Source of the DNA: a plasmid
Length of the DNA stretch: 60,481 nt
Sequence record: NZ_CP024182.1
Direction: 5' to 3' (one strand)
The notes below the pieces were generated by a model. The model had not been told where the DNA came from and ran no database searches. It saw nothing but the letters and a program-made list of their open reading frames with translations. Shown piece after piece: positions 1-60,481 of the stretch. The position numbers and the translations under genes were made by a program. How positions within the stretch are numbered: the stretch's first letter is position 1; each line of letters begins with the position of its first letter.

Positions 1-100
1 CAGGTATTTTTATTTTATAAAATATTTATATTTGGCTAATTATTCACTTACTATAATCTTTTTCTTGATGTAAAATACCTTAAAAATAGGAGATTAAAAA

Positions 101-718
101 ATGGCAGTAATTTTTACTATCGCCAATCGTAAGGGTGGTGTTGGGAAAACAACTTTAGCCACCAATTTGGCAGTGGCGCTCAGCAACAAAGGCAAGTTGT
201 TATTGGTCGATGCGGATGAACAACGTTCGGCTTTTCAATGGAATGAACATCGGGAAAATAAGTTAGATGTCATAACCGTTCATGCCAATCTTTTGGACAC
301 CTTAGAACCATTCAACGATAAATATGATTATATCTTGATTGATGTCGCAGGTCGGGATTCTGAGATTTTCCGAGAGGCATTATTAGTTTCTGACAAATTA
401 ATTGTTCCCACGCAACCCAGTTTGCTTGATTTGGAAGTAATTCCCTATATTGCGGATAAAGCCCAAGCGGCAACCAAAAAGAATCCTGCGTTAAAGGTTT
501 TTGCTGTAATTAACAAGGCTTCTGCTAATCCAAAAAATAACGAAGTCAACCAAGCGAAAGAGTATTTGACAGATTTTCCTATCCTAAAATTGATTAATAC
601 AGTTATTCATGACCGTAAGCAATTTCGAGATGCGATTATTGAAAGTCTTTCAGTGTCTGAAATGGGGAGTAGCAAAGCAAAAGATGAGCTTAATGAGTTT
701 TTAATTGAGGTGTTATAA
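101..718 (+). CDS. parA: ParA-family partition ATPase (small, type Ib)
   Basis: 205-aa ORF. It has the deviant Walker A motif KGGVGKTT near the N-terminus (NRKGGVGKTTLATNLA). It has the typical ParA/Soj length without an N-terminal HTH. An RBS-like aggaga lies upstream. Confidence 0.88.
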   Translation: MAVIFTIANRKGGVGKTTLATNLAVALSNKGKLLLVDADEQRSAFQWNEHRENKLDVITVHANLLDTLEPFNDKYDYILIDVAGRDSEIFREALLVSDKLIVPTQPSLLDLEVIPYIADKAQAATKKNPALKVFAVINKASANPKNNEVNQAKEYLTDFPILKLINTVIHDRKQFRDAIIESLSVSEMGSSKAKDELNEFLIEVL

Positions 719-1087
719 ATGACGGAAAATAGATTTAAAAAAGCCCGTGAACAAGTGGATTTTGTACAAGATGTTAATTCTGATACGCAAGACACCATAA
801 AGGCAGTCGAGAAGGTTATAACTCGCAATAAAAATGAAGTAGTTATTGAGCCAAATAGCCTTACGCCCAAACAACGCTCTCGCACCAGGCATGGGCGTAA
901 TATCTCTGTGCCATTGTATGTTGAAGAATTGGAGATTATCGAAGCAACGGTCGGTAAATTATCTGAACAGCATGAAGTTTCTGTTAGTAACTTTATTCGT
1001 CAAACCCTGTTAAATCGTTGCCAAGAAATCTTGGGACAAAATAAATATGAAAAACTCAATGCGGTAAAAAGAAATGTCGTAAAATAA
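719..1087 (+). CDS. Partition partner protein, ribbon-helix-helix (ParG/ParB-like) centromere binder
   Basis: 122-aa ORF whose start overlaps the parA stop codon (TAAATG). The C-terminal half fits an RHH fold: a beta strand ISVPLYV, then helices EELEIIEATVGK and VSVSNFIRQTLL. Small partner proteins after small ParA genes are the established type-Ib arrangement. Confidence 0.55.
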   Translation: MTENRFKKAREQVDFVQDVNSDTQDTIKAVEKVITRNKNEVVIEPNSLTPKQRSRTRHGRNISVPLYVEELEIIEATVGKLSEQHEVSVSNFIRQTLLNRCQEILGQNKYEKLNAVKRNVVK

Positions 1088-1117
1088 AAACATATAAAAT
1101 AATCTTATATTGAGATA

Positions 1118-1135
1118 AAAATACAGGTATTTTAT
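1118..1135. promoter_or_regulatory. Palindromic motif AAATACAGGTATTT, candidate partition (parS-like) site downstream of the par operon
   Basis: aaaatacaggtattttat has perfect 6-bp arms (aaatac / gtattt). The same motif recurs inverted at 60449-60466 and across the window ends. Confidence 0.4.
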
Positions 1136-1459
1136 ATTTAAAATGCGTTTTTAATAAATGTTTTATTTTTATTTCCCTTTTTTGGCATCTTGCACCACCT
1201 TATAAACCGTTACCCAATTCACCCCAAATTGCTGAGCAATATTCGTTGTTGAATTTTGGCGGTCGCTCATCAACTGGCGGATCATCTGTTTCTCTGACTC
1301 TTTTAATTTCTCAAGTCATCCATCCATTCGCCCCCTTTCAAATTCTGCTAAGGAAGCAAATAGATGAAAGGTCAATTTACCAGAAGTCGTACTGGTATCA
1401 AAATTTCTTTAATCGACACCAACTCACAATCCATCTCTCGCAATTGGGTGACGATATTA

Positions 1460-1497
1460 GGGGTCTGCACAGAATTCGGATCATATAGCACGCTAAA
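1460..1497 (+). repeat. Tn3-family 38-bp terminal inverted repeat (solo end, GGGG outer terminus at 1460)
   Basis: ggggtctgcacagaattcggatcatatagcacgctaaa begins with GGGG and ends with ACGCTAA(A/G), the Tn3/Tn21-family IR signature. Its outer 21 nt match the IRs of the intact transposon at 25325 and 29305 in 20 of 21 positions. Confidence 0.7.
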
Positions 1498-1690
1498 GAA
1501 TTTTGTCGAATTTTGTTACAACAAAGCGTCTATTACTTACGTAACAATCCCACGAAAAACAATTGTTTTTCGTGATTTTGTATATCAGCGCCAATTCGGC
1601 GCTTTTTTATCATGTTTATTTCATGATAAAGCCATAGTTATCTAAATATGATAAGATTGGGTAATTATCTTTTATCGTGAGAATTTTACC
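1498..1690 (+). promoter_or_regulatory. Putative res (resolution) site region upstream of tnpR
   Basis: It lies between the IR and the resolvase start, as in Tn21-like elements. It contains the subterminal motif aattttgtcgaatttt and a perfect 24-bp palindrome cacgaaaaacaattgtttttcgtg (about 1551-1574). It also contains the A/T-rich promoter-like stretch ttatcatgtttatttcatgataaa. Confidence 0.4.
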
Positions 1691-2296
1691 ATGAGTTTAA
1701 TTGGTTATGCCCGAGTGTCAACTTCTGAAGGGAAGCAGTTACTCGATCGTCAAGTTGATGCGTTAAAAGAAATTGGCTGTGAACGAATTTTTGAAGACAA
1801 GGCATCAGGCAGTAATTCCCAACGTAAAGGATTGGATGATTGTCTCAACTATTTGCGAAAAGGGGATGTGCTTGTTGTTTTGGATTTGGATAGGTTAGGG
1901 CGATTAGCCAGTGATCTTATAAAGTTGATTGATGAACTCGCTGAAAAAGACATTGGCTTTAAAGCCATCAATTCACCGATGGATACCACAACCCCTGCAG
2001 GTCGGGCGTTTTTACAAATTCAAGCGGCGTTTGCCGAGATGGAGCGTAATATCATTCGTCAACGGGTGAAAGAGGGGATTGCGGCTGCTAGGGCTCGGGG
2101 GCGTAAAGGCGGCAGACCTAGAATTATGACGGCTGAGAAACTTCGTTATGCTCAGCATCTGATGCAAGACCAAACCAAAAGTATTCCTGCGATTTGCAGG
2201 GAGCTGGGTGATATTCCCAGCAGTACGCTGTACCACTATGTGACGGCGAAAGGAGAGCTTAAAAAGGCAGGGTTAGATTTGTTAGCACATGAATAA
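1691..2296 (+). CDS. tnpR: Serine recombinase (resolvase TnpR)
   Basis: 201 aa. The N-terminus MSLIGYARVSTSEGKQ contains the catalytic Ser-Arg motif of resolvase/invertase enzymes, and a C-terminal HTH is present. It is about 80% identical over its length to the second resolvase at 28460-29071. Confidence 0.9.
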   Translation: MSLIGYARVSTSEGKQLLDRQVDALKEIGCERIFEDKASGSNSQRKGLDDCLNYLRKGDVLVVLDLDRLGRLASDLIKLIDELAEKDIGFKAINSPMDTTTPAGRAFLQIQAAFAEMERNIIRQRVKEGIAAARARGRKGGRPRIMTAEKLRYAQHLMQDQTKSIPAICRELGDIPSSTLYHYVTAKGELKKAGLDLLAHE

Positions 2297-2402
2297 TTAT
2301 CAGTAAGCATGAGCAAGTTATCTTGACGATTTGGCATTTTACTACTAAGATTTACAAAAATGTATTTACAATACTAAATAGATTGATTTAAAGTAGGCTT
2401 AA

Positions 2403-2699
2403 ATGAATTTTTCTTGGGATGAGAATAAGGCTGCCAGTAACTTTGAAAAACATAGTATTAGCTTTGAAGAAGCCATGCTCGTATTTGCTGACCCTTTTCT
2501 TTTGATGAGCCAAGATAGAATCGAAAATGGTGAAATGCGATGGCAGAGTATAGGAGAAATTGAAGGCATTGCTGTTATTCTGGTTGCCCATACTTGGTTT
2601 GATGATGACGGTGAGGAGTATATCCGTATTATTTCAGCCCGTCCTGCAGATAAGAAGGAAAGGAAACGTTATGAGCAAAATCGTTACTCGAAGTATTGA
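2403..2699 (+). CDS. brnT: BrnT-family toxin (type II TA ribonuclease, DUF497)
   Basis: 98 aa beginning MNFSWDENKAASNFEKHSISFEEAMLVFADP, the conserved BrnT N-terminus (FxWDxxKxxxNxxKHGxSFEEA). Confidence 0.8.
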   Translation: MNFSWDENKAASNFEKHSISFEEAMLVFADPFLLMSQDRIENGEMRWQSIGEIEGIAVILVAHTWFDDDGEEYIRIISARPADKKERKRYEQNRYSKY

Positions 2700-2976
2700 T
2701 TTAACCAATCCGCCTAAATTAAGCAAAGAAGCAAAGGCTCGTCTTGCTAAATTAAATGAGGCAGACATTGACTATTATGATATCCCACCGTTGACGGATG
2801 AATTTTGGGCGAACGCTGTTAGCAATCCGCTTTATAAGCCAACCAAACAAATCGCCACGGTACGCATAGACAGTGACGTATTGCTATGGCTCAAGTCTCA
2901 AGGCAAGGGTTATCAAACTCGGATGAATGCTATTTTAAGACAGGCGATGTTAACTGAGTTGGCAGAAACGCATTAG
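2671..2976 (+). CDS. brnA: BrnA-family antitoxin
   Basis: The ATG at 2671 overlaps the end of brnT, the typical TA coupling; the 138-aa track ORF from 2560 is an upstream over-extension. The C-terminus RIDSDVLLWLKSQGKGYQTRMNAILRQAM matches the BrnA RHH-like C-terminal signature. Confidence 0.7.
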   Translation: MSKIVTRSIDLTNPPKLSKEAKARLAKLNEADIDYYDIPPLTDEFWANAVSNPLYKPTKQIATVRIDSDVLLWLKSQGKGYQTRMNAILRQAMLTELAETH

Positions 2977-3214
2977 TCACCTACGATATCTGCTAACCCA
3001 AGTTTTTGTTTTAAAGGTAAATTTATGGGTTTGTTAGACGCTATTTAATAGACAAGTTAATTGACAAAAATAGGGGCGATTTGCCCCTGTTTTTTTGTGG
3101 AAATTGAAGTGTCTAAAAAACCAGCGTTTTATAAACACCTTGACCATTATCATTTTTATAAATACTTGATTAATTTCCTTAGCGTACTATTTTCTCCGCA
3201 TTCTGTGCTAATCC

Positions 3215-3312
3215 CAGTCTCAACTGTGAGCGTAGTTTGAATAGCAGTTTGCAATTTGTTAATTTGGCGTTCATTGCTCTGTTATTAAAAAGATTATGAA
3301 CAGGTTCTAACC
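3215..3312 (+). mobile_element. Remnant 3' end of an IS5-family (IS427-group-like) element
   Basis: The region translates to NCERSLNSSLQFVNLAFIALLLKRL*, nearly identical to the C-terminus of the IS5-family transposase at 35075-35602 (NCERHLNSSLQFTNFAFIALLLKRL*). It is followed by the same terminal sequence aagattatgaacaggttct. About 100 bp remain. Confidence 0.6.
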
Positions 3313-3327
3313 CCTAATGAGCTAGAT

Positions 3328-5352
3328 TTAAGATGTTTTTCTCATCAACCACATAAAGTACACACCACCTATGATAGCTGCGATTGTGCCTGCAGGGATT
3401 TCATAAGGGAAAATCACATACCGACCCAACCAGTCAGCCATTACCATCAAAATTGCCCCAAATAACATACTAATCGGTAATTGTTTATTAAGATTAACCG
3501 CCCCAAAATAAGTTGCCAAGTGTGGTATCATCAGCCCCACAAAACTTAACGGACCAACTGCTAGGGTAGTCGCTGTACTTAAGCCAGCAATCACCAACAG
3601 GACAGCCATATCTGCCATCCGAATACCAAGCCCTAACGACCTGGCGACTGAACGCCCTAGGCTCAATAATCGAAGGGGTTCAATTAATAGCCAACCGCAA
3701 GTGACTAAGATAATGGCAAAGCCGATAAGCCACCATACGGTTTCAGGTCGGGCACTATACGTTGTGCCAGATAGCCAACTTAATATCGATTGGAGTCTTG
3801 GGTCGCCTGCCAAATTGATTAAGCTTAGGACACCATTCATCAACGCCCCTATCGCCACCCCAACCAAAATTAAATAATCCGAGCTTAATTTTTTAGACAA
3901 CATTAAAATTAGCCACAAGGTTGCCAATGCACCCACAATACCACCGACAAAAATACTACCCAATGCCAGTGGCAAGCCTAATAACGAGGCAATCAGTAGA
4001 TAAATCAGCACCCCCACCGCAGAGCCAGAGCTGATACCTAGCACTTCAGGGCTTGCCATCGGGTTTCGGGTATAAGATTGAATCATCACACCTGCCGTTG
4101 CCAGCATAATTCCTGTGGCAGCCGCACTAAGCGTTCTGGGTAAGCGAAATTGATAAATCATCTCGCTATCCCATGATAGCCCCCAACCGCCCGTATGGAT
4201 ATTTTTGGTAAACCCCAATGCCATCATAATAATGACAAACAATGCCAAACTTAAACCTACATAAGTCATGGGAGTAATGGCTCGCTGGCGATAGTGGGTA
4301 AAAGTCGCCGTATCACCGAGCGTTTGGTGACGCTGCCGTAAAATCACCCAAATAATCAAAGGTGCACCCAAAATACCTGTGATTGCCCCCACAGGAATCA
4401 CCACAGGCATTTTCTGCATGAGCATCATCACCACATTACTGGCAAACCATAACAGCCCACCACCGAGCAAAAACCCCAATACCAACCGACTGGCTAACTG
4501 TCGTACCCGACTGATATTAACCAAAGTTGCCGCACCCAGCCCCACAAAGCTTAACACCCCAACCTGACTGACAACCAAAGCCACTAGTACCGCCACCAGT
4601 ACCAATACCAATGCTCGTATCGTGGAGATAGGCACACCCAGACTTTTGGCTTGGGTATCATCCAAGCTCATCAAGCTAAGTGGTTTGAGCAAAGGAACAA
4701 CCAAAAGGGGTAGAGCGATTGTGGTAATGGCAAGTAACTGGGTACTTTGCCAACCAAGTTGAGAGAGCACACCCCCGCCCCAAACCATGACGCCCAAGGA
4801 TTTTTCCGAAAAAAACAACATCATTAATGAGGACAAAGCTGAAAAGAAAATATTAATAATCAAGCCAGACAAAACTAAAACCACAGGATTAAAACGGCTT
4901 GGCATCGCCATAAGCCACACCAGCCCCATACTCATAAGTGAGCCAATCAGTGCCACCCAAAAATTACCATACAAGCCAAGATTCGGCAAAAACAAGGTGA
5001 CAATCAACAGTGCCATTTGAGCACCGCTACCCACTGCCAATGTGGTATCCGAAGCCAGTGGATTTTTTACCAGTTGTTGTAGTAACAGACTGGCAACCCC
5101 CAGTAGCCCACCTGCCATGATAGCTACCAATGTGGTGGGTAACAGCTTGAGCTGTGTGGCTAACTCCTGCACGCTTAACTGTTGGCTTGCCGTAAACAGA
5201 TGAGCAATAGGGGCATGCCATAATTGAGCGAATAGATAATAACTACTAGCAACAATCAGCCCAAGCCAACATATAATGCCAACAAATTGCTTAACAAAAG
5301 ACTTATTCACAACACGGCTACGGGTATTTTGGGTGATAACGCTTTTTTTCAT
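3328..5352 (-). CDS. Iron-siderophore ABC transporter permease, fused double FecCD domain (FhuB-like)
   Basis: 674 aa, very hydrophobic, with two repeated permease halves. It forms an operon with an ATPase and a binding protein. Confidence 0.85.
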   Translation of the reverse strand: MKKSVITQNTRSRVVNKSFVKQFVGIICWLGLIVASSYYLFAQLWHAPIAHLFTASQQLSVQELATQLKLLPTTLVAIMAGGLLGVASLLLQQLVKNPLASDTTLAVGSGAQMALLIVTLFLPNLGLYGNFWVALIGSLMSMGLVWLMAMPSRFNPVVLVLSGLIINIFFSALSSLMMLFFSEKSLGVMVWGGGVLSQLGWQSTQLLAITTIALPLLVVPLLKPLSLMSLDDTQAKSLGVPISTIRALVLVLVAVLVALVVSQVGVLSFVGLGAATLVNISRVRQLASRLVLGFLLGGGLLWFASNVVMMLMQKMPVVIPVGAITGILGAPLIIWVILRQRHQTLGDTATFTHYRQRAITPMTYVGLSLALFVIIMMALGFTKNIHTGGWGLSWDSEMIYQFRLPRTLSAAATGIMLATAGVMIQSYTRNPMASPEVLGISSGSAVGVLIYLLIASLLGLPLALGSIFVGGIVGALATLWLILMLSKKLSSDYLILVGVAIGALMNGVLSLINLAGDPRLQSILSWLSGTTYSARPETVWWLIGFAIILVTCGWLLIEPLRLLSLGRSVARSLGLGIRMADMAVLLVIAGLSTATTLAVGPLSFVGLMIPHLATYFGAVNLNKQLPISMLFGAILMVMADWLGRYVIFPYEIPAGTIAAIIGGVYFMWLMRKTS

Positions 5353-5354
5353 TT

Positions 5355-6380
5355 TTACCCCTTTGGCTTGGTCGTGTTTGACAATGGTGGGGATGACAGG
5401 TTTGGCGGTGCCACGCCTTGTAAGGGCGTTTGGCTTAAGTGGTCAGCAAATTGACGCATGGATGCGATACCCCCACCATATGACCAAACAGGGTCTATTA
5501 TAGCCATACACCGCTTATGACCAAAGCCAAGTTGTTGCCATAGCACGCTTTTATCAAGTTCGGCTTGTAGCATATGACTAAAGGGTTTTATCACTATCAG
5601 ACAACTGTCGTTCTCAAGTTTTGCCAATTCTGCTAACTCAATATTACTAAAGCCCCATTTATTGCCTTGATGAAAGTTGACAAGCGATACGCCGAGCTGG
5701 TCAGTTGTAACTTTAAATAGACTATTGTCAGCATACAGACGTAAATGCCCTGCATCCGCAAACTGTACGATTGCCAATTTTTTGATATTAGGATAACGAT
5801 GCCTAAATTGCTGTCCTTGCTGTTGTAAGACCTGCTGACTTTGGGTAAGGTAAGTCTGTACTCGTTCATTGCCTTGTGGGTTGCCAGCATCTTGCAAGAT
5901 TTGACCCAGTGCTATGGTAGCGTTGGCAAAGTCTTGCCAAGTAGCAACATCTCCTTTGGCTTTAAAAAGCACGGACTTGGTAGGCACACTGCCATACATC
6001 GGGCGGATATGCTCATAAAAAAAGTTATCAATCACCAAATCGACATTCAGTTGTGCGATAAGCTCTGGGTTGGGTTGATAACGAATACCAAGGTCAATGG
6101 TCTGCTTGGGTAGTGGTTTTCCCATCCATTGCTCATACATTCGCAAGTCGCCTGTGGCAATGGGCGGATAGCCCAAAGCTGTTAGTTCGGCGGCAATTCC
6201 CCAATCAGGGGTCAGAATGCGTGTTGCTTGTGTCGTATGCACAGAGGCAGGCGTATCACGGGTGGCAGTGGTCGTGTTAGAATGACAAGCGACTAGAACA
6301 AAGCCCAGTAAAACATTGCTAAAACAACGGCTTAACTGAGCCAATCGATTATGGGTCGTGTATTGGCTGGTTTTTGTCAT
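5355..6380 (-). CDS. Periplasmic siderophore-binding lipoprotein (FhuD/FecB-like)
   Basis: 341 aa. It has a lipobox-like signal (LLGFVLVACHS). Its stop is 3 bp from the permease start and its start overlaps the ATPase stop. It belongs to the class II substrate-binding family by context. Confidence 0.75.
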   Translation of the reverse strand: MTKTSQYTTHNRLAQLSRCFSNVLLGFVLVACHSNTTTATRDTPASVHTTQATRILTPDWGIAAELTALGYPPIATGDLRMYEQWMGKPLPKQTIDLGIRYQPNPELIAQLNVDLVIDNFFYEHIRPMYGSVPTKSVLFKAKGDVATWQDFANATIALGQILQDAGNPQGNERVQTYLTQSQQVLQQQGQQFRHRYPNIKKLAIVQFADAGHLRLYADNSLFKVTTDQLGVSLVNFHQGNKWGFSNIELAELAKLENDSCLIVIKPFSHMLQAELDKSVLWQQLGFGHKRCMAIIDPVWSYGGGIASMRQFADHLSQTPLQGVAPPNLSSPPLSNTTKPKG

Positions 6381-7141
6381 AAGATTGCCACCTTGTAGTC
6401 ATGTTCAGGGTGGTCAATCAAGCGTAATGACACCCCAAATATCGACTCAAGCACCGCTTGGGTCATAGTATCTTGCACGCTACCAAGATGACAGAGTTTA
6501 CCGTCTTTAAGGGCGATGATATCATCACAAAACTGAGCCGACAGATTGATATCATGGATAATCAATACCACGCCCAATTCACGTTCTTTTGCCAACTGAC
6601 GTAATAAACGTAAAATTTCGACTTGATAGACAATATCCAATGGGGCTAAAAGTTCATCAAGTAGTAGATAGCGGGTTTGCTGTGCTAATGCCATGGCAAG
6701 CCACGCCCTTGCTCGCTCACCACCCGACAACGATGCAACCGTCTGTGTCGCCTTATGCTGAATTTGGGTTTGGTGCATACTGTGTTCTACAATATCTCGG
6801 TCGGCTTGGACGGGCTTACTAAGCCAGCGTTGCCAAGGGTAACGCCCCAACATCACCAGTTCTTCCACGGTAAATGCGTGGGTCGCAGGTAAATTCTGCG
6901 GTAGATAGGCGATTTTTCTGCCCAATGCCTTACCGCCTAATTGTCGTAAAGGCGTATCATCAACACGGATATCACCGTGTGAAGGTAGTATTTCACCTGC
7001 CATCAATTTGATGAGTGAAGATTTTCCAGAGCCATTTTGACCAATAAGGGCATACAGTTTGCCTTGGGCAATATCACAGGAAATGTCTTCAAGTATGGGG
7101 GTATTACTTTGTTGCCAAGCGACTTGATTGATTGTCAGCAT
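6377..7141 (-). CDS. Iron-siderophore ABC transporter ATP-binding protein (FhuC/FecE-like)
   Basis: 254 aa with Walker A GQNGSGKSS and the ABC signature LSGGERARA; a Walker B region (LLLDE) is also present. Confidence 0.9.
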   Translation of the reverse strand: MLTINQVAWQQSNTPILEDISCDIAQGKLYALIGQNGSGKSSLIKLMAGEILPSHGDIRVDDTPLRQLGGKALGRKIAYLPQNLPATHAFTVEELVMLGRYPWQRWLSKPVQADRDIVEHSMHQTQIQHKATQTVASLSGGERARAWLAMALAQQTRYLLLDELLAPLDIVYQVEILRLLRQLAKERELGVVLIIHDINLSAQFCDDIIALKDGKLCHLGSVQDTMTQAVLESIFGVSLRLIDHPEHDYKVAIL

Positions 7142-7237
7142 CGAGTATCTCGTCTAAATTTTAAGAACTTTGTTACAATGAATAACGCTGATTAATTATT
7201 AGCGTTAAAGTTAAGAATCTGCCATAGCGATGCTCTA

Positions 7238-8326
7238 TCATCGCCAATAAACTTTTAAAACCATCTGTTGTCTATTCATTGCTAAGGCCTGTTGCAACCA
7301 AGGTCTTAGCGTTTTGACCAGTCTTGCTTGCAGTCCGCCCCACACGCTGTCAAAGGTCATCTGTTCATCCAGTAATTGCTGAATATGTCCTTGTATGTCA
7401 TGGCTATCATAATGATTTATTTGAATTAAGCGATAAGGCGTGGCACTTGTACTGTGTGATAAATAAGCCTGTTCGGTGGCATTGTGGGTCATGACCATCA
7501 CCACAGGTGGGATAGGATTTTGCCATTGCTCAAGTAACCGTGCCACAGTTGGTAACGATGTTTCATCCGCTATAAGCAAAGCTTTGCCATCATGTAAATG
7601 ATGAACATGCTCGGCAAACTCTCGCTGGGTGGTGATGGTGTCGCCAAGCTTGCGAGATGTTGCCCAACGACTGCCAAGATTATCACCATGCACATAGACA
7701 TCTATCCAAACTTGAGCATTTGATGTGGTTTGGGTGACTTGACGAAGGGTGTAATAACGGTGTGGTCGGGGTCTGCTATCTTTGGTTTTATCAACCAATG
7801 ACTCATCGATATCAAATAAATACGCATAGCCTGCTTGGTCAATGACTGTATCGTTTGGTGCAGTTAATACCATGCGATACATATTCTCGGTCACAAAAAA
7901 CCCTTGTAGAAAAGTAAATTTTCGCTCAAGCGTCTGAATCGGCAATCTACCCAACTGACGTTGACTACGCTCTAGGACTTTGACATACGCCATCATCAAA
8001 TCTTCTAATTGCTCAATGGGTTGGTCAAAATCCACCCATAAGCGGTGCAAAACAGGCAAGGGCTTTTCTTGGCTTGGCGTATTGGCTATGGCGTTATGAG
8101 TGGCGAACTGGCAGACCTTCATCTCAAAGCCATGGTGATAAATCTGCTCAACCGACACAGCAATTTGCTGAGATAGCTCACCCAGCTTGGCTTCGGCTAT
8201 CGTCCGTAAGTCATGGGTATGCTCATCATTAATGTGCGAAATAATGTCTGCTAAAAAAGGGGTAATATTAGGGTCACTGATAGGTGTAGGTGGCAATGTT
8301 TGCATAGTAAGATATTTTTGATTCAC
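7238..8326 (-). CDS. Siderophore-interacting protein / ferric-siderophore reductase (ViuB/SIP family) with N-terminal extension
   Basis: 362 aa. The C-terminal half carries RPHRYYTLRQV (the SIP FAD-binding RxYT/S motif) and an NAD-binding-like segment LLIADETSLPTV. About 170 N-terminal residues have no call. Confidence 0.55.
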   Translation of the reverse strand: MNQKYLTMQTLPPTPISDPNITPFLADIISHINDEHTHDLRTIAEAKLGELSQQIAVSVEQIYHHGFEMKVCQFATHNAIANTPSQEKPLPVLHRLWVDFDQPIEQLEDLMMAYVKVLERSQRQLGRLPIQTLERKFTFLQGFFVTENMYRMVLTAPNDTVIDQAGYAYLFDIDESLVDKTKDSRPRPHRYYTLRQVTQTTSNAQVWIDVYVHGDNLGSRWATSRKLGDTITTQREFAEHVHHLHDGKALLIADETSLPTVARLLEQWQNPIPPVVMVMTHNATEQAYLSHSTSATPYRLIQINHYDSHDIQGHIQQLLDEQMTFDSVWGGLQARLVKTLRPWLQQALAMNRQQMVLKVYWR

Positions 8327-8405
8327 TGATTTAAACTCTGCTAAAACCCTTTATCATCTAAGCAGATAACGTTTTTGGCATAGCGTTGCATAGGGTTTTG
8401 AAAAT

Positions 8406-8525
8406 TATAGTAAAAACTGAATTATAATGAACAAGGTCATTCATGGTGAGCCTGTCGAAGCATAGCGACCGCCACCCTTCGACAGGCTCAGGGCGAGCGG
8501 TGCTCATTTTAATTTCCGATTAACT
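8406..8525 (+). repeat. Copy 1 of an approx. 120-bp conserved intergenic element (unknown; stem-loop containing)
   Basis: About 80% identical, without indels, to 25115-25233. It contains a perfect 13-bp inverted repeat gagcctgtcgaag ... cttcgacaggctc. It lies between the convergent ends of the receptor gene and the SIP gene. Confidence 0.45.
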
Positions 8526-8548
8526 ACAGAAAGTAGGCAAAAGACGGT

Positions 8549-10915
8549 TTAGAACCAGTTTAGGCTATATTGAAGCCCATAAGTCCGCCCTTGGGCTTCT
8601 TGCCCTGCCAAAGGACCTGCAATCGCTTCAGCAGTTTGGTTAAACACGCTGCGGTAGCGAGTATTGCCGATGTTATACACCCCAAACGCCAAATCCCCTT
8701 TAGGTAGTTTGATTTGTCCTAACAAATCTAGGGTGGCATAGCCAGTGATTTTTGCCTCACTGGATTTGCTAATATTGTCATCCACCGCTGCAACTAGCAT
8801 GTCGTTGTAAGCCTTATCGGTACCACCAATTGCAGTGCCTTGTAGGCGAAGGCTATTGCCTTGCGGGAATGTATATTGTGCATAAGCGGTTGCTTTAAGG
8901 GGGGTGACGCGAAATGCCCCTAAGTCACGCCATGCCCCTGCGGCATCTTTATATTCGCCTTTAGTATAAGCAAGACTAGAACCTACTGACCATTCTTGAT
9001 TAAATCGGTGATTGATACTGGCTTCTGCCCCATAGATTCTCTCATCAGTATCAGCAGCGATGACATTAAAATCTTTGGTAAACTGCACCACTTTATCTGA
9101 GGTATTATAAAACCCCACCACTTTGGCTTTGGTTTTGTCAAAATCACCCTGCCAACCTAATTCATAATTATTGACTGCAATCGGTGCAACCGTATCAGAA
9201 TTGACCTTAAAGCCGACATTCACATCTCGTAGTACTCGCTGAATATCGGGCAGATTAAAGCCTTGGGAAAAGTTGGCAAAAATTTTCTGCTGGGGTGCGA
9301 TGTTATAACTTGTCCCAAGATTAAATAAGGTTTTGTTATGCTTGGTTTCACCTGCAGGCACACTACCTGCTTGATAAGTCAAGTTGAGCTGAGCCAATAA
9401 ATCTTGTAATTGGGCTTCGTTACGAGTGGTAAAGGCATCCGTCTTAGTGGTGATGTTTTGGTGGCGAACACCGCCACTCACATGCCATTTATCTGTGACA
9501 TCAGCATCTAAATTAACAAATGCCCCTACCTTATCAATGGTGCTGTTTGGGCCTGCGGTGTAGCGTGTATTATTTGGCTGAATCTTCAGCCCATTACTGT
9601 CAATAAAGGTTTTAAGGTCATTACCATCGTAATACTGCTTGTCTGTTTCTCGCTCAAAGTCAGCACCATAGCTCCATAAGAGCTTTTTATCTTGCCATGT
9701 ACTGGGAGTTTGCATGGCGGCACGCAGTCCCATCACATTGATATCGGCTGTTGATTGCAAGATACTGTAGGCACTGTTTGCCAGTTTCTTTTTATATTTG
9801 TCTTTGGTTGCGTTATCAACCGCCAAACTGTCAATCAAGGGATAGGCAGGTTTGATCGATATGGGGGCAGGTGTCGGATAATAGCGTCCGTCTTCTTGAC
9901 GATAATAACCTGTCACGTTCAGATTAGAGCCTTTGATATCACTGTTATTATAATTTAGGCTCACGGTGGATTTTTTGGTAAAGGGTTGATTGTCTAATTG
10001 CAACCCTTTGATGGCTTGCATTGATGGTGTATCGCCTTTGAGTAGCACACCTAACCCTTTGCCATAATCAGGGGCATAGTCGGTATCTTGTTGGTCTTTA
10101 TAGTAAGTAGCCGCCAAATTGATGTTTTGTGTGGGTGTGGCTTGATAGTTGAGATTGGTGTTGACGCTCAAACTATCAGTATCTTGTAAATCCGTTTGCC
10201 AAACTTCTGGGGCAATGCGTTTATTGTCACTATCAAAGCGTCCACCCCTTGATTCATAATCCACATCTACTCGGGCGTTAAGCTTGTCATTACCAAAAGT
10301 CACTGTCTGCCCAGCACTATAACCCAACGCCTCTTTGTTAAAATTATTATTGGTCGATATGCCAATACGACTTTCACCATGTAGCCCTTGTTGGTAGCTA
10401 GATTTGGTCACTAGATTAATCAGTCCACCTGTCGCTCCAGACCCATAGATACTGGTTGCTCCTGATAAAACTTCGATACGCTCTAACTGCTTAGGGTTGA
10501 TGCTATTGATTTGGCGTGAAATATCTCGAGAGCCTGTCAATGGTACGCCATTGATAAGGTATTGGACAGGTCTGCCGTGCATGGTCATCCCAAAGTTACT
10601 CGCCGTACCACTGCCTGCACCTAAGCTTGGCACAAGTTGTCCTAAAACATCAATGACGGTACGACCTGCTACTGCTTGTTGGGAAATTTGTTTTTCGCTA
10701 ATGACTTGGGTGACTTCAGGCATTTCACTGATTTTTTGTGCCAATACCGTGCCTGATTTGATTCCGGCGTAGAGTGTCAACTCATCCAACGTTGTGGTAG
10801 GTATATCATCGTTCGCTGATATTTGTGCTTTGGCGGTTTCAGCATGCAGTTGTTGGTTAACCGCAACTGCTAGCAGGGTCACTATAAAAGCTTTTTGGTA
10901 CATAAGAATCCTCAC
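8549..10915 (-). CDS. TonB-dependent siderophore outer-membrane receptor
   Basis: 788 aa. It has a signal peptide (MRILMYQKAFIVTLLAVAVNQQLHA), a TonB-box-like DELTLYAG, and the terminal aromatic residue (…YSLNWF) of TonB-dependent receptor barrels. It is Fur-box regulated. Confidence 0.9.
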   Translation of the reverse strand: MRILMYQKAFIVTLLAVAVNQQLHAETAKAQISANDDIPTTTLDELTLYAGIKSGTVLAQKISEMPEVTQVISEKQISQQAVAGRTVIDVLGQLVPSLGAGSGTASNFGMTMHGRPVQYLINGVPLTGSRDISRQINSINPKQLERIEVLSGATSIYGSGATGGLINLVTKSSYQQGLHGESRIGISTNNNFNKEALGYSAGQTVTFGNDKLNARVDVDYESRGGRFDSDNKRIAPEVWQTDLQDTDSLSVNTNLNYQATPTQNINLAATYYKDQQDTDYAPDYGKGLGVLLKGDTPSMQAIKGLQLDNQPFTKKSTVSLNYNNSDIKGSNLNVTGYYRQEDGRYYPTPAPISIKPAYPLIDSLAVDNATKDKYKKKLANSAYSILQSTADINVMGLRAAMQTPSTWQDKKLLWSYGADFERETDKQYYDGNDLKTFIDSNGLKIQPNNTRYTAGPNSTIDKVGAFVNLDADVTDKWHVSGGVRHQNITTKTDAFTTRNEAQLQDLLAQLNLTYQAGSVPAGETKHNKTLFNLGTSYNIAPQQKIFANFSQGFNLPDIQRVLRDVNVGFKVNSDTVAPIAVNNYELGWQGDFDKTKAKVVGFYNTSDKVVQFTKDFNVIAADTDERIYGAEASINHRFNQEWSVGSSLAYTKGEYKDAAGAWRDLGAFRVTPLKATAYAQYTFPQGNSLRLQGTAIGGTDKAYNDMLVAAVDDNISKSSEAKITGYATLDLLGQIKLPKGDLAFGVYNIGNTRYRSVFNQTAEAIAGPLAGQEAQGRTYGLQYSLNWF

Positions 10916-10975
10916 TCAAATCTAACAAATTATTTTGGTTTTGTAACAATTGAGTAATATTAGCACATATAATTA

Positions 10976-10996
10976 ATAATGATAATCATTATTATT
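10976..10996 (-). promoter_or_regulatory. Fur box upstream of the TonB-dependent receptor gene
   Basis: aataatgataatcattatt against the consensus GATAATGATAATCATTATC (17/19), about 60 bp upstream of the ATG. Confidence 0.65.
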
Positions 10997-11020
10997 TGAT
11001 ATTTTGAAAAATTTTACCTT

Positions 11021-11656
11021 TTAAGTAAATTCACCCATGAAGCTTGAGAATTTTTCATCATCTTGTTGTTGTTTTGATTGCAACTCATTTTTGAGTAACA
11101 TAGCTTGCGATGAAGATAGTACAAACACCCCATCATTATCTAGTACCACCAAGCTATTGTTATTGAGCGTGATATCATAGCCTTCATGGCTATAGTGTAT
11201 TGGTTGATACAGTGAAGCAGTGTTATCTTCATTGTTATTGGCATTATCAAGCGTTGCACTGGTCGTTAAAGGACTGATACCAAGCCCAAATACAGGAAAA
11301 CCAAGTTGCTCTATGGCTCGTGAATCTGTCACTCTACCTAATACCATAACCGCACTGACACCATGATACATAGCGATACAAGTACGCAACGCCCCCCAAC
11401 AAGCTCTATGATTCAATACTCGAGCATCAATACATAACACATCACCTGATTGGCAATTTAACAATGCTTGACGAATTGCTTGTGTATTTTCATTTTTCAA
11501 AATCACGGTCACCAAGTTGCCTGCATAGACTTTCTGACATGGGGCAATCGGTCTTAAACCTGCAACATAGCCTTCACCGATGAGATGCCCAATGGTTGAA
11601 GTGTTAATAGTTTGATAAGCGTCAATAAGTTCTTGAGATATCCGTGCCATTGCCAA
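11021..11656 (-). CDS. RraA-family protein (RraA / HMG-CHA aldolase / oxaloacetate decarboxylase-like)
   Basis: 211 aa. Its composition and length fit the RraA/MenG-like family (VAGLRPI…GDVLCIDA…ACWGAL…MVLGRVTD). It is the last gene of the siderophore biosynthesis operon. Confidence 0.5.
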   Translation of the reverse strand: MAMARISQELIDAYQTINTSTIGHLIGEGYVAGLRPIAPCQKVYAGNLVTVILKNENTQAIRQALLNCQSGDVLCIDARVLNHRACWGALRTCIAMYHGVSAVMVLGRVTDSRAIEQLGFPVFGLGISPLTTSATLDNANNNEDNTASLYQPIHYSHEGYDITLNNNSLVVLDNDGVFVLSSSQAMLLKNELQSKQQQDDEKFSSFMGEFT

Positions 11657-11671
11657 ACCTTGTTGAAAAAA

Positions 11672-13750
11672 TTATTGAGAAAATTGATGAGATATTTGAT
11701 AAAAAGGATTGGTTGTCAAGCTTGCTCCTGCTGGCATACTTCCGTGTTGTTCATCGCCTCGCTCAGCGATAGGCAATAGCAAGGTTTTGTATGGGTAGGT
11801 TGGTTGCTCTAACAGTTGCTCAACTAACCATATACGGCGTTGTTCATCCAATGCCAGCGTGGCTAATTGGGTGGTTAACTGCTGATAAGCTACTTGCCAC
11901 AGCGATGCTTCGTCAATCTGATAGTGGTTGGCAAGGCTCTCAATAATGGCTCTGATATTCACTAAAATACCCAATGATTGAAAGTAAAACAGCAGTTCTG
12001 TTGCAGATTGGCAATACAGTCGATTGCGAAAATTTGGCGGACTCAAATAACAGGGGTCGGCTATGCCTTGTTCAGTTAGCCAAGGTAAATAAATACGCAC
12101 AGAGTCATGGTCACGTAACAATAGCCCAACCGTGTGAGCCTGCTCGGTAACAAGTACGATATTTTGACCATGTAACTCGGGGATAAATCCCAGCTTTAGA
12201 CAGCGTAACATCGTCCCAAAAAATATCTCGCAGATTTCTGCAAACGCTTCCTGCACGGCTGTGTGTAGCCGTGACATATCATCTAACTTGTCTTTGAACC
12301 ATTCATCAAACAGATGATAGTCAGAACCATGGTGAGCCAGGCTTGCCATGGGTATAAACCGAGTGGCATCACGACACACTTCTTCAGGCAATCGTCTCAA
12401 TAAAACGCCGAGTTGCGTGGGCTTTTCTTGATAAAAATAAGGGTTATCACTACTTTTATCGTGGCAATGCCCCTGCTCCATATATGTCCACCACTGTGTT
12501 TCTTCCCACAAATACAACTGGGCTTTGAGTGTGGCATCAAGCGTCTTTGCCTGTTGTAAGATTCGTTGATTTTTTTCACCATTAATTAGCTTAAGTGGTG
12601 GTAAGTAGCGTTGCGAATTGAGTGCAAAAATAGCCAATGGCAGTTTGGTACTGTAAGCAGAAGGGCTGTCTAACAGTAGGCTACGAGTGGATGAACTTGC
12701 CAACATCGTCAATGCCTGAAAATCCAAAACCACCACGATTTTTTGCTGATGCTCTGCCCCATACAACCGCTCAAGCATACGGGGAAGTTGCCACGGATGG
12801 ACAGGGATTGTGATGTGTGTCGTTGAGAGATTTTTTTCACACATCTCTTGGTTTAGGGCTTGGTATTGTGGTGCTGATAGTAGCAAGTTGGCAGGAGTCT
12901 GTTGGGATAAATCTGCCACGCCCGAACCATACATCACATATCGCTTGTCAATCGCCACCCAATTTAGGCAAATGGGTCGGTTAAACTCAGCCATATAGGC
13001 TTGATAGTCTGCTTGGTCAAAGCCGATTTTTGCTTTGGCAAGCGGATGAAAGGGTCTATCGCATAAGGATGCCCATTGCTCCGCCACTCGCCATGTCTGA
13101 TACCAGTGAGCCTGTGCATTAATCGGGGTAACATGAGGGTTTGAGATAGCGTTTTGCTGTGACCAAAGCAAGGCACGTTTGGCAAGTTTCAGCTGTTCTT
13201 GCAACAGATTAATGCCTTGTGGGTTATTACTTGTGTTAGCTGGATTATTGGCTAGCCCTTGTAATAAAAGGGCTAATAATGCCTTGCTATCGGTAATAAC
13301 TTGATAGCACACAGCGTCGTTTGGCTGGCTTATCTGTTCAACGCATATGCTAGTACCGTGAGCAAGCCTGACCAAAGGATAAGTTGATTTTTTTAGTCGC
13401 CAATGACTACAAAACCCATGTTCTACCTGTATCATGAGCTCACAGCCATCACCTAAGATTAGGTGCAGACAATCACTATCTGTCTCCAATAAATAATGAT
13501 AAGCTGTTGGTAAGGCTGAATATAAAGCAGTCTTTAGCCACAGTGGCTGTTGCATTAACAGACTGGTGCTTGTAGTGATAGCTTGATTGGAGGATAACCA
13601 ATTTTCTAATAAACAACATTCGATTATATTCGCCATGATTTGCCATTCAGCAGATAAACAAAGTGTCTGACTGGCATCACCATCGCTCGTCTGAGCGATT
13701 GGCTGATAGGGTGTCGTATGGTTGTCCTGCTTGGGAGCTGTTAGAGACAT
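11672..13750 (-). CDS. IucA/IucC-family NRPS-independent siderophore (NIS) synthetase
   Basis: 692 aa. It has the C-terminal FhuF-like/IucA_IucC region (…LLRDHDSVRI…) and abuts two other synthetase paralogues. Confidence 0.85.
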   Translation of the reverse strand: MSLTAPKQDNHTTPYQPIAQTSDGDASQTLCLSAEWQIMANIIECCLLENWLSSNQAITTSTSLLMQQPLWLKTALYSALPTAYHYLLETDSDCLHLILGDGCELMIQVEHGFCSHWRLKKSTYPLVRLAHGTSICVEQISQPNDAVCYQVITDSKALLALLLQGLANNPANTSNNPQGINLLQEQLKLAKRALLWSQQNAISNPHVTPINAQAHWYQTWRVAEQWASLCDRPFHPLAKAKIGFDQADYQAYMAEFNRPICLNWVAIDKRYVMYGSGVADLSQQTPANLLLSAPQYQALNQEMCEKNLSTTHITIPVHPWQLPRMLERLYGAEHQQKIVVVLDFQALTMLASSSTRSLLLDSPSAYSTKLPLAIFALNSQRYLPPLKLINGEKNQRILQQAKTLDATLKAQLYLWEETQWWTYMEQGHCHDKSSDNPYFYQEKPTQLGVLLRRLPEEVCRDATRFIPMASLAHHGSDYHLFDEWFKDKLDDMSRLHTAVQEAFAEICEIFFGTMLRCLKLGFIPELHGQNIVLVTEQAHTVGLLLRDHDSVRIYLPWLTEQGIADPCYLSPPNFRNRLYCQSATELLFYFQSLGILVNIRAIIESLANHYQIDEASLWQVAYQQLTTQLATLALDEQRRIWLVEQLLEQPTYPYKTLLLPIAERGDEQHGSMPAGASLTTNPFYQISHQFSQ

Positions 13751-13752
13751 TG

Positions 13753-15696
13753 TTACCCCTGCTTCAATTTAAACTGAGACAATGGATTGTCTAGCCATTT
13801 GATTGGAAAATCACGGTCACCAAATAATCGACGTTTTGCCAGTGATTCAATTCTGGTTTTTTCAGCAAACAAGTCAAAGCACTGATAGCGAGATTGATGT
13901 TCGGGATAGCGTTTTGCAAAGGCATGAATACTATCAGCCACTTGTTGCCAAAATACGGCTTCTGAATAGTGATAATGGGTCTGTAAAAAAATAGCAATAT
14001 CAGCAAATGCCACAAAAAACAGACAAGCAACCGTCATATCACGAATACCTGCGGTATCGTCTGTTTCGATAAATGAGCCACGATTAAGCCTTGCATGTGC
14101 CTGTGGTAGTTGCTCTAAGATAGGTTTGGCATTAGGGTGAGTCAGCTTATCGGGGCAAAAGCGAATGCCATCATGCAAATCTTTCAGTAGCACCTTGATG
14201 GGATAGCCATCATCATGCACCAAAACGATATTTTGGGCATGGCACTCCAATGCAATGCCTTGGGCAAATAGCATATAAATAATCGGTGTAACCGTCACGT
14301 CAATCAGTTGCCTCACCCAATCTGCCATGTCATAACGTTGCAACCAACTGTCAATCAAAGGTTTGCCATTTGGCTGAATATAACTAATACCATTGAGCGG
14401 GAATGCTGACTGCCCTTGCCCTAAATACTGATGAACATTTTCACGCCATATACTTGCCAAACCGCCATAGATTGCAGGGTGATGATAGCCTTGCTGTTGT
14501 AAACGTTCGTGGTTTAGACTCACCCCCATGACTTCCCCCAAGAAATTCACTTGCAAATCCACGGCTTTCTTGTCGTTCGCCACCAACGTTTTTAGCCAAT
14601 GAGTAATGGTTGCACTATTTAATACCGTATGTTTTGCCAAAATGCGGGTACTTGATGTATTCACCAAGTGCATTGCCAATTTCAGATAAGGCGACGGCAA
14701 TAGGGCGTGTTTTTCATTATCAGCAGGGCGATAAGCTAAGGTACGAATCGACTGCTGGGCATAATAATCCATACCAACTTCACCAAGATAGACCACTTGA
14801 TGCGTTTGCATTAGGGGTGTCAATGCCTCTATTAATGTCGCTTGCCACTGCCAAGGATGAACAGGGACGAACGCAAAATGCTCAACAGCTAATGCATATT
14901 GCGATAGCCGTTCACACAACTGCTCATAAATCTCATCACCAAGATATTGGCGACACCAACTATCATAACCAAACTCTTGCGTGGTATTGGTTACCAATAG
15001 CTCTGTATTGACAGCCAGCCACACCAATTGTATCGGATGGGCAAATTCTGGACCAAAACGGTAATTATCCTCTAGGCTAAACCCAAGTCTTGATTTATAA
15101 CAAGGGTGATACGGATGTCCAAAGTCCAAATAGCCTTCCAACTCATCGTAAGCCATCTCGTGTAGTTGTTTGATATGTTGCTGTCTATGGTGGCGTGATT
15201 GACAATCATGGATAAACGTTTGACGCAATTCTTTGATAAAACTGTCTTTAAGCGTTGCCTCTTCTAATGGCATTAACACATCATTAATGACATCATCAAG
15301 GTGGGCTGTTGTTTGCATACCTTGATAAGTTTTGGTTACAGGCGTATCAGATAAGCGAATCATGCCAAAGCTAAAATGCACTCGCCCAATGGCTTTATAT
15401 ACCACGTCGTTCGGACACGTGATACTAAACTGAACTAGGCCCTGCTCAAGACTTGAACGCTCAACCACACATACGTTTGACAAAATATCTTCAAACAATA
15501 ATGCCTGTAACAACTGGCGGATAACCCGTTGCTCAACTTCGTGAATAATTGCAGTATCCAGTGGCGACTGCCACACTTGCAAAGCGTTAGATGTCAAAAT
15601 ATTCCCCTTAAATTTATGATTGTTGTTGATTGATAAAACTACTCGATGTTCTTGGTAATGCAAATGCAAAGGGCAAACTAAGCAATAACATCCCAC
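13753..15696 (-). CDS. IucA/IucC-family NIS synthetase (second paralogue)
   Basis: 647 aa, beginning 3 bp after the previous synthetase. The annotated start is GTG and overlaps the MFS gene by about 80 bp, so the true start may be internal. Confidence 0.8.
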   Translation of the reverse strand: MGCYCLVCPLHLHYQEHRVVLSINNNHKFKGNILTSNALQVWQSPLDTAIIHEVEQRVIRQLLQALLFEDILSNVCVVERSSLEQGLVQFSITCPNDVVYKAIGRVHFSFGMIRLSDTPVTKTYQGMQTTAHLDDVINDVLMPLEEATLKDSFIKELRQTFIHDCQSRHHRQQHIKQLHEMAYDELEGYLDFGHPYHPCYKSRLGFSLEDNYRFGPEFAHPIQLVWLAVNTELLVTNTTQEFGYDSWCRQYLGDEIYEQLCERLSQYALAVEHFAFVPVHPWQWQATLIEALTPLMQTHQVVYLGEVGMDYYAQQSIRTLAYRPADNEKHALLPSPYLKLAMHLVNTSSTRILAKHTVLNSATITHWLKTLVANDKKAVDLQVNFLGEVMGVSLNHERLQQQGYHHPAIYGGLASIWRENVHQYLGQGQSAFPLNGISYIQPNGKPLIDSWLQRYDMADWVRQLIDVTVTPIIYMLFAQGIALECHAQNIVLVHDDGYPIKVLLKDLHDGIRFCPDKLTHPNAKPILEQLPQAHARLNRGSFIETDDTAGIRDMTVACLFFVAFADIAIFLQTHYHYSEAVFWQQVADSIHAFAKRYPEHQSRYQCFDLFAEKTRIESLAKRRLFGDRDFPIKWLDNPLSQFKLKQG

Positions 15697-17029
15697 CTAT
15701 TAATAACAATAGCTCCTGTAAAATGCCGACCTCATTAACGGCTTGTGTTTGACGATAATTGACATACGCCATCGCAAGCCAAATCACCAACCCTGAACAT
15801 ATTCGGCGACTGATATTATTGAGCGATGCACCCTCTGTAACTTTATCAGCAGGCAGTTGGCTAAAACCAACGGTCGTGGTTGGGATATAAGCAAGCCCTA
15901 CGCCCAATCCATGCACACAAACCCATATCACCACAGCAATGATAGAAATATCCACCAACTGCCAAGCCAAACCAAAACTTGCTGATGCGGTCAATATCAC
16001 ACCCCAACAACCGAGCAATCTAGCACCCTGTTTGTCAACAATTTTGCCCACTAATTGCGTGGTAACACTGGCTATCAAGGTTGATGCCATCAACACCCAC
16101 CCCGTCCATGTGGCAGGGTGGTGCATGACTTGTTGTATCAGCATTGGCAACAAGATTAAATACAGCATCAAGCCGATGGTTTGCGTCACACTGATAATGG
16201 TGCAATAGCGATAGATACGATTATCAAAAATGTTTACCTGTAACAAAGGGGTCGCATGGTAATATTCATAGAGCCACCAACGATAGCTACCATAACTCAG
16301 TATCCCACCCAGTCCGATCATGGCAACCATCATCCACTCAGAAAATTGAGCAGTATATTGATGAGCCATACGCTCCCACACAAAACCACCCAGTAGCAAC
16401 AAGCAAAGCCCTAACAAGCCTTTTTTATCCAAGTTTCGTTGCTGGATTTTAGCTTGCTGATGTGGTAGATAATGCCAGACCAAAGCCCATGCCAATCCCA
16501 TCAAAGGCACATTGATAATAAACAACACATCCCAGTCATACCACTTGAGCAAGTACGCTCCAACCAATGGACCAATTGCCAAGCCCAACATCACCACCAT
16601 ACCCCACAGCCCCATCGTCTGACCTTGACGCTGATGTGGTACGATTTGGTACAATATCCCCACCGATAAAGGAATCAAAATACCTGCCGCTAGACCCTGT
16701 AAAAACCTAGCCCCACTCACCCAATCAATACTGGGTGAAAAATAGCCCATCATTGACCCCAAACCAAAGATCGCAAGGGCAGTCAAATACAATGTTTTTC
16801 GGGCAAAAATTGTCGCTAAATAACTCACCATGATTAGCCCGATTGCCATGGCAATCACATAAGCATTTAATACCCAACTAGCGCTCACTAGTGGAACACC
16901 AAACACTTGCATAAACAGTGGGATAGCGGGGTTTAATGCACTATTGCTGAGACTGACGACTACACCGCCAAGTAGGAGCGAAAAAATCACAGCAGAATTT
17001 GACAGTGACTGTGGTGTGTGTTTTGACAT
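15614..17029 (-). CDS. MFS transporter (probable siderophore exporter)
   Basis: 471 aa with about 12-14 predicted TM helices. It is located inside the biosynthetic operon, as in aerobactin/rhizobactin-type clusters. Confidence 0.75.
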   Translation of the reverse strand: MSKHTPQSLSNSAVIFSLLLGGVVVSLSNSALNPAIPLFMQVFGVPLVSASWVLNAYVIAMAIGLIMVSYLATIFARKTLYLTALAIFGLGSMMGYFSPSIDWVSGARFLQGLAAGILIPLSVGILYQIVPHQRQGQTMGLWGMVVMLGLAIGPLVGAYLLKWYDWDVLFIINVPLMGLAWALVWHYLPHQQAKIQQRNLDKKGLLGLCLLLLGGFVWERMAHQYTAQFSEWMMVAMIGLGGILSYGSYRWWLYEYYHATPLLQVNIFDNRIYRYCTIISVTQTIGLMLYLILLPMLIQQVMHHPATWTGWVLMASTLIASVTTQLVGKIVDKQGARLLGCWGVILTASASFGLAWQLVDISIIAVVIWVCVHGLGVGLAYIPTTTVGFSQLPADKVTEGASLNNISRRICSGLVIWLAMAYVNYRQTQAVNEVGILQELLLLIGGMLLLSLPFAFALPRTSSSFINQQQS

Positions 17030-17062
17030 ATCAGCAATTACCCATACGACCCTAAGCTAGGA

Positions 17063-17677
17063 TTACAAAGTATCTGTGATTGTTGGATAAAAACTTTGAT
17101 AGCCATTTGATTGATAAAAATCCTCACGATGACAAAAGTACAAACTGGCTTTTTTCTCAGGCATCTCAATATAGCGTTGCAAAAAATAGCCAAATTGCTT
17201 TGTCACCCATTGATATAACTCAATGCTGCTATCTGGCTCTACCACAATTTTAGTTGCCTCAGTATGTTCAAAAATAAACTCTGAAATCAGCATCCCTGTC
17301 GGTTTTAGGTAGCCTCGACCCACCGCATCCGTATTACCTAACAATAAATGCCAGCCAATATCACTATCTTTAGCTTGGTAATAGCGAGCAAGACGGTCAC
17401 GTTTGGCTTCATAAACTTCGGTATAGCCAATATCCACCCCATCGCAGACAACGATGTATAGACGCTGGTGGTCATCAGCAAGAGCTTTTTCGATATGGGC
17501 TTTAAGTGCTGGCATTGGCAGGTGTAATTGCCATTGAGCGACAACATGTTCGGCGTGCATCCATTGGTAAATCAATGGCATATCTTCAGGATAGCGTAAC
17601 GCACGCAAGCAAAAGGTTTTTTGATAAAAATTTCGACTAAATTGATTGGGTAGCTGTGTCATCATCGCTGATTTCAT
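17063..17677 (-). CDS. IucB/RhbD-like N-acyltransferase for N-hydroxy-amine acylation
   Basis: 204 aa. It is immediately downstream of the N-monooxygenase with a 1-bp gap, a GNAT-like size. Its position is equivalent to iucB/desC/rhbD. Confidence 0.65.
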   Translation of the reverse strand: MKSAMMTQLPNQFSRNFYQKTFCLRALRYPEDMPLIYQWMHAEHVVAQWQLHLPMPALKAHIEKALADDHQRLYIVVCDGVDIGYTEVYEAKRDRLARYYQAKDSDIGWHLLLGNTDAVGRGYLKPTGMLISEFIFEHTEATKIVVEPDSSIELYQWVTKQFGYFLQRYIEMPEKKASLYFCHREDFYQSNGYQSFYPTITDTL

Positions 17678-19060
17678 TTATGGCACCTCATCATGTGACA
17701 CATTGTTAGCATGACCGAAAGTTTGGAATACCGTCAAAGCTTGCGTATCAAAATAAGGCTCGCCCAAAATTTGATTGGCAATCACCCCTGCTCGATACGC
17801 CCCCAGCCCAAGGTCGGGTGTACCTATGCCATGACTGTGTAATTCTTGATTTTGTACAAACACTTCCCCAACATGCTCTGTTGATGAACCCAATATCAAA
17901 CGATAATCATGGCTAATTTTGGGCTGTCCCAAAGTCGTTGTTGTCACTTCTGGCATCAGAGCATCCATACAACTTGGGAATTGATGTTGATAACCTGTTC
18001 CAGCGATAATACAATCATAAGTCTTTTGGCAAGACTGCTGTTGCTGACGTTGAAAAAACTGCACCGCTAAACGCTCATCGACTCTTACCACGGAATCAAG
18101 CTGACAGTTTGCCATCAAGGTGCAATGCTGAGGACGATTACCTATGGTACGTTCATACAGTAGCTGATAAATATCTTGAATCGTGCTCATGCCCATGCCT
18201 TTATACATCAGACCTTGTTCACACAGTAGTTGAGCCTTGATAGACTCATCCAAATGGTAGTAATACTCTGTATAAGCAGGGCTGAAATGCTCCAACCCAA
18301 GTGGCGAATACTCCATCGGAAAAAACCCTGACGACCGTGTTACCCAGTCTAGCTCATAATTAAGCTTGCTATCGGTGTACTGCTGTTGCAACAGATGACG
18401 ATACACTTCAGCTGAGGACTGCCCTGACCCGATAACCAAAATATGTGGAATATCGATGTGCTTTTTTAGTGCGGACAAATCAAACTGACGGGCAAAGTTA
18501 GCAGAGTGCATACAACGATTAGGCATGTCATTAGCGACAGCCTGTAATACTTTCGGCAAGGTCGGCTGTGTACCTGTCCCAATGACCACATGACGAGCAT
18601 GGTAGCGGTGACTGATGCCATTTTGTATGACAGTAACCACATAGCCCACGCCACAGCTGGATTTTTCGACACTTTTTACATGACTATCAAAAACCACATT
18701 GGGTAATTGATGAGCAGCCCATTGGCAATAATCATTGTATTCCTGACGAGGGATTTTGAAATTTTCTAAAAAATAAAACTTTAACAGTCTTTTTTTATGG
18801 CTTAAATAATTCAAAAAACCATACCGACTGGTGGGGGCAACCAACGTCACCAAGTCAGCAAAAAATGGGACTTGGAGCGTAGTTTTTGGTAACAACATTC
18901 CTTCATGCCAATTAAAATCACTATTTTTTTCAAAAAACAGAGAAGTTATATTAGAGGTTACTGCTTTTTTTGATTCATTCGCTTGCACAAGCAAGGCAGC
19001 CAAACTTAAATTAAAAGGACCTAAACCAATACCAATGACATCAAGCACAATGCACCCCAT
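17678..19060 (-). CDS. Lysine/ornithine/diamine N-monooxygenase (IucD/RhbE family, FAD-dependent)
   Basis: 460 aa. The N-terminus has the FAD-binding sequence GIGLGPFNLSLAALL and a second dinucleotide motif HILVIGSGQSSAE. Confidence 0.85.
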   Translation of the reverse strand: MGCIVLDVIGIGLGPFNLSLAALLVQANESKKAVTSNITSLFFEKNSDFNWHEGMLLPKTTLQVPFFADLVTLVAPTSRYGFLNYLSHKKRLLKFYFLENFKIPRQEYNDYCQWAAHQLPNVVFDSHVKSVEKSSCGVGYVVTVIQNGISHRYHARHVVIGTGTQPTLPKVLQAVANDMPNRCMHSANFARQFDLSALKKHIDIPHILVIGSGQSSAEVYRHLLQQQYTDSKLNYELDWVTRSSGFFPMEYSPLGLEHFSPAYTEYYYHLDESIKAQLLCEQGLMYKGMGMSTIQDIYQLLYERTIGNRPQHCTLMANCQLDSVVRVDERLAVQFFQRQQQQSCQKTYDCIIAGTGYQHQFPSCMDALMPEVTTTTLGQPKISHDYRLILGSSTEHVGEVFVQNQELHSHGIGTPDLGLGAYRAGVIANQILGEPYFDTQALTVFQTFGHANNVSHDEVP

Positions 19061-20861
19061 TATTTAATTGACGTGAATAAATAGGTTGTAATGGATTTGG
19101 CACATTGACATACACAGATTGGGTTTCAACAGGTGCAGTCAATTCATCCAACCCTTGCATACGGGTCAATAAATTACCCTTAAAAGGAAGCATGTCCTGT
19201 CTAAGCAATAGCTCAAATAACTCTCGATGAGGATAGCGTTGTTCTAATGCCATCAATCTATTGACGAGTTGCGTGAGTAGTTGCTCTTCGCTTGCCCAAC
19301 CTGTACGTGCAATAGCAGTGATAAGTCCAAATAGATGGTTGGCGATAATATAATAAGCAAATCGCTCATTGGCAAAAAATTCAGGCACAACACATTCTGC
19401 CTCATCCATTAAGGCGGGTATTTCATCTATTAATGAGCCTGCGTACTCGGCAATATAGCCAAACCCTTGATTATCCCTTACCCACAATCGGCTTGGATAA
19501 TAATCCTTTAACTCAAGCAAGCTATTTTGTTGATGGGCTTCAAACCCCAACCCATGTTCATAATAAAGCGACACTAATGGCTCAAATCCTACTTTTAAGT
19601 AGCTGTCAAACCAGTCGCTAGCAATGACTGTGTTATCTTGGGCAGTATTTGCTTTAATCGCTTGGAATAATGTCTTAATTCGATTGGTACATCGAGTCGG
19701 ATGGTCTTGGCATAAACTGGCTAAATTTGAAACTTGTATAGATGGGTCAAATGGATTGTCCCTTAAAATACAAATGGTTTCATTAATAACCTCACCATCA
19801 ATGGTGAGTGCAAGCCAAGCAGGGTCATTAATGACTGACAAGGTGGGGTATTGTTGTTTTAGACGTTTGCCAAACTCACTTCGCCAGATTTGACAAGCAT
19901 AATAGCCACGCTGACACTCTTTGGCTAAATTGATTCTGACTGAATTGGTAATAGCAACTGATAGGGAAAGCTTGAACATCCAAGGGGCATCAAAACTGGC
20001 AAGCGTTCTGACCGAAGTGGTCGGTGATAGATACCAGCCCATTGCTCCTAACGGATAGATTTTTTGCTGTTGAAACAACGTTTCATACCAAGGTTGCTGT
20101 TGCAAAAATCTTGCTTGCCAAGGATGTAATGGCAACAACCGATAATCTGTGTGTTGCTGTAGCATTTTTTGCTGATAGTCTGTTAAATAAGGTGTGAGCT
20201 TAGTTAATAGCTCTTGATAAATATCTTCACCGTCCACCCAGTTACCTGTAACATAATCTGACTGCACCAACCAATAGTTAAGTTGGAATTTACTTTGTGT
20301 TTCAGGGGCGTATTGCTCCCATTCTTGTGCATAAAAACCATCTCGACCTTTGGGCGTTGGGTGCATGGTGTGACCATATATGAGATTTTGTTCCGTCTCC
20401 ACAAAATTTAATTCTGCACTGACAATATCATCAATATTATCTAAACGATGGGTAAGTATCTTGCCTAACCCTTCATAACTTTGTAACCAACGCCCTAACA
20501 CCTCATGTGATTTATCAGTAGTGGATTGGGTGTTAGATGATAATTGATAATAAGCAATACTTTGTAATACCAATGTTGCCACTGTTGATGCAGTGTAATC
20601 ACAGCTTTGACCATTCAAAAATACCGTCGGCTCTTCCAAAAATCGTACATTACCTAGCTGACTTACCTTGTCAATAGGCACTCGTAATAACATTGACGTA
20701 GGCAACAAAGGCACTTCAAGTAAGGGTTGACGTTGTGAAAAATTTAAACACGCTTCATTTTGCTCTGAAACCTCTATATAACGCCCGACCCCAAGTTCAT
20801 AGCAATAAGCGTTGATTAGATTTTGTAAAGCCAACCGATTTTGAATCTCAGTCTGCAACAT
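19041..20861 (-). CDS. IucA/IucC-family NIS synthetase (third paralogue, first gene of operon)
   Basis: 606 aa. It overlaps the monooxygenase start by 20 bp. A Fur box lies about 45 bp upstream. Confidence 0.85.
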   Translation of the reverse strand: MLQTEIQNRLALQNLINAYCYELGVGRYIEVSEQNEACLNFSQRQPLLEVPLLPTSMLLRVPIDKVSQLGNVRFLEEPTVFLNGQSCDYTASTVATLVLQSIAYYQLSSNTQSTTDKSHEVLGRWLQSYEGLGKILTHRLDNIDDIVSAELNFVETEQNLIYGHTMHPTPKGRDGFYAQEWEQYAPETQSKFQLNYWLVQSDYVTGNWVDGEDIYQELLTKLTPYLTDYQQKMLQQHTDYRLLPLHPWQARFLQQQPWYETLFQQQKIYPLGAMGWYLSPTTSVRTLASFDAPWMFKLSLSVAITNSVRINLAKECQRGYYACQIWRSEFGKRLKQQYPTLSVINDPAWLALTIDGEVINETICILRDNPFDPSIQVSNLASLCQDHPTRCTNRIKTLFQAIKANTAQDNTVIASDWFDSYLKVGFEPLVSLYYEHGLGFEAHQQNSLLELKDYYPSRLWVRDNQGFGYIAEYAGSLIDEIPALMDEAECVVPEFFANERFAYYIIANHLFGLITAIARTGWASEEQLLTQLVNRLMALEQRYPHRELFELLLRQDMLPFKGNLLTRMQGLDELTAPVETQSVYVNVPNPLQPIYSRQLNNGVHCA

Positions 20862-20904
20862 AAATTTCCCTAAAATTTAAATGATAATGATTTTTAGTTT
20901 GCAA

Positions 20905-20925
20905 ATGATAATCATTATCATTTAA
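20905..20925 (-). promoter_or_regulatory. Fur box at the siderophore biosynthesis operon promoter
   Basis: aaatgataatcattatcattt, with the core gataatcattatc matching the Fur consensus. It is flanked by additional gataatgat repeats (20881-20935). Confidence 0.7.
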
Positions 20926-21111
20926 TTCTTCAACTATTTATTTTTTATTTATGATAATTGCATTAAATTTTACCCAAAATTCAAAAAATCGAGCGTTAAG
21001 AAATGGTGTCGAATATTTGAGATACCCTAATAATGTCCAAAAAAACGCTCGTTTTTTGGATAGGTTTCCTATCATCAAGCTGATAAATTATCGACAAAAT
21101 TCCTTAATTTA

Positions 21112-21149
21112 CCTTAGCATATTATTTTCTCCGTTTCTGTTCTAACCCC
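21112..21149 (-). repeat. Tn3-family 38-bp terminal inverted repeat (solo end facing left; GGGG terminus at 21149)
   Basis: The reverse complement is ggggttagaacagaaacggagaaaataatatgctaagg, which matches the Tn21-type IR pattern GGGG…ACGGAAAAT…GCTAAG. The inner flank carries the subterminal motif aaggaattttgtcgataat, also present next to the IR at 25325. Confidence 0.6.
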
Positions 21150-21181
21150 TATATAATCCGAATTCTGAGATGCACGCTGAT

Positions 21182-22590
21182 TGAACCGTCCCGGGATTGT
21201 CGGAGACCTAAAACTCTGAGACAATACCAAAATGAAAAGCAGACAATACGCAACAGAAGTTAAGACACGAGCCGTCGAATTACTGATTGAATCACAAAAA
21301 GATCATCCATCACTTTGGGCGGCCATCCAAGGCATTGCACCTGAGCAGCATGCTGCGCAAGGGCTGCACACCCGAAACCCTACGCTCGTGGCATCAAAAG
21401 CACCTAGCTAAGCAAAATCCTGTGACTATAAGCACTGAAAGCCAAGCCGCTCGTATCGCTGAGCTTGAGCGAGAAATCAGAGAACTCAAACAAGCCAACG
21501 AAATCATTCGCAAGGCAGCCGCTTTTTTCGCCCAAGCGGAGAAGGGCCGCAAACCCAAGTGATGGTCAAATTCATCGACGATGAAAAAGAAAAATATGGG
21601 GTCGAGTCGATTTGCAGGATACTGCCAATTGCCCCATCCACCTACTATCGCATCAAAGACGAGCAAGAAAACCCAGAAAAGCAAAGTCGACGCAAACAAA
21701 GCGACAAACATCTCATGGAGCAAATCAAACAGATTTGGCAAGCCAGTGGCTGTCGCTATGGCATTCGTAAAGTCTGGCATAAGCTTAAGCAAGACGGTTT
21801 GCCCAAATTAGGTCGTTGCACCGTTGAACGCTTAATGAAACAGCTTGGCATACAAGGCGTATGGCGAGGTAAAGGCAAAATCACCACCAAACAGCGACCA
21901 GGACAACAAAGTCCCGATGATTTGGTCAAACGCAACTTTAGCGCAGATGCCCCGAATAAGAAAAGACTCTTGCGGAGCAGTGCTCCTCAGGTCGCTGACT
22001 TTACCTACATTAAAACTAAATCAGGCTGGGTCTATACCGCCTTTGTCATCGACGTATTCAAGCGAGTTATTGTGGGTTGGAAAGTATCGAATCATATGGA
22101 CACTCAGCTGGTCTTAGATGCCCTAAATCAAGCCTTAGACGCTAGAGATAGACCAAGCGGAGTAATTCATCATTCTGATAAAGGTAGCCAGTATCTATCG
22201 ATTAAATACGGTGAACGGCTTAAACAATCGGGGCTTGCTGCCTCAGTCGGCACGACAGGCGATTCCACTTCGGGCATAGCCCTACGTCTTGCACTCGGGC
22301 AAAGCAGTGCTTCGCTATTTTCTCGCTCAGATAACGCCCTAGCTGAAAGCGTGAATGGGCTGTATAAAGCGGAGGTGATTGATTATTTGAAACAGGAATG
22401 GGATGGCGTAAATGATGTTGCGCTAGCAACCCTTGATTGGGTACACTGGTACAACCATGAACGATTGCATTCTACCAATGGATATGTATCGCCTGTTGAT
22501 GCGGAAAATATCTACTATTGTTCATTAATTCCGTCAGGCTATGCTGCCTGACTCAAGCAAACCTGTCTCCGATAAAACCAGGACGGTTCA
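21182..22590 (+). mobile_element. IS3-family insertion sequence, copy 1 (orfA frameshifted)
   Basis: It starts tgaaccgtcccggg and ends ccaggacggttca (imperfect IRs, TG…CA). OrfB at 21559-22551 (330 aa) has an rve/DDE domain (…HSDKGSQY…). OrfA is disrupted by a 13-nt indel relative to copy 2, splitting the HTH N-terminus from the leucine-zipper C-terminus (21287-21562). The element is about 97% identical to copy 2. Confidence 0.85.
21232..21562 (+). pseudogene. IS3 orfA, frameshifted (copy 1)
   Basis: The ATG at 21232 gives MKSRQYATEVKTRAVELLIES… and then hits a stop at about 21412. The frame continuing to 21562 (…TPETLRSWHQKHL…AELEREIRELKQANEIIRKAA) corresponds to the intact copy-2 OrfA C-terminus. 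Confidence 0.6.
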
Positions 22591-22642
22591 TTTAATGAGG
22601 TCAACGTACCTCTGTGTCATTTATCAAAAAAAGGGATTTATA

Positions 22643-24697
22643 ATGGTAAGTAATACCTTCTCAAGCACAGCTCACACTAGTATATTGAGCTCAAGCCGTC
22701 TCCTACTATTATGCAGCAGTTTATTACTGGTGGCCTGCAACAATAATGCACCAACGACAAAAATAGCGGTTAGTGATGGTGAACGTGCGGCAACTGCCAG
22801 CACGATAGAATCCAACCGTCAGGTTGCTAGTGAGCTGAACTTGGCCGACCAGCAGGACTTTGAAGATGCGCGTCGCGGCCTGATTGCCAGTGTAAAAGAT
22901 CTACAGATACCTTCTGCAGCTGATCCCACCAAAAATGTTTGGGACATGGTCGCCTATGATTTTATTCAAGGTGAGGCTCCCGACACTGTCAATCCTAGCC
23001 TGTGGCGTCAGGCTAAGCTTAATAACATTCAAGGCCTGTTTGAAGTTACACCTGGCATCTATCAGCTACGTGGTTTTGATCTCTCTAACATGACGCTAAT
23101 TAAAGGCGATAGTGGCTGGATTGTCGTCGATGCGATGACTTCAAAAGAAACCGCCCGTTACGCTTTTGATTTTGCTATGAAGCATTTGGCTAAGCGTTAT
23201 CCGGATACCACCAACATCAGTGCCATTATCTTTACTCACAGTCACATTGACCACTTTGGTGGGGTTTTAGGCATTATCAGTCAGGAAGAGATTGCCAAGA
23301 AAAATATTCCAATCATTGCTCCTGGTGGCTTCATGGAAGAAGCAACCAGTGAAAATATTCTTGCGGGTACAGCGATGAGCCGTCGTGCCGTTTATATGTA
23401 CGGTAAGGATTTAGCACGTAATGAATTCGGTCATGTTGATACGGGTTTAGGTAAGGGTCCAGCCTTTGGCCAATTCAGTATTGCTAAGCCGACGCAGTTA
23501 GTCAGCGCTACCCCAACTGACTTAAAGATAGATGGTGTAGATTTCGAATTTCAATATACCCCAGAGTCTGAAGCGCCAGCAGAACTGACCTTTTATTTAC
23601 CAAAGTACAAGGCTTTTGGTGGTGCAGAGTTGGTCTCACGTAATATGCATAACCTCTATACTTTACGCGGCGCAAAAGTTCGTGATGCGCTGAAATGGAG
23701 TAGCTATATTGAAGAGGCGCGTAACTTATTTGCTGATGCCGATATTTATTTTGCTAGTCATCATTGGCCTATGTGGGGTCAAGAGAGAATTCAGACCTTT
23801 TTAACTCAACAGCGTGATACTTATAAGTTTATTCATGACCAAAGCGTACGTCGGATAAATAAAGGCATGACGCCGGGCGAAATTGCAGAAGACATCAAGT
23901 TGCCGCCCAGTTTATCTAAAGTATTCTCCAATCGTGAATACTACGGCACAGTTAAGCACAATGCCCGAGCTGTTTATCAGAACTATTTAGGTTGGTATGA
24001 TGCCAATCCCGCCCATTTAGATCCCTTACCTGATGCGCAACGTGCAACCGCTTATGTTGCCATGGTTGGTAGTGAGAAAATGCTGTCACAGTCGCAAATG
24101 GCGTTTAATAAAGGCGATTATCGCTGGAGTGCTGAGCTACTAAATCATTTGGTATTTGCTGAACCTAGTAACACTGCTGCACGAAAATTGCTAGCCAGCA
24201 CCTACGATCAGTTAGGGTATCAAGCTGAATCTGGTCCATGGCGCGATGTTTATTTGACAGCAGCATTAGAGTTACGCCAAGGCACACCGAATGCAGGCAT
24301 TGATATGGCCTCTTTAAAAGATGTGTTCTTGCAAACACCAGTATCGAACTTTTTCGATACCATGTCTGTCCGACTAAAATCTGAGGACGCAGCTGATAAA
24401 GACTGGCGTATTAAGATCAACTTTACCGATTTAGATGAAAGCTATCTACTGTGGGTTGAAAACGCTGTTCTTCATCATAGGTTGTTAGATAATAAGACAC
24501 CATCAAAACAAGAGGTTAACGCCACACTAAGCCTGCCACATCCTTTATTTATTGATATGCTAATTGGTGAAGCGGGTATCAAAAAAATACTGTTATCCGA
24601 TGAGTTAACTATTGATGGCAGTAAGATAGACTTATTGCGATTCCTAAGTCTGTTTGAGAAGCCACCAACCTCTTTTGGTGTGGTATTGCCAGATTAG
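22643..24697 (+). CDS. Alkyl/aryl-sulfatase, metallo-beta-lactamase fold (SdsA1/BDS1-like), lipoprotein
   Basis: The probable true start is MVSNTFSS… with the lipobox LLLVAC; the track ORF from 22541 starts inside the IS end. It has the MBL motif FTHSHIDHFGG, and the long C-terminal region is typical of the alkyl-sulfatase dimerisation and SCP2-like domains. Confidence 0.75.
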   Translation: MVSNTFSSTAHTSILSSSRLLLLCSSLLLVACNNNAPTTKIAVSDGERAATASTIESNRQVASELNLADQQDFEDARRGLIASVKDLQIPSAADPTKNVWDMVAYDFIQGEAPDTVNPSLWRQAKLNNIQGLFEVTPGIYQLRGFDLSNMTLIKGDSGWIVVDAMTSKETARYAFDFAMKHLAKRYPDTTNISAIIFTHSHIDHFGGVLGIISQEEIAKKNIPIIAPGGFMEEATSENILAGTAMSRRAVYMYGKDLARNEFGHVDTGLGKGPAFGQFSIAKPTQLVSATPTDLKIDGVDFEFQYTPESEAPAELTFYLPKYKAFGGAELVSRNMHNLYTLRGAKVRDALKWSSYIEEARNLFADADIYFASHHWPMWGQERIQTFLTQQRDTYKFIHDQSVRRINKGMTPGEIAEDIKLPPSLSKVFSNREYYGTVKHNARAVYQNYLGWYDANPAHLDPLPDAQRATAYVAMVGSEKMLSQSQMAFNKGDYRWSAELLNHLVFAEPSNTAARKLLASTYDQLGYQAESGPWRDVYLTAALELRQGTPNAGIDMASLKDVFLQTPVSNFFDTMSVRLKSEDAADKDWRIKINFTDLDESYLLWVENAVLHHRLLDNKTPSKQEVNATLSLPHPLFIDMLIGEAGIKKILLSDELTIDGSKIDLLRFLSLFEKPPTSFGVVLPD

Positions 24698-24795
24698 AAA
24701 GCCTTATACAAACTAATGAACAAACTGATAATGACTAATTTTTCATTTATCCAGCTTAATAACAGAAGAGTCGAGCTGCACATGAACTTGTGATG

Positions 24796-24851
24796 TCAGA
24801 TAAAGGAGTGAGCTGTGCTGTGAATCCAGCATAGCTCACTCCTTTATCTAA
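24796..24851. terminator. Strong 17-18-bp perfect hairpin downstream of the sulfatase gene
   Basis: cagataaaggagtgagct … agctcactcctttatcta with an approx. 19-nt loop. There is no clear U-tract, so it may be a terminator or a protein-binding palindrome. Confidence 0.35.
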
Positions 24852-25114
24852 TAACTCTGTTCTAATTTGAACTTAGGCATGTTCAAAAGACCTTTTTATT
24901 TGAATATTACTAAAGACTGTAGCGATGTAGCCATTAATACTACATCTGGCAGTAATTCAAGAATCCTCTGCTTGGTACGTAAAACCTTTAAGTTTGTTGT
25001 GATTATTCACAGTACCTCGAGTCTTGCCGATAAGCATTGAAAAGTCTTTTTGACTGAAATAATTTATTGGCGACTCATCTTCATTGCCAAATATTTCGTT
25101 CCAAATAGCACTAC

Positions 25115-25233
25115 TATAGTGAAAACTGAATTATATCGAACATGGTCGTTCGTGGTAGGACTGTCGAACCATAACGACCGTTACCCTTAGACAAGCTCAG
25201 GGCAAACGGTGCTTACTATAATTTAGGATTGAC
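25115..25233 (+). repeat. Copy 2 of the approx. 120-bp conserved intergenic element
   Basis: It aligns without gaps to 8406-8525 (about 80% identity; shared blocks tatagt.aaaactgaattata, ctgtcgaa, gctcagggc.a.cggtgct). It lies about 85 bp left of the Tn3-family transposon. Confidence 0.45.
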
Positions 25234-25438
25234 TATATATTTGCTTTTAGCCTGTGATAACTCTCTAATTTCTGAATACATGACACCTGGTTTTGAAAGT
25301 GAAAGAATAGAAATCGCCCTAATAGGGGTCAGCACAGAATTCGGACCATATAGGGCGGTAAGGAATTTTGTCGAGTTTTAATTCATTTTAAAACAATCAC
25401 TTATCCAGATGCAATACTGTAAAGCTAGATTAAGCACG

Positions 25439-28396
25439 CTAAAGCCGTCTTAGTGGTCTAAACTTCCCATTTCCGATTCTCGCATTACTTTTCCAAAGGT
25501 AATCACCTGTCAAATTGATATGCTCCCAACCTAGGGGTGACAAGTACTGAAGATGGTCAGTATTAATTTCTTGTCCTTGCTCTCGCAACGCATTTACTGC
25601 CCGCTCAATATACACCGTATTCCACAGCACAATCGCTGCTGTCAGCAGATTTAAGCCACTGGCTCGATAACGTTGCTGCTCAAAGCCACGGTCACGAATC
25701 TCTCCTAAGCGATTAAAGAACACCACACGGGCTAACGCATTACGGGCTTCACCTTTATTTAACCCTGCTTGTACCCGCCGACGCAGTTCCTTGCTTTGTA
25801 GCCATTGTAAAATAAACAGCGTGCGTTCAATCCGTCCGACTTCTCGTAATGCCAATGCCAAACTATTTTGCCTTGGATAGCTACCCAGTTTTTTAATCAA
25901 TAATGAAGCAGTGGCTGTCCCTTGTTTAATGGATGTGGCTAACCGCAAGACATCCGACCAATTGTCTTCAATCACCTTGGTGTTGATTGTACCACCAATC
26001 AAAGGTTTGAGTGCTTGATAAGGATTATGACCTTTTGGGATAAATAGCTTGGTTTCACCCAAATCTTTAATACGAGGGGCAAACTTAAATCCAAGTAAGT
26101 GCATCAAGGCAAACACATGGTCGGTAAAGCCTGCTGTGTCGGTATAATGCTCTTCAACTTTTAAATCTGATTCATGATACAGCAAGCCATCTAGCACATA
26201 GGTCGATTCTCGAATACCCACGTTAATCAATTTGCTATGAAATGGGCTATATTGGTCAGAAACATGGGTATAAATTAACCGCCCAGGCTCTGAACCGTAC
26301 TTTGGATTGATGTGTCCTGTACTCTCGGCTCTACCACCTGCTTTAAAGCGTTGCCCATCTGAAGATGAGGTTGTGCCATCGCCCCAATGTCTAGCAAAAT
26401 CGTTGGTAAATTGGGTATTGGTTAATACACCCAGTGCTGACGCATAGGTTTCATCTCGGATATGCCAAGCTTGCAATCGGGTCAATTTTGAGTAAGTTGT
26501 GCCAGGGCAGGACTCTGCCATCTTCCTAAGCCCTAGGTTAATCCCATCACTTAAAATGGTGGTAAGTAGCAAGTGCTTGTCTTTGGTAGTCTCATCGGTT
26601 TTCAGATGGGTAAATTCATCGCTAAAGCCCGTCCAATCATCGACTTCAAGTAGTAATTCGGTTATTTTGATGTGGGGTAGCATACTGGCGACTTGCGTAA
26701 TCAAGGCTTGGGCTGATTCAGGCATTACCGCATCAAGTGGGGTAATTTTTAGTCCTGTAGTCGCTGTAATAGTGGCTTCGGGTAATTTATCCGCTTTGGC
26801 AAGCTTATTGGTTTGTTTAAGCTCAGTACCTAGCAAGTTTAAACGGCTTTGCAAATAGGTTTGGCAGTCCGCATCAACGGCAATTGGCAATGCTTGGGTT
26901 TGTATAAGGGATTGGAAGCTGTCTTTAGGTAGCAAGTACTCGTCAAAGGCTTTAAATTGTCGTGAGCCTTGCACCCAAATATCGCCTGAGCGTAGGGCGT
27001 TTTTAAGTTCTGATAGTACGCACAGCTCGTAGTATTTCATATCGATGCCATCATCGGTATAGATAAGCTTATGCCAGCGTGGTTTGATAAACTGCGTTGG
27101 CGGATTGTCAGGCAGTTTACGAGCATTATTTTGGTACATTTCACGCAATACATTGATGGCTTGTAATAGGCTATCTGTGCCACTGGTTGCATAAAATGGC
27201 AGTATTTCTAGCATGGCAGGGGCATACAGACGGACGGTTCTATAGCTGTTATTGATTCGGGGTAAGAAGTCAAAGTCAGGTTGTACGAGATTTTCAACTT
27301 CAGTAACACTCTGAGCTAGGGTTTCCCATGATATTGCCTGTTCAATCGCCTCCGATAGGTCAAGCTGATTATCCTTGGCTTCAAGCAACGCTCGCCCCAT
27401 GTTCCGAAATAGATACAACATTTCGTTGATGGACTTGCCCGAGTCATGAAATGCCTGTCGATGTTTGTTTCTAGCTTGGTTAAAGATTCTACCAATGATA
27501 CGGTTATGCAGTTCGATGATTTCATCAATGATGGTGGCTTTACTCTCGACAACAATTGCAACCAAAGTTGCATAGCGACGATTCGGCTCAAATTTGGCAA
27601 GGTCGGTGGCTTGCATTTGACCGCCTTCACGGGCGATTTTCAAAAGGCGGTTTTGGTGAATCCGCCGTTCGATACCGTAAGGCAAGTCAAAGGATAGGCA
27701 GTATTGTAGCCTATCGATATGAGCATTCATATGACGAGAGTTAGGCTTTAATGGCGATTGGCTTAACCATGCAAGGTGGGTGAGCTTTGTGCCATCTTTG
27801 AGACAGAGTAATTCGTCAAGTTTTGCTAAATGTGTTTGGGTTAAGTCGGCAGTGAGCCGTTCATAGATGATTTTGTTGGCACGGGTGATAGCTTCAGCAC
27901 AGATTTTTTCAATAACAAGTGGCGTTGGTAGTAGGATATGAGTATTTCGTAAATGGCTAATCAGTTGCTGGGCTAAAACAATACCTCTATCAGTTTCGAC
28001 CGCAAGTTGGCTGATGTATTCTACATATCCAGCGTAATTGTTGCGTGAAAAGGTTTGATAGCCAAACAGTTGCTGTAATTCTAGCAAGTGCTCTCGGCGG
28101 GTTTTTTCTCGAAAGCCATAGTCTTCCCAGCTTTGGGGAGAAACTTTAAGCTGTTTGGCAATAAATTTGAGTAGATAGGGGTCAGGTATTTCTTTCACGC
28201 CTAGGATAATACCTGGATACCGCATATAACAAAGCTGGATGGCAAATCCTAATCGATTGGTATCGCCTCGTTTTTGTTTAATCAGCGATAGGTCGGTTTC
28301 GCTTAAACTGTAGTGACGAATAAAATCAGTTTGGTTGTCAGGCAATGCCACTAACGACTGCCTTTCTTGGGCAGTTAAAATAGAGCGACGAGCCAT
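25439..28396 (-). CDS. tnpA: Tn3-family transposase TnpA
   Basis: 985 aa, the typical Tn3-family length. It has the N-terminal motif [15 protein letters not shown]… and a C-terminal DDE region. Its 3' end lies about 77 bp from the IR. Confidence 0.93.
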
Positions 28397-28459
28397 GGGA
28401 TTCCTTATTGGTAAAGGTGGCTAGTTAAAAAATGGTGAGCTGAGAATGAATGAAAATCG

Positions 28460-29071
28460 TTAAGGGCTGGTAATGCCAAGCAGTTGTCTGCCCAGCTGCT
28501 TGAGTTCGCCTTTGCCTGTGACATATTGATACAGCGTGCTCACAGCCATATCATCAAGTTCTTTGCAGATATCGGGAATACTACGGGTTTGGTCGCTCAT
28601 CAGATGCTGGGCATAACGCAATTTCTCGGCGGTCATCACTCGGGGTCTTCCGCCTTTTCGTCCACGAGCTCTGGCAGCAGCGAGTCCTTCTTGTACCCGC
28701 TGGCGAATGATATTGCGTTCCATTTCAGCAAACGCCGCTTGGATTTGTAAGAAGGCTCTCCCTGTTGGGGTGGTGGTATCCATAGGGGAGTTGATAGCTT
28801 TAAAGCCAATGTCTTTACTGGCTAAATCATCAATCAAGATAATCAGGTCTTTGGCTAATCGCCCCAGTCTATCCAAATCCAGCACGACTAGCACATCATC
28901 AGGTCGTAGGTAAGCCAAGCATTCAGCAAGCCCTGGTCGTTCTGTGTTGCTCCCTGATGCCTTGTCAGTAAAAATCTTCTGACAGCCAATCTCGTTTAAC
29001 GCATCCAGTTGACGGTCAAGCAATTGTTTATCTTCTGCGGTTGAAACTCGGGCATAGCCTATCAAGCTCAT
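28460..29071 (-). CDS. tnpR: Serine recombinase (resolvase TnpR)
   Basis: 203 aa beginning MSLIGYARVSTAEDKQ, with the same orientation as tnpA. The res-like palindromes (for example acctatggcaaacatgtgttttccataggt) lie in 29072-29267 between tnpR and the IR. Confidence 0.9.
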   Translation of the reverse strand: MSLIGYARVSTAEDKQLLDRQLDALNEIGCQKIFTDKASGSNTERPGLAECLAYLRPDDVLVVLDLDRLGRLAKDLIILIDDLASKDIGFKAINSPMDTTTPTGRAFLQIQAAFAEMERNIIRQRVQEGLAAARARGRKGGRPRVMTAEKLRYAQHLMSDQTRSIPDICKELDDMAVSTLYQYVTGKGELKQLGRQLLGITSP

Positions 29072-29276
29072 GGTGAAATCCTACATCAAACCTAGTTTTT
29101 AACATTTCATCATAACTTGATTATATTGGTTTTAATAGATAGCAAAAAGCTGATAAACAGGCAGAAATTTTGGGCATTAAAAAACCTATGGCAAACATGT
29201 GTTTTCCATAGGTCGTTCCAATGATGAGTTTTACCTATCACAGTAATTTAAATACTAAACAAATGTACTTACCGCC

Positions 29277-29711
29277 CTATATGGTCCGAATTCTGTGCTG
29301 ACCCCTAATATAATCCATATATATAAAGTCTATTACGTCTTGGTCAAACTTATCTTGAATTCTTTTTTTTACTCTCTTTACCTGTTCATCAGTTTTATTC
29401 TTTGTATCATGGCCTTGAGATGTTGTATAACTTAGAATCACAGTATTTTCATTAGAAATGTCATTTAGATCAAATATAGGAGAAAAACAGCCCCCGATGA
29501 TTTCGTATGAACCGTCTTTAAATATGACAGAAATATTATGGATAGGTATCTCAACTCTGCTGCCAAAATAGTTGGATAAGTTTTTCAGGTAAGTACTCTT
29601 ATCACTACTAATATAGGCTTCCATCAGTACTTGATAAAGCCTTCTGGCTAAAGGATGAAATTTTACAGTAGAGCTGCTATTTAAACTAATTGTTTTGGCA
29701 GATAGCTTCAT
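29277..29711 (-). pseudogene. Hypothetical ORF interrupted by the Tn3-family insertion
   Basis: 144-aa ORF whose last 10 codons (…IRGQHRIRTI*) are encoded by the transposon IR. If the element (25325-29305) and one TAATA copy are removed, the reading frame continues about 32 codons into 25213-25319 (…DYIRAISILSLSKPGVMYSEIRELSQAKSKYIVNPKL*). Confidence 0.4.
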
Positions 29712-29765
29712 AATATTGGTCCTTGATTAGACTTGATTCTCTTTCCTATCATAATGAATACATAG

Positions 29766-31161
29766 TGAACCGTCCCGGGATTGTCGGAGACCTAAAACTC
29801 TGAGACAATACTCTTATGAAAAGCAAACAATACAGGGCAGAAGTTAAGACACGAGCCATCGAGTTACTAATTGAATCACAAAAAGATTATCCCTCAATGT
29901 GGGCGGCCATCCAAGCCATCGCCCCCAAATTCGGGTGTACCCCTGAAACCCTACGCTCATGGCATCAAAAGCACCTACCTAAGCAAAATCCTGTGACCGT
30001 TACTACTCAAAGCCAAGCTGCTCGTATCGCTGAACTTGAGCGAGAAAACCGAGAACTCAAACAAGCGAACGAAATCATTCGCAAGGCAGCCGGTATTGAA
30101 GCCCAGGCGGAGCTCGGCCGCCCACACAAGTGATGGTCAAATTCATCGACGATGAAAAAGAAAAATATGGGGTCGAGCCGATTTGTAGAATACTGCCAAT
30201 CGCCCCATCCACCTACTATCGCATCAAAGATGAGCAGGATAACCCAGAGAAGCAATGCCGACGTAAACAAAGCGACAAACACCTCATGGCACAAATCAAA
30301 CAGATTTGGCAAGCCAGTGGCTGTCGTTACGGCATTCGTAAAGTCTGGCACAAGCTTAAGCAAGATGGCATGCCAAAGCTTGGTCGCTGTACCGTTGAAC
30401 GCCTGATGAAACAGCTTGGCATACAAGGCGTATGGCGAGGCAAAGGCAAAATTACCACCAAACAGCGACCAGGACAACAAAGTCCCGATGATTTGGTCAA
30501 ACGCAACTTTAGCGCAGATGCCCCAAACAAGAAAAGACTCTTGCGGAGCAGTGCTCCTCAGGTGGCTGACTTTACCTACATTAAAACTAAATCGGGTTGG
30601 GTCTATACTGCCTTTGTGATTGACGTATTTAAGCGAGTTATTGTGGGTTGGAAAGTATCGAATCATATGGACACTCAGCTAGTCCTAGATGCCCTAAATC
30701 AAGCCTTAGACGCTAGAGGTAGACCAAGCGGGGTAATTCATCATTCTGATAAAGGTAGTCAGTATCTATCGATTAAGTACGGTGAACGGCTTAAACAATC
30801 GGGGCTTGCTGCATCAGTCGGCACGACAGGTGATTCCACTTCGGGCATAGCCCTACGTCTTGCACTCGGGCAAAGCAGTGCTTCGCTATTTCCTCGCTCA
30901 GATAACGCCCTAGCAGAGAGTGTGAATGGGCTGTATAAAGCGGAGGTGATTGATTATTTGAAACAGGAATGGGATGGCGTAAATGATGTTGCGCTAGCAA
31001 CCCTTGATTGGGTACACTGGTACAACCATGAACGATTGCATTCTACCAATGGATATGTATCGCCTGTTGATGCGGAAAATATCTACTATTGTTCATTAAT
31101 TCCGTCAGGCTATGCTGCCTGACTCAAGCAAACTTGTCTCCGATAAAACCAGGACGGTTCA
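29766..31161 (+). mobile_element. IS3-family insertion sequence, copy 2 (intact OrfA/OrfB)
   Basis: It has the same ends as copy 1. OrfA at 29816-30133 (105 aa, HTH plus leucine zipper) ends in TGA and overlaps the OrfB start (GTG/ATG at 30130-30135, −1 frame). OrfB at 30130-31122 is 330 aa. Confidence 0.88.
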
Positions 31162-31370
31162 GTTTTAAAACTAGATAGCTCTGAAGATATTTAGGAAAAC
31201 CTTAATCCTAGTTAATCTAATTTTTCTTTAGCATTAAGTCGACTGTAAATTCTCGTTGTAATCTCATTTTGGAAATTTTCAATTTCTTCAATTAGTTGAT
31301 GTAATCTTCCTAATTGGATTATTGAATTATTTTTGATCATCATATAATTTCAATCTTAATTTGAAATGAT

Positions 31371-32150
31371 TTAATCAAGACTGATGTGTGTGGTTTTCAT
31401 GGGAATATTAACGTTCGTCCTTTTATATATATTTTTAGGTTTTGATGGGTTTTCAACATCTTTTAAACTGACCTTTTCAAAGATACCTTCATTTGCATTC
31501 AAATCCAGAAAGCCATTGATATATTTTATCGGCACAAAATCTAGCTCGCCAGTTTGCAGTTCTTCAGGCGTTACAATCGGTTTTTCGCCTACACTCTCTA
31601 TCAAGTAAGGATGGATAATATCCATGATTTTCAAGCTTGTATCAAAGACGTAATTAATTTCTCTATAGTACGTTTCTAGCTCGGTTTGGTTTTGATTAAA
31701 GACAAACAAGCTGTCATTACTCTCTGATGTTTTCTTCCTGCCTAATGTGATAAAACTCGCACCTATAAAAGCAACAATAATTGCTAAAATATAGTTTGAC
31801 CCCATCCCTATTAATACAATAGTACCTATGACACCAATAATAAGCCAATTTTTTTTAGCTTTACTGGTAACTTCTTTTTCACGTGCCACTAACTCATCAA
31901 AGCTATTTGCTTGAAGTACCTTTATCACATCGTTATTAGCACTTAGCCCAAGAATATAACCTTTACTTTTTTTGAAATTTTCAATGTAACTATTAGATTT
32001 CTTTACTAAAGCTTCGATTTCTTTGTCTTTTTCAAGTATAAACTGCCTATCTAATTCACTTATTGACATTGCTATATCCTTAATTTTCTTGGGGTGGCTG
32101 TATATTATAAGCAGGTAATTGTGTGCTAATCGTCTGAAGAGCATTGTCAT
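31371..32150 (-). CDS. Membrane protein with two central TM helices (about 233-259 aa), gene 4 of the AAA+ operon
   Basis: The likely start is the internal MSISELDRQ… at about 32069, because the upstream portion overlaps gene 3. It has a coiled-coil-like N-terminus, then TM helices WLIIGVIGTIVLIGMG and ILAIIVAFIGASFITLG, then a C-terminal domain. Confidence 0.5.
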   Translation of the reverse strand: MTMLFRRLAHNYLLIIYSHPKKIKDIAMSISELDRQFILEKDKEIEALVKKSNSYIENFKKSKGYILGLSANNDVIKVLQANSFDELVAREKEVTSKAKKNWLIIGVIGTIVLIGMGSNYILAIIVAFIGASFITLGRKKTSESNDSLFVFNQNQTELETYYREINYVFDTSLKIMDIIHPYLIESVGEKPIVTPEELQTGELDFVPIKYINGFLDLNANEGIFEKVSLKDVENPSKPKNIYKRTNVNIPMKTTHISLD

Positions 32151-32472
32151 TAAACAAGGCTTTATTCACGATTCGAGTGCTACTCTTCTTAATAAACTCT
32201 TGATTCGTATTTATAAAATAAAAATCCCAACTGACTAATACATCCTTGGTTTTATCATCAATTGAGAGTTTTAGTTCTCCCCCAGTCGGTGTTAGCTGCT
32301 CTTTTTGAGATATATTAAGAATTTCTTTATCGATGACAGGCGATATTTTTTGGATAAATTCACCAGTTTCTTGGGGCCTGGTCGCCGATAGTACTTCCGT
32401 GAAAATATCTTGGATAATATTTTGGGTAACAGGGGTATTTAAAATCTTAAGAAACTTAAGTGGTGTTAACAT
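32080..32472 (-). CDS. Hypothetical soluble protein (130 aa), gene 3 of the AAA+ operon
   Basis: It lies 22 bp downstream of gene 2 on the same strand. No motif recognised. Confidence 0.5.
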   Translation of the reverse strand: MLTPLKFLKILNTPVTQNIIQDIFTEVLSATRPQETGEFIQKISPVIDKEILNISQKEQLTPTGGELKLSIDDKTKDVLVSWDFYFINTNQEFIKKSSTRIVNKALFNDNALQTISTQLPAYNIQPPQEN

Positions 32473-32494
32473 AATGATTCCTAAATAGTTATTT

Positions 32495-32854
32495 TTATAA
32501 AGTTAATTTCAATTCTTTCTGTAAATCATCGGTAATATCAACTTTTTGACCTGTTTGCAAACGATTTCTAATATGCTCAGGAATGTCATTCGCAGTAATG
32601 GTTTTGGTGACAATGGTCTCGCTCCACTCATTAGTTCCGACGTTATAAGAGTAATAATTGAGCATAGACATCATTTTGGTATCAATTTGTTGAGCGAATG
32701 CCACCACACCATGCAAATCATTTTTGATATCTTGTGGTAACGCATTCCAAGATTTGATAAAAAATTCACGTATATCCTTCCAAAAAATCACAACGGCTGC
32801 CCCAATCGCTGCCCCTGCTAACAACCAAAGACCAATACTAACTGGATCAATCAT
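32495..32854 (-). CDS. Small membrane-anchored protein (119 aa), gene 2 of the AAA+ operon
   Basis: Its start overlaps the ATPase stop (ATGA). It has an N-terminal TM helix SIGLWLLAGAAIGAAVVIFW followed by a soluble domain. No recognisable family. Confidence 0.55.
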   Translation of the reverse strand: MIDPVSIGLWLLAGAAIGAAVVIFWKDIREFFIKSWNALPQDIKNDLHGVVAFAQQIDTKMMSMLNYYSYNVGTNEWSETIVTKTITANDIPEHIRNRLQTGQKVDITDDLQKELKLTL

Positions 32855-33792
32855 CTTTTTAACTCCTGCATTTTTTCTTCGCTAATTTGTGATTTAACAT
32901 AATCTTCACTCACTATATGATTCGTAATTGTAGTTTCTGGATGATTGCTTTGCTTTTTGTTTGCTTGGCTACTGACTCTGATTTCGTTGATAGCTCGTTC
33001 AAAATGGGATAAATCAACATAAGGGCAATTTTCACGGGCAGCGGATAAGGCTGCTTTTAAAACACATGTTGCGATATCACTGCCGGATAGCCCTTCTGAT
33101 TTTTCAGCCAAGACCTGTGCCGTCATATTGGCAGACAACGGTAGGCGAGTAGGAATGTACTTTTGCCATAATTTTTGACGATTTTCCAAACTTGGTAGTT
33201 CAAACAAAATATGCGACAAGATACGTCGCATAAAGGCACTATCATAGTTTTCGATGAAATTCGTGGTAAATATGATCAAGCCTTCATGATTATTCATCAG
33301 GGTTAATAGTACAGAGCGAGTTTGATTAACACTCACATCCGTTGAGTTTGACATATTGCTGACACGACGACTGAGCATGGCATCTGCCTCATCAAAGAAA
33401 ATAATTGCTTTTTCCTCTTTAGCAATTTTAAATAGTTTGGTTATGTTCTTTGATGTTTCACCGACGTATTTGGATTCTATCTCTGAGTAGTTAACAGCAA
33501 TGATGGGCTTGTTTAAAGCATGCGCAATAGCATGAGCTGCCATTGTTTTACCTGTACCAGATAAACCGTAAAGATTAATGGCTATTTGACGTTGGTGAGC
33601 ATGAGTTTTGGATAGTCCCCAACCATTAAATATGAGCTCGGCGTGTGTTTGATAGGATAAAAAGTCTTGTATGCCGTGCAAGGTACTATCGGGTAAGATT
33701 AAATCATCAATTGTAAATTGAGGAACAATCATGTTGAATTGTTCTTCAACAGGGATTTCGCTTTTTATAATGGGTTGGGTATCTATAGGCAT
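32851..33792 (-). CDS. Classical-clade AAA+ ATPase (stand-alone, 313 aa), first gene of an uncharacterised 4-gene operon
   Basis: Motifs present: Walker A GLSGTGKT, VGETSKNITKLF, Walker B IIFFDEADAM, sensor-1 TTN, Arg-finger region SAFMRR and a sensor-2-like LSGSDI. There is no protease or other fused domain. A promoter-like AT-rich region lies upstream at 33793-33990. Confidence 0.8.
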   Translation of the reverse strand: MPIDTQPIIKSEIPVEEQFNMIVPQFTIDDLILPDSTLHGIQDFLSYQTHAELIFNGWGLSKTHAHQRQIAINLYGLSGTGKTMAAHAIAHALNKPIIAVNYSEIESKYVGETSKNITKLFKIAKEEKAIIFFDEADAMLSRRVSNMSNSTDVSVNQTRSVLLTLMNNHEGLIIFTTNFIENYDSAFMRRILSHILFELPSLENRQKLWQKYIPTRLPLSANMTAQVLAEKSEGLSGSDIATCVLKAALSAARENCPYVDLSHFERAINEIRVSSQANKKQSNHPETTITNHIVSEDYVKSQISEEKMQELKR

Positions 33793-33959
33793 GTTACTTG
33801 GACGAATGTTGTGTTAATTGAGTTTTCAATTCTAACAATAATTGTAAGAAATTAGCAAAAAAAATGCAGTATTTTTAATTTTTTAGTATTAATTATTAGC
33901 TTGATAAGCTTACCTATATAATACTCCCCGAAAACTAGACCAAAAAATTGTAGCAAATA

Positions 33960-34736
33960 AGATAGAATAGCCCTTAAGAAAAGAGGTCTATCTAATGACA
34001 AAAGTTCGTAAGCGTCATAATGCTGACTTTAAAAGCAAAGTTGCTGTTGAAGCAATTAAAGAGCAAAAAACGATCAATGAGCTGACTGCTGAATACGGTG
34101 TTCATGCAACCCAAATCAGCAACTGGAAAAAGCAAGCCTTGGCTGTTATACCAACCGCCTTTAACACCAAACAGCAAGACAACGAACAAGCCCAGCAAAC
34201 CACTATCGATGAACTTCATCGGCAATTAGGGCAAGTCATTAGTGAGAGAGACTGGCTTAAAAAAAAGTCCTCACAGCTACTCTAAATGCTCGTAAACAAC
34301 TGCTAGAGCCTGACAATAAGGATTTTAGTACTCGTAAGCAATGTGAACTACTTGGTATTAACCGCTCAAGTCTGTATTATCAGCCAAAGCCCATCAGTGA
34401 ACTTGATGTTACCTTGATGAACCTGCTTGACGAACAGTACACCACAACCCCATTTTACGGGGTCAAACGCATGACAGCTCACCTTAAGCAATTGGGTCAT
34501 CTAGTGGGACAAAAGCGAGTCAGGCGACTACTACGGCAAATGGGGCTAGATGCCATCTACCAGCGTCCTAACACGAGTAAACCTAATCCTGAGCATCAAG
34601 TTTATCCCTATTTGCTAAGGAATGTACCCATCACCCGCTGTAACCAAGTGTGGAGTACCGATATCACTTACATTCGCCTGTCTAAGGGCTTTGTGTATTT
34701 GATGGCGGTGATTGATTGGTATAGCCGTTATGTTTT
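33960..34736 (+). mobile_element. Truncated IS3-family (IS150-group-like) element
   Basis: OrfA at 33995-34285 (96 aa, MTKVRKRHNADFKSKVAVEAIKEQKTINELTAEYGVHATQISNWKKQ). The slippery site A AAA AAG at 34261-34268 is followed by OrfB in the −1 frame from 34261 (…QVWSTDITYIRLSKGFVYLMAVIDWYSRYVL), which is cut at 34736 by the IS5-family insertion. No OrfB continuation is found after 35611. Confidence 0.7.
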
Positions 34737-35611
34737 AGAACCTGTTCACGATTAAAAAATATGCTAGGATAAGCTACGTAATCAATTAATAACCGAATCA
34801 ATCACCATGAGAAAAGCCTATCCAAGCGACATTAGTCGAAAACAATTTGAGCACATACTACCTATTTTAGAAAGTGCAAGGAAGAAGACCAAGCCAAGAA
34901 CGGTTGACCTTTATGACGTATTTTGTGGGTTATTGTATGTACTAAGAACAGGTTGCCAATGGCGACAGCTGCCCCATGACTTTCCCAAATGGCGCACCGT
35001 CCACTCGTACTTTCAGAAATGGAGCGAGCTTGACGAAGAAGGCAACAGCATTCTTAACCAAGCCTTAAAAAAAATTGGTCAAAAAAGCGCGAAAGAAGGA
35101 CAAACGTAAGGGTAAAACCAGTTTTATCATCATCGATGCTCAAAGCGTTAAGAACACAGATACCGCTAAACACAAAGGCTATGACGCAGGAAAGAAAGTA
35201 TCAGGGATTAAGCGCCATATTGCAGTAGACAGCCAAGGCTTGCCCCATGCTATCTGTATTACCACTGCCAATATCACCGACCGTGAGGGTGCTACAACGT
35301 TACTTCGTCAACATGCTAAACGCTTAAGCCGCGTAAAAAATGTGATGGTTGATGGCGGTTATCGAGGTGAGCCATTTGCTAATAGTGTTAAATCTATTTT
35401 AGGCGAAACCGTTACCACAGAAGTTGCCAAAAGAGATGAATTGCACACGTTTAAAGTCATACTAAAGCGATGGGTTGTAGAACGTTCGTTTGCTTGGCTT
35501 GAGAAAAATAGACGCTTATGGAAAAACTGTGAGCGTCATTTAAATTCGAGCCTTCAATTTACCAATTTCGCTTTCATCGCTTTGTTATTGAAAAGATTGT
35601 GAACAGGTTCT
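34737..35611 (+). mobile_element. IS5-family (IS427-group-like) insertion sequence with two-frame transposase
   Basis: Terminal IRs agaacctgttcac … gtgaacaggttct. ORF1 at 34807-35109 (MRKAYPSDISRKQFEHILPILE…GCQWRQLP) and ORF2 at 35075-35602 (DDE region …MVDGGYRGEPF…ERSFAWLEKNRRLWKNCE) overlap by 35 bp in different frames, the known frameshift arrangement of this group. Confidence 0.8.
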
Positions 35612-35650
35612 TATAAAGCGACTACTTAACCCATTAGTAATCGCTGATTT

Positions 35651-36343
35651 TTATTGAGCCAACATCCACGCCACCGCTGAATCAATATGTAAAAGTGTGG
35701 TGTCAAACACAGGTAGGGGGCTATTTTCTTCATTGATAAGCAGTCCGATTTCAGTACACCCCAAAATTACGGCTTGTGCACCCTGCGCTTTGAGTGTCTC
35801 AATGATTTGAATATATTGCTCGGCAGCGCTCCGTTTAATGTTGTTTAAACACAACTCATCATAAATAATGCGATGCACGATTTACTGATCAGATTCGTTA
35901 GGAATAATCGTTTGGATACCATATTTGGCTAAAGTTGTTTGGTAAAAGCCATCCGTCATACTAAAACTAGTCCCTAACAATCCTACTTTGTCCAAGCCTT
36001 GTTTAGCAATGGCTTGAGCCGTGATGTCAATCAAATGTAAAAATGGTACATCTATCGCATCTGTGATGAACTCAGCGACTTTGTGCATGGTATTGGTGGC
36101 AAGTAAGATTCCATCAACGCCTGCGAGTACTAAGCGTTTTGCAGCATCCGCTAACATCTCACCTGCTTGTTGCCAGTTGCCTTGTTTTTGTAGTTGAGCA
36201 ATTTCTTCAAAGTCGAGATTATAAATCACTAGCCTAGCCCCATGATTAGCGCCAAGACGTTGATTGATTTGTTCATTGATTTTTTGGTAGTAGCTGATTG
36301 AACTTGCGGTACTCATGCCGCCAATGATGCCGAGTAGTTTCAT
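35651..36343 (-). pseudogene. Aspartate/glutamate racemase-family gene, frameshifted
   Basis: Two adjacent minus-strand ORFs (153 aa at 35882-36343 and 75 aa at 35651-35878) in different frames together cover an Asp/Glu racemase. The first half reads MKLLGIIGGMS…ILLATNTMH and the second reads …VILGCTEIGLL. Confidence 0.6.
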
Positions 36344-36562
36344 ATGATGATGCCTATGATTAGTTCCTATTTTAATTGGCTACTATAGGGTAATTTAATA
36401 GTTAATGCCCAATACAGTTGTTTTTTAAATTTCAAAATTGTGTGGGTGATTTAAACATCACAATTATTTGCCGAAAACCACTAGCAAAGAATCCTGTCCG
36501 AAACTCGAAGGCATCACCACTAAAATTTCGATAGCATGGTTTAACCCAATAAGGAGATAACC

Positions 36563-38236
36563 ATGCTAACCAATCCCCAAACTAAATATCAACGATTCAC
36601 AGTTGAGCCCTTTTCCACTCGCACCTGGTGTAACAATCAGCTTACTACTGCCCCACGTTGGTGCTCATCTGACTTAAGAGATGGCAACCAAGCGTTAATT
36701 AACCCTATGGATACGGACAAGAAGTTGTATCTATTCAATCATTTGGTGGCGATTGGCTTTAAAGAAATTGAAGTGGCTTTCCCTTCAGCATCGGATACCG
36801 ATTTTAACTTTGTGCGTCAATTAATCGATGACAAGCTTATTCCTAACGATGTATGGATTCAAGTCATTACCCAATCACGTCCTGAACTTATTGCTAAGAC
36901 CTTTGACGCATTACAAGGCGCATCCAAAGCGATTGTCCATTTATACAATGCCACTGCCCCCGTCTTTCGTGAGGTGGTATTTAACCAAGACAAAGCCAGT
37001 ACCATAGAATTAGCAGTAAATGGGGCAAAGTTGGTTAAACAGCATTGTGAGCAAAATCCCAACACCCAATGGCAATTTGAGTATTCACCAGAAACTTTTT
37101 GCTTTACTGAGCGAGAATTTGCCCTAGAGATTTGTGAAGCGGTTAAAGATGTCTGGCAACCAACAGCAGATCGGCCCATGATTATCAATCTACCTGCCAC
37201 GGTTGAGATGAATACACCCAATGTATATGCCGATCAGATTGAATGGTTTATGCAAAATTTTTCGGATTTATCGCATATTACGATTAGTATTCATCCGCAT
37301 AATGACAGGGGCACCGGGGTAGCCTGCGCTGAACTTGCCATGCTTGCTGGGGCAACCCGAGTCGAAGGCTGTTTATTTGGCAATGGTGAACGCACCGGTA
37401 ATGTTGACTTGGTAACACTGGCGTTAAATCTATATACCCAGGGCATTTATCCCAACTTAGATTTTTCAAACCTTCAACAAACGGCTAATGTAATGACCTA
37501 TTGCAATGAGCTGCCGATTCATCCACGACATCCATATGCCGGTGAACTCGTATTTACTGCCTTTAGTGGCTCTCACCAAGATGCGATTAAAAAGGGTTTC
37601 GCTAAACGTCAAGAAAATCCAAATAGTATTTGGAATGTGCCGTACTTTACCATTGATCCTAAAGATATTGGTGCAACCTATGAAGCAGTCATACGGGTCA
37701 ATAGCCAATCTGGTAAAAGCGGTGCAGCATGGCTGCTTGAAACTCATCATGGCATCAAATTACCCCGTGCGTTTCAGCTGGACTTTAGCCAACAGGTTAA
37801 AGACTTTACCCACCAGTATGAAAAAGAAGCCAGTATGGCTGAGATTTGGCAGTTGTTTAAAGAACGTTATGGCTTAAACTTACCTCAGCAAACAGGCTAT
37901 CAAGTACAAGGCTTTACTGGGAAAAACAATGCCAGTGACTACCATTTAATGGTTGAATTTTCTAACCCCAATGAGTTAATAATTGACGGTATAGGCAATG
38001 GAATACTCTCTGCCTTTGTAAATGCGATTAACAGCCATTTCGATAGACGATTTAGCATTGAGCAGTATGATGAGCATAGTCTAGGTAAAGCCAGCGATAG
38101 CCAAGCGATTTGTTATGTGGTGCTAAAAGAAGATGATAAGCGGTTTTATGGGGTGGCGATTGGCGATGATGTCGCAAAAACGTCCATGCAGGCGGTTTTG
38201 AACGCTGGGATTGGAGCAGCGGATAGATTGCAATAA
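36563..38236 (+). CDS. leuA: 2-isopropylmalate synthase, long (557-aa) form
   Basis: Motifs LRDGNQALINPMD and HPHNDRGTGVA. The C-terminal LeuA allosteric/dimerisation region is present. The length matches the type-2 (actinobacterial-like) LeuA. Confidence 0.85.
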   Translation: MLTNPQTKYQRFTVEPFSTRTWCNNQLTTAPRWCSSDLRDGNQALINPMDTDKKLYLFNHLVAIGFKEIEVAFPSASDTDFNFVRQLIDDKLIPNDVWIQVITQSRPELIAKTFDALQGASKAIVHLYNATAPVFREVVFNQDKASTIELAVNGAKLVKQHCEQNPNTQWQFEYSPETFCFTEREFALEICEAVKDVWQPTADRPMIINLPATVEMNTPNVYADQIEWFMQNFSDLSHITISIHPHNDRGTGVACAELAMLAGATRVEGCLFGNGERTGNVDLVTLALNLYTQGIYPNLDFSNLQQTANVMTYCNELPIHPRHPYAGELVFTAFSGSHQDAIKKGFAKRQENPNSIWNVPYFTIDPKDIGATYEAVIRVNSQSGKSGAAWLLETHHGIKLPRAFQLDFSQQVKDFTHQYEKEASMAEIWQLFKERYGLNLPQQTGYQVQGFTGKNNASDYHLMVEFSNPNELIIDGIGNGILSAFVNAINSHFDRRFSIEQYDEHSLGKASDSQAICYVVLKEDDKRFYGVAIGDDVAKTSMQAVLNAGIGAADRLQ

Positions 38237-38240
38237 GCTG

Positions 38241-38660
38241 TTAACGCAGGTTTAGGTGCTGGATAAAATCGTTCTTATTTTCAGGTGATACCAAAATATG
38301 CTCGATTTTATTCGGCTTTACTTGATAACTGATATCCAATCTGTCTAGGGACAAGGCAGGCGACGCTATTAAACGATGGCTAGGCTTAACATCAATAATG
38401 GTATTGCGAGGAATGACAGTATTAGAGAAGCCACTATGTATGATTAAATCCATTTGGGTCAATTGATAGGATGTTTTAAACACAGGCAACCACATTAATA
38501 CCAGAGCAAATACTGTTGGAAAAAATAGCACAAAATAACTTTGAACTAATGGTATATGCTTGTGTCGATGATAAATGAAGGGAGACATCAACAATGCTAT
38601 ACTGCCCATAACAAATATGATGATGAGCCAGTTATCAATTTTAGAATAGAAAGTAAACAT
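38241..38660 (-). CDS. Small membrane protein (139 aa), unknown function
   Basis: It has two N-terminal TM helices (LIIIFVMGSIALLM and FVLFFPTVFALVLMWL) followed by a soluble C-terminus. Confidence 0.45.
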   Translation of the reverse strand: MFTFYSKIDNWLIIIFVMGSIALLMSPFIYHRHKHIPLVQSYFVLFFPTVFALVLMWLPVFKTSYQLTQMDLIIHSGFSNTVIPRNTIIDVKPSHRLIASPALSLDRLDISYQVKPNKIEHILVSPENKNDFIQHLNLR

Positions 38661-38666
38661 AAATCA

Positions 38667-39434
38667 TTATCGCTCATATTGAGCAACGTATTGGGTCGGT
38701 GATAGCCCAATACGTTGTTTAAAAGCGGTACTAAACGCACTAGGACTGTCATAACCAACAGTTAATGACACATCGACTACGCTTTGACCTTGCAATAATA
38801 GCTCAAGACTGTACTGCAACCGTAGCCGTCTTAGCCATTCAATAAAGCTCAACCCTGTTTGCTGAGTAAATTGCCGTGATACCGTGCGTTCACTGATGTT
38901 AAGCAGGTGGGCAATATCAGCAAGTGCCCATGGATGAGAGAGTCGCTCGCTAATTTTTTCAAGCAAGGCTTGATACTCAGGCAAAGTGGGCTGTGGTACT
39001 TCAAATTCTGCGAGCGGTGTTAAACATCGAAGTTCATCAAGTATCAGCTCAACGATCCAAGCTTCACGGGTATTGGTTTGATAATGACTGTCAATACCAA
39101 CGGCACTGCCAAGCAACGCTTGCAGTAACTCGCTGATGGCAACCACTTGACTGCGATTGGGTAGGTCTGCCCGTGTCAATGGTTCAACAAAGGCGGATAA
39201 AACTTGGGTATTCTTTAAAATAGTTAGGCTATGTTCAGTACCTTTTGTTAGCCATATTCCTCGATTTTGGGTAATGGCAAATTGGCCAGTAGGCGTCGTT
39301 ACTCGGATAAAGCCATGTTTGACAATAATCAGCTGATGACAGACATGGCTGTGCAATGGCTCACACATCCCTGTTTCGTACTGCTTTTCAACAATGCTTA
39401 ATGGCTGTTGAGGCTGTAAAGATTGAAAGTACAT
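38667..39434 (-). CDS. AraC-family transcriptional regulator (cupin sensor + C-terminal HTH)
   Basis: 255 aa. The C-terminal segment …LADIAHLLNISERTVSRQFTQQTGLSFIEWLRRLRL… is the AraC HTH signature. Confidence 0.8.
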   Translation of the reverse strand: MYFQSLQPQQPLSIVEKQYETGMCEPLHSHVCHQLIIVKHGFIRVTTPTGQFAITQNRGIWLTKGTEHSLTILKNTQVLSAFVEPLTRADLPNRSQVVAISELLQALLGSAVGIDSHYQTNTREAWIVELILDELRCLTPLAEFEVPQPTLPEYQALLEKISERLSHPWALADIAHLLNISERTVSRQFTQQTGLSFIEWLRRLRLQYSLELLLQGQSVVDVSLTVGYDSPSAFSTAFKQRIGLSPTQYVAQYER

Positions 39435-39792
39435 ATGCTATAGTCAATTCAATGGCTTAACAATGCTAAAAGTTTTCACGTCCATTATACTTGAAAAATG
39501 TTTAAGCTCTCCAATGTAGTGTTTAGCTTTACGCCCTTTGATGGCCAACCTTTGACTCAACCTAGCTGGTGGAAATATTTGCTTTTATCAAAGCTGTTTG
39601 GGATTTGGCTATTAGCCTTTCTATGGAGAGATAAAATGAATGATAAATATGTGTATTCAGCGATCATGTCGATGCTATCGATTCTAGCAGGTATTATTAT
39701 CATGTCAGCGGTTGCAATAATTTATTGAATCTTCTGCAATTGGAGTCTTGAGGCTTCGCTTCGCCCAGCAATTTAAAGCTTAATTCAGTTGG

Positions 39793-40653
39793 TTATACGT
39801 CTGGTAAATAAAACTCACCCTTACCTACCGCGATCACATTGCCACCCACATAAATAGTTTGTTTCTCATCAACTTTCAGCATTAACCGATTAGGACGCCC
39901 TATCTCATCACCTTGAAAAATACGTTTATGGATTGGATGCTGGTTTTGTGAAATAAAATATGCACCCAGATTGGCACAGGCTGACCCAGTTCCGCTATCT
40001 TGCACCACTTGATTATTTTCTATCGAGAAAAACCGTACAAACACATCATCGTGGTCTTGGTACCACAAATATAGCATGGCAAGCTCGTTGTCTTTTTGAC
40101 AAATAGTTTGCAGTTGCTCTTTATTGATTTTAGCGTCATATAGCTTCTGCTTTGATAGCACGTTTAATAGTAATTGCGAAGTCCCTGTATTCATCCAATA
40201 AGCCTGATTGGCAATATCATCTGCCATCAATCCTGTTATTTTTGCCAGCTCTTCATGTGTCGCGACACTGATGCGCTGTTCAAAACCTGTTAAAGACAGT
40301 TCGATATGGCTGTCATTAACTTGGACCTCTACTGGCTTGGCTATGGTGTTTAACACAAAGTTATTTAATAAATTTTGCAGTTGTTGAATAACAAATGCAG
40401 CTCCAAGCGTGGGATGACCTGCTAATGGCATTTCATAATTTGGGGTAAAAATGCGTAAATCAGCAACCGCTTGAACGCCATGCTTAGCAGTGGGAGCAAA
40501 TAAAAATACGGTTTCACTTAGATTAAACTGCTGAGCAATCGCTTGCATCTGCTGATCAGTTAAGTCATCAGCATTAGGAAATACAGCAAGCGGGTTACCA
40601 CCAAAGTGATTGTCAGCAAAGACATTAACAATATGATAGGTATAGGTCTGCAA
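39793..40653 (-). CDS. PhzF-family phenazine-biosynthesis-like isomerase
   Basis: 286 aa. The N-terminus YHIVNVFADNHFGGNPLAVF is the PhzF family N-terminal signature. Confidence 0.8.
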   Translation of the reverse strand: MQTYTYHIVNVFADNHFGGNPLAVFPNADDLTDQQMQAIAQQFNLSETVFLFAPTAKHGVQAVADLRIFTPNYEMPLAGHPTLGAAFVIQQLQNLLNNFVLNTIAKPVEVQVNDSHIELSLTGFEQRISVATHEELAKITGLMADDIANQAYWMNTGTSQLLLNVLSKQKLYDAKINKEQLQTICQKDNELAMLYLWYQDHDDVFVRFFSIENNQVVQDSGTGSACANLGAYFISQNQHPIHKRIFQGDEIGRPNRLMLKVDEKQTIYVGGNVIAVGKGEFYLPDV

Positions 40654-41344
40654 AATGAATTTCCTTCGCGATAGGCTAAAAAATTAGTCACTTCAAGGTG
40701 AGCACTAATTCAGACCATATAGTAATTTTGGGACATTTGTTCAATTTTAAGTAGTTGTTATTAAAGAGCTTTGTGGAAATTTTCTTGATTATTTGATTTT
40801 TTAGCAATCTTGACTGAGCCTTTACAATAAAAAAATAGAGTTTTTTGATTTAACTGGTTTTTTATATCGACAAAATTACTTAGTGTGTTATTTTCTCCGA
40901 AATTTTGTGGTGACTCCAAATAAAAAAATCTATCTCTCGCTATCAGGGCTTCCATAGCGTCTAACGCCAAAGCTATTGCGCTATATTTCATGCGATTAGA
41001 TATCAATAAACATCAAAATTGTGAAATACTATAAAAGCAACGATATCCTGACCTACCTTTAAAATTTTTAAATGACCTCTGTATTTTAGCTAAAAGAATT
41101 AATTTAATCTTAATATTATTTTATAAAAACAAACAAATGTTATAAAAATGTTTGTTTTATGTGTAGGTTATTTAAATTAATAATGTCATATTACTGTATA
41201 TTATTGTATAGTAAAAATTCTGTAATAATTCATTTTCGTTTCATACTAATCTTTTGAGCAAATTAACTTCAAACTATTTTCGAATTGTTAAATTCAAATG
41301 ATTAATATTTTTTAAAGCTGATAGAGAAATAATAGAGAATTACT

Positions 41345-44300
41345 ATGAATCAAGTGTACCGTGTGGTATTTAATAGATCATTGGGCGTATGGCAGTGTGT
41401 CGCTGAAACGGCAAAAGCTCGTGGTAAATCATCGAGTAAATTGGGTAAATCATCAGCTATTTCATTATTATCACTGATGAATATAGGCACTCTTTTACCT
41501 GCTCATGCATTAGATACTTATTATCAAACCGGTTCGACTGTACTTAATGAGCCTGTCTACAATGCTAATGGTGACAGAGTAACCAATACTGGAACATCAC
41601 TTACTGCCAAACACATCATTGTCAATGACCCTACCTTTGCAAAAAGCTTTGACATTGAGAATAATGGACAGGTAGTGGCTGATAGCTTGGCAATTAGCAA
41701 TGGGGGTAAAACATATACCTCTCAAGGCGGCAAATTATCAGTAGAAAAACTAATAATTAGTAATGGTTCATATGATTCTAGTTCGGAATTTGCTGTAATT
41801 CGCGATGGAGCATTACAGACAAAATCAACTATTGTTGGTGACACTGGTAATGCTAATGGATTGCACGTATTCTCTAGTTATAGTACTGACTCGTTATTGC
41901 TAGGTAATGCAGTTAATAGTTATGGTGAAGCAAGTGCATCCAATTCTACAGGCGGTACAAGTAATATCAATGTAACAGGATTAACTACGGTTGGCTATCA
42001 AGGACATGGTTATTTAAGTGCAGTATCGGGTGGAGTTATTCACAGTGGTTCCATGATAGTAGGTAATGAAAGTAATAAAGTAGGAAATAAGGAAAATCAT
42101 CTTGGTGCAACTATAGATAGTAAAGTCGTTATTGATAATGACTTAATATTAGGTAATAAAGCTAACAGTTTTGGTGATGTAGGTTTTACATCAGGTAGTT
42201 CTCTATCAGTAGGTAGAGACATGGTCATTGGCAAACAAGGTACGGGAGAAGCTGGATTTATCTCAAAAACCAACTTGAGTATTGGTAGAGATCTAATAGT
42301 TGGCGAAGAAGGTAAGGGTGATTTATTTGTTTCCGCTGATAGCAATGCCCAGGTGAATGGCGTTACTTACATTGGCGGAGCGGGTCTTAATCCAAACGCG
42401 GAAGGTTCTATTCGTATCAATAGCTCTAATTTTAATGCTCCTATTATTAGTTTTGGTGGATTCGGAAAAGGAGAGTTGTCTTTATTTCAAGATGCCGTAT
42501 TGAAAACTACAGAAATTAATCGTAATGCCCAAGCTAGACCCTCTACTATCAATTTAAACGGTGGGACGATTCAATTGACAGCCTCTCAACCCGAGTTATT
42601 TGGTAATTTTACCTCAACAGATGTGATTAGCATAAACAACTTAGGTGGAACAATTGAGACACTAGCCAATAATGTAAATATTTTTGATAAGGCGGTTATT
42701 GGTGGCTCCGGTAACTTTATAAAAAAAGGCACAGGCTTACTAGCTATGAACACGGCTAGTAAAGCTTGGACCGGTGAGACTCACATTGACCAAGGCACTT
42801 TAAAACTAAATGGCGATTACGCCATGCGTGATGGTGAGGTTCTAGCGGTAGGTCTAAATACAGCGGACGATTATGGTAAGTTATTAGTTGATGGTAATGC
42901 AGATATTAGTAAAGGTAAATTGCAAATTAATGCGTCTCAAGCCGTTCAAGCAATGCCAAACTCCAGTACTTGGCTAAATGTGGTTAAAGCTACTGCACGT
43001 AACGGTCAATTTGCCACACTCAGTGATAATAGTCCATTAGTAGATTTTTATGCGGACTATTCTGACCCTACGGCCGTCCATATAAAACTTGGTACAACGC
43101 CAACGCCAACGCCAACGCCAACGCCAACGCCAACGCCAACGCCAACGCCAACGCCAACGCCAACGCCAACGCCAACGCCAACGCCAACGCCAACGCCAAC
43201 GCCAACGCCAACGCCAACGCCAACGCCAACGCCAACGCCAACGCCAACGCCAACGCCAACGCCAACGCCAACGCCAACGCCAACGCCAACGCCAACGCCA
43301 ACGCCAACGCCAACGCCAACGCCAACGCCAACGCCAACGCCAACGCCAACGCCAACGCCAACGCCAACGCCAACGCCAACGCCAACGCCAACGCCAACGC
43401 CAACGCCAACGCCAACGCCAACGCCAACGCCAACGCCAACGCCAACGCCAACGCCAACGCCAACGCCAACGCCAACGCCAACGCCAACGCCAACGCCAAC
43501 GCCAACGCCAACGCCAACGCCAACGCCAACGCCAACGCCAACGCCAAAAGAGACTAGCGCCTTTGTAGACGCTGTCAAGCAAAATAACAACCTTTCGTCA
43601 GAAAGTTTGGCAAAAGTTTTAGATAAAGCTATCGATACTAAAATTGCCACCGGCAACAGTGTATTAGCGGATAATCTAATTAATAAAACGTTGAATTTTA
43701 GTCAGGTTGAACTATCTCAAACAGCGAGTCAGTTGCAGCCTTTATTTATGGGCTCAATCAACCGCATAATTACTGACAGCAATAATTTAGCTCTTGACGC
43801 TATTCACGACTCAACTATCAGCCGTGAACGTAATGTTTGGGCAAAAGCCATTGGCACTCAATCTACAAAAGATCATAAGGGTAGCTTAGTAGGTTATGAT
43901 AATAAGGATACTGGCGTTATCGTAGGTAGTGATATTCCATTGAATGACAAACTGAATTTGGGATTAGCTGTCTCTTATATCAACAGTGATGCTGATACCA
44001 ATGGACATACGATCAATCATGAGATGAAAGCGGACTCTCTACAAGTTTTAGGCTATGCTGACTACCAAGCGACGCCTGAGACTAAAGCTAATTTCCATGT
44101 AGGCGCTGGTCAAAGTGATATTAAAGGTAAACGTCACATTGGATTTGCAAATGCAACTGCCGAGGCTGATTATAATGCTAATACCTTACAAGCAGGGATA
44201 GGATTAAGCCATCGTATTGGTACTGAGCAAAGAAACATTACGCCATTTGCGCAGTTTAATTATGCTCAGGTCAAATCAGACGCTTATAATGAAACCGGTG

Positions 44301-44650
44301 CTGGTGCGTTTAACCTTGCAGTTGAAAAGCAAAATTATAACAGTATGCGCTCAACGCTTGGGGTAAATCTATCACAGCCTATTGGGCAAAAGGTTTCTTT
44401 GACAGGGACGCTTGCAGGTGCAATCGAAAATGGCGATCCACGCACAGATATCACAGCAAGTTTTGTTGATACGCCTAACAGTCGTTTCACTACGCTGGGT
44501 CAAGAAGTAGGACGTGAAGTTGGTGTTGCAGGTGTTGGGTTGAGTTATAAACCAACAGCCAATACTAGCATTTCTGCTAACTACACCGGTGAATGGCGTA
44601 AAAATTATGACAACCAAGGGGTGTCATTGGTATTCACAAGTAAGTTCTAA
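41345..44650 (+). CDS. Type Va autotransporter with (TP)n linker
   Basis: 1101 aa. It has an extended signal peptide region ([25 protein letters not shown]). The passenger domain is rich in G/N/S/T beta-strand repeats. About 77 Thr-Pro dipeptides precede a C-terminal beta-barrel domain ending …SLVFTSKF (terminal aromatic). A bidirectional terminator follows. Confidence 0.85.
43089..43550 (+). repeat. Perfect hexanucleotide tandem repeat (ACGCCA)x~77 encoding (Thr-Pro)n
   Basis: 462 bp with no interruption visible in the sequence. All alternate-frame ORFs crossing it (43037-43656, both strands) are repeat artefacts. Confidence 0.95.
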
Positions 44651-44664
44651 CAATAACAAGTCAA

Positions 44665-44696
44665 TAAAAAAACCGACCTAGGTCGGTTTTTTTATT
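44665..44696. terminator. Bidirectional rho-independent terminator
   Basis: aaaaaaaccgacctaggtcggttttttta: a 14-bp perfect palindrome flanked by an A-tract and a T-tract, between the convergent autotransporter and oxygenase genes. Confidence 0.8.
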
Positions 44697-44752
44697 GAAT
44701 GACTAAGGTTAAATTATTTGACCGTTAGCTTAGTCAATTTTTTGCAGTCGTC

Positions 44753-45574
44753 TTAACCATAAGGATACTGGCGCAACCATTTTGTGGCAATGTATTTGGT
44801 ACCTGTAATAACAGGCACGCTTGAATGCAAAGATAAGGGGTCAGGATTGTTATTCAATAAAATATTACTAAAATATAATGCCATTCCCTCTTTCGGACGG
44901 ATCTCGCAGTTAGCACTTGGAAAACGAGTGGCACCCCCGCTTTCTACGTCTGATAAATAGGTTAAAAAAGTAGCAACGCGCTGTCCACCAATTTCAATGG
45001 CTTTTTGTCCACCTGCTTTAGTGGTATCAAAGAAGTCAAAATGAGGTTTATATTCTCCTCCCGAATGATAACGCAGTATTTGTAAGCCTTCGCCATTGTC
45101 AATTGGAAAATTAAGCACCTGAGCAATTCTATTTTCAAGCAAAGAAATAATGGCATTTTCTTGACGTTGAAAGACGGCGTTCATGCTTGTGCGTTCTGTG
45201 GTTGTAAAGTATTCACCAGTTTGAGCATTGACCACGGTTGCGGTTTGGAATTTGTCTTCAGCACAGGCGATCAGTTGTTGACACTCTTCATGTGATAAGA
45301 AGTTGTCGAATACAACGACCTTAGGAGCTTGAGCAGTAAAGATGATTGGAATGCGCCTGTTGTCAATATCAATAAAGTTTTTACTAAGGTCAATTTGGGG
45401 ATGCTTAATGTCAATCTGGTAGTTTTTTAATAAATCACCCACTGCTATATGATAACCATGTTGCTCAAGGGTTTTTGCTAGTGTGGTAATTTCTACACCG
45501 TTACTAATATTTGTGTTAAGCCAATCATTCCATTCTTGGGTTAAATGTGGATTTAGGTAGGAAGTAGTAGTCAT
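44753..45574 (-). CDS. 2OG-Fe(II) oxygenase (prolyl-4-hydroxylase-like)
   Basis: 273 aa with the HxD…H iron-binding arrangement (YKPHFDFF … LHSSVPV) and an RxS-like 2OG-binding region (TKYIATKWLR). Confidence 0.65.
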   Translation of the reverse strand: MTTTSYLNPHLTQEWNDWLNTNISNGVEITTLAKTLEQHGYHIAVGDLLKNYQIDIKHPQIDLSKNFIDIDNRRIPIIFTAQAPKVVVFDNFLSHEECQQLIACAEDKFQTATVVNAQTGEYFTTTERTSMNAVFQRQENAIISLLENRIAQVLNFPIDNGEGLQILRYHSGGEYKPHFDFFDTTKAGGQKAIEIGGQRVATFLTYLSDVESGGATRFPSANCEIRPKEGMALYFSNILLNNNPDPLSLHSSVPVITGTKYIATKWLRQYPYG

Positions 45575-45781
45575 AGAGAACCTAAGAGTTAATATTTTGT
45601 TTATAGCAATTAATTAAATAGAGAACTGCGGATATTATAAACTAAAGTTCAAATTTCGTTTATGACTCTTAGTGTTAAACTTCGCCCATCTTTGGTTATG
45701 TTAAATAGCATATCCAATAACCAATCTGGCTGAAATCAAAAGAAATTGAATTATGCAAGATAAATAATGATGAATAAAATT

Positions 45782-48316
45782 CTAAATCCCAAACCCTCTA
45801 AACGGCTCATGTCTTAGCTCTTTATCTTTTTCCAACTTTTTAGCGGTCAGCGTTAATTGGGCATACCCCGACAAATCATACGGATGGCTGCTGACATAAG
45901 ATTCTGCCTGCCGCTGGTTCATCTTGTGTTGCTTACCATCAGAGTCCATCGAATACAACGTCCCTTCCTTGGCATACCCCACCACCTGCTGTTTTAACCT
46001 GTCAAATAACTTCTTGAACAACTCGATCACGGCTTTAACAACGGCTGAAACTGTGCCAACGACTGTGCCAAAGTCGTTTGATGCTGTTTTAAATTGCTGA
46101 GCGTCGTGGTCATATCCTGTTTTAAGCAGGTGAGCTCGTCGATTAAATTTTCTAAGTCTTGCTGTTCGCTGCTCTGCTGTTTCAGTGAGTCCTGCAATGT
46201 CTTCACCGATGCCTGTAAGCTGTTGATTGACTTTTCGATGTCGCTGTCGCCGTCGGGTTGTATGCTCTGCAATTTGCTCAAGGCTTGCTGTATCTTCTCC
46301 TGCAATTTTTGAAATTCTTCTCGTCCTTTTTTCAGTGTTGCTATCTCGGATTTCTGTAGCTTGTCTAATTCGTCCAAGTATTGGGTGATCTGCTGGTTGT
46401 GCGTCTCGGTCTTTTGGTTCACTTGCTCGCTTAGGTGGGTTGATAGCTGCTGATACAAGTTGGGCAACATCAATTCCAGATGTTTTTGTACCATCTCGTC
46501 GATTGTCTGGGATTGCTGCGCTTGGAGTTGGTTGAGCATCTGGCTCACTTGGCTGTGCAAATCGCTCGACAGCTCGTTTAAGCGCTTGGTAATGAGCTGC
46601 TGTGTGGTAATGGGTTGCATGGTTATTTGTCTCTAGTTGGGACGGTAATACGGGTTTTGGTTGATATAAAGCGTCGGATAGCCAAAGCCATTTTTTTGGC
46701 ATACGGCGCTGTTGGGATATTTGGGGGTAATATTGATACCACCGCCATAACCCGGCTGGATATCGGTAAGGGCTTGGGCTTGGTATTGAATCGGGGTACG
46801 ATTGATTTGTTGATTGAGTAAGCTTAGTTCTTTTTGACTTTGGTCGACTAAGACCTTGGTTTCCTGCCAATCCTGGTACTGGCTGTGATTGATCAGTGCT
46901 AATATCCCCATCAGCAGTAGCAGTCCCCCCAATAGGCTGCCCATGACGATCCCTAGGCTCAGTTTGTTGCGTGCTAGTTGCCCAATCAGCACCCTGCTTT
47001 GCTGTTGGCTGTACTCGATCATCTCGATATCCGCTTGGTGACGCTCGTCCATCTGCTGACGCAGGGTTTGCTGTTGGCGTTGGTGATGCTGTAGGGTGGT
47101 TTGTGTCTCGTGGGTTATGGCTTGGCGTAATTGACTGCTCTGCTTCGTCAAGTGGGTTTGGGTACGCTGATAATCGTTGCTGGTCTGCTGCTTGAGCTGA
47201 TCGATTTGCGTCGACACCCCAAGCAAGGTCTGTTTGGCGCTCTCCAAGGTCTGACAGGTCTGATTGAGCCAGCTTTGATGCTGCTTTAGATGGCTGTCGC
47301 TTAAGTTTTGACTGCTGTCTTGATAACGCTCGAGCAGCGCGCAAATTTTCGTCATACCGCTGATAATGTCGTTCTCGACGTTTTTCAAGCTCGCTTGAAA
47401 AAGTTGCTGCTGCTTGTCTAAGCTGTTTTGCTCGGTCATCTGCTGAGATTTGATTTGCTGCTGGGTCTGCGCCTTTGCGTTCTGCAACATATCGAATAAC
47501 GGATTCGGTGGCGTCTCGCTCATAAATCACACCTTTTAGTTTAATATTTTTTTTCGTGGGATCAGGGTTTTTAATACTGATACTGTCTTTACCTTGACGA
47601 GAGATTTCAAAACCGTATTTTGTCAGCATATCGGCAATGTCATCTTGACCTTTGAGTGGCTTACCCTGCTGTCGTCGCAGCTCAGATTGGGTTAACACCA
47701 AATCAGTAAGCGCATTTTTGATATCTTCTACCTCAGTAAAGCGTTTTAACTTATCGATGATTGACTGCTTATCTGACGTTGCCCAATCTTTAACAATGTT
47801 TGGGGCCATACTGGGGGTCACATCTCGACGGTTATTTAAATCCGCGGGATTAACAAAGCCGTACCTATCATTGGTCAAATCTTTCCAACTATTGACCAAC
47901 GCTAAATCCCGATAATGGTAATACACCTGTAAATGATTACCCGAGATCAGCTCAACATTGGGAAAGACAAAGTTAAGCTCGACCCGACCTTTATCGGTAT
48001 GCTCCACCCAGTACGACGTATACTGATGGGGTTGTAAGCCAACAAACATCATGGCTTCGAAATCTTCGATAATCTCAAATTTTTGGGCGTCAGTTAACAG
48101 ATCTTTTTCATGAAAGCTTAAACAGCCACTGCTATAAACTTTGGCAAACGGCAAGCCATTAATAATCTCAGTGACCTCATCCGGATCGCCCAATAGCAAA
48201 CGCGCTTTTTCACGCGGTTGATCGTCACTTCCCAGTAAATAATGTTTAACAGCTGACCCACCTAAGGTACGTCTGTCATCATCCGTGCCGCCTCGTTTAA
48301 AAAATTTGGTTAGCAT
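45782..48316 (-). CDS. mobA: MbeA/MobA-like relaxase of the ColE1 (HEN-motif, MOBP5/HEN) family, 844 aa
   Basis: The N-terminus is collinear with ColE1 MbeA as I recall it (…LLGDPDEVTEIINGLPFAKVYSSGCLSFHEKDL…YWVEHTDKGRVELNFVFPNVELISGNHLQVYY, with the H-E-N motif in VEHTDKGRVELN). The middle section is low complexity and overlaps nested ORFs in another frame. Confidence 0.8.
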   Translation of the reverse strand: MLTKFFKRGGTDDDRRTLGGSAVKHYLLGSDDQPREKARLLLGDPDEVTEIINGLPFAKVYSSGCLSFHEKDLLTDAQKFEIIEDFEAMMFVGLQPHQYTSYWVEHTDKGRVELNFVFPNVELISGNHLQVYYHYRDLALVNSWKDLTNDRYGFVNPADLNNRRDVTPSMAPNIVKDWATSDKQSIIDKLKRFTEVEDIKNALTDLVLTQSELRRQQGKPLKGQDDIADMLTKYGFEISRQGKDSISIKNPDPTKKNIKLKGVIYERDATESVIRYVAERKGADPAANQISADDRAKQLRQAAATFSSELEKRRERHYQRYDENLRAARALSRQQSKLKRQPSKAASKLAQSDLSDLGERQTDLAWGVDANRSAQAADQQRLSAYPNPLDEAEQSITPSHNPRDTNHPTASPTPTANPASADGRASPSGYRDDRVQPTAKQGADWATSTQQTEPRDRHGQPIGGTATADGDISTDQSQPVPGLAGNQGLSRPKSKRTKLTQSTNQSYPDSIPSPSPYRYPAGLWRWYQYYPQISQQRRMPKKWLWLSDALYQPKPVLPSQLETNNHATHYHTAAHYQALKRAVERFAQPSEPDAQPTPSAAIPDNRRDGTKTSGIDVAQLVSAAINPPKRASEPKDRDAQPADHPILGRIRQATEIRDSNTEKRTRRISKIAGEDTASLEQIAEHTTRRRQRHRKVNQQLTGIGEDIAGLTETAEQRTARLRKFNRRAHLLKTGYDHDAQQFKTASNDFGTVVGTVSAVVKAVIELFKKLFDRLKQQVVGYAKEGTLYSMDSDGKQHKMNQRQAESYVSSHPYDLSGYAQLTLTAKKLEKDKELRHEPFRGFGI
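46027..46620 (-). CDS. Second nested coiled-coil ORF inside the relaxase gene (same alternative frame), 197 aa
   Basis: It is in frame with 46633-47523, separated by one stop codon. It is a heptad-like Q/L/E/K-rich sequence. Confidence 0.4.
   Translation of the reverse strand: MQPITTQQLITKRLNELSSDLHSQVSQMLNQLQAQQSQTIDEMVQKHLELMLPNLYQQLSTHLSEQVNQKTETHNQQITQYLDELDKLQKSEIATLKKGREEFQKLQEKIQQALSKLQSIQPDGDSDIEKSINSLQASVKTLQDSLKQQSSEQQDLENLIDELTCLKQDMTTTLSNLKQHQTTLAQSLAQFQPLLKP
46633..47523 (-). CDS. Nested MbeB/MobB-like ORF inside the relaxase gene (alternative frame), 296 aa
   Basis: Q/L/E-rich coiled-coil protein with one clear TM helix (LSLGIVMGSLLGGLLLLMGILALI). The same frame continues after a single stop into 46027-46620. 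ColE1 is known to carry mbeB and mbeD nested out of frame within mbeA. Confidence 0.5.
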   Translation of the reverse strand: MSETPPNPLFDMLQNAKAQTQQQIKSQQMTEQNSLDKQQQLFQASLKNVENDIISGMTKICALLERYQDSSQNLSDSHLKQHQSWLNQTCQTLESAKQTLLGVSTQIDQLKQQTSNDYQRTQTHLTKQSSQLRQAITHETQTTLQHHQRQQQTLRQQMDERHQADIEMIEYSQQQSRVLIGQLARNKLSLGIVMGSLLGGLLLLMGILALINHSQYQDWQETKVLVDQSQKELSLLNQQINRTPIQYQAQALTDIQPGYGGGINITPKYPNSAVCQKNGFGYPTLYINQNPYYRPN

Positions 48317-48320
48317 ACCA

Positions 48321-48827
48321 TTAACCAGTTAAATCGTTATTAAACGTGCTATTTTCTAGCGTTGAACTTTCTAATAAAGGATCACTGTCTTCACTGACAG
48401 TGTCCTCATCTTCCACCCCATTAAAATAATTTTTTTCAACTTGATAGTGCGCTTTTAATTCAGCCAATTGCTCAGCCATATTATCAATCGCTAGTGCTAA
48501 ATTTAACGTATCAATCGGATGATTTGCGTTTGCTTGTTGATGCGTATAGCGCACCAATTGATTTAAATTTTTACCCATGGCATGCAATTGTCGTAATAGT
48601 TTTGGGTCAACCGTAGGAAAATCGCGTTCACGTCTAGGTATAGTACCTTTTGTTAATATGGCACGCGCATAGCGTGCTAAATTCATACCTTGAGCTTTTG
48701 CTTCAAGCACAGCAAATTCTTCGTCACTAAAGCGAATGTTAAGACGTTTATCTCGTAATTTTTTCGATGATTTTTTTATTAGTACGTCGTCATCGCTTTG
48801 CTTTTTTTCGGCTGATTGTTGTGCCAT
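48321..48827 (-). CDS. mobC: MobC/MbeC-like relaxosome accessory protein (RHH)
   Basis: 168 aa. The segment LNIRFSDEEFAVLEAKAQGMNLARYARAIL is the MobC-family RHH signature. It lies 4 bp upstream of the relaxase. Confidence 0.8.
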   Translation of the reverse strand: MAQQSAEKKQSDDDVLIKKSSKKLRDKRLNIRFSDEEFAVLEAKAQGMNLARYARAILTKGTIPRRERDFPTVDPKLLRQLHAMGKNLNQLVRYTHQQANANHPIDTLNLALAIDNMAEQLAELKAHYQVEKNYFNGVEDEDTVSEDSDPLLESSTLENSTFNNDLTG

Positions 48828-48879
48828 GTTTAGTGCCTATTCATTTTTTATAAGGCTTGATTTTGGTTTAAGGGGGTTT

Positions 48880-49080
48880 GGGGTCTCCCCAATAAGCACC
48901 CATTTTGAACGCAACTTTGTGAAGCGATAACTGGGGGCTTGGGGTTTCAAAAGGGGGTAAGCCCCCTTTGCCAGAACGCAGAGACAACTAATTTACGTTA
49001 GTAAATTTGGTGTCTCTGCATGTGCTGGCTATGTCGAAACTAGCCACCTTTTGTTATTATTTCTGATTTTAGCATAGCTA
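48880..49080. promoter_or_regulatory. Candidate oriT / mob promoter region with multiple hairpins
   Basis: Inverted repeats aagggggtaagccccctt, gcagagacaactaatttacgttagtaaatttggtgtctctgc (9-bp arms with a nested palindrome) and tggctatgtcgaaactagcca. They lie immediately upstream of mobC. Confidence 0.5.
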
Positions 49081-49176
49081 GCAAAAGACAGTAAAGCTAA
49101 TATTTGCCCAAACCATCCTCTTCTGTTAGTATGGTGAGATTGATTTTCTGAGAAACATGTTTTATTGGAGTAATGT

Positions 49177-49572
49177 ATGAGTAAGTATCTCAATAAATCT
49201 GCCGAACAGTTACAAAAAGAGTTGGCTGAGATTCAACAAGCATTGGAGCAAAAAGAGAAAGTAGAAATAGCGGCTATCGGTGCTATATTTAGTCGCTTTT
49301 TAAAAAGTATTGATGATGCAAAATCTGCTAAATATCACCTAAATATTATTGAAAAACATGCAGAAAAATCAGAGAAGAAGGCTTTAAAAATTTTAATAAA
49401 CAAGTTAAAAACAATTAGAGATTTTGAGAGTTTAGAAAATAATTTACAACGAACTACGAATAACTCGATGCAAGATAATTCAAAAATACATCAAAATTTA
49501 GCGACTAATTCTATAAATAATCATTCAGATGGTTCGTCTATAAATCCAGAAACTAAAAATTTTAATTCATAA
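49177..49572 (+). CDS. Hypothetical coiled-coil protein (131 aa)
   Basis: The ORF has an RBS-like ggag. It is K/E-rich and helical. No family recognised. Confidence 0.4.
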   Translation: MSKYLNKSAEQLQKELAEIQQALEQKEKVEIAAIGAIFSRFLKSIDDAKSAKYHLNIIEKHAEKSEKKALKILINKLKTIRDFESLENNLQRTTNNSMQDNSKIHQNLATNSINNHSDGSSINPETKNFNS

Positions 49573-50234
49573 TTTTCGACAGAAAATTTTTATTTACCTA
49601 ATAAACTTTTCAAAAAATTCAAATAAAAATAATATTTTTTAATCTCAAAAAGTATGATTTTTTTATGTGAAAAAATAGCTTGTAATTCGTCGTAATAAAG
49701 ATAATTATTTTTAGTTTTTATAGAAAATTTATCTATCAATTTGATAGAAAAATTTCCAAAAATCGTAGAAAATATAGTTAAAAAGGTATGCAGTTTTTTC
49801 TTTTTTATTCAAAAATTTGAGTAGAGATTTAATATATTTTAATTACTAATCGATGAGATTGATGGGATGGTTATAGACTACTTACGTTTCTCTTCTGGAC
49901 TAAGTATTTTCTATTTTTAAGGATTATTTTTTAGTTTGCCTGTCTAAATTGGATGCAGTTTTGACAATAGTAGGTTGTGTTATTGTGGGTGATAGTTTTG
50001 GTATAGGGTGCGCCAATTTGATACATGATATTGCATTGTTGACAACAGATGCTTGAATCGTATACTCGGGATTTTTTAATAATTGAGCCCAATTGTTTGA
50101 TAGTGATGTGGTAAGTTTGGCATAGGGTGATAATATGATCCAGTAAGTCAAAGTTGTTACTAGGTTAATAAAAAAAGATTTGAATCATTAAATTGTTCAA
50201 ACCTTTTTTTCACTATGCAATAACTTTTACAAAT

Positions 50235-53200
50235 TTATTTTGATAAGTCTGATAGTGATTTTTTATCAACTACTTGTCTGAGATTACTCAAAAACGCAAG
50301 TTGAAAGGCTTCATCTTGGATAAAAAGTTTGTAAAAATCAATTTCTTTTTTTCGGTCTTCGACGATGATGTCTTTGACCAGTTTTTCAAATTCTAGGTTG
50401 CGATGTTGTTCATCTTTCGTGGTCAGATACTTCTGTTGAAAGTCAGGATGGTCATAAATTCGTTGTGCTAAGTTGATAAATTTCATTCGTTGTTCTTCTG
50501 GCGTAATATGCCAACTTTTAAACCATCGCTCATTAAAATCTGCGATGATTTTATCTAGGTTGTTGGTTTTTGCTTCAGTATGTACGCCAATCACGTTAGG
50601 GTTGCTCGGGTCGATAACCGCTTCTTTTTCGTCTAATGTTATCTTTGAACCTAAAGCCGTTCTTTCAATCGCATAAGTATTTAAATCAATCGATTCTAAC
50701 AAGTCATCGATATCATCATCTTCCTGGGTGCGAATGTTAAGCTCAGGAATTAATGCTTTTAATAACCAAAACAATCGCTCCCATTCGATTTTGTTAAACG
50801 GCATAATGGATGCAAGACGGCTATAGAGTTTGACAAATTGTTTGGCTTGCATTTTAAATTCGATTTTTGCGTCATCGCTAAGTTCCAACCCGTGGTTAAA
50901 GCGTTCTGCCAAAATATTGATTTTGCCTTGCAAGGTTTCCATACCGGCACCGCCAAAATAGGCTTCGGCATAGTCAATGACTTCATGGGGTTCATAAACG
51001 CCTACCGCATCCAGTTCAGTTTTGATATCGCTAAGTATATTGACATCGGTCGCTTGGCTTAGGGTGGTGACTGTAAAGTATTTATCAAATGCGGATTTGA
51101 TATGTTTTAATTCATTAAAAAAGTCCAACACAAACAAATCTTCGGTTTTTTTGTCGTACTTATTCGCCGAGCGATTGAGCCTTGACAGCGTTTGCACTGC
51201 CAGTACATCTCGCAATTTTTTATCGACATACATGGCGGTGAGTTTGGGTTGGTCAAAGCCTGTCAGATATTTATTCGCAACGACCAAAATTCGGTAGTCA
51301 TCGCTATCAAATTTTTCTTTGGTTTTGCTATCTTCAAAGCCGTTGATTTGGCTCTCGGTGTAGCCAATGCCGTCCACGATTTTTTCACCACTAAAGGCTA
51401 TCATGGCTTTAAAGGGATTGCCTTTTTGCTCTAATAAGCGGTTAATCGCTTGGTAATAACGGATTGCCATTTCGATATTTTGTGTGACTATCATGGCTTT
51501 GGCATGACCTTTTAGGCGTTTTTTGGCAAAAATATTGCTGATAAAGTGATCAAGCATGATTTCGGCTTTGACATCGATGGTTTGCTGTTGGCGTTCGACA
51601 TACGCTTTCAGGGCTTTTTGTGCCTTGTTAGAATCAAATGCTGGGTCATTTTCGACCGATTTTTGAATCTCGTAGTAAGATTTGAAGGTGGTGTAATTGC
51701 GTACCACATCCAGAATAAAGCCTTCTTCAATGGCTTGCTTCATGGAGTACAGGTCAAAGGGAGTAAAGCGACCGTCGGCTTGTTTTTCGCCAAATTTTTC
51801 TAGGGTGCTGTCTTTTGGGGTAGCCGTGAAAGCAAAATAGCTGCCATTGCCCCGCATTTTGCGTGATTCCATTGCCTTTATAATGCGGTCTTGGTTATCG
51901 TCCATATCACCGTCTTTTTCGTTATCGGTATCAATACCCAAAGCGGTATTCATGCCATCGTGAGCCATTCCGCTTTGTGAGCTGTGGGCTTCGTCGATGA
52001 TAATAGCAAAGTTCTTGTCCGCCATTTCGCCAATGTCGTCTAGGATAAAGGGGAATTTTTGAATAGTGGTGATGATGATTTTTTTGCCGTTTTCTAGAGC
52101 GTTGCGTAGGTCTTTTGAGCGTTCGGCATGGGCGATAATGCCTTTGACTTCGCTAAACTGCTTGATATTGTCTTTGAGCTGTTTGTCCAAAATTTTGCGG
52201 TCAGTCACTACAATTACCGAATCATATAGCGGCTGTTCTAGCCCTTTCGCCCCTTTTGCTTGTTCGCTGTGCGGGTAGGCTTCTATAAGCTGATAGGCAA
52301 GCCATGTGATGGAGTTGGACTTGCCAGACCCTGCGGAATGCTGAATCAGATAGCGTTTGCCAACGCCATTGCCAGCGACGTCTTGCACCAATCGCCTTAC
52401 CACGCTCATTTGATGGTAGCGGGGGAAATACAGGGTCATGTCGCCAAGATTGGGCTTTTTGATGTCGGGATTATCACAGCCTAATCGCACAAAATGGCTG
52501 ATGAGATTGACTAAGCTGTCAGGCTGTAACACTTCGTTCCAAAGGTATTCGGTGTTAAAGCCGTTGGGATTGGGTGGGTTACCTGCGTTGCCGTGGTTGC
52601 CTTTATTGAACGGTAAAAAGAAGGTATTTGCCCCGTTTAGCCGTGTGGTCATGTAGGCTTCTTGGTTGTCTAGGGTAAAGTGGACAATGGCACGGGCAAA
52701 GTTAAATAACGGGTCATCAAAACTTCTATCTTTTTTGTATTGTTCGATGGCGTTAAAACGGGCGGTTTGGTTTTTATGGGTGCTTTTGAGTTCTAGGGTG
52801 ATGATAGCTAGACCGTTTAAAAAAATGACCAAATCCACCGAGTTGCCGTTATGCTGGCTATAACGAACTTGTCGACTAACGGTAAGGATGTTTTGTCGGT
52901 AGTTATCACGGGCGATTTGGCTAGAGCTTGCTAGGGGCTTTGGGTAAAGAAAGGTTAAGTTGGCGTTGTCCACGTCCAAGCCTTTTTTGAGTATGTGCAG
53001 TATGCCGTATTTTTTGATGGTATTGTTGAGGCGGTGGATGATGGTTTTTTGCCAGTCTGGGTTGTGTTTGGCGATGGTGTCTAGGGCGGTTTGTTGGCTA
53101 TTATGCAGAAATTGCCAAAAATAGTGGCTGTCGATGGCTTGGATTTTGTCAAAGTCAGCAGAGTTGCCTTGTTGATAGCCGTTAGCGGTTAGGGCGGTGA

Positions 53201-53249
53201 CGATGTGGTCTTCGAGTTCTTTTTCGCTAAAGTTGGTAAGTTTCTGCAT
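50235..53249 (-). CDS. hsdR: Type I restriction enzyme R subunit (HsdR)
   Basis: 1004 aa. It has an N-terminal nuclease region and DEAD/helicase motifs (…VVTDRKILDKQ…, DEAHSSQSG). Its size and layout resemble EcoR124-like HsdR. Confidence 0.9.
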   Translation of the reverse strand: MQKLTNFSEKELEDHIVTALTANGYQQGNSADFDKIQAIDSHYFWQFLHNSQQTALDTIAKHNPDWQKTIIHRLNNTIKKYGILHILKKGLDVDNANLTFLYPKPLASSSQIARDNYRQNILTVSRQVRYSQHNGNSVDLVIFLNGLAIITLELKSTHKNQTARFNAIEQYKKDRSFDDPLFNFARAIVHFTLDNQEAYMTTRLNGANTFFLPFNKGNHGNAGNPPNPNGFNTEYLWNEVLQPDSLVNLISHFVRLGCDNPDIKKPNLGDMTLYFPRYHQMSVVRRLVQDVAGNGVGKRYLIQHSAGSGKSNSITWLAYQLIEAYPHSEQAKGAKGLEQPLYDSVIVVTDRKILDKQLKDNIKQFSEVKGIIAHAERSKDLRNALENGKKIIITTIQKFPFILDDIGEMADKNFAIIIDEAHSSQSGMAHDGMNTALGIDTDNEKDGDMDDNQDRIIKAMESRKMRGNGSYFAFTATPKDSTLEKFGEKQADGRFTPFDLYSMKQAIEEGFILDVVRNYTTFKSYYEIQKSVENDPAFDSNKAQKALKAYVERQQQTIDVKAEIMLDHFISNIFAKKRLKGHAKAMIVTQNIEMAIRYYQAINRLLEQKGNPFKAMIAFSGEKIVDGIGYTESQINGFEDSKTKEKFDSDDYRILVVANKYLTGFDQPKLTAMYVDKKLRDVLAVQTLSRLNRSANKYDKKTEDLFVLDFFNELKHIKSAFDKYFTVTTLSQATDVNILSDIKTELDAVGVYEPHEVIDYAEAYFGGAGMETLQGKINILAERFNHGLELSDDAKIEFKMQAKQFVKLYSRLASIMPFNKIEWERLFWLLKALIPELNIRTQEDDDIDDLLESIDLNTYAIERTALGSKITLDEKEAVIDPSNPNVIGVHTEAKTNNLDKIIADFNERWFKSWHITPEEQRMKFINLAQRIYDHPDFQQKYLTTKDEQHRNLEFEKLVKDIIVEDRKKEIDFYKLFIQDEAFQLAFLSNLRQVVDKKSLSDLSK

Positions 53250-53259
53250 GCGTGGCTCG

Positions 53260-54564
53260 TTAGATTTTTATTTTGCCTGTGACGGCTTGGTTGATTAGGA
53301 TATTTTTGTATTCTTTTAAACGGTCGATTTGGGTTTGGTAACCTTTAGATGTTTTATAAATTTTCTCATTCAAATCATCTAAATAATTAGCAATTTTTTC
53401 TTGTTCCTGTAAATTCGGATAGGGAATTCTAAGATTTTTAATCATGTCTTGATTGATATTAGGTTGTCCACCACCATAAGAATTTGAAATTAAATGATTC
53501 TTTGCAAATTGCATGACGTAAAATATATATTTCATAAAAACTTTATCAGAATTCCCCAACACACAGCACGCTTGATTCGTCGTGCTTTTAATTTTAAGTA
53601 AACCGACCTTACCAATAGTTGCTCCATACATTGCAATCACTAGACTATTCTCATCATACAATTTCAAAGAAGAAAATTTACTCATTGCTTTTTGGTTAAT
53701 CTTTCTGCTAGTTGCAACGATGTAATCATTATTTAAGTCGCCAGTTTGTAACCAATTAATGTCACCAGAATCATAATAACTCAAATCACTACTGGTTGGA
53801 GTTGTACCACTTCCAATCTTATTAAATAAATGTGTATTCTTTTTAACGTCCCAATGCTCGGGAATATTACCTATCCATTCCACACCACTATTTTTCATAG
53901 GGGCGTTAGGGTTTAAGCCTTTAGTGACGGCATTTTGAATGACGATTTGTTTATATTCATTGAGTTTTTCAATTTGCTGTTGTTTTAGAGCAATCGCTTG
54001 GTCAATTTGGGCGGTTTTTTCAGCTAAAAAAGAAACTATCTTTTTTTGAACTTCAATATTTGGATAAGGTACAACAACGTCACCAAATTTATCAAAATAT
54101 AGTCGTAATCGCATATCCATAATGCCACGAGAATGTCTTTTTAACTCAGACGTACATTGCGGTGAGCGAAATAACAAATGATAAAAAATACCTTCAATTG
54201 GCATTTTTGGCTTTAAAACGTCATATGCTGGGCTAGTAACGCCGTCATAATCTGATAAACCAATTGCCCCCATCCATGCCAAAAGCTTATTTACAACAAT
54301 ATCGCCTTTTTCTACAATCAAATAGCCGTCCGTTGTCGTTGCTCTATTACCCCTTTCTTCAAGCTCTTTTCTAGGTTTAACTCCAATATCCGTATAAACC
54401 GAAAGCAACTCGCAATCATTATTTTTTGGGGCGAATTTCATCACCAATCGAAAAATATTTTTAACTTTTAACAAATCCCAGTCGCTTGGAATTTTCCCTA
54501 ACCAATCCACACCGCTGTCTTTATAACTGTCATACGTCGCATAACTCATTGAATTTACTACCAT
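53260..54564 (-). CDS. hsdS: Type I restriction-modification specificity subunit (HsdS), two target-recognition domains
   Basis: 434 aa. It has duplicated halves with the conserved helical spacers (…AEKTAQIDQAIALKQQQIEKLNEYKQIVIQNAVTKGL… and …DLNEKIYKTSKGYQTQIDRLKEYKNILINQAVTGKI). Confidence 0.85.
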   Translation of the reverse strand: MVVNSMSYATYDSYKDSGVDWLGKIPSDWDLLKVKNIFRLVMKFAPKNNDCELLSVYTDIGVKPRKELEERGNRATTTDGYLIVEKGDIVVNKLLAWMGAIGLSDYDGVTSPAYDVLKPKMPIEGIFYHLLFRSPQCTSELKRHSRGIMDMRLRLYFDKFGDVVVPYPNIEVQKKIVSFLAEKTAQIDQAIALKQQQIEKLNEYKQIVIQNAVTKGLNPNAPMKNSGVEWIGNIPEHWDVKKNTHLFNKIGSGTTPTSSDLSYYDSGDINWLQTGDLNNDYIVATSRKINQKAMSKFSSLKLYDENSLVIAMYGATIGKVGLLKIKSTTNQACCVLGNSDKVFMKYIFYVMQFAKNHLISNSYGGGQPNINQDMIKNLRIPYPNLQEQEKIANYLDDLNEKIYKTSKGYQTQIDRLKEYKNILINQAVTGKIKI

Positions 54565-54702
54565 TAAATTTATTTCGTTTAATTGACTAAACAGCCAAAA
54601 ATCGGTATAATACGCCTTAATAACTCCCCAAGTTCTTGCCCATTATGGGAATAACAAGTCTTGGGGCTATCTATTTCTAGCGAACCAAAAATTTTAAAAT
54701 CG

Positions 54703-55638
54703 CTATCGCCATAAGCGCCACGCTTTCAAATCCGCCAAACTCATCGACTTTGGCAAGCCAAACTGCTCCAAACTCACTTTATTATTGCTCATCTGCGGAA
54801 ACTCATCCAACGTATCTAAGAACCGCTGTCCCCAAGTCGAATTTGGGCAAATAAACGTTAACATCCGTTGCATCAGGCAGAAGTAAAGCAATACCTTGGC
54901 AGGGTCAAACCTTTGAAACTCTGGCTCCAACCCCTTTAGCGACGCTTTAAATACCACATGGCGATTCCACAAACGCCCATGATGTGCCGAGATATTGCGA
55001 ATCAAATTGAAGGCGTGTAATTGAGTTTCTAACAATTTGGCACTGGGCAAGCGATAATATTTAGCAATCGCTTCTTTATCCGCCCGTCGCATGATTTTAT
55101 ACAAAATCGACATCGCCCCAAAATCCCACAGCTCACACCCTGCCCAAACGGGAATATCGTGATAATACTGCTGATGATGTTTGACAAAATCGCTGTGTTT
55201 TTCTCGAGCTATCACCGCTTCATAACGAGCCACCCAATCGGCATGCCTAACCTTATCATCAAAATACTGTTCATCTAAATGGGCTAATGAGTCAAATGAG
55301 CCAAGCCTATCGGCAATTCGTACTCGCATAGCCACTTCGATTCGCTCCAACGCATCCAATGCCAACTGACGCAGTTTTTTATCGAACATATACAAGGCTT
55401 TGATGTCTTGAAAATGGCTGTTTGGCTCAAACGCATTATCGACTGTACCGTCTGGCATCACTTGGCGAAACACGTACGCATAACCGCTCAACCGATAGTA
55501 GCCAATTGTTCGTAGATAGCCCAATGCTTTTTTATTATCATCAACAATTAAGCCACGCTGTTTATAGGTATCTAACTGTTGTTGTACCGTTTTATAAGGC
55601 TTAGGCGGTAACTTGGTGGGCATAAATTTCCTTAGCAC
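54703..55638 (-). CDS. Abi_2-family abortive-infection protein (AbiD/AbiF-like)
   Basis: 311 aa with the Abi_2 signature segments TIGYYRLSGYAYVF and LIRNISAHHGRLWNR. It is embedded between hsdM and hsdS. Confidence 0.75.
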   Translation of the reverse strand: MLRKFMPTKLPPKPYKTVQQQLDTYKQRGLIVDDNKKALGYLRTIGYYRLSGYAYVFRQVMPDGTVDNAFEPNSHFQDIKALYMFDKKLRQLALDALERIEVAMRVRIADRLGSFDSLAHLDEQYFDDKVRHADWVARYEAVIAREKHSDFVKHHQQYYHDIPVWAGCELWDFGAMSILYKIMRRADKEAIAKYYRLPSAKLLETQLHAFNLIRNISAHHGRLWNRHVVFKASLKGLEPEFQRFDPAKVLLYFCLMQRMLTFICPNSTWGQRFLDTLDEFPQMSNNKVSLEQFGLPKSMSLADLKAWRLWR

Positions 55639-55678
55639 AAATCAAAAATATCTTTGCATTATAGCAAAGTCAGACCCA

Positions 55679-58072
55679 CTAACCGCCCAAAATATCTCGA
55701 ATCAAGCCATCTGCCTCTTTATCCAGTTGCAACAGCTCATTTGCTACCTCATCCAAGTTTCTCAGCGGTCTATGCTGATAAAAATACTTGTTAAAGCTAA
55801 TCTCATAACCAATCTTGATACTTTCCATATCTAGCCATGCCTCGCTCACATGCGGTCGTACTTCTGTCAAAAAGTAATCGTAAATACCTTGATTGAGCGG
55901 GATTGACTCGCTATCTCGTAATTCGCTACTGCTTTCATAAATCACATACTGGTCGGGCTTGGCATTCTCAACACCCACATCTTGGGCAGGATAATACCCA
56001 AAATCGGCTAATTGCTCAGGCTGACAGCCAAATCGCTCGCATAAGGTTTGGATTTTATCGGCTTTTAATGTAGTGATAGATTTAATCACTTTTTCACCTG
56101 TTTCATCATACCAACTGACCGCATCAAGAATTTGTTTTCGCTCATTGTTTTTAAGCTTAATATCGTGCGTTTTAAGCACGTTCTCGACCTTTTTGGTAAA
56201 AAGATTAAAGTCAGTGTATAAAACGTCTCCTAGCGCTTCCCAGAGCGTTATAGCATGGTTCATGATGGACACTTGGTTTTGCCAAGTCTCAATATCGAGA
56301 ATTTTTTTGCGTTGAGCCAAACTTAAGCCCATCTCTTCAGATTCTGCCCATTTTTTTAAATCGTTTTTGTACTTGGTATAAAACTCAGCTTGATAAACCT
56401 CATCGCCATATTGTTCATATAGCGTGTTCATAGCATCGCTTAGGCTATTATCAAAACGCAACTTGGCAATCGACTCGGCGGTAAACTGAGCGTGACGACG
56501 GTCAGGACGCTCGATATTGACCTTATGATAGCCAAAATCTTGATTGGCAAATACTTGACTAGCAATGCCTGTTGGCTCGCCTTTAGCATCCAACTGCCCA
56601 CGGATGGTTGCCATATCAAGATAAGTTTGGGTAATCGTGGCAATATCTTGTGGGCTAAATTCGCTATTTTTACTGCCTAAGTTCTTTTTGAGCTTGCGAT
56701 ACATTTGACTGGCATCAATCAGTTGGACTTTGCCTTGACGTTCGCTTGGCTTATTGTTGGATAACAGCCAAATGTAAGTGGTGATACCTGTGTTATAAAA
56801 TAAATTGTTCGGCAATTGGATAATTGCGTCAAGCCAATCATTTTCGATAATGTGTCGGCGGATATTACTTTCACCACTACCAGCATCACCTGTGAACAAG
56901 CTTGAGCCATTATGCACTGATGCAATACGAGAGCCTTTTTCCCCTCCCCTGCTCGATTTCATCTTGCTAACCATTTCCATCAAAAACAATAACTGCCCAT
57001 CACTAGAGCGTGGGGTTGCATCTACTACTTGTGGATTACCCCAATAATCGTTTAAGGTAACGATAAACCGGGTATCAGAAACGGTTTTGCCGTCGGTATC
57101 ATAGATATTTTTCTTCTCTCCTGCCCAGCTTTTACCATATGGTGGATTGGACAGCATAAAATCAAATTGCGTACCTGCAAATTCATCGGTTGATAAGGTT
57201 GAGCCAACCCGAATGTTTTCTGGGTTGTCGCCTTTAATCATCATATCTGATTTACAAATGGCGTAAGTCTCATCATTGATTTCTTTGCCATACAAAAATA
57301 TGGTGCGTTGCATATTGTCTAGCGGGTATTTTTCGTGAATGAAGTTTTCAGATTCGGTCAGCATACCCCCGCTACCACACGCTGGGTCATAAACGGTTAA
57401 TGTTTTAGGTAGTGTATCTTTGATTGGGTCAAATACTAAATGCGTCATTAACTCAATGACTTCTCTTGGGGTAAAGTGCTCCCCTGCTTCCTCGTTATTT
57501 TCTTCATTGAATCTGCGAATCAGCTCTTCAAAAACATAACCCATTCCTAAATTACTAAGAGCAGGCAGCAATTGGTCTTGTGGGTCACGTTGCTCAATTG
57601 GTGATAAATTTAGGTAGGGTGAAACGAATTTCTCTAAAACATCGAGTAGAACGTTTTTATTTGCCATATGGCGAACTTGGTCAAGTAATTTAAACCGCAC
57701 TAATATGTCTTTGACGTTAGCACTAAAGCCATTTAAATACTCCTCAAAGTTGGAAAGTAGCAATTGCTGATTATTGCTGGCTGATTCCTTGAGTTTTTTG
57801 AGCGTCCATTTGTTAGTATTGTAAAACACAAAACCTGATGCTTTGCGCAAGCCATCATCATCAAATTCAGTTAATCCTAAATCCTTTTTTTGAAATTCAA
57901 CTTCTTCAAGAACGGCTTGTTTGGTAGGCTCAAGAATACTATCAAGACGGCGTAATACTGTCATAGGTAAGATTACATCACGATATTTACCACGAACATA
58001 AACATCTCTTAAACAGTCATCTGCAATTGACCAAATAAAAGAGACCAATTTGTTATGTACAGCATGATTCAT
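55679..58072 (-). CDS. hsdM: Type I restriction-modification N6-adenine DNA methyltransferase (HsdM), long form
   Basis: 797 aa. It has an HsdM N-terminal domain and the catalytic motif LSNPPYG. A C-terminal extension of about 250 aa lies beyond the usual roughly 500-550-aa HsdM. Confidence 0.88.
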   Translation of the reverse strand: MNHAVHNKLVSFIWSIADDCLRDVYVRGKYRDVILPMTVLRRLDSILEPTKQAVLEEVEFQKKDLGLTEFDDDGLRKASGFVFYNTNKWTLKKLKESASNNQQLLLSNFEEYLNGFSANVKDILVRFKLLDQVRHMANKNVLLDVLEKFVSPYLNLSPIEQRDPQDQLLPALSNLGMGYVFEELIRRFNEENNEEAGEHFTPREVIELMTHLVFDPIKDTLPKTLTVYDPACGSGGMLTESENFIHEKYPLDNMQRTIFLYGKEINDETYAICKSDMMIKGDNPENIRVGSTLSTDEFAGTQFDFMLSNPPYGKSWAGEKKNIYDTDGKTVSDTRFIVTLNDYWGNPQVVDATPRSSDGQLLFLMEMVSKMKSSRGGEKGSRIASVHNGSSLFTGDAGSGESNIRRHIIENDWLDAIIQLPNNLFYNTGITTYIWLLSNNKPSERQGKVQLIDASQMYRKLKKNLGSKNSEFSPQDIATITQTYLDMATIRGQLDAKGEPTGIASQVFANQDFGYHKVNIERPDRRHAQFTAESIAKLRFDNSLSDAMNTLYEQYGDEVYQAEFYTKYKNDLKKWAESEEMGLSLAQRKKILDIETWQNQVSIMNHAITLWEALGDVLYTDFNLFTKKVENVLKTHDIKLKNNERKQILDAVSWYDETGEKVIKSITTLKADKIQTLCERFGCQPEQLADFGYYPAQDVGVENAKPDQYVIYESSSELRDSESIPLNQGIYDYFLTEVRPHVSEAWLDMESIKIGYEISFNKYFYQHRPLRNLDEVANELLQLDKEADGLIRDILGG

Positions 58073-58415
58073 GAAATTAACTCATTGTCTAAAATTGACC
58101 AAGTATAATGAATTTATGCCTCACTATGTTAGAGAAAATGAATTTCATATATGGACAACCATTTACAATAATTTATTTTTTAGTCCATATATTATTGATT
58201 TCTAAAATATTTTATTTATACCACTAAAATTTTATTTATATACTCACTATGTTAAAGAAAAACGGTACAAAAACTTATTAAATATCAACAATCTTTTATT
58301 TTATTAGTAGTTTTTTTATATAATTTAAGAAAAAAAGGTTTTTATTACATTTTAATTACTTTTAATACCTTTTAGACTGCTGTGATTCTTATCCAGCAAG
58401 GCTTAGAGCCCTCAT

Positions 58416-58518
58416 ATGTGGACACTCATTTACATATATGTGGACACTCATTTACATATATGTGGACAATCATTTACATATATGTGGACACTCATTTACA
58501 TATATGTGGACAAAAATA
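58416..58518 (+). repeat. Iterons: about 4.5 direct repeats of a 22-bp unit (catatatgtggacactcattta)
   Basis: The unit tggacactcatttacatatatg recurs four times and a degenerate copy (tggacaaaaatat) terminates the array. The array is about 30 bp upstream of the rep gene. Confidence 0.85.
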
Positions 58519-58545
58519 TATTTGACTATATATTGAACTTTTGAT

Positions 58546-59649
58546 ATGTTGACAATTCAAATTATAAGTAATGATGAAATTAAAATGTCTAATCCAAAAA
58601 ATAATCAAAATATTTCCAAACAAAACGAATTAGACCTTTCACTCAAGAATAAGCAAAAAGTATCGCCTAAATCTAATCAAAATCTTGTCGTTAAATCAAA
58701 TCGTTTGAATGAAGCCTTGCAAACATTAAGCTTGCCAGAACTTAGAATTATTCAGCTTGGCATCGTCGATGCCAGAGAGACAGGGACAGGATTACACACA
58801 GATAAACCATTAAGAATTGATGGTAAGCGTTATTCTGAAATATTTAATACGACCTTGCAGAATGGTTATATTTTAATGAAACAAGCGGAAGAGACACTTT
58901 TTAATCGTAGATTTAGTTTTATTAATAAGGAAGGTAATATTGTAAAAAGCCGTTGGATTCAGCAGATTGAGTATTTAGATAACCAAGGAGCTATAAATAT
59001 TTGTTTTACAAAGGCGGTTGTAGAAGCAATTACTCGCATTGATGGCTTTGAGGATTTTTTTACACAATATTATCTTGAACAGACTGCACAACTGAAAAGT
59101 GTGTACTCTGTACGATTATATGAATTACTTGTTCAGTGGAAAGTAGCTGGTAAAACTAAATTATTTGAAGTACAAACTTTCCGTAGTCAAATGGGGGTTG
59201 AAGATAGCGAATATAAAATTTTGGCAGACTTTAAAAAGCGTGTTCTAATGCCTTCTATCAAGGAAATTAATGATAAGACAGATTTGTTAGTAGATTTTCA
59301 ACAACAAAAGAAAGGGCGGACTGTTATAGGGTTTAAATTTTCTGTAGAGCTAAAAGAACGTCAATTAGCCAATGACGCGAATATAAAGACGGTAAACCAT
59401 TGTGTATCAGAGCAGTCCAGTAAAAAAAATCATCCTAGCTGGGTAGTAAAAGGTTTGACTGATAGTCAAATCAATAAAATTGCCATATACGCTGAAGAAT
59501 TTACTACTGCCAACAGTAAATTTATGTCTCCGAGTTTTCGAGGTGGCTACAAAGAACTTATCGACAGTTGGAGACCTATGCTAAAAGACCCTGAAAAAGT
59601 GAATGACTTTCAGAAAATTCAGGAGTTACTTGAACGAAAAGTAACATAA
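58546..59649 (+). CDS. rep: Replication initiator protein, Rep_3-type (iteron plasmid Rep)
   Basis: 367 aa and iteron-associated. Segments (…NLVVKSNRLNEALQTLSLPELRIIQLGIV…YSVRLYELLVQWK…) fit the Rep_3 (RepB-like) architecture. The true start may be the internal Met at MSNPKNNQ. Confidence 0.8.
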   Translation: MLTIQIISNDEIKMSNPKNNQNISKQNELDLSLKNKQKVSPKSNQNLVVKSNRLNEALQTLSLPELRIIQLGIVDARETGTGLHTDKPLRIDGKRYSEIFNTTLQNGYILMKQAEETLFNRRFSFINKEGNIVKSRWIQQIEYLDNQGAINICFTKAVVEAITRIDGFEDFFTQYYLEQTAQLKSVYSVRLYELLVQWKVAGKTKLFEVQTFRSQMGVEDSEYKILADFKKRVLMPSIKEINDKTDLLVDFQQQKKGRTVIGFKFSVELKERQLANDANIKTVNHCVSEQSSKKNHPSWVVKGLTDSQINKIAIYAEEFTTANSKFMSPSFRGGYKELIDSWRPMLKDPEKVNDFQKIQELLERKVT

Positions 59650-59741
59650 CAATAAATTTTTAATAAACGTACAGTACGTGTATTTTTAGTTTATTTTAGT
59701 GCTACTAATAATGTTTTTTAAAATTAAAATAAATGTTTTTA

Positions 59742-59945
59742 TTAATCGTCTGAGATGATGAACAGATCGTTTGGCGTGCAATCAAGTAGCTTACATAGCT
59801 TTTCAATGGAATCAAAATCAATACGAGTGGCTTCATTGTTATAAAGTCGATATAGAGTTGAGCGAGCCAAATTAGTTCGTTTTTCTGCATCGCTCACTCG
59901 CATTCCTTTTTGAGCAAATAATACGGGTAAGTTAAGTTTTAACAT
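59742..59945 (-). CDS. XRE-family HTH transcriptional regulator (67 aa)
   Basis: MRVSDAEKRTNLARSTLYRLYNNE is a Cro/C1-type HTH. It lies directly downstream of rep, a pairing common with Rep_3 genes. Confidence 0.7.
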   Translation of the reverse strand: MLKLNLPVLFAQKGMRVSDAEKRTNLARSTLYRLYNNEATRIDFDSIEKLCKLLDCTPNDLFIISDD

Positions 59946-60152
59946 AAAATTCCTATATGTAGATAAAAATTTATTGCAAGTAGAAAATAATTCGGGTAAT
60001 ATGTCCTACATATAGAAAATATTTTTCTTTAAGTAGAAATTATATTTTTATATATAGGTAATGAATTGGCATTATTTTAACATATTTTGTGGTAGGACAG
60101 TCGCAACTTTGAATATTCTTTCAATCATGGATTAAATCATAAGGAGTTTTTC

Positions 60153-60431
60153 ATGCTAGGTGTCAATGCAAAACATTTAAACAAAATGTTAAAAGCCCAA
60201 AAACAAATCAGCCAACAAGCTAATCGCTTATCTAACCGATTAATCAGAGAGTTAGAAGTGCAAAATGGCTTTGGTCTTGCAAACTTTTTAGAAGTTGATA
60301 GCAATTTCGATAATTTTACCGCTATTCGAGCTTGGGTACAAAGACAGATGAATAAGGGTTTTGGTAATGATTCGCTAGATTTTGACGAGTTGAAGCGCCA
60401 ACTTTTTGAATTAATACCTGAAGGGACATAA
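60153..60431 (+). CDS. Hypothetical protein (92 aa)
   Basis: ORF with the RBS aaggag located 7 bp upstream. No recognisable motif. Confidence 0.4.
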   Translation: MLGVNAKHLNKMLKAQKQISQQANRLSNRLIRELEVQNGFGLANFLEVDSNFDNFTAIRAWVQRQMNKGFGNDSLDFDELKRQLFELIPEGT

Positions 60432-60448
60432 ATCAAAATTCATTTTAA

Positions 60449-60481
60449 AATTTATAATACCTGTATTTTAATCTTTAAATA
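60449..60481. promoter_or_regulatory. Inverted copy and split copy of the AAATACAGGTATTT motif upstream of parA (candidate centromere repeats)
   Basis: taatacctgtatttta lies at 60449-60466. The final aaata plus window positions 1-10 (caggtatttt) reconstitute aaatacaggtatttt, so the two copies form a larger palindrome across the junction. Confidence 0.45.

Follow-up and report, generated by a model that had tools for sequence, protein, structure and literature searches.

The 19.7-kb stretch between two Tn3-family ends at 1460 and 21149, which carries the siderophore genes of a circular Rep3/ParA plasmid of Moraxella osloensis, is probably (a likelihood of about 80%) a patchwork of independent Tn3-family leftovers and not a transposon. 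The DNA analyzed, hereafter the window, is a 60,481-nucleotide stretch of this plasmid (NZ_CP024182.1). The host plasmid is heavily rearranged, and the two ends are separate leftovers, not the termini of one 19.7-kb mobile unit. The initial annotation had offered two readings. Its two independent Tn3-family relics are supported by IRs (terminal inverted repeats) whose inner sequences differ (26/38 identical), by the lack of a target-site duplication, by independent presence or absence in related replicons, and by an insertion site at 1460 whose second half is missing from the plasmid. Its degenerate nonautonomous 19.7-kb unit is contradicted by homologous plasmids that carry the siderophore locus without these IRs and by an internal IR at 3215 that had been overlooked.

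Terminal repeats in the window

Both 38-bp Tn3-family ends reported earlier, at 1460-1497 and 21112-21149, are present. A scan of the window for the Tn3 IR pattern gave 6 matches, versus 0.19 expected from shuffled sequences. The ends, the intact transposon, and an adjoining fragment are the following.

1460-1497, plus strand: solo Tn3-family terminal IR; GGGG tip at 1460, motif AATTTTGTCGA at 1499-1509
3178-3215, minus strand: third Tn3-family IR; tip at 3215 decayed to GGGA
21112-21149, minus strand: solo Tn3-family IR; GGGG tip at 21149, 1 nt lost from a homopolymer run
21150-21167, minus strand: 18-nt internal piece of a fourth IR, of the 25325/29305 type; adjoins the 21149 end and is identical to 29278-29295 at 16/18 positions
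25325-29305, minus strand: intact Tn3-family transposon of 3981 bp (IR-res-tnpR-tnpA-IR); identical 38-bp IRs, 5-bp duplication TAATA
40880-40917, minus strand: degenerate solo Tn3-type end; GGAG tip, AATTTTGTCGA motif

The ends at 1460 (GGGGTCTGCACAGAATTCGGATCATATAGCACGCTAAA) and 21149 (GGGGTTAGAACAGAAACGGAGAAAATAATATGCTAAGG, read as the reverse complement) are inverted terminal repeats of ~38 bp with GGGG tips, as a single Tn3 unit would have. As had been pointed out, they share the subterminal motif (at 21091-21101 on the minus strand for the second), and 20 of the outer 21 positions of the IRs at 25325 and 29305 are the same in the 1460 end; over the full length, 32 of 38 positions match. 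The mutual identity of the 1460 and 21149 IRs is as low as first estimated (26/38 with one gap, about 67%; the earlier figure was ~65%). The IR at 3178-3215 is 29/38 identical to the 1460 IR and 32/38 identical, with one gap, to the 21149 IR. The most alike of the solo ends are therefore those at 3215 and 21149, and these have the same orientation. On the 60-kb circle one solo end is plus oriented (1460) and three are minus oriented (3215, 21149, and 40917), so 1460 forms an inward-facing pair with any of them, and a nearer partner exists than the one reported. The ends are also decaying. The tip at 3215 reads GGGA, versus GGGG in sister contig L027 (intact GGGGTCAGCAC tip), and the 21149 IR is 1 nt short compared with sister contigs, the counterpart having an extra T at loci L009, L014, L017, and L023.

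A 5-bp duplication is absent for every pairing of ends, the flanks being TATTA (1460), AGTCT (3215), and TATAT (21149). The remark that no clean direct repeat lies outside 1460 and 21149 was correct, since TATTA differs from TATAT. The transposon at 25325-29305 provides the model of a genuine insertion here, with identical IRs, the target-site duplication TAATA, and an empty site in pYHS2. It is 100% identical over the 3,004 bp of the pYHS3 copy compared. With a resolvase and a DDE_Tnp_Tn3 TnpA, encoded by the sole TnpA gene of the window (25439-28396), it has the full set of features of an autonomous Tn3-family element. It is intact and recently active, and no other Tn3-family element in the window is demonstrably active.

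Flanks of the two ends and their distribution

The DNA adjoining the two ends, and the siderophore locus between them, comprises these features.

1190-1459, minus strand: recombinase remnant, residues ~75-181 of a 187-aa-type serine recombinase, with in-frame stops; cut by the 1460 end and matched by blastn to the pNP7-2 recombinase gene
3328-20861, minus strand: NRPS-independent hydroxamate siderophore locus, from the annotation of pYHS2 and sister plasmids
20872-20930, unstranded: Fur-box-like palindromes of the GATAATGATTATC type; inverted repeat in the siderophore promoter region
20965-21111, minus strand: interior stump of a lost Tn3-family element; homology to siderophore plasmids that are not of the window type ends at ~20950-20964
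21182-22590, plus strand: IS3-family insertion sequence with 26-bp IRs, starting 32 bp past the 21149 tip; a second copy starts at 29766

At 1460 the end cuts into a serine-recombinase pseudogene. By tblastn, residues 75-181 are present at 1190-1458, and residues 1-74 were found nowhere in the whole window, including next to 21149. The left flank is identical for every copy of the 1460 end found, including the single matches in genome_contigs and metagenome_contigs, which indicates one ancestral insertion. The 1460 end, ~90 bp of the interior, and the left half-site of a putative res site I are what survives of an element whose insertion target was a plasmid recombinase gene.

The 21149 end, a ~185-bp stump, comes from a different element than the one at 1460, and it lies 32 bp before the IS3-family element, around which no 3-bp duplication was found. 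Past ~20950-20964, other siderophore plasmids continue with GTAAGCATCC... onward or with an IS630-family element. On this promoter side, the present junction would have arisen from a deletion or illegitimate join at ~20950-20964 together with insertion sequence activity. The 21149/21150 junction itself is kept in pNP7-2 without siderophore genes. Of the 10 contigs with the 21149 junction, eight came from a search for exact matches to one IucA allele, so these contigs sample one lineage.

The siderophore locus encodes three IucA/IucC enzymes, an IucD-like enzyme, and a GNAT enzyme, together with an FhuB-type ABC importer, a SIP, a TonB-dependent receptor, and an MFS transporter. The palindromes at 20872-20930 are presumably Fur boxes, judging from the Fur consensus. 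A core spanning 3160-20957 is common to the siderophore plasmids at 98 to 99% identity. The locus occurs with neither end at L002, L003, L004, L005, and L007, the very situation that had been named in advance as speaking against a 19.7-kb unit. One siderophore locus has the 21149 end alone; contig JABAHL010000009 (L023 and L027) has the 21149 junction and lacks both the 1460 end and tnpR, and a chromosome-sized (2.98-Mb) record, L030, has a siderophore copy without the 1460 end. Many siderophore plasmids have the 3215 end without the 21149 end. Among replicons without siderophore genes, pNP7-5 (L006) has 1443-3215 and pNP7-2 (L009) has 21066-21182. The two ends thus do not travel as one piece, their presence and absence being independent. 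A search for the 19.7-kb block at other locations, as the initial annotation had proposed, found it in PLSDB and the contigs examined only in the same backbone context, and we found no case there of its having moved as a unit.

The 1460-3215 block and proposed exchange at res

The third end, inverted relative to 1460, closes a block of 1756 bp (1.76 kb) that consists of IR, res, tnpR, brnT, brnA, and IR, with no tnpA. The siderophore locus lies outside this block, adjoining the 3215 IR on its outer side. Between the two IRs are the following.

1551-1574, unstranded: putative res site I crossover site, a perfect 24-bp palindrome (CACGAAAAACAA/TTGTTTTTCGTG) ~103 bp from the IR tip
1575-1690, plus strand: rest of the res-like region; GC hairpin and T-run at 1587-1609, repeated TTATCGTGA and TCATGATAA-like motifs upstream of tnpR
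1691-2296, plus strand: tnpR, 201-aa serine resolvase (Pfam PF00239, E = 9.6e-46)
2403-2699 and 2671-2976, plus strand: brnT (PF04365, E = 2.5e-25) and brnA (PF14384, E = 1.8e-17), type II toxin-antitoxin (TA) pair
3020-3177, unstranded: IR-proximal segment with a terminator-like hairpin and the palindrome GTCTAAAAAACC..CGTTTT.TAAAC at 3111-3136

The PF00239 match covers the catalytic N-terminal domain of a serine resolvase, and brnT and brnA are adjacent genes that overlap at 2671-2699, as a BrnT/BrnA pair does. The earlier account of what the 1460 and 21149 ends enclose therefore holds for the resolvase, BrnT, and BrnA, and no transposase gene is listed between the ends in the pYHS2 annotation; what had gone unnoticed is the third IR between them. 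At the nucleotide level tnpR is 74% identical to that of the intact transposon, in which a comparable palindrome lies ~107 bp from the tip. In an alignment of nine upstream regions, 1575-1690 forms a conserved block, which probably contains accessory sites II and III of res.

Comparison of plasmids identified the res-tnpR-TA-IR module as the constant neighbor of the siderophore locus. The module occurs in many M. osloensis plasmids with a variable TA pair; in sister plasmids the brnTA slot holds relE/mqsA or gp49/HI1420 instead, and the 3020-3177 segment is conserved regardless of the pair present. The palindrome at 3111-3136 is also found upstream of a recombinase gene in pNP7-2, and the homology of L027 to the window begins at 3111. 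The right junction of the module lies exactly at the 3215 IR tip, where at least three different right-hand contexts occur, and the left junction lies exactly at the putative res site I. Upstream of tnpR, homology begins exactly at the 1551-1574 palindrome, beyond which there are seven different left contexts. Homology edges and hybrid half-sites at this palindrome, a putative crossover site, were seen at 15 loci. Hybrid half-sites occur at L002, L003, L013, and L031, the left half-site is hybrid in the Fic-linked copies, and the reciprocal hybrid is found at L034, where the 1460 end and left half-site are joined to unrelated DNA. A homology edge at the palindrome in seven contexts, together with a reciprocal hybrid, points to resolvase-mediated exchange. 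Sharp homology edges could also have other causes in a conserved functional module.

The 1460 stump is now joined to the module, which ends at 3215, at the palindrome of the putative res site I (1551-1574). We infer that the module descends from a Tn3-like transposon, of which it retains the right-hand half while the tnpA half is lost, and that it would serve on the plasmid as a multimer-resolution and addiction (stability) cassette. Through resolvase-mediated recombination the res site may act as a swap point for whatever lies to its left, and such swaps could have brought the module and the attached siderophore genes onto several different backbones. Transfer of the iron-uptake genes between plasmids by resolvase-site exchange seems to be ordinary plasmid mosaicism. 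The proposal that Tn3-family activity shaped how the siderophore genes arrived is thus plausible in outline; the probable exchange points map to the res site, however, and not to the IRs that had been named.

Two alternatives treat the siderophore genes as DNA carried between Tn3-type ends. It is very improbable that 1460-21149 is a degenerate nonautonomous composite unit (TIME-COMP-like) that brought the siderophore locus and is movable by TnpA in trans, although it has two inward-facing ends with GGGG tips and a common subterminal motif, the resident TnpA has IRs 32/38 identical to the 1460 end, and transposition of composite nonautonomous Tn3-derived elements has been demonstrated in Pseudomonas (PMC4133298). 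Against it, no target-site duplication flanks the unit, the rest of the gene interrupted at 1460 is missing, the ends are only 26/38 alike with a 1-nt deletion in the 21149 IR, and a third IR lies inside. Moreover, the ends occur independently in related replicons, the block has been seen in the same backbone context only, the 21149 end and its outside junction form an older relic that also exists without siderophore genes, and the L030 siderophore copy lacks the 1460 end. We give hardly any credence to an unresolved cointegrate remnant, in which two direct copies of a single transposon, one ending at 3215 and the other at 21149, would be the trace of a fusion of replicons by replicative transposition. 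These two ends do point in the same direction, and no other solo ends resemble each other as closely (32/38, one gap), but copies from a single event should be identical, whereas the IRs differ by ~15% and are unrelated further in. Furthermore, the siderophore genes between these ends are 98 to 99% conserved among plasmids, and many siderophore plasmids have the 3215 end without the 21149 end.

It is also unlikely that the 1756-bp block is a mobile TIME-RES-like res/resolvase cassette that gained brnTA and transposed whole beside the siderophore locus. Such a cassette is an experimentally captured precedent, the block lacks tnpA and has inverted IRs (29/38) around res, tnpR, and a TA pair, and the entire block recurs in pNP7-5 beside different right-hand DNA. 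Neither of the two copies (window and pNP7-5) has a 5-bp duplication, however, the flanks being TATTA/AGTCT in the window and TATTA/TAACA in pNP7-5, and no independent insertion sites were found. The 17 bp outside the left IR are identical in both copies, so the left junction was inherited and not newly made. The pNP7-5 right junction is shared with L010 and L012, which both lack the 1460 end and differ left of res; exchange at res therefore accounts better for the pNP7-5 block. Judged by sequence, the IRs at 1460 and 3215 still form an inverted pair, formally intact, that encloses res and tnpR, and rare mobilization in trans of 1460-3215 or of 1460-21149 may occur.

Relation to known systems

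TIME-RES (Szuplewska et al. 2014, PMC4133298) is a miniature inverted-repeat element that derives from Tn3 and carries a resolvase. Like it, the 1460-3215 block has two imperfect ~38-bp inverted Tn3-type IRs around res and a resolvase gene without tnpA, and it looks hybrid, a portable site-specific recombination cassette. Its IRs are less alike (29/38 identical, versus 8 mismatches in 40 bp for TIME-RES; PMC4133298). Unlike TIME-RES, which was captured transposing with a 5-bp duplication, the block has no duplication, all its copies share a flank, and it carries a TA pair. TIME-COMP, in which two Tn3-derived ends mobilize the DNA between them (PMC4133298), is the model behind the idea of a 19.7-kb unit. 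Its termini are whole, near-identical TIME copies with 5-bp duplications (PMC4133298), whereas the 1460 and 21149 ends are solo stumps, 26/38 identical, with no duplication and an independent distribution.

As in Tn3-family TA carriers (Lima-Mendez et al. 2020, PMC7157771), the TA pair lies beside tnpR and res, and related elements seem to exchange TA modules with one another. Most pairs in that survey lie upstream of the resolvase gene, whereas here the pair is downstream of tnpR; its text does not mention BrnT, and here the pair is brnTA. Unlike those systems, tnpA is missing here and the slot has three alternative pairs.

The sharp homology boundaries at a palindrome upstream of tnpR, the hybrid half-sites, and the reciprocal products resemble res x res exchange. 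Such resolvase-mediated exchange yields hybrid Tn3/Tn21-family transposons and mosaic plasmids. The resolvase crossover takes place at site I (summarized in PMC7157771). In contrast to an exchange between two complete transposons, the partners here are mostly plasmid backbones, and the site is a putative one recognized from its sequence.

The transposon at 25325-29305 differs from Tn21/Tn501-type elements in being minimal, 3981 bp with no passenger genes. It resembles them in its co-directional res-tnpR-tnpA order, identical 38-bp IRs with GGGG tips, 5-bp duplication, serine resolvase, and TnpA with DUF4158 and DDE_Tnp_Tn3 domains.

Anatomy of the interval between the reported terminal repeats

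The plasmid is a circular Rep3/ParA replicon of Moraxella osloensis; a contig of strain FFTB-42985 that runs from positions 57040-60481 straight into 1-1578 shows the circle to be closed. Collinearity with pYHS2 (NZ_CP024178) extends over the first 25.1 kb of the plasmid. The initial annotation described two inward-facing Tn3-family terminal inverted repeats (IRs), here named the 1460 and 21149 ends after their outer tips, and proposed that they were either two relics or the termini of one degenerate, nonautonomous 19.7-kb unit (1460-21149). Both repeats were confirmed in the sequence with GGGG tips, the second as reverse complement, and both are accompanied by the subterminal motif AATTTTGTCGA (1499-1509 and 21091-21101). 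The 1460 end matches the outer 21 nt of the IRs at 25325 and 29305 in 20 positions, and the two reported ends have 26 of 38 positions in common, a mutual identity as low as had been described. Pfam confirmed the resolvase, BrnT, and BrnA in the interval, and the description of a siderophore locus without a transposase matches pYHS2 and six sister plasmids, in which siderophore genes are annotated and the interval has no annotated transposase gene. A degenerate IR pattern occurs at six sites in the window versus 0.19 expected by chance, and further Tn3-family pieces were found.

Features of the plasmid
58546-59649: Rep3 (Pfam)
101-718: ParA (Pfam)
1691-2296: tnpR
2403-2976: brnT/brnA
3178-3215, inverted relative to 1460: third IR, missed earlier; reverse complement GGGATTAGCACAGAATGCGGAGAAAATAGTACGCTAAG; 29/38 identical to the 1460 end
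3328-20861, minus strand: siderophore locus
21150-21167: 18-nt internal fragment of another IR, directly outside the 21149 tip; 16/18 identical to the 29305 end
21182-22590: IS3-family element, beginning 14 bases beyond the 21150-21167 fragment
25439-28396: Tn3-family transposase gene, the only one found (Pfam)
40880-40917, minus strand: degenerate solo Tn3-type end with a GGAG tip and the AATTTTGTCGA motif

The third IR (the 3215 end) closes a 1,756-bp block consisting of IR, res, tnpR, brnT, brnA, and IR; the siderophore locus therefore lies outside this block, adjoining the 3215 IR on its outer side. The tip of this IR is GGGA in the window and GGGG in L027, a locus of contig JABAHL010000009, where the outer 21 nt of its counterpart are identical to the IR of the intact transposon. 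Apart from that transposon, four solo ends and one fragment are present on the plasmid. The 1460 end, the sole plus-oriented solo end, can be paired in inward-facing fashion with any of the three minus-oriented ones. The 21149 IR is one T shorter than in pNP7-2 and loci L014, L017, and L023, which, like the altered 3215 tip, is a sign of decay. Genes for a PhzF-like protein and an autotransporter flank the solo end at 40880-40917. An exact 11-nt copy of the 21149 tip, GGGGTTAGAAC, is present at 3304-3314 (minus strand) just before the fhuB stop codon, and a search for more IR similarity around it found none.

Independent occurrence of the ends

The outer flanks of the 1460, 3215, and 21149 ends (TATTA, AGTCT, and TATAT, respectively) differ, so no pairing of ends has a duplication: none was found for 1460/21149, as the initial annotation had noted for clean 5-bp repeats (TATTA versus TATAT), and none for 1460/3215, either in the window or in pNP7-5. 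The siderophore plasmids of DOX410, KMC41 (pMOSL1), NBRC 115781, FDAARGOS_1130, and NP7 (pNP7-6) have neither reported end; they share the window from 3025/3160 to 20957/20964 at 98 to 99% identity, and their sequence past ∼20964 differs. JABAHL010000009 has the window-type 21149 junction without the 1460 end and without tnpR. Conversely, block 1443-3215 is present in pNP7-5, and 21066-21182 (the IR with its outside junction) in pNP7-2, both of which lack siderophore genes. The siderophore copy of L030, a chromosome-sized record of 2.98 Mb, adjoins IS66 elements, rather than the 1460 end, at the res site. The IucA or FhuB alleles of the locus are present in more than 1,200 contig sets. The combinations described, in which the locus and the two ends occur apart, are of the kind that the initial annotation had said would refute the reading of 1460-21149 as one Tn3-family unit. 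The reported sequences are real and the 19.7-kb unit is not; the arrangement is ordinary plasmid mosaicism, and recognizing it prevents a "siderophore transposon" from being recorded where none exists.

A cointegrate relic, which the same-direction 3215 and 21149 ends might bring to mind, was rejected, as these ends have diverged and are independently distributed. Nor does the Tn3-family transposase beside the siderophore promoter in locus L019 provide a partner for the 21149 end, since the element to which it belongs is another one, carries a third type of IR, and sits inside the IS3 copy of that locus. A different relic, a further independent Tn3-family stump beside the siderophore locus, lies ∼300 bp from the siderophore promoter in the sister plasmid NZ_CP068110 (∼23000-23260) and consists of a complete res-like region and a 25325-type IR without tnpR.

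Left of the 1460 end (1190-1459, minus strand), a serine recombinase gene of the 187-aa type is preserved in its C-terminal two-thirds and interrupted by stop codons; tblastn placed residues 75 to 181 there. Residues 1 to 74, the N-terminal third, were not found across the window by tblastn, the other matches being the two tnpR genes only, which means that the opposite side of the original insertion is gone; the gene is not continued at 3216 or at 21150. The left flank is identical in all copies of the 1460 end found: pYHS2, three more contigs, the single match each from exact-match scans of genome_contigs and metagenome_contigs, and pNP7-5, where only 17 bp of the flank survive. Because both scan matches have this same flank, the scans revealed no independent insertion of the 1460 IR. 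The shared flank indicates that the 1460 end goes back to one ancestral insertion.

Breakpoints, exchangeable segments, and proposed history

In more than 15 plasmids, megablast matches to the tnpR region begin at window positions 1544-1556. In an alignment of nine upstream regions, conservation sets in precisely with a perfect 24-bp palindrome, CACGAAAAACAA/TTGTTTTTCGTG (1551-1574). Seven unrelated left flanks were seen among 15 loci scanned, each diverging directly outside an 11- to 12-nt left half-site, and the left half of the Fic-linked copies is divergent (AGTTAAAATAA). In locus L034, the 1460 end and left half-site are kept and joined at the palindrome center to unrelated DNA. An analogous palindrome lies ∼107 bp from the IR tip in the intact transposon, compared with ∼103 bp at the 1460 end. 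From these alignments, the breakpoint pattern is that which would be expected from recombination at a putative res site I. The block in pNP7-5 is likewise best explained by res exchange, because its right flank is common to two loci, L010 and L012, that lack the 1460 end.

The right edge of the res-tnpR-toxin-antitoxin (TA)-IR module is the IR tip at 3215, which adjoins at least three different sequences across plasmids; transposition would be expected to make such junctions. A TA slot (window ∼2305-3020, compared with loci L002, L025, L029, and L032) separates tnpR from the IR-proximal segment and holds brnTA, relE/mqsA, or gp49/HI1420, the modules being homologous otherwise. No Xer/pdif-like or other recombination site was recognizable at the slot edges (∼2305 and ∼3020) in an alignment judged by eye. 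A palindrome, GTCTAAAAAACC..CGTTTT.TAGAC (3111-3136), lies ∼90 bp inward of the 3215 tip, and homology between L027 and the window begins exactly at 3111. The palindrome is also present upstream of a 187-aa serine recombinase gene in pNP7-2 (compare L008, 3444-3469), and a similar one occurs ∼100 bp inside the 21149 tip (21036-21061). The 3111-3136 palindrome may be a crossover site for this second family of recombinases.

The sequences establish how the interval is built, that the two reported ends are independent, and where the breakpoints lie. Beyond this, we propose that a co-directional IR-res-tnpR-tnpA-IR element inserted into the backbone recombinase gene and that everything right of the crossover was then replaced when res site I recombined with a res-tnpR-TA-IR module. 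The module would be a Tn3-like transposon reduced to its right half, without tnpA, and would now act as a resolution-plus-addiction cassette. As left neighbor of the siderophore locus it would be constant, with at least six different contexts to its own left. The promoter-side junction at ∼20950-20964 would stem from a deletion or an illegitimate join that attached the stump of another element, one already abutting an older IR fragment; IS3 activity would then have diversified the sequence beyond this junction. A broader reading, to which we assign a probability of only about 0.3, is that this half-transposon serves M. osloensis plasmids as a dedicated shuffling and stabilizing adaptor: site I exchange would move it with the 17.6-kb siderophore island across unrelated backbones, the TA slot would be a cassette for brnTA, relE/mqsA, or gp49/HI1420, and 3111-3136 would be a possible second recombination port.

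The 1460-3215 block is similar to TIME-RES, as the discarded 19.7-kb unit is to TIME-COMP (PMC4133298). Both of those were captured with 5-bp duplications (PMC4133298), which are absent from the blocks of this plasmid. The TA pair beside tnpR and res follows a pattern described in a survey of Tn3-family transposons, in which most pairs are located upstream of the resolvase gene and the text has no mention of BrnT (PMC7157771). A Moraxella example with BrnT/BrnA is added to the known association of TA pairs with Tn3-family resolution modules. Nothing here is unexpected for the field; the plasmid supplies a new TA-bearing Tn3 module without tnpA and with a tidy res-site exchange signature. It also yields a testable account, combining resolvase-site exchange, IS activity, and deletions, of how an iron-uptake island may spread between the plasmids of a commensal of skin and households. 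A literature search on M. osloensis siderophore plasmids gave nothing relevant.

The intact transposon and other mobile elements

The element at 25325-29305 is an intact, passenger-free Tn3-family transposon of 3,981 bp with identical 38-bp IRs and the target site duplication TAATA. Its host site is a hypothetical gene that is uninterrupted in pYHS2, and a copy in pYHS3 matches the element at 100% identity across the 3,004 bp compared. The plasmid already had its solo ends when this transposon entered. Target immunity is known in several Tn3-family members; if this element shows it, entry into a plasmid with these solo ends argues weakly against their recognition by its TnpA.

The transposon and an alkyl-sulfatase gene are flanked by two IS3-family copies (21182-22590 and 29766-∼31162), which a repeat scan showed to be in direct orientation and ∼88 to 89% identical. 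The absence of a 3-bp duplication at both copies suggests IS-mediated rearrangement. The siderophore locus and its tnpR-brnA neighbors also occur within LR732800.1 (2.65 Mb), which has the Rep3/ParA backbone as well, and CP040257.1 (2.98 Mb; L030), which suggests either that a plasmid integrated or that the join arose in assembly. Finally, a 113-bp MITE-like insertion at 25119-25231, missing from pYHS2, has an 81%-identical copy within the siderophore locus, between the SIP and TonB-receptor genes (8406-8526).

What the first reader, a model, noticed from the sequence alone, without database searches (positions are those of the whole stretch)
3328..20925. Plasmid-borne hydroxamate/citrate (NIS) siderophore locus with three IucA/IucC synthetases and no precursor-supply gene
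Seen: a contiguous minus-strand block with Fur boxes at 20905-20925 and 10976-10996. The operon from 20861 to 11021 encodes an IucA/IucC synthetase, an IucD-like N-monooxygenase, an IucB-like acyltransferase, an MFS exporter, two further IucA/IucC paralogues and an RraA-family protein. A TonB-dependent receptor, a siderophore-interacting reductase and an FhuBCD-type importer follow. Established knowledge: aerobactin, rhizobactin-1021, schizokinen, acinetoferrin and desferrioxamine pathways use one or two such synthetases plus the same monooxygenase/acyltransferase pair. Three synthetases occur in achromobactin-type pathways, which are not hydroxamates, and in baumannoferrin-type pathways. Inference: the product is probably a citrate-based hydroxamate needing three amide/ester condensations. 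The diamine or amino-acid substrate (no decarboxylase, aminotransferase or citrate synthase gene is present) must come from the host. An RraA-family enzyme inside an NIS operon is unusual and may supply or tailor a keto-acid building block such as oxaloacetate or alpha-ketoglutarate chemistry.
Basis: partly seen in the sequence, partly recalled or inferred. Interest (0 to 1): 0.65.

Follow-up and report, generated by a model that had tools for sequence, protein, structure and literature searches.

The report
Plasmid-borne baumannoferrin-type siderophore gene cluster
This stretch of a Moraxella osloensis plasmid carries a complete, iron-regulated set of genes to make, export and re-import an iron-scavenging molecule; it is a diverged relative of the known baumannoferrin system of Acinetobacter baumannii, not a new kind of pathway.

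Summary

The biosynthetic operon plus receptor matches, gene for gene and in nearly the same order, the baumannoferrin (bfn) cluster of Acinetobacter baumannii. There are eight reciprocal best hits: BfnA, B, L, C, D, E, G and H. Identity is only 35-48%.

The three synthetases are one each of NIS types A, C and B. The 2-oxoglutarate chemistry therefore comes from the type B synthetase.

The RraA-family gene is not unusual. It is the BfnG orthologue, and the same subfamily sits at the end of achromobactin loci in Dickeya and Pseudomonas syringae. It lacks the catalytic arginine of the related aldolases, so a keto-acid-supplying role is doubtful.

The missing precursor genes are also shared with bfn.

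The nearest relatives (40-68% identity, same eight-gene order) lie on the chromosomes of about 30 Psychrobacter species.

What differs from bfn: plasmid carriage, and an FhuCDB importer plus SIP reductase in place of the FhuF-like and PepSY genes.

The product has not been characterised. It is most likely a baumannoferrin-like acyl-hydroxamate/citrate/2-oxoglutarate siderophore.

Verdict: new member of a known kind, of moderate interest.

The parts
20901..20925 (-). Fur box(es) at the promoter of the biosynthetic operon
   Evidence: Matches the 19-bp Fur consensus with 2 mismatches at 20901-20919, plus an overlapping 4-mismatch copy at 20907-20925. Overlaps the -10 hexamer of a sigma-70-like site at 20933-20905. 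Promoter-like sites are not enriched over chance in this region.
19041..20861 (-). Type A NIS synthetase, BfnA orthologue (citrate-activating)
   Evidence: IucA_IucC + FhuF domains. Best solved relatives are IucA (186 bits) and AcsD. Reciprocal best hit to A. baumannii BfnA, 47% identity. Clusters with BfnA in the tree.
17678..19048 (-). Flavin N-monooxygenase, BfnB orthologue (diamine N-hydroxylase)
   Evidence: Lys_Orn_oxgnase, E = 2e-107. Best solved relatives carry the PDB titles 'Monooxigenase' (6xbb), 'Putrescine N-hydroxylase' (7us3) and 'L-lysine 6-monooxygenase involved in desferrioxamine biosynthesis' (5o8p); they score above lysine and ornithine hydroxylases. 43% identical to BfnB.
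17063..17677 (-). IucB-family N-acyltransferase, BfnL orthologue
   Evidence: Acetyltransf_8, E = 2e-35. 48% identical to BfnL. In A. baumannii this gene lies at the far end of the cluster.
15614..17029 (-). DHA2-family MFS exporter, BfnC orthologue
   Evidence: MFS_1; EmrB-subfamily match of 206 bits, below that family's cut-off of 230. 35% identical to BfnC.
13753..15597 (-). Type C NIS synthetase, BfnD orthologue (AcsC/SbnF/AsbB-like)
   Evidence: SbnF model 493 bits. Best solved relative AsbB, 370 bits, then DesD, AlcC and IucC. 45% identical to BfnD and 40% to Dickeya AcsC.
11672..13750 (-). Type B NIS synthetase, BfnE orthologue (2-oxoglutarate-activating, SbnC/AcsA-like)
   Evidence: SbnC model 328 bits. 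Best solved relative 7cbb, 243 bits. 37-42% identical to BfnE and 36% to Dickeya AcsA; clusters with BfnE and AcsA.
11021..11650 (-). RraA-like protein, BfnG orthologue; function unknown
   Evidence: RraA-like Pfam. Reciprocal best hit to BfnG, 35%. Model pLDDT 93; best fold match is HMG/CHA aldolase 3noj, TM 0.79. Thr-108 replaces the essential Arg-123, while Asp-109 corresponds to Asp-124.
10975..10993 (-). Fur box at the receptor promoter
   Evidence: 2 mismatches to the consensus. Overlaps the -10 hexamer of a sigma-70-like site at 11008-10979.
8549..10903 (-). TonB-dependent siderophore receptor, BfnH orthologue
   Evidence: Plug + barrel domains. RhtA model 325 bits, below cut-off. 41% identical to BfnH.
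7238..8305 (-). Siderophore-interacting (ViuB-type, FAD) ferric reductase with an N-terminal DUF2470 domain
   Evidence: SIP, FAD_binding_9 and DUF2470. Weak matches to ViuB and other solved siderophore reductases. No counterpart in bfn.
6377..7141 (-). FhuC-like ABC ATPase
   Evidence: ABC_tran; FhuC model 240 bits.
5355..6380 (-). FhuD-like periplasmic binding protein
   Evidence: Peripla_BP_2 is weak, 21 bits. Matches solved FhuD chains at 3e-15 and other iron-siderophore binding proteins at 6e-20.
3328..5352 (-). FhuB-type fused double permease
   Evidence: Two FecCD stretches, E = 2e-120. RefSeq names the gene fhuB.
3072..3088 (-). Terminator-like hairpin closing the block
   Evidence: 6-bp stem with 5 G-C pairs followed by ATTTTTG, 240 bp downstream of fhuB. 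Consensus match only.

Best explanation
The block is a complete siderophore system carried on Moraxella osloensis plasmids. It is probably repressed by Fur and belongs to the baumannoferrin (bfn) type.

Proposed mechanism (inferred by orthology; not shown experimentally here):
1. When iron is scarce, Fur leaves the two boxes. The seven-gene operon (20861 to 11021) and the receptor gene are transcribed. The reductase and fhuCDB genes probably follow by read-through.
2. A host-made diamine is N-hydroxylated by the BfnB-like monooxygenase. In baumannoferrin this diamine is 1,3-diaminopropane.
3. The BfnL-like acyltransferase then N-acylates it, giving a hydroxamate arm.
4. The type A synthetase joins that arm to one terminal carboxyl of citrate.
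5. The type C synthetase joins a second host-made amine to the other citrate carboxyl. In baumannoferrin this amine is 2,4-diaminobutyrate.
6. The type B synthetase caps the remaining amino group with 2-oxoglutarate.
7. The MFS pump exports the product.
8. The ferric complex returns through the TonB-dependent receptor and the FhuD/FhuB/FhuC importer. The SIP reductase releases the iron in the cytoplasm.

The RraA-like BfnG orthologue is a conserved accessory protein of unknown role. It is probably not a canonical aldolase or decarboxylase.
For: - Gene content and domains.
- Published bfn gene list, including an RraA family protein as bfnG: PMC10483418.
- A genuine A. baumannii bfn locus was fetched as L043. 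All six published bfnA, bfnF and bfnL primers match it with 0-1 mismatch.
- There are eight reciprocal best hits at 35-48% identity, in nearly the same order.
- The synthetases fall one each into types A, C and B, by best solved relatives, NCBIfam models and a tree that includes AcsA and AcsC.
- The monooxygenase is closest to diamine N-hydroxylases.
- The two Fur boxes are the only strong matches in 60 kb, with 0.1 expected by chance. Fur-like boxes also lie upstream of bfnA and bfnL in A. baumannii and upstream of the receptor gene in some Psychrobacter loci. [quoted passage not shown]
- The same eight-gene order is kept in about 30 Psychrobacter species and one Psychrosphaera MAG.
- All twelve genes are intact in independent plasmids, with pN/pS of 0.14-0.15.
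Against: - No chemistry or expression data exist for this cluster. I found no paper on a Moraxella osloensis or Psychrobacter siderophore.
- At 35-48% identity, substrate choice (diamine, amino acid, acyl chain) cannot be read from sequence.
- Whether M. osloensis makes 2,4-diaminobutyrate and 1,3-diaminopropane could not be checked.
- One M. osloensis seed isolate was scored negative on CAS agar. Its plasmid content is unknown (PMC11626040).
- No Fur box or clear promoter lies upstream of the SIP and fhuCDB genes, so their iron control is only inferred.
Confidence: 0.8

Rival explanations
1. The machinery is the same but the molecule is different. The Moraxella/Psychrobacter clade may make a structurally new siderophore that shares only the logic of baumannoferrin. 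It could use another diamine such as putrescine or cadaverine, another amino acid in place of 2,4-diaminobutyrate, or a different acyl chain.
For: - Identity to Bfn enzymes is only 35-48%.
- The clade is separate from Acinetobacter in every protein.
- The best solved relatives of the monooxygenase include a chain titled putrescine N-hydroxylase (7us3) and one from desferrioxamine biosynthesis (5o8p).
- The type B synthetase has a long N-terminal region not covered by BfnE.
- From my own memory, unverified: 1,3-diaminopropane is the hallmark polyamine of Acinetobacter, not of Moraxella or Psychrobacter.
Against: - Every biosynthetic Bfn enzyme has exactly one orthologue here, and there is no extra tailoring gene.
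- No solved 1,3-diaminopropane hydroxylase exists for comparison, so cannot discriminate between diamines.
Confidence: 0.4
2. The cluster is silent, or serves mainly for uptake, in M. osloensis. The host may lack the amine precursors, so no siderophore is made. The receptor, FhuCDB and SIP genes would then be kept for piracy of hydroxamates made by neighbours.
For: - No precursor gene anywhere on the plasmid.
- One M. osloensis isolate was CAS-negative.
- The import module is a separate addition, absent from the Psychrobacter and Acinetobacter versions.
Against: - All seven biosynthetic and export genes are intact in all plasmids compared.
- They show purifying selection (pN/pS 0.00-0.30 per gene).
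- They keep a strong Fur box.
- A. baumannii makes baumannoferrin from a cluster that equally lacks precursor genes.
Confidence: 0.1
3. One reading: this is an unusual NIS pathway in which an RraA-family enzyme makes or tailors a keto-acid building block (oxaloacetate or 2-oxoglutarate chemistry).
For: - The protein has the HMG/CHA aldolase/oxaloacetate decarboxylase fold (TM 0.79 to 3noj).
- It keeps the metal-binding Asp.
- Its subfamily occurs only next to loci with a 2-oxoglutarate-using type B synthetase in the cases examined.
Against: - The essential enolate-stabilising Arg-123 is an invariant Thr in all 22 siderophore-linked homologues aligned; in the aldolase, R123A is inactive and R123K is 181-fold slower (PMC5065237).
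- In P. syringae and Dickeya the gene follows the importer genes, not the biosynthetic ones, and is paired with a FhuF-like reductase gene in P. syringae and Acinetobacter.
- 2-Oxoglutarate and citrate are central metabolites.
- The gene is standard in bfn, so the pathway is not unusual.
Confidence: 0.1

Closest known systems
Baumannoferrin (bfnA-L) cluster of Acinetobacter baumannii
   Same: One-to-one orthologues of BfnA (type A synthetase), BfnB (monooxygenase), BfnC (DHA2 MFS), BfnD (type C), BfnE (type B), BfnG (RraA-like), BfnH (receptor) and BfnL (acyltransferase). The order is nearly the same: A-B-[L]-C-D-E-G-H. Fur boxes lie upstream of the first gene. No precursor genes are present.
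   Different: - Identity is only 35-48%.
- The acyltransferase gene sits third instead of last.
- BfnF (FhuF-like), BfnI, BfnJ (PepSY_TM) and BfnK are absent. A SIP reductase and FhuCDB importer are present instead.
- It is plasmid-borne rather than chromosomal.
- The product is uncharacterised.
Uncharacterised chromosomal clusters of Psychrobacter species (and one Psychrosphaera MAG)
   Same: The closest relatives found. They have the identical eight-gene order SynA-Mox-Acyl-MFS-SynC-SynB-RraA-receptor at 40-68% identity.
   Different: They are chromosomal. No SIP or FhuCDB genes lie beside them. No product is described in the papers searched.
Achromobactin (acs/cbr) loci of Dickeya dadantii and Pseudomonas syringae
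   Same: A three-synthetase logic, as far as the fetched loci show: type C and type B relatives are present (AcsC 40% and AcsA 36% identical); the type A gene acsD lies upstream of the fetched stretch and was not compared. There is an MFS exporter and an ABC importer. An RraA-like gene of the same Thr-Asp subfamily (38% identical) sits at the end of the locus.
   Different: The stretches fetched (from the MFS exporter gene onward) hold no N-monooxygenase or acyltransferase, and achromobactin is a carboxylate, not a hydroxamate (established knowledge). Those loci include an HpcH/HpaI aldolase-like AcsB. By my own knowledge they also carry their own decarboxylase (AcsE) and diaminobutyrate aminotransferase (AcsF); the gene list of PMC3223175 agrees.
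Staphyloferrin B (sbn) pathway
   Same: Uses types A, C and B synthetases. The window's type C and type B enzymes give their best NCBIfam matches to SbnF (493 bits) and SbnC (328 bits).
   Different: All scores are below the family cut-offs. By established knowledge, sbn has no hydroxamate enzymes and no RraA-like gene, and it carries its own precursor genes.
Aerobactin / rhizobactin 1021 / acinetoferrin type clusters
   Same: An IucD-like monooxygenase plus IucB-like acyltransferase make a hydroxamate arm that an IucA-like type A synthetase joins to citrate. The receptor resembles RhtA.
   Different: By established knowledge those pathways use two synthetases (A + C) and no type B enzyme, so they contain no 2-oxoglutarate, and rhizobactin 1021 carries rhbA/rhbB precursor genes.

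Membership tests
NIS (IucA/IucC) siderophore biosynthetic cluster | At least one synthetase with an IucA_IucC domain plus a C-terminal FhuF-like domain | tested here: met
   Three such proteins, with E-values of 3e-45 to 1e-63 for IucA_IucC.
Baumannoferrin-type (bfn) cluster | One synthetase each of types A, C and B, orthologous to BfnA, BfnD and BfnE | tested here: met
   Reciprocal best hits at 47%, 45% and 37-42% identity. There are three clean clades in the tree. Typing by solved relatives and NCBIfam agrees.
Baumannoferrin-type (bfn) cluster | BfnB-type N-monooxygenase and BfnL-type acyltransferase (the hydroxamate arm) | tested here: met
   43% and 48% identity, reciprocal best hits. Pfam Lys_Orn_oxgnase and Acetyltransf_8.
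Baumannoferrin-type (bfn) cluster | BfnC MFS exporter, BfnG RraA-like protein and BfnH TonB-dependent receptor in the same block | tested here: met
   35%, 35% and 41% identity, reciprocal best hits, same relative order.
Baumannoferrin-type (bfn) cluster | BfnF (FhuF-like 2Fe-2S reductase) and BfnI-J-K (PepSY_TM module) | tested here: not met
   tblastn of BfnF, BfnI, BfnJ and BfnK against the whole window finds nothing at E <= 1e-3. SIP and FhuCDB take their place.
Baumannoferrin-type (bfn) cluster | [quoted passage not shown] | not testable with these tools
   Needs chemistry. The composition is taken from PMC10483418.
   35-48% identity to A. baumannii and 34-46% to the A. pittii variant.
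Achromobactin-type cluster | AcsB (HpcH/HpaI), AcsE decarboxylase and AcsF aminotransferase; no hydroxamate-forming enzymes | tested here: not met
   No such domains occur in the locus or the window. A monooxygenase and an acyltransferase are present.
Aerobactin / rhizobactin-1021-type cluster | Two synthetases only (types A and C), no type B enzyme | tested here: not met
   A third synthetase, of type B (SbnC/AcsA-like), is present.
Fur regulon | Fur-box sequence at the promoter | tested here: met
   Two sites with 2 of 19 mismatches, 0.1 expected by chance, each overlapping a -10-like hexamer.
Fur regulon | Fur binding and iron-dependent expression | not testable with these tools
   Needs EMSA or footprinting and qRT-PCR. 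Metal-dependent upregulation is published only for the A. baumannii siderophore genes, bfn among them (PMC7595644).
HMG/CHA aldolase / oxaloacetate decarboxylase branch of the RraA superfamily (for the 209-aa protein) | RraA-like alpha-beta-beta-alpha fold | tested here: met
   Model pLDDT 93; TM 0.79 to 3noj, E = 2e-15.
HMG/CHA aldolase / oxaloacetate decarboxylase branch of the RraA superfamily (for the 209-aa protein) | Essential Arg-123 next to the metal ligand Asp-124 | tested here: not met
   The protein has Thr-108/Asp-109. The Thr is invariant in 22 siderophore-linked homologues, while an outgroup has Arg-Asp. Essentiality of Arg-123 is from PMC5065237. The second metal ligand, Glu-199, lies outside the aligned stretch and was not tested.

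The most novel reading that the evidence does not exclude
The Moraxella/Psychrobacter clade makes a structurally new acyl-hydroxamate/citrate/2-oxoglutarate siderophore that is not baumannoferrin. It is mobile between strains on plasmids of a skin and laundry bacterium.

In addition, the BfnG-type RraA-like proteins may form an unrecognised accessory family. They have Thr in place of the catalytic Arg. They are linked to loci for siderophores that contain 2-oxoglutarate and 2,4-diaminobutyrate, and are often paired with a FhuF-like reductase. Their role would be non-aldolase, for example in iron release or in handling the 2-oxoglutaramide end of the siderophore.
Probability: 0.3. Interest if true: 0.5.

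Novelty: new member of a known kind. Interest (0 to 1): 0.35.

Why it matters
Moraxella osloensis is a common skin, indoor-water and laundry bacterium and an occasional opportunist. I found no description of a siderophore for it or for Psychrobacter.

Showing that its iron-scavenging system is plasmid-borne and of the baumannoferrin type has three uses:
- It gives a concrete prediction for the chemistry: a lipophilic mixed hydroxamate/alpha-hydroxycarboxylate siderophore.
- It identifies a receptor that could matter for siderophore-antibiotic conjugates.
- It provides a natural example of an NIS core recombined with a different uptake module (FhuCDB + SIP instead of PepSY + FhuF).

The comparison also shows that the RraA-like BfnG protein recurs across baumannoferrin and achromobactin loci while lacking the aldolase catalytic arginine. 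This is a small, testable open question in NIS biology.

It does not open a new class of pathway.

Tried and rejected
- The genome-collection scan with an RraA-like alignment reached only Moraxella, Psychrobacter and Psychrosphaera. Its peptide patterns missed Acinetobacter. I reached Acinetobacter instead through protein searches and exact-protein look-ups.
- The first Acinetobacter locus fetched (A. pittii, L039) did not match the published A. baumannii bfn primers. It has a different gene order, so I did not use it as the reference. L043 matches all six primers.
- Literature searches found no characterised product for M. osloensis or Psychrobacter siderophores, and no assigned function for RraA/BfnG. 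A search on Moraxella polyamines and diaminopropane gave nothing usable.
- I could not examine the M. osloensis chromosome for 2,4-diaminobutyrate aminotransferase and decarboxylase genes.
- The promoter and terminator scans are not enriched over shuffles. I use them only as consistent with the model, not as evidence.
- pYHS2 (NZ_CP024178.1) shares window coordinates up to about 25 kb but differs beyond that. I therefore annotated the rest of the window with Pfam directly.
- One literature search term was rejected for syntax.

Full report
**What is there.**

The window is a Moraxella osloensis plasmid. Region 3328-20925 is 98.3-99.0% identical over its full length to eight deposited Moraxella plasmids, seven of M. 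osloensis and one of Moraxella sp. DOX410. In pYHS2 it even has the same coordinates. The rest of the window carries a plasmid backbone: ParA at 101-718, a Rep3 initiator at 58546-59649 and a NikA-like gene at 48321-48827. It also carries transposons and a type I restriction system.

- Three proteins combine IucA/IucC and FhuF domains.
- The others are a Lys/Orn-oxygenase-type N-monooxygenase, an Acetyltransf_8 (IucB-family) acyltransferase, a DHA2 MFS pump, an RraA-like protein, a TonB-dependent receptor, a SIP-type reductase, FhuC, and a fused FhuB.
- The binding protein scores below the Pfam cut-off, but it matches solved FhuD chains at 3e-15.

The two Fur boxes are the only matches to the 19-bp consensus with 3 or fewer mismatches in 60 kb. 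Each has 2 mismatches, against 0.1 matches expected by chance. Each overlaps the -10 hexamer of a sigma-70-like site, although such sites are not enriched over chance.

No PLP decarboxylase, aminotransferase or citrate synthase is encoded in the locus or in any ORF of 100 aa or more that I scanned elsewhere in the window.

**What it is.**

The published gene list of the A. baumannii baumannoferrin cluster reads as follows (PMC10483418):
- bfnA: siderophore biosynthesis protein
- bfnB: monooxygenase
- bfnC: DHA2 MFS
- bfnD: AcsC-like synthetase
- bfnE: IucA/IucC synthetase
- bfnF: 2Fe-2S protein
- bfnG: RraA family protein
- bfnH: TonB-dependent receptor
- bfnI: hypothetical
- bfnJ: PepSY
- bfnK: hypothetical
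- bfnL: acetyltransferase

I fetched a genuine A. baumannii bfn locus, L043. All six published bfnA, bfnF and bfnL qRT-PCR primers (PMC7595644) match it with 0-1 mismatch, inside the expected genes. Reciprocal BLAST then gives eight one-to-one pairs:

| Window gene | Bfn orthologue | Identity |
|---|---|---|
| SynA | BfnA | 47% |
| Monooxygenase | BfnB | 43% |
| Acyltransferase | BfnL | 48% |
| MFS | BfnC | 35% |
| SynC | BfnD | 45% |
| SynB | BfnE | 37-42% |
| RraA-like | BfnG | 35% |
| Receptor | BfnH | 41% |

The order is the same except that the acyltransferase gene lies third instead of last. BfnF, BfnI, BfnJ and BfnK have no counterpart in the window. SIP and FhuCDB have no counterpart in bfn.

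**Typing of the synthetases.**

| Synthetase | Best solved relatives | Other evidence | Type |
|---|---|---|---|
| SynA | IucA and AcsD | - | A, citrate-activating |
| SynC | AsbB, then DesD, AlcC, IucC | SbnF model 493 bits | C |
| SynB | 7cbb | SbnC model 328 bits | B, 2-oxoglutarate-activating |

A neighbour-joining tree with BfnA/D/E and with AcsC/AcsA from Dickeya and P. syringae gives three clean clades. SynB groups with BfnE and AcsA, and SynC with BfnD and AcsC.

The monooxygenase is closest to three solved N-hydroxylases: 6xbb (PDB title 'Monooxigenase'), 7us3 ('Putrescine N-hydroxylase') and 5o8p (a desferrioxamine-pathway enzyme). It matches these more strongly than lysine or ornithine hydroxylases.

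**Relatives.**

The nearest relatives outside M. osloensis are chromosomal clusters in about 30 Psychrobacter species and one Psychrosphaera MAG. They have the identical eight-gene order and 40-68% identity. No SIP or FhuCDB genes lie beside them.

Acinetobacter comes next, at 34-48% identity. Among deposited plasmids, only Moraxella carries this cluster. The other plasmid hits to the type B synthetase are 42% identical or less: 39% in Sodalis, 37% in Thalassospira and 31-32% on the Ralstonia megaplasmids, which I did not examine further. The 42% hits are three A. baumannii records of 3.7-4.1 Mb, evidently chromosomes filed as plasmids.

I found no paper describing a siderophore of M. osloensis or Psychrobacter.

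**How it most likely works.**

Shown by sequence: the parts list, the orthology and the Fur-box matches.

Inferred by orthology to bfn, and from the established roles of type A, C and B synthetases:
1. A host-made diamine is N-hydroxylated and N-acylated.
2. The type A enzyme joins this arm to citrate.
3. The type C enzyme adds a second amine to the other citrate carboxyl. In baumannoferrin this is 2,4-diaminobutyrate.
4. The type B enzyme caps it with 2-oxoglutarate.
5. The MFS pump exports the product.
6. The receptor, FhuDBC and the SIP reductase bring iron back into the cell.

The system appears to be maintained by selection. All twelve genes are intact in independent plasmids, with pN/pS of 0.14-0.15. 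Divergence is mosaic: MFS-SynC-SynB are 97-98% identical at the nucleotide level while their neighbours are 99.7-100%.

Iron control of the SIP-fhuCDB genes is only inferred. No Fur box and no clear terminator lies between them and the receptor gene.

**The RraA-like gene.**

This gene is not an oddity. It is bfnG. Homologues of the same subfamily (38% identical) lie at the 3' end of two achromobactin loci:
- In Dickeya dadantii the gene lies directly after cbrD.
- In P. syringae it overlaps a FhuF-like gene. An earlier genome paper lists it there as 'dimethylmenaquinone methyltransferase' (PMC3223175).

A high-confidence model (pLDDT 93) has the HMG/CHA aldolase fold (3noj, TM 0.79). However, the residue aligned with Arg-123 is Thr-108. 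Arg-123 is essential in the aldolase: R123A is inactive and R123K is 181-fold slower (PMC5065237). Thr-108 is invariant in all 22 siderophore-linked homologues aligned, from Moraxella, Psychrobacter, Acinetobacter, Pseudomonas, Dickeya and Lonsdalea. The metal ligand Asp is kept, and an outgroup protein has the canonical Arg-Asp pair.

A canonical aldolase or decarboxylase role is therefore doubtful. Its frequent position beside uptake and reductase genes hints at a role in utilisation rather than in precursor supply. This remains unexplained.

**Comparison and verdict.**

The locus works like, and is a diverged member of, the baumannoferrin type of NIS cluster. It passes the tests for the biosynthetic core, exporter, RraA-like protein and receptor. 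It fails those for the FhuF-like and PepSY module, which a SIP reductase and FhuCDB importer replace.
- It is not an achromobactin-type cluster. It has hydroxamate-forming enzymes and lacks AcsB, AcsE and AcsF.
- It is not an aerobactin or rhizobactin-type cluster, because a type B synthetase is present.

The architecture, however, is known.

I rate it a new member of a known kind, with interest 0.35. The points of interest are plasmid carriage in a common skin and laundry bacterium, the swapped uptake module, an uncharacterised product shared with many Psychrobacter species, and the unresolved role of the RraA-like protein.

Noticed in passing
L002 (BMPS01000020.1, 'Streptomyces cinereus JCM 3040'), whole locus: A contig of a Streptomyces assembly carries the entire cluster at 97-100% protein identity to the M. 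osloensis plasmid. This is almost certainly contamination of that assembly with Moraxella osloensis DNA.
   Followed up: partly
window 21182-22551 and 29766-31122, bracketing 22541-29071: Two IS3-family copies in direct orientation, 88-89% identical. They flank an SdsA-like alkyl sulfatase (22541-24697), a Tn3 transposase (25439-28396) and a resolvase (28460-29071). This may be a composite transposon carrying alkyl-sulfate detergent degradation, which is notable for a laundry-associated bacterium.
   Followed up: partly
L044 10001-10642 (Dickeya dadantii); L046 9225-10624 (Pseudomonas syringae); L043 9244-10651 (A. baumannii): RraA-like genes of the same Thr-Asp subfamily close the achromobactin loci. 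In P. syringae and Acinetobacter they overlap a FhuF-like reductase gene, forming a recurrent FhuF-like + RraA-like pair.
   Followed up: partly
window 50235-58072: Type I restriction-modification operon (hsdR 50235-53249, hsdS 53260-54564, hsdM 55679-58072) with an Abi_2 abortive-infection gene (54703-55638) inserted between hsdS and hsdM.
   Followed up: no
window 41345-44650: 1101-aa autotransporter (ESPR signal + beta-domain). Several overlapping ORFs in other frames around 43037-43656 suggest an internally repetitive passenger domain.
   Followed up: no
window 35882-40653: A small metabolic island beside an IS fragment: a truncated Asp/Glu racemase (35882-36343), a LeuA-like 2-isopropylmalate synthase (36563-38236), an AraC regulator (38667-39434) and a PhzF-like isomerase (39793-40653). 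No link to the siderophore locus was found.
   Followed up: no
PLSDB records NZ_CP077849.1, NZ_CP064203.1, NZ_CP104448.1: Three A. baumannii 'plasmid' records of 3.7-4.1 Mb are evidently chromosomes filed as plasmids. They carry bfnE.
   Followed up: no
window 11672-17029 compared with L001 and L003: Divergence between M. osloensis plasmid copies is mosaic. MFS-SynC-SynB are 97-98% identical at the nucleotide level, while the flanking SynA, monooxygenase, acyltransferase and RraA-like genes are 99.7-100%. The receptor is 96% in strain 8444. This suggests allelic recombination inside the cluster.
   Followed up: partly
window 45782-48316: An 844-aa ORF with no Pfam match lies directly downstream of, and is probably co-transcribed with, the NikA-like mobilisation gene. 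It is probably a divergent relaxase.
   Followed up: no

Follow-up and report, generated by a model that had tools for sequence, protein, structure and literature searches.

The 60.5-kb window analyzed here (the whole stretch of DNA, apparently an entire Moraxella osloensis plasmid) carries four adjacent genes that, judged from sequence, constitute an uncharacterized, conserved, and horizontally mobile accessory unit and a credible candidate for a new phage-defense or addiction module. The unit is regarded as such a candidate because the operon recurs in several lineages on plasmids, in prophages, and in some defense islands. It encodes an AAA+ ATPase (g1) and three small proteins (g2, g3, and g4, the members here of the G2, G3, and G4 families; Table 1). 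No description of the four-gene set was found in the literature, and current annotation tools would label the region "ATP-binding protein plus hypotheticals".

Organization of the Four-Gene Unit

ORF coordinates and spacing confirm the original prediction of four tightly coupled minus-strand genes. The stop codon of g1 and the start codon of g2 overlap in the sequence ATGA, as had been described, and the measured gaps between g2 and g3 (22 bp) and between g3 and g4 (10 bp) stay within the 22 bp given as the maximum. A 4-nt overlap of the ATPase stop with the G2 start is found in 11 of 17 loci. The longest g4 ORF extends to 32150, a start that was rejected on account of its 71-nt overlap with g3 and the 232-aa length in gene calls elsewhere (P0136, P0137). 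Because many unrelated genomes contain homologs of all four ORFs in an identical order, the four are beyond chance, and on this sequence evidence g2, g3, and g4 are considered real genes and not chance ORFs. Hydropathy analysis bore out an N-terminal transmembrane (TM) segment in g2 (approximately residues 5-24), a soluble g3 devoid of TM segments, and a double TM segment in g4; g1 likewise has no TM segment, and topology prediction places all of the soluble domains in the cytoplasm.

TABLE 1. Features of the four-gene region and its borders, in window coordinates.
Feature	Coordinates	Strand	Size	Description
IS3-family copy 2	29766-31164	+		HTH_Tnp_1 and rve domains; downstream boundary of the island
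g5	31212-31343	-	43 codons	ORF, truncated 5' part of another G4-type gene
g4 (G4 family)	31371-32069	-	232 aa	TM hairpin protein; ATG at 32069
g3 (G3 family)	32080-32472	-	130 aa	Soluble
g2 (G2 family)	32495-32854	-	119 aa	N-terminal TM helix and predicted cytoplasmic alpha/beta domain
g1	32851-33792	-	313 aa	Single-domain classical AAA+ ATPase
Upstream region	33793-33910	-	~115 bp	Remaining between g1 and the end of the IS3-family element
Second IS3-family element with IS5 insert	33910-35602	+		Upstream boundary of the island

The ATPase and Its Relatives

Motif and Pfam evidence agree with the original prediction that g1 is a complete classical AAA+ core without a fused effector. Walker A (G76-T83), pore loop-1 (K108-Y109-V110-G111), Walker B (I130-D137, including D134/E135), sensor-1 (N178), Arg fingers (R189/R190), and a lid motif (GLSGSDI at 234-240) were identified, and the motifs do not vary among 15 homologs. 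Matches to PF00004 (1.7e-28) and AAA_lid_3 (1.3e-07) were obtained, and the presence of the motifs, Arg fingers, an aromatic-hydrophobic-Gly pore loop, and the lid assigns g1 to the classical clade (PF00004); a separate N-domain, like an effector, is lacking. The intact motifs and KYVG pore loop suggest that g1 is an active translocase or unfoldase.

Among named families, IetA scored best with g1 (PADLOC model, 123.7 bits, 2.8e-36), while the NCBIfam IteA equivalog (NF042959) gave 112 bits (3.5e-32) against a cut-off of 510, a threshold that was thus not reached, and NCBIfam scores for PAN, FtsH, and Cdc48 were similar to the IetA/IteA score. The PHROGs family phrog_3757 was matched at 4.9e-62, and PADLOC TRIP13 models were matched weakly (1e-13). 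Relatives of g1 at 30-37% identity adjoin Pvc16_N and eCIS_core genes, neighbors that were found beside those relatives only. By sequence, g1 does have some relatives, being distantly (and only distantly) IetA-like and related to the Pvc15-type ATPases of eCIS.

The IetAS system (Gao_Iet) resembles the module in that a short single-domain ATPase of the classical AAA+ type is encoded together with a partner that may be toxic, on plasmids and in defense islands, and IetA has been reported to be the antitoxin of that system (PMC13069673). However, the partner in IetAS, IetS, is a subtilisin-like S8 protease, whereas the partners here are three small proteins of unnamed families, two of which are membrane-anchored. 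Neither IetS nor any peptidase domain was found in g2, g3, or g4 with Pfam and PADLOC, and the same non-protease partner set recurs in ~19 loci.

Pvc15/Afp15 ATPases share a broad AAA+ branch with g1, and the recognition of terminal tags offers a further likeness, as Pvc15 handles effector cargo via terminal signal peptides (PMC11495950). These proteins, however, are ATPases of 600-1100 aa encoded in tail-like clusters of ~16 genes, whereas g1 is one 313-aa domain; no tail genes were found near it, the neighbors being IS elements. It is extremely improbable that the module descends, as a remnant or as an offshoot, from the cargo loader of a contractile-injection system or phage tail, in which a Pvc15/Afp15-type ATPase would be accompanied by small baseplate-like proteins. 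An AAA+ remodeler paired with small partners is also a feature of CBASS with TRIP13/HORMA, but of the type III CBASS features sought, neither a CD-NTase nor, for G2 or G3, a match to HORMA was found.

Three Small Protein Families

All three small proteins are annotated as "hypothetical" in every source. The HMM searches of the four proteins that had been proposed at the outset returned AAA+ matches for g1 and none for its three partners: g2, g3, and g4 gave no significant match in Pfam, NCBIfam, PADLOC, PHROGs, or the PDB, nothing significant was found for g5 in the first four of these, and none of g2 to g5 matched a PADLOC-DB 2.0 family at E values up to 0.1. These results uphold the view that the small proteins belong to no recognized family. 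When alignments of G2, G3, and G4 were used as profiles against PDB sequences, only noise was obtained (best E 0.007-0.08, helical or designed proteins).

AlphaFold models of G3 and of the soluble domain of G2 have one small alpha/beta topology in common, which suggests that the two are structural paralogs. Because hhalign gave a probability of just 9% (E 0.0036), this relationship is claimed at the level of predicted topology only. In g3, G65 and F86 are invariant; G64, which is almost so, forms with G65 a pair lying ahead of three long beta strands. The G2 family comprises ~129 clusters at 50% identity. A Foldseek search of BFVD with G3 found no match, and no informative structural relatives were obtained for either G2 or G3; an adaptor role for these proteins is therefore a guess.

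In the g4 protein, a helical N-terminal region is followed by a TM hairpin at approximately residues 73-112 by hydropathy and by a cytoplasmic C-terminal domain that ends in ...THISLD-COOH. Alignments reveal homology of this C-terminal domain between loci, with a C-terminus that is often hydrophobic-x-hydrophobic-Asp. With a G4 HMM, the plasmid's g4, which was itself part of the training alignment, scored 7e-23, and an independent protein (L152 p230) scored 3e-15. A match of the C-terminal domain to the eS25 winged helix (E 0.41) was not significant and was rejected. The C-terminal domain and tail are kept while the membrane region varies, being represented by an Imm_superinfect domain, a separate DUF805 partner, or a Sel1-repeat protein, and tandem G4 paralogs are gained and lost between loci. 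The membrane hairpin is not obligatory, because the fourth protein of locus L085 lacks a TM segment, and in M. lacunata the membrane protein and the G4 C-terminal domain are encoded by separate genes.

The Imm_superinfect domain (Pfam, 8.8e-10) raises the question of non-lethal superinfection or entry exclusion, according to which G4-type proteins would block entry of DNA or protein at the inner membrane while a tethered ATPase assembles or recycles G4 or pulls on incoming phage proteins. The ATPase's match to a PHROG family points in the same direction, as does location of the system in or beside prophages and in viral contigs, where exclusion genes are common. However, the Imm-like domain occurs in one variant only, the other membrane parts are mutually unrelated, and an AAA+ unfoldase is part of no known exclusion system, so that this explanation is considered distinctly unlikely.

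Conservation and Distribution

A cassette of G2, G3, and a fourth protein lies 3' of every intact close relative of the ATPase (~46% identity or more), making up ~19 distinct loci with hosts that include Moraxella, Serratia, Providencia, Ignatzschineria, Thiolinea, Comamonas, the Bacillus cereus group, and IMG/VR viral contigs. The order ATPase-G2-G3-TM protein is the same in Serratia, gammaproteobacteria, M. lacunata, Ignatzschineria, Thiolinea, a 5-kb Providencia plasmid, Bacillus, and a Bacillota MAG. In loci outside the HMM training, G2 and G3 also follow the ATPase (IMG/VR L085, L087, and L143, the Comamonas plasmid pZM22-1, and L152). G2 and G3 are confined to the neighborhoods of such close ATPases, as none of ~110 more distant ATPase loci has either. 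The original prediction had proposed conservation of the quartet as a check and its lack as a ground for rejection; because the same order is conserved across several lineages, that ground falls away. Two candidate loci (L014 and L017), in which the ATPase is followed by cobalamin-type or unrelated genes, were rejected as members of the system. These homologs were within reach of some searches only: viral contigs gave matches when scanned with an ATPase alignment and none with a single ATPase sequence, and word-indexed searches with g2 alone or with a concatenated G2+G3+G4 profile recovered near-identical sequences only. At the DNA level, the plasmid's operon is absent from PLSDB.

Housekeeping or stress quality control of membrane proteins, in a manner like that of FtsH or Msp1 with no protease, could draw on the g1 core, which resembles PAN, FtsH, and Cdc48 roughly as closely as it does IetA, and on the housekeeping genes that surround some loci (SMC, EptA, and PFK near L008, L011, and L015; the large SMC protein by L008 was rejected as a defense gene, being a housekeeping SMC despite PADLOC matches). 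The distribution, however, is patchy and horizontally mobile, with carriage on plasmids and phages, variable tandem G4 cassettes, upstream WYL regulators in some loci, and, in M. osloensis, an AT-rich island between IS elements. Furthermore, DNA searches of 5,426 complete E. coli genomes with two homologous operons (L003 and L018) gave no match. A quality-control function is accordingly thought very improbable.

Genomic Context

Among ~14 informative loci, four (L003, L005, L006, and L013) have recognized defense genes within 6 kb, and neighbors of the operon include type I RM, type III RM, Bil, and NERD/UvrD genes. Mobile-element carriage was found in nine other loci, a count that includes the M. 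osloensis plasmid and a locus at the end of prophage Mcat5. In five loci, Mcat5 among them, the operon is immediately preceded by a gene for an HTH-WYL-WCX regulator, an arrangement that resembles WYL-regulated defense operons such as CapW-CBASS (PMC9122588). The versions at L002 and L003 are complete, with the WYL gene, ATPase, G2, G3, and G4. The likeness is limited in that the effector genes are unrelated and the M. osloensis plasmid copy has no regulator; the regulator is also missing from the versions in Moraxella, in Bacillus, and on small plasmids.

Small plasmids speak for a pure addiction or stability module, in which an antitoxin that is labile or depends on ATP, namely the ATPase with G2 and G3, would counter G4 as a toxin of the membrane, such that cells are killed after element loss and phage have no part. 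The cassette occupies nearly half of the 5.2-kb Providencia plasmid (p146130-5k) and, on the 10-kb Comamonas plasmid pZM22-1, adjoins three toxin-antitoxin loci and parA; the M. osloensis copy is plasmid-borne as well, and IetAS was first described as a plasmid-stabilizing toxin-antitoxin system (PMC13069673). Such carriage on 5-kb and 10-kb plasmids and such toxin-antitoxin neighbors fit an addiction role and phage defense equally well. On the other hand, many of the copies are found on chromosomes or viral contigs, several adjoin RM or Bil genes, and the upstream WYL regulators are typical of defense loci. Addiction and defense are not mutually exclusive, as IetAS illustrates; addiction as the only role is judged unlikely.

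A Proposed Mechanism

The reading that we favor, to which slightly less than an even chance is given, is that of a new accessory module for conflict, with an unfoldase that is tethered to the membrane and controls membrane proteins bearing a tail tag, leading to phage defense or addiction. Its core would be a hexameric AAA+ unfoldase, g1, translationally coupled to the membrane-anchored G2, with a soluble partner, G3, that has the predicted fold of G2, and with one or more interchangeable membrane-hairpin G4 proteins completing the unit. G2, probably with G3, would anchor the ATPase at the membrane's inner face and serve as its adaptor. The ATPase would then engage G4 by its cytoplasmic C-terminal domain and its tail, and threading of the tail would result in extraction or remodeling of the G4 hairpin. 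G4 would be the membrane-acting output, damaging the membrane or blocking entry, and the ATPase would restrain it until infection or element loss shifts the balance, comparable to the ATPase-as-antitoxin arrangement of IetAS, with phage defense or element addiction as the outcome. Complex formation, the function of G4 as client or effector, the trigger, and any defense phenotype are steps that we infer; phage defense might take the form of membrane-disrupting abortive infection.

Msp1/ATAD1 and FtsH are classical-clade hexamers that operate at the cytoplasmic face of the membrane, possess a pore loop of the KYVG type, and engage membrane-protein clients by an exposed terminal tail. The likeness of the module to these proteins is a mechanistic analogy, with homology limited to the AAA+ core and with a putative client relation on the side of the module. 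In Msp1 and FtsH the TM anchor resides within the ATPase polypeptide, whereas the module, which lacks a protease domain, would obtain its anchor in trans from G2.

It is more doubtful that the module is the founding example of a widely spread immune or addiction family, in which paralogous G2/G3 mini-adaptors tether an unfoldase in trans for ATP-driven extraction or remodeling of swappable, tail-tagged hairpin proteins. If true, Msp1-like extraction of membrane proteins would be used in bacterial conflict with mobile elements, and three new protein families would be involved. A role in defense or addiction would bring to light three families that lack annotation in every source and would define a new architecture, a trans-tethered unfoldase with swappable membrane clients. 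It would also open a second and more tractable route to understanding how toxic partners are controlled by IetA-like ATPases. Because the family is small, its hosts are tractable (Serratia, Providencia, the Bacillus cereus group, and Moraxella), and the module fits in 2.5 kb, the proposal is directly testable.

IS Elements and the Plasmid Copy

GC profiling and mapping of elements agree with the original prediction of an AT-rich stretch between IS3 copy 2 and a nested IS150-like/IS5 cluster. The GC content is 0.31-0.39 across 31000-34000 vs. 0.42-0.49 in the flanks, and the resulting 2.75-kb island is bracketed exactly by the IS elements. The upstream IS3-family element starts at approximately 33907-33917 and includes orfA (33995-34285) and an orfB fragment (34414-34755), its transposase being interrupted by the IS5-family element at 34807-35602.

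Sequence comparison indicates that the M. osloensis copy has been trimmed by IS elements, with loss of a fifth gene. Over 32 aa, the g5 ORF shares 44% identity with the N-terminal end of a 240-aa TM protein encoded in L152, the closest relative (blastp 2e-4, tblastn 1e-4), and by this comparison the rest of g5 has been lost beside IS3 copy 2. On the upstream side, a WYL regulator gene is absent from the short region left between g1 and the IS3-family element. As it is without both the WYL gene and the fifth gene, the plasmid copy may not be fully functional. The same upstream region contains a sigma-70-like site (TTGCTA-18-TAGAAT with TG, 33858-33829), identified by consensus match only. The downstream IS3 copy 2 is 91.7% identical to copy 1 (21182-22593), and the type I RM genes and Abi_2 gene that had been noted on the same replicon were found at 50235-58072.

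A conserved four-gene unit in an IS-bounded island

The four minus-strand genes lie exactly where the original prediction placed them (see table) and are as tightly coupled as it described: an ATGA joins the stop of the ATPase gene (g1) to the start of g2, and gaps of 22 bp and 10 bp separate g2 from g3 and g3 from g4. The predicted AT-rich island was also recovered, with a GC content of 0.31-0.39 across ~31000-34000 versus 0.42-0.49 on either flank, and is bounded precisely by IS elements, IS3 copy 2 (91.7% identical to the copy at 21182-22593) on one side and an IS3-family/IS5-family cluster on the other. Many Moraxella osloensis plasmids match these IS flanks, the operon proper has no match in PLSDB, and the product of g3 is the same protein as 'hypothetical protein KSH_09700 (plasmid) [Moraxella osloensis]'. 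The terminator-like hairpin within g1 is probably a chance match, as 1 was found versus 2.0 expected in shuffles.

Features of the window discussed in the text
Feature	Coordinates	Strand	Remarks
Serine recombinase/resolvase-like gene	28460-29071	-	by eye; adjoins 144-aa ORF, beyond IS3 copy 2
144-aa ORF	29277-29711	-	AT-rich stretch (GC 0.33), just past IS3 copy 2
IS3-family copy 2	29766-31164		HTH_Tnp_1 and rve domains
g5 stump	31212-31343	-	43 codons; matches N-terminus of L152 240-aa TM protein
g4	31371-32069	-	232 aa, counted from ATG at 32069
g3	32080-32472	-	130 aa
g2	32495-32854	-	119 aa
g1	32851-33792	-	313 aa
Terminator-like hairpin and T-run	33210-33232	-	within g1 coding sequence
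Second IS3-family element	start ~33907-33917		transposase interrupted by IS5-family element
IS5-family element	34807-35602		inserted in second IS3-family element's transposase
Racemase-like ORFs	35651-36343	-	adjacent 153-aa and 75-aa ORFs resembling a split Asp/Glu-racemase gene (by eye)
2-isopropylmalate synthase-like gene	36563-38236	+	by eye; follows racemase-like ORFs
hsdR	50235-53249	-	type I RM
hsdS	53260-54564	-	type I RM
Abi_2 gene	54703-55638	-	embedded between hsdM and hsdS
hsdM	55679-58072	-	type I RM

In line with the failure of the original prediction to recognise any small partner, g2, g3 and g4 have no family match in Pfam, NCBIfam, PADLOC or PHROGs. The neighbourhood itself is conserved, and the same cassette follows the ATPase in many genomes, in the order N-terminally anchored protein of ~117 aa, soluble protein of ~125-155 aa, and protein with 2-3 TM segments. 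Its carriers include Serratia sp. S1B, an enterobacterial-type Logan contig, two gammaproteobacterial MAGs, Moraxella lacunata, Ignatzschineria, Thiolinea, a 5.2-kb Providencia plasmid, Bacillus sp. dmp10, the B. cereus group and a Bacillota MAG. HMMs of the g2 and g3 families (G2 and G3) were built from these loci and run over 150 loci; both families were found only beside ATPases of at least ~46% identity, with none in ~110 loci with more distant ATPases. Loci outside the training set that carry both are IMG/VR L085/86, L087 and L143, the 10-kb Comamonas resistens plasmid pZM22-1, and L152, the closest relative. Exhaustive phmmer with g2 returned 129 clusters at 50% identity, nearly all of 107-131 aa, and all public copies of G3 bear the annotation 'hypothetical protein'. 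The 4-nt overlap between ATPase and G2 is retained in 11 of 17 loci, and G2 starts with M-I in all cases. By these comparisons, the three partners are genuine, conserved and unnamed families.

Variants of G2 were also seen. In the Bacillota MAG locus (L016, 1252-1641), two mini-ORFs between ATPase and G2 each repeat only the G2 N-terminal TM peptide (MIPVIVAGAA..., MIPAIVAGVV...). Additional paralogues lie 3' of G3 and have no TM helix in L087 (6623-7090) and L143 (6705-7151), and a copy with the helix lies ~1 kb downstream of the cassette in L011 (9243-9635). P0223, a 1308-aa protein from the g2 phmmer search, matches G2 residues ~61-99, the strand-turn-strand part, in five stretches; Pfam gives it no convincing domain, and it may be either a repeat protein or a match by chance.

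An intact, IetA-like ATPase

The g1 product is a single-domain classical AAA+ protein (PF00004 at 1.7e-28, with AAA_lid_3 also matched) with a short N-terminal tail and, as originally described, no fused effector. Walker A (G76-T83), pore loop-1 (K108-Y-V-G111), Walker B (D134/E135), sensor-1 (N178) and the Arg fingers (R189/R190) are invariant in an alignment of 15 homologues, a motif set characteristic of an active substrate-threading hexamer.

The operon was originally matched to no named system, and none of the partners matches any PADLOC model; the best named match of the ATPase is IetA (PADLOC, 2.8e-36; NCBIfam IteA, 3.5e-32). Because its IteA score of 112 bits lies far below the cut-off of 510, and PAN, FtsH and Cdc48 score no lower, g1 is IetA-like rather than IetA; the system also differs from IetAS in lacking the S8 protease partner. 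A PHROG of unassigned function, phrog_3757, matches at 4.9e-62.

Remoter relatives (L020-L084, L119-L148) share 30-37% identity and are 600-1100 aa long. Several adjoin Pvc16_N and eCIS_core genes and are thus Pvc15/Afp15-type ATPases of extracellular contractile injection systems. The window system falls outside the eCIS ATPases by their defining features, and an origin as an offshoot of an eCIS or phage tail is exceedingly improbable. It likewise falls outside CBASS TRIP13-HORMA. Other distant relatives adjoin TPR, amidoligase or prokaryotic YEATS genes.

Anatomy of the small partners

Hydropathy bore out the predicted topologies: a single TM helix lies right at the N-terminal end of g2, and g4 has a back-to-back TM hairpin at its centre. 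From the basic residues on either side of these segments, every soluble domain is expected to lie in the cytoplasm, as the ATPase does. AlphaFold models of G2 (pLDDT 83) and G3 (pLDDT 80) are reasonably confident. In the predicted G2 fold, the TM helix runs on into a long helix; three long antiparallel strands come next, and then helix, short strand and helix. The G3 model has 23 disordered residues at its start, then one long helix and three long strands, with a helix and a short strand at the end.

By BLAST, window g4 has no relatives among the loci compared; on alignment, the fourth-gene products (G4) share a C-terminal domain of ~70 residues. An HMM of this domain matches window g4 at 7e-23, a sequence in its training alignment, and the independent 230-aa protein of L152 (p230) at 3e-15. 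Hydrophobic-x-hydrophobic-Asp forms the exact C-terminus of 8 of 16 products and falls within the last 24 residues of 13 (...HISLD in the window and Bacillus, ...LEVD in Serratia). The remainder varies: in M. lacunata, the unit is split into a soluble C-terminal-domain protein and a DUF805 membrane protein, and the L085 protein has Sel1 repeats and lacks a TM segment. As judged from these alignments, the fourth position is filled by interchangeable proteins that keep a constant C-terminal end. One variant, encoded upstream of the ATPase, has an Imm_superinfect domain, which would suit non-lethal superinfection or entry exclusion, a reading that is quite unlikely for the system.

In L152 (GCA_003940445.1 contig, 1775-3544), whose ATPase is 83% identical to g1, the g4 orthologue is mostly deleted, with no counterpart of window 31532-31990, and after it come two more G4 paralogues, one of 240 aa (...TIVLD) and one of 230 aa (...YISLD). 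G4 genes thus behave as tandem cassettes that are easily gained or lost. The g5 stump matches the 240-aa protein (44% identity over 32 aa, E about 1e-4) and reads as what is left of the 5' end of a second G4-type gene, so G4 cassettes stood in tandem in the ancestral unit. IS3 copy 2 ends at 31164, 47 nt past the g5 ORF stop, and by this comparison the window copy lost one cassette beside that element.

Genomic context

Mobile carriers comprise the window plasmid, a 5-kb plasmid, a 10-kb plasmid with three TA loci and parA, three viral contigs, the Mcat5 prophage end and an island with YfjJ, DUF932 and YqaJ. Five distinct loci, Mcat5 among them, have an HTH-WYL-WCX regulator immediately upstream of the ATPase; the window, the other Moraxella loci, Bacillus and the small plasmids lack it. 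Known defence genes occur within 6 kb at four loci: type I RM and an AAA_15/21 gene (L003); SNF2, NERD-UvrD and a second WYL (L005); Bil and an M78-UvrD helicase (L006); and a type III restriction enzyme (L013). Three loci have housekeeping neighbours, namely SMC (L008), EptA (L011) and PFK (L015), as might be expected of housekeeping quality control; the overall pattern is that of a mobile accessory gene set, and that function is very improbable. The defence-island association is real but not overwhelming. Neither of the homologous operons of L003 and L018 was found by DNA search in any of 5,426 complete E. coli genomes.

In M. catarrhalis prophage Mcat5 (KR093629.1, 46050-47875), the record finishes with a WYL regulator and a homologue (51% identical) of the ATPase. 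Because the record stops inside the ATPase gene, the deposited boundary probably cuts through the system.

Proposed mechanism

G2, probably with its paralogue by predicted topology, G3, may serve as membrane tether and adaptor of the hexamer, which would act on G4 by way of the G4 C-terminal domain or tail, either extracting or remodelling the hairpin. We infer these roles from several features: the threading ATPase is intact, its gene is translationally coupled to that of a membrane-anchored protein, G2 and G3 are strictly co-inherited with ATPases of this clade, all soluble domains are predicted to be cytoplasmic, and the membrane protein varies while keeping its cytoplasmic C-terminal domain and tail. 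A precedent is IetA, reported as an antitoxin that counters a toxic partner; their system came to light as a plasmid stabiliser before an anti-phage role was demonstrated (PMC13069673). The antitoxin precedent favours, tentatively, a model in which G4 is a membrane-acting output that the ATPase would restrain until infection or element loss. Addiction only would accord with the plasmid carriers and the stabiliser history and is unlikely, the precedent having an anti-phage role as well and defence genes lying near some loci. Under the favoured model, the system is a candidate mobile conflict module built on an AAA+ ATPase, with partners from three unnamed families, its putatively distinctive architecture being a membrane anchor supplied in trans. 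No description of this gene set was found in the literature, of which coverage was incomplete. Interest is tempered by the large number of candidate defence operons, the IS-trimmed window copy and the putative function; the system is a well-supported and directly testable candidate.

Other genes on the plasmid

The type I RM system and Abi_2 gene noted originally are on the same replicon, at 50235-58072 (minus strand), 17-24 kb from the island. The 144-aa ORF beyond IS3 copy 2 has no family match. The racemase-like and 2-isopropylmalate synthase-like genes are plasmid-borne metabolic genes adjoining the IS cluster.

Follow-up and report, generated by a model that had tools for sequence, protein, structure and literature searches.

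The relaxase locus of the Moraxella osloensis plasmid pYHS2 is probably a mobilization cassette of the ColE1 type (MOB-HEN) on a mobilizable plasmid, with two accessory genes lying inside the relaxase gene in its +1 frame. It is the known ColE1 layout at about twice the usual size: the nested genes have grown to roughly twice the length, and with them the part of the relaxase that is carried along as a passenger has lengthened as well. The window (the whole stretch of 60,481 nucleotides that was analysed, from record NZ_CP024182.1) contains the following elements.

48978–49019, minus strand: candidate oriT; a 19-nt inverted repeat with a 4-nt loop, then GCGTTCTGGCAAAGGGGGCTTACCCCCTTTT on the minus strand
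48321–48827, minus strand: RHH relaxosome accessory gene, 168 aa; Pfam NikA-like match, positional equivalent of ColE1 mbeC
45782–48316, minus strand: relaxase gene, frame A, 844 aa; MbeA-type HUH (HEN) domain, then ~500 spacer residues without a stop, then a C-terminal part
47524–48316, minus strand: non-overlapped N-terminal relaxase domain, aa 1–264, with Y26 and H106/D108/E113/N115
47521–47537, minus strand: translation start of nested ORF1; Shine-Dalgarno-like AAGG and ATG
46633–47523, minus strand: nested gene 1 (ORF1), frame B (+1), 296 aa; positional equivalent of mbeB/mobB
46027–46620, minus strand: nested gene 2 (ORF2), frame B, 197 aa, all-helical; positional equivalent of mbeD/mobD
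45782–46026, minus strand: non-overlapped C-terminal part of the relaxase, aa ~764–844, ending in FRGFGI; frame-A substitution pattern

The relaxase and its neighbours

The list of open reading frames bears out the doubly open stretch reported in the preliminary description: the 844-aa frame on the minus strand (frame A) is accompanied by ORFs of 296 and 197 aa, both in a single frame that is offset by +1 from the relaxase (frame B). ORF1 begins with the ATG at 47521–47523. The only stop between the two nested ORFs had been placed at 46630–46632, which was wrong by 3 nt; the sequence reads TAG at 46633–46635, and the ATG of ORF2 (46618–46620) lies 12 nt past it.

The N-terminus of the relaxase matches the NCBIfam model relax_MbeA_E1 with an E-value of 6.8e-54, over residues 17–379 only. 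The score of 183.8 bits does not reach the curated cutoff of 500 of this model, which is of the ‘exception’ type and was made for ColE1 MbeA itself, and the match of the 844-aa protein to Pfam Relaxase (PF03432) is likewise under its cutoff (23.7 against 24.6 bits). Since the scores fall below the curated family cutoffs, the sequence places the protein as a diverged relative rather than an MbeA equivalog. The tyrosine of motif I, Y26 in GGSAVKHYLLG, is aligned with the ColE1 MbeA tyrosine in GPVDYLLG, in a column that is invariant among nine sequences; the motif I tyrosine has been named as Y19 (PMC9282650). The HEN motif (motif III, HxDx4ExN), defined as replacing a three-histidine motif (PMC12857230, PMC9282650), is present as H106-x-D108-x4-E113-x-N115 (WVEH106TD108KGRVE113LN115F), aligned with WVEHQDKGRLELNF of ColE1. 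By these alignments the relaxase is of the MbeA type (MOB-HEN), in agreement with the MbeA-like N-terminus recognised earlier. Sister lineages L005, L013, L014 and L018 read ELHF, with histidine for the asparagine. The structure model of the whole relaxase is poor throughout (mean pLDDT 36.9).

The RHH gene, which had also been pointed out as MbeC-like, ends 4 nt before the relaxase start. Its product matches the Pfam NikA-like family PF21983 (E=1.5e-10; 41.5 bits against a cutoff of 27) and, weakly, MobC and MobC_2; in ColE1 a gene of the MobC family, mbeC, occupies the same place directly upstream of mbeA. The inverted repeat upstream of the RHH gene shows 89% complementarity, and the repeat and its 3′ flank are conserved there in the window-type and L002-type loci. 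Its position makes it a candidate oriT.

Selection on the two reading frames

Substitutions were compared across homologous plasmids, as the preliminary description had proposed. With a method that was not designed for overlapping frames, and with rates that are not comparable between regions because the loci are mosaic, the non-overlapped N-terminus gives an ω of 0.09–0.14 for frame A, with A3 (its third codon position) the most variable, against ~1.1–2 for frame B and the third frame (+2, frame C); the C-terminal part gives 0.31 for frame A where measurable, again with A3 the most variable; and the overlap gives 0.25–0.5 for frame B against 1.1–1.7 for frame A (ORF1, ~0.25 against ~1.5; ORF2, 0.3–0.5 against 1.2–1.4). 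The most variable codon position within the overlap is B3. Identity is higher in frame B than in frame A in all 15 lineage pairs for ORF1 and in all 15 for ORF2, and in all 30 comparisons the frame-A identity is close to that of the non-coding frame C. These patterns indicate that frame B is coding and under purifying selection in the overlap. The amino-acid sequence conserved there is that of the nested genes; frame A is kept free of stops, yet its sequence changes as freely as that of a non-coding frame.

In its overlapped part the relaxase has few I, L, V, F, M and W residues (8–18%) and many A, P, R, Q, S and T, a low-complexity composition as described earlier, from which the spacer can be taken as probably disordered. 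The last ~80 residues, previously judged to look like ordinary protein, are under frame-A selection. Frame B contains six stops over this part (45782–46026), and most relaxases of the family finish with a related basic/aromatic-Gly tail. Near the C-terminal part no conserved frame-A start codon was found; because it has none of its own in most lineages, it would be made only within the long protein. This bears on an alternative in which translation of frame A is needed but its protein is not, the spacer and its link to the C-terminal part being without function: unbroken translation might shield the polycistronic mRNA against decay or Rho-dependent termination, bring ribosomes to the 3′ part, or set the level of nested-gene translation. 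The unconstrained spacer sequence fits such a role. So does a search of the coding strand within the relaxase gene, which found no promoter-like site, and the nested genes therefore probably depend on the same transcript. The alternative is nevertheless unlikely: the C-terminal part is selected in frame A, its tail motifs are common to the family, and translation of the nested genes would cover the mRNA anyway.

It could also be argued that the middle of the locus codes for the nested proteins alone, with the relaxase a short N-terminal protein and frame A held open by the T-poor, CAA/CAG/GAA-rich composition of coiled-coil genes. The drift of frame A, with an ω above 1, is in line with this, and so are the gene table of AP031473, in which the two nested ORFs are listed and the relaxase is absent, and the metagenome contig L061, in which a TGG>TGA change creates a frame-A stop inside the overlap and leaves frame B intact; this stop may be a sequencing error or mark a decaying copy. 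Composition, however, is insufficient. Synonymous shuffles that preserved the composition and the frame-B proteins had a mean of 15.5 frame-A stops for this locus, and none of 5000 was stop-free; across sequences 15–23 frame-A stops are expected and none is observed, whereas frame C contains 37 stops over the same stretch of the window and 37–57 across sequences. In each of 13 sequences there are 133–157 B3 positions at which T would turn the frame-A codon into a stop, and T is found at none of them, compared with 17–24% at B3 elsewhere; the chance of having no frame-A stop is 1e-11 to 1e-17 per sequence. Overall, T makes up 6–16% of B3 against 36% of the third positions of the N-terminal domain. 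ColE1 itself avoids frame-A stops (84 contexts, none with T). Frame A is open even in lineages with ORF1 proteins only 19–36% identical, and the selection on the C-terminal ~80 codons, which have no conserved start codon, also argues against a short relaxase. We regard this explanation as very improbable.

Conversely, the relaxase could be the only real gene, with the +1 ORFs arising by accident in a low-complexity linker. The RefSeq record of the window annotates the relaxase alone, and the nested ORFs match no curated family, ORF2 giving generic coiled-coil matches only. The substitution pattern and the identities described above are, however, those of frame B. The +1 frame is interrupted by stops every 10–30 codons outside relaxase codons 263–762 and by one stop inside. 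In shuffles with the frame-A protein fixed, a mean of 10.3 frame-B stops was obtained and none of 5000 was as low as the one observed; across sequences 7–10 are expected under this constraint and 1–2 are seen. In addition, the nested start, its Shine-Dalgarno-like site, the transmembrane (TM) helix and the ORF lengths are kept in every lineage and correspond to mbeB and mbeD of ColE1, where mobB and mobD, encoded inside mobA in ColE1-like plasmids, are treated as genuine genes (PMC5935869, PMC9282650). An accidental origin of the nested ORFs thus has very little to commend it. Programmed frameshifting into fusions, for example of the relaxase domain with the frame-B product, which would make both frames one recoded gene, has the shared strand, the +1 offset and an AAAAAAA run ~40 nt upstream of the ORF1 start in its favour, but is scarcely credible given that every lineage has frame-B stops 1–6 codons before the ORF1 ATG, that this ATG and its Shine-Dalgarno-like site are themselves conserved, that a conserved stop separates ORF1 from ORF2, and that the openness of frame A over 500 further codons would be left unexplained.

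The double openness of the locus does not arise by chance, and the data indicate that selection maintains both frames. The purifying selection on frame B and the stop avoidance in frame A across lineages support the earlier view that both are probably translated, as judged from their evolution. That view had been made conditional on relatives being free of frequent stops: both frames are intact in 22 further complete loci (816–852 aa, at least six lineages), with L061 as one exception. At least 120 protein clusters of 825–852 aa cover 98–100% of the 844-aa relaxase. Insertions of IS or Tn elements interrupt the truncated copies L004, L006 and L016. For intact copies the RefSeq annotation gives the relaxase alone; besides AP031473, a single record, with a relaxase cut by an IS3 element, includes the nested genes.

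The nested genes

In the invariant relaxase motif KLKGxxYE, the Tyr-Glu codons (T-ATG-AG) contain the ATG of ORF1, and the Lys-Gly codons AAAAGG supply the Shine-Dalgarno-like AAGG, 8 nt ahead. This start site is conserved in 13 loci, and the index of the nested start equals that of YE in nearly all of ~80 surveyed loci. In ColE1, mbeA contains mbeB and mbeD in its +1 frame, separated by 6 nt, and ORF1 starts at the nucleotide homologous to the mbeB start, so that the ColE1-type nesting recognised in the preliminary description is upheld.

The ORF1 protein consists of a Q-rich helical N-terminal region of ~190 aa, one TM helix, and a C-terminal region of ~80 aa with the conserved motifs RTPIQxQAL and GGIxITPK. 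The TM helix, already considered convincing, corresponds to a 19-residue hydrophobic stretch with a mean Kyte-Doolittle value of ~2.5 that is present in ORF1 and in every ORF1 relative. In ORF2 no hydrophobic segment was found; its AF2 model has long helices (mean pLDDT 72), and its family is tiny, with 12 clusters at E<1e-10 among 1.84 billion proteins.

Comparison with MobB/MbeB families, which had been suggested as a check, returned no match. ORF1 matches nothing in the Pfam, NCBIfam and PADLOC families, and MbeB_N (PF04837) finds nothing at E<=1 in ORF1 of the window, of four other Moraxella lineages or in the Psychrobacter ORFs, with ColE1 MbeB as a positive control at 3.6e-22. Against MbeB itself, ORF1 gives a BLASTP E-value of 0.079 and an hhalign probability of 5%, i.e. 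no detectable sequence similarity. For ORF2 and its relatives there is no match to MbeD_MobD (PF04899; positive control ColE1 MbeD, 1.9e-35), and hhalign against MbeD gives a probability of 0.3%. The designation ‘MbeB-like’ therefore stands for position and architecture and fails for sequence: ORF1 has the place and build of MbeB/MobB (+1 frame inside the relaxase gene, start at the YE codons, one TM helix), and ORF2 those of MbeD/MobD (second nested ORF a few nt behind the first, helical, without a TM helix). Since no sequence similarity to MbeB or MbeD is detectable, a functional equivalence of the nested proteins to MbeB and MbeD would rest on position and architecture.

Relation to other systems and implications

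The locus shares with ColE1 the order of RHH gene and relaxase, the relaxase motifs (Tyr, SF, HxDx4ELNF), two +1 nested genes of which the first starts at YE in KLKGxxYE and has a TM helix and the second is helical and follows a few nt later, a relaxase that extends past the nested genes, and the avoidance of frame-A stops. It differs in scale, with a relaxase of 844 aa against 517 aa, nested genes of 296 and 197 aa against 172 and 77 aa, an overlap of 1485 nt (59% of the gene) against 753 nt (48%), a unique relaxase C-terminus of ~80 aa against ~35 aa, and a spacing of 12 nt against 6 nt between the nested ORFs; the nested proteins show no detectable similarity to those of ColE1, and the host is a 97-kb mosaic Moraxella plasmid rather than a small ColE1 replicon. 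Shorter relatives are known from Psychrobacter genomes and metagenomes (L015, L017, L036 and ~50 ColE1-like metagenome loci). They have a homologous relaxase domain (35–41% identity) and a nested +1 ORF with the same YE start and a TM helix, but relaxases of 405–652 aa with 139–302 nested codons; in Psychrobacter there is a single nested ORF of 139–147 aa. The survey, with 52 complete relatives of 405–652 aa (median 239 nested codons) and 22 of 816–852 aa (median 481), confirms that the relaxase is unusually long and the overlap far longer than in ColE1.

In RSF1010/R1162 (MOBQ), mobB lies out of frame in a linker of mobA between two functional parts of the relaxase; there the relaxase belongs to a different family, the single nested gene has ~137 aa, and the C-terminal domain is a primase. 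The proposed long overlaps olg1 and olg2 of Pseudomonas aeruginosa are antisense and evolutionarily young, and have support from ribosome profiling and proteomics (PMC8850804). Like the present overlap, they involve ~1–1.7 kb of dual coding backed by stop-codon depletion and purifying selection; the overlap described here differs in being on the same strand, conserved across the whole relaxase family, and known from sequence comparison.

We propose that frame A, as its evolution suggests, is translated through the whole overlap into an 844-aa protein. The ~500 middle residues would form a hydrophilic, probably disordered tether, unconstrained in sequence, that links the nicking domain to a C-terminal part required on the same polypeptide and plausibly recognised by the coupling protein or secretion system of a helper. 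The nested genes would be read from the relaxase mRNA, ORF1 being initiated at the start codon and Shine-Dalgarno-like site made of the invariant KG..YE codons of the relaxase, and ORF2 by coupling or reinitiation. Their products may take the roles of MbeB and MbeD, as relaxosome or membrane accessory proteins, possibly in entry exclusion. Taken as a whole, we lean slightly towards a reading in which this ~1.49-kb same-strand overlap would stand at the top of the range proposed for prokaryotes; ~500 residues of an essential transfer enzyme would be a pure passenger, translated and stop-free, with a sequence dictated by two nested genes; these would be new families that replaced or outgrew MbeB and MbeD; KG..YE would serve as ribosome-binding site and start; and at least one other lineage (L034) would have independently undergone the same expansion.

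Because intact copies are annotated with the relaxase alone, two conserved proteins are absent from most records of this plasmid family, and the length of a relaxase by itself misleads about its domain content. Long bacterial overlaps are often dismissed as mis-annotation; here there is clean comparative evidence with an internal negative control, the third frame. Mutations that are silent in one frame can disable the other, in either direction, which makes for a simple genetic design. For MOB-HEN relaxases, the findings point to a need for the nicking domain and the extreme C-terminus to be joined in one polypeptide, and suggest that the region between the two is free for overprinting and expansion, a testable idea that bears on how mobilizable plasmids dock onto the secretion systems of their helpers. 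Moraxella is a common genus associated with skin and laundry; in it, the nested proteins may serve new accessory or exclusion functions.

Layout of the overlapping genes and their plasmid setting

The relaxase ORF (frame A) is overlapped on the same strand by two ORFs in its +1 frame (frame B), referred to here as ORF1 and ORF2.

Features of the mobilization locus, in window coordinates
45782-48316, minus strand: relaxase ORF, frame A, 844 aa (ORF listing)
46633-47523, minus strand: ORF1, frame B (+1), 296 aa (ORF listing)
47521-47523, minus strand: ATG of ORF1 (read from sequence)
46633-46635, minus strand: TAG between ORF1 and ORF2 (read from sequence)
46027-46620, minus strand: ORF2, frame B, 197 aa (ORF listing)
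46618-46620, minus strand: ATG of ORF2 (read from sequence)
48978-49019: candidate oriT, a conserved 19-nt inverted repeat upstream of the ribbon-helix-helix (RHH) gene

The probable same-strand dual coding extends over 1485 nt, or 59% of the relaxase gene. Inside relaxase codons 263-762, frame B is interrupted by a single stop and frame C, the third and non-coding frame, by 37; outside these codons, frame B has a stop every 10-30 codons. The ORF listing and the reading of the sequence confirm the preliminary description of about 1.5 kb open in two frames; the frame-B stop, which it had placed at 46630-46632, had to be moved by 3 nt, to the TAG listed here.

Moraxella osloensis pYHS2 (NZ_CP024178) and NZ_CP024187 match this region at 100% identity, and copies of approximately 82% identity are carried by four other M. 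osloensis plasmids. Typing in PLSDB reports the plasmid as mobilizable, with the label ‘MOBP,MOBP’, and type IV secretion genes are absent from the window. Between the candidate oriT hairpin and the start of the RHH gene (48930-48970) there are small G5/C5-rich inverted repeats, paired as AAAGGGGG / CCCCCTTT and GGGGGCTT / AAGCCCCC, which are kept in related loci. In a scan for promoters and terminators the number of sites was not above chance. The same plasmid carries a second, unrelated mobilization module, in which a MobC-family gene lies upstream of a 344-aa relaxase (2375-3733, minus strand; RefSeq annotation of pYHS2). In an autotransporter-like ORF of 1101 aa (41345-44650, plus strand), the dipeptide Thr-Pro is repeated roughly 190 times in a very long run, which lifts the G+C fraction to 0.58-0.67 around 43000-43600.

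The nested ORFs are unevenly annotated. For the window's record, RefSeq lists the relaxase and its upstream neighbour but not the nested ORFs, and intact copies are treated in the same way, with the relaxase listed and the nested ORFs omitted (e.g. NZ_CP024178.1). Both nested ORFs are annotated in NZ_CP024181.1, whose relaxase has lost its 5' part to an IS3 element. In the gene table of AP031473.1 both nested ORFs appear together with a 75-aa piece of the relaxase C-terminus; the relaxase itself is unlisted, though its frame is intact. Cassette copies in NZ_CP024179.1 and CP069435.1 are truncated, adjoining a Tn3-family transposase or lacking the relaxase N-terminus; evidently, transposon-driven rearrangement of M. 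osloensis plasmids frequently targets the mob cassette or leaves it as a by-product. Two contigs assigned to ‘Streptomyces cinereus JCM 3040’ (BMPS01000042.1 and BMPS01000034.1) harbour mob cassettes of the Moraxella type, near-identical to two Moraxella/Enhydrobacter loci (L011 and L018), and are most likely contamination of that assembly.

Relaxase and nested products compared with ColE1

The relaxase N-terminus had been described as MbeA-like with an HEN motif, preceded by an MbeC-like RHH gene, and both assignments stand. The NCBIfam model relax_MbeA_E1 matches the relaxase with E=6.8e-54, over aa 17-379 only and far under the model's cutoff, and the Pfam Relaxase score lies slightly below its cutoff. 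Alignment with ColE1 MbeA shows conservation of the catalytic tyrosine (Y26), the SF motif and H106-x-D108-x4-E113-L-N115-F; the Tyr, SF and HxDx4ELNF-type motifs are those described for MOB-HEN relaxases (PMC9282650, PMC12857230). The 168-aa product of the upstream gene is a NikA-like RHH protein (Pfam). Motif III reads ELNF in the window and in ColE1, and ELHF in the sister lineages L005, L011-L014, L018 and L019, which gives H-E-H, between HEN and the canonical three-histidine motif. Among PDB sequences the relaxase profile found no match. The AlphaFold2 model of the full relaxase has a mean pLDDT of 36.9, low even in the catalytic domain, and is not usable as an argument for disorder.

In ColE1 (NC_001371), mbeC precedes mbeA (517 aa), an order matched by the RHH gene and relaxase of the window. 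The +1 frame of ColE1 mbeA holds mbeB (172 aa, with a TM helix) and mbeD (77 aa, helical), separated by 6 nt. The start codon of mbeB arises from the Tyr-Glu codons of KLKGxxYE, a motif that is invariant in the relaxase family. ORF1 starts at exactly the same place: the relaxase codons ATT TAT GAG CGA are read in frame B as ATG AGC GAG, the start codon being built from the Tyr-Glu codons (T-ATG-AG), with an AAGG 8 nt before it that is supplied by the Lys-Gly codons of the motif (47521-47537). In the surveyed loci, as in the window, the motif also serves as the start region of the nested gene, and its invariance may therefore be due in part to the nested gene rather than to relaxase chemistry. 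By this layout ORF1 and ORF2 are the positional equivalents of mbeB and mbeD.

This equivalence does not extend to sequence. The Pfam models MbeB_N and MbeD_MobD, which detected their ColE1 controls at 3.6e-22 and 1.9e-35, matched none of the Moraxella or Psychrobacter nested ORFs, and comparisons of ORF1 and ORF2 with ColE1 MbeB/MbeD and with the Psychrobacter nested ORF by BLASTP and hhalign were not significant. The proposal of a mobB-like nested frame thus holds for position and architecture and fails for sequence similarity, including the family HMM search put forward as its check; as judged by sequence, ORF1 and ORF2 are not members of the MbeB/MbeD families. For the nested ORFs, the only matches in Pfam, NCBIfam and PADLOC were below threshold and of a generic coiled-coil kind (Rad50, SMC, ZorA and apolipoprotein among them), and these were rejected as composition artefacts. 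The predicted ORF1 product spans the membrane once and has a helical N-terminal part of about 190 aa. In the AF2 model of ORF2 (mean pLDDT 72) the chain forms long single helices, which would make a fold comparison non-specific. MbeB is part of the relaxosome and MbeD is a putative entry-exclusion protein (PMC5935869); position and architecture suggest that ORF1 and ORF2 may be their functional equivalents.

Selection in the two frames

Omega, a dN/dS-type ratio for each frame, was obtained region by region from Nei-Gojobori estimates; A1, A3 and B3 denote codon positions within the named frame.

Omega and most variable codon position by region of the relaxase gene
Non-overlapped N-terminus: A 0.09-0.14, B 0.9-1.2 (C about 2 in most pairs); A3
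ORF1 overlap: A 0.9-1.7, B 0.24-0.56; A1 (= B3)
ORF2 overlap: A 1.2-2.4, B 0.29-0.54; A1 (= B3)
Last ~80 relaxase codons: A 0.31 where measurable, B not coding; A3

The values for the last segment fit the earlier impression that the C-terminal 80 or so residues of the relaxase look like ordinary protein. Over identical alignment columns, protein identity is higher in frame B than in frame A in all 30 of 30 lineage pairs, and frame-A identity in the overlap is about that of the non-coding frame C. Weak periodicity and low divergence are seen at relaxase aa 265-340 and around GRIRQAT..RDSNTEKRTRRISK; these stretches may be constrained in both frames, which is suggestive only. Since the loci are recombinant mosaics (the C-terminal part of the window's relaxase, for example, is closer to L005 than to L002), a comparison of synonymous rates between overlap and flanks, as a test for added frame-A constraint, is not valid.

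A stop in frame A requires a frame-B codon ending in T before another that begins with AA, AG or GA. Contexts in which a T would have this effect number 133-157 in each of 13 sequences, and T occurs in none of them; of the other codons, 17-24% end in T. The chance of zero frame-A stops ranges from 1e-11 to 1e-17 per sequence. When codons are shuffled synonymously with the frame-B proteins preserved, 15-23 frame-A stops appear, and none of 5000 shuffles was stop-free. T makes up 6-16% of B3 positions, compared with 36% of third positions in the N-terminal domain, and this depletion accounts for the raised G+C of the overlap. ColE1 resembles the window-type loci on a smaller scale (84 contexts, T in none).

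The preliminary description had regarded a broken relaxase frame in relatives as evidence against dual coding. The sole natural frame-A stop found in the overlap is in L061 (metagenome contig ERZ501012.336, ~9x coverage), where a G>A change converts TGG to TGA in frame A and causes only Gly>Asp in frame B; the change reflects either an error in sequencing or a relaxase that has become a pseudogene while its nested genes stayed intact. The comparative evidence that frame B is selected for its sequence, and frame A only for openness, is unusually clean.

Size classes and origin of the expanded overlap

A protein search returned at least 120 clusters of full-length relaxases of 825-852 aa, all from Moraxella or Enhydrobacter. 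ORF1 has 9 database matches and ORF2 has 32, the relatives in the word-indexed search being confined to these two genera. An exhaustive ORF2 profile search of 1.84 billion proteins gave 12 clusters at E<1e-10 and identified no free-standing homologue outside a relaxase gene; its weak matches, to long proteins of repetitive sequence, were discounted as spurious.

Scans of genome and metagenome contigs gathered 92 loci. Every complete-gene locus has a relaxase with a +1 ORF encoding a TM helix, in nearly all cases starting at the YE position, and a second nested ORF without a TM helix usually follows. There is a short group of 52 relaxases (405-652 aa; 139-302 nested codons, median 239) and a long group of 22 (816-852 aa; 475-500 nested codons, median 481), in agreement with the initial view that the relaxase is unusually long and the overlap far longer than in ColE1. 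The long group comprises at least six lineages, with ORF1 protein identity down to 19%. Tandem-repeat searches of the window's overlap found nothing that accounts for the expansion.

In a further expanded lineage, L034 (metagenome contig NODE_1680), the relaxase, which is incomplete, reaches at least 759 aa, and the nested ORFs measure 310 and 186 aa. The first of these shows no sequence relationship to ORF1 of the window and contains internal QELQE.HQ.LLQTI repeats; the differing nested sequences and these repeats suggest that its expansion was independent, and hint that nested genes grow by internal duplication.

Layout and comparative evidence together support the original observation and its interpretation. 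The ColE1 layout has been known for decades, and this is not a new kind of system; the window's cassette is a distinct, expanded variant of that layout, with nested proteins of no detectable MbeB or MbeD similarity.

Hydrophobic residues make up 8-18% of the frame-A spacer (aa ~300-720), in which A, P, R, Q, S and T are abundant. At the extreme C-terminus, most family members have in common a loose basic/aromatic-Gly tail (for example FRGFGR, TRYYGPSM, SRGWGMSL and GPSLGW). An independent small gene for the C-terminal part was rejected for want of a conserved frame-A start codon there; together with the tail motifs, this argues that the relaxase would be made as one polypeptide, in which a C-terminal element is joined to the nicking domain. 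What lies between the two would be a tether of free sequence, and it is this freedom that may have let accessory genes be overprinted and later double in size.
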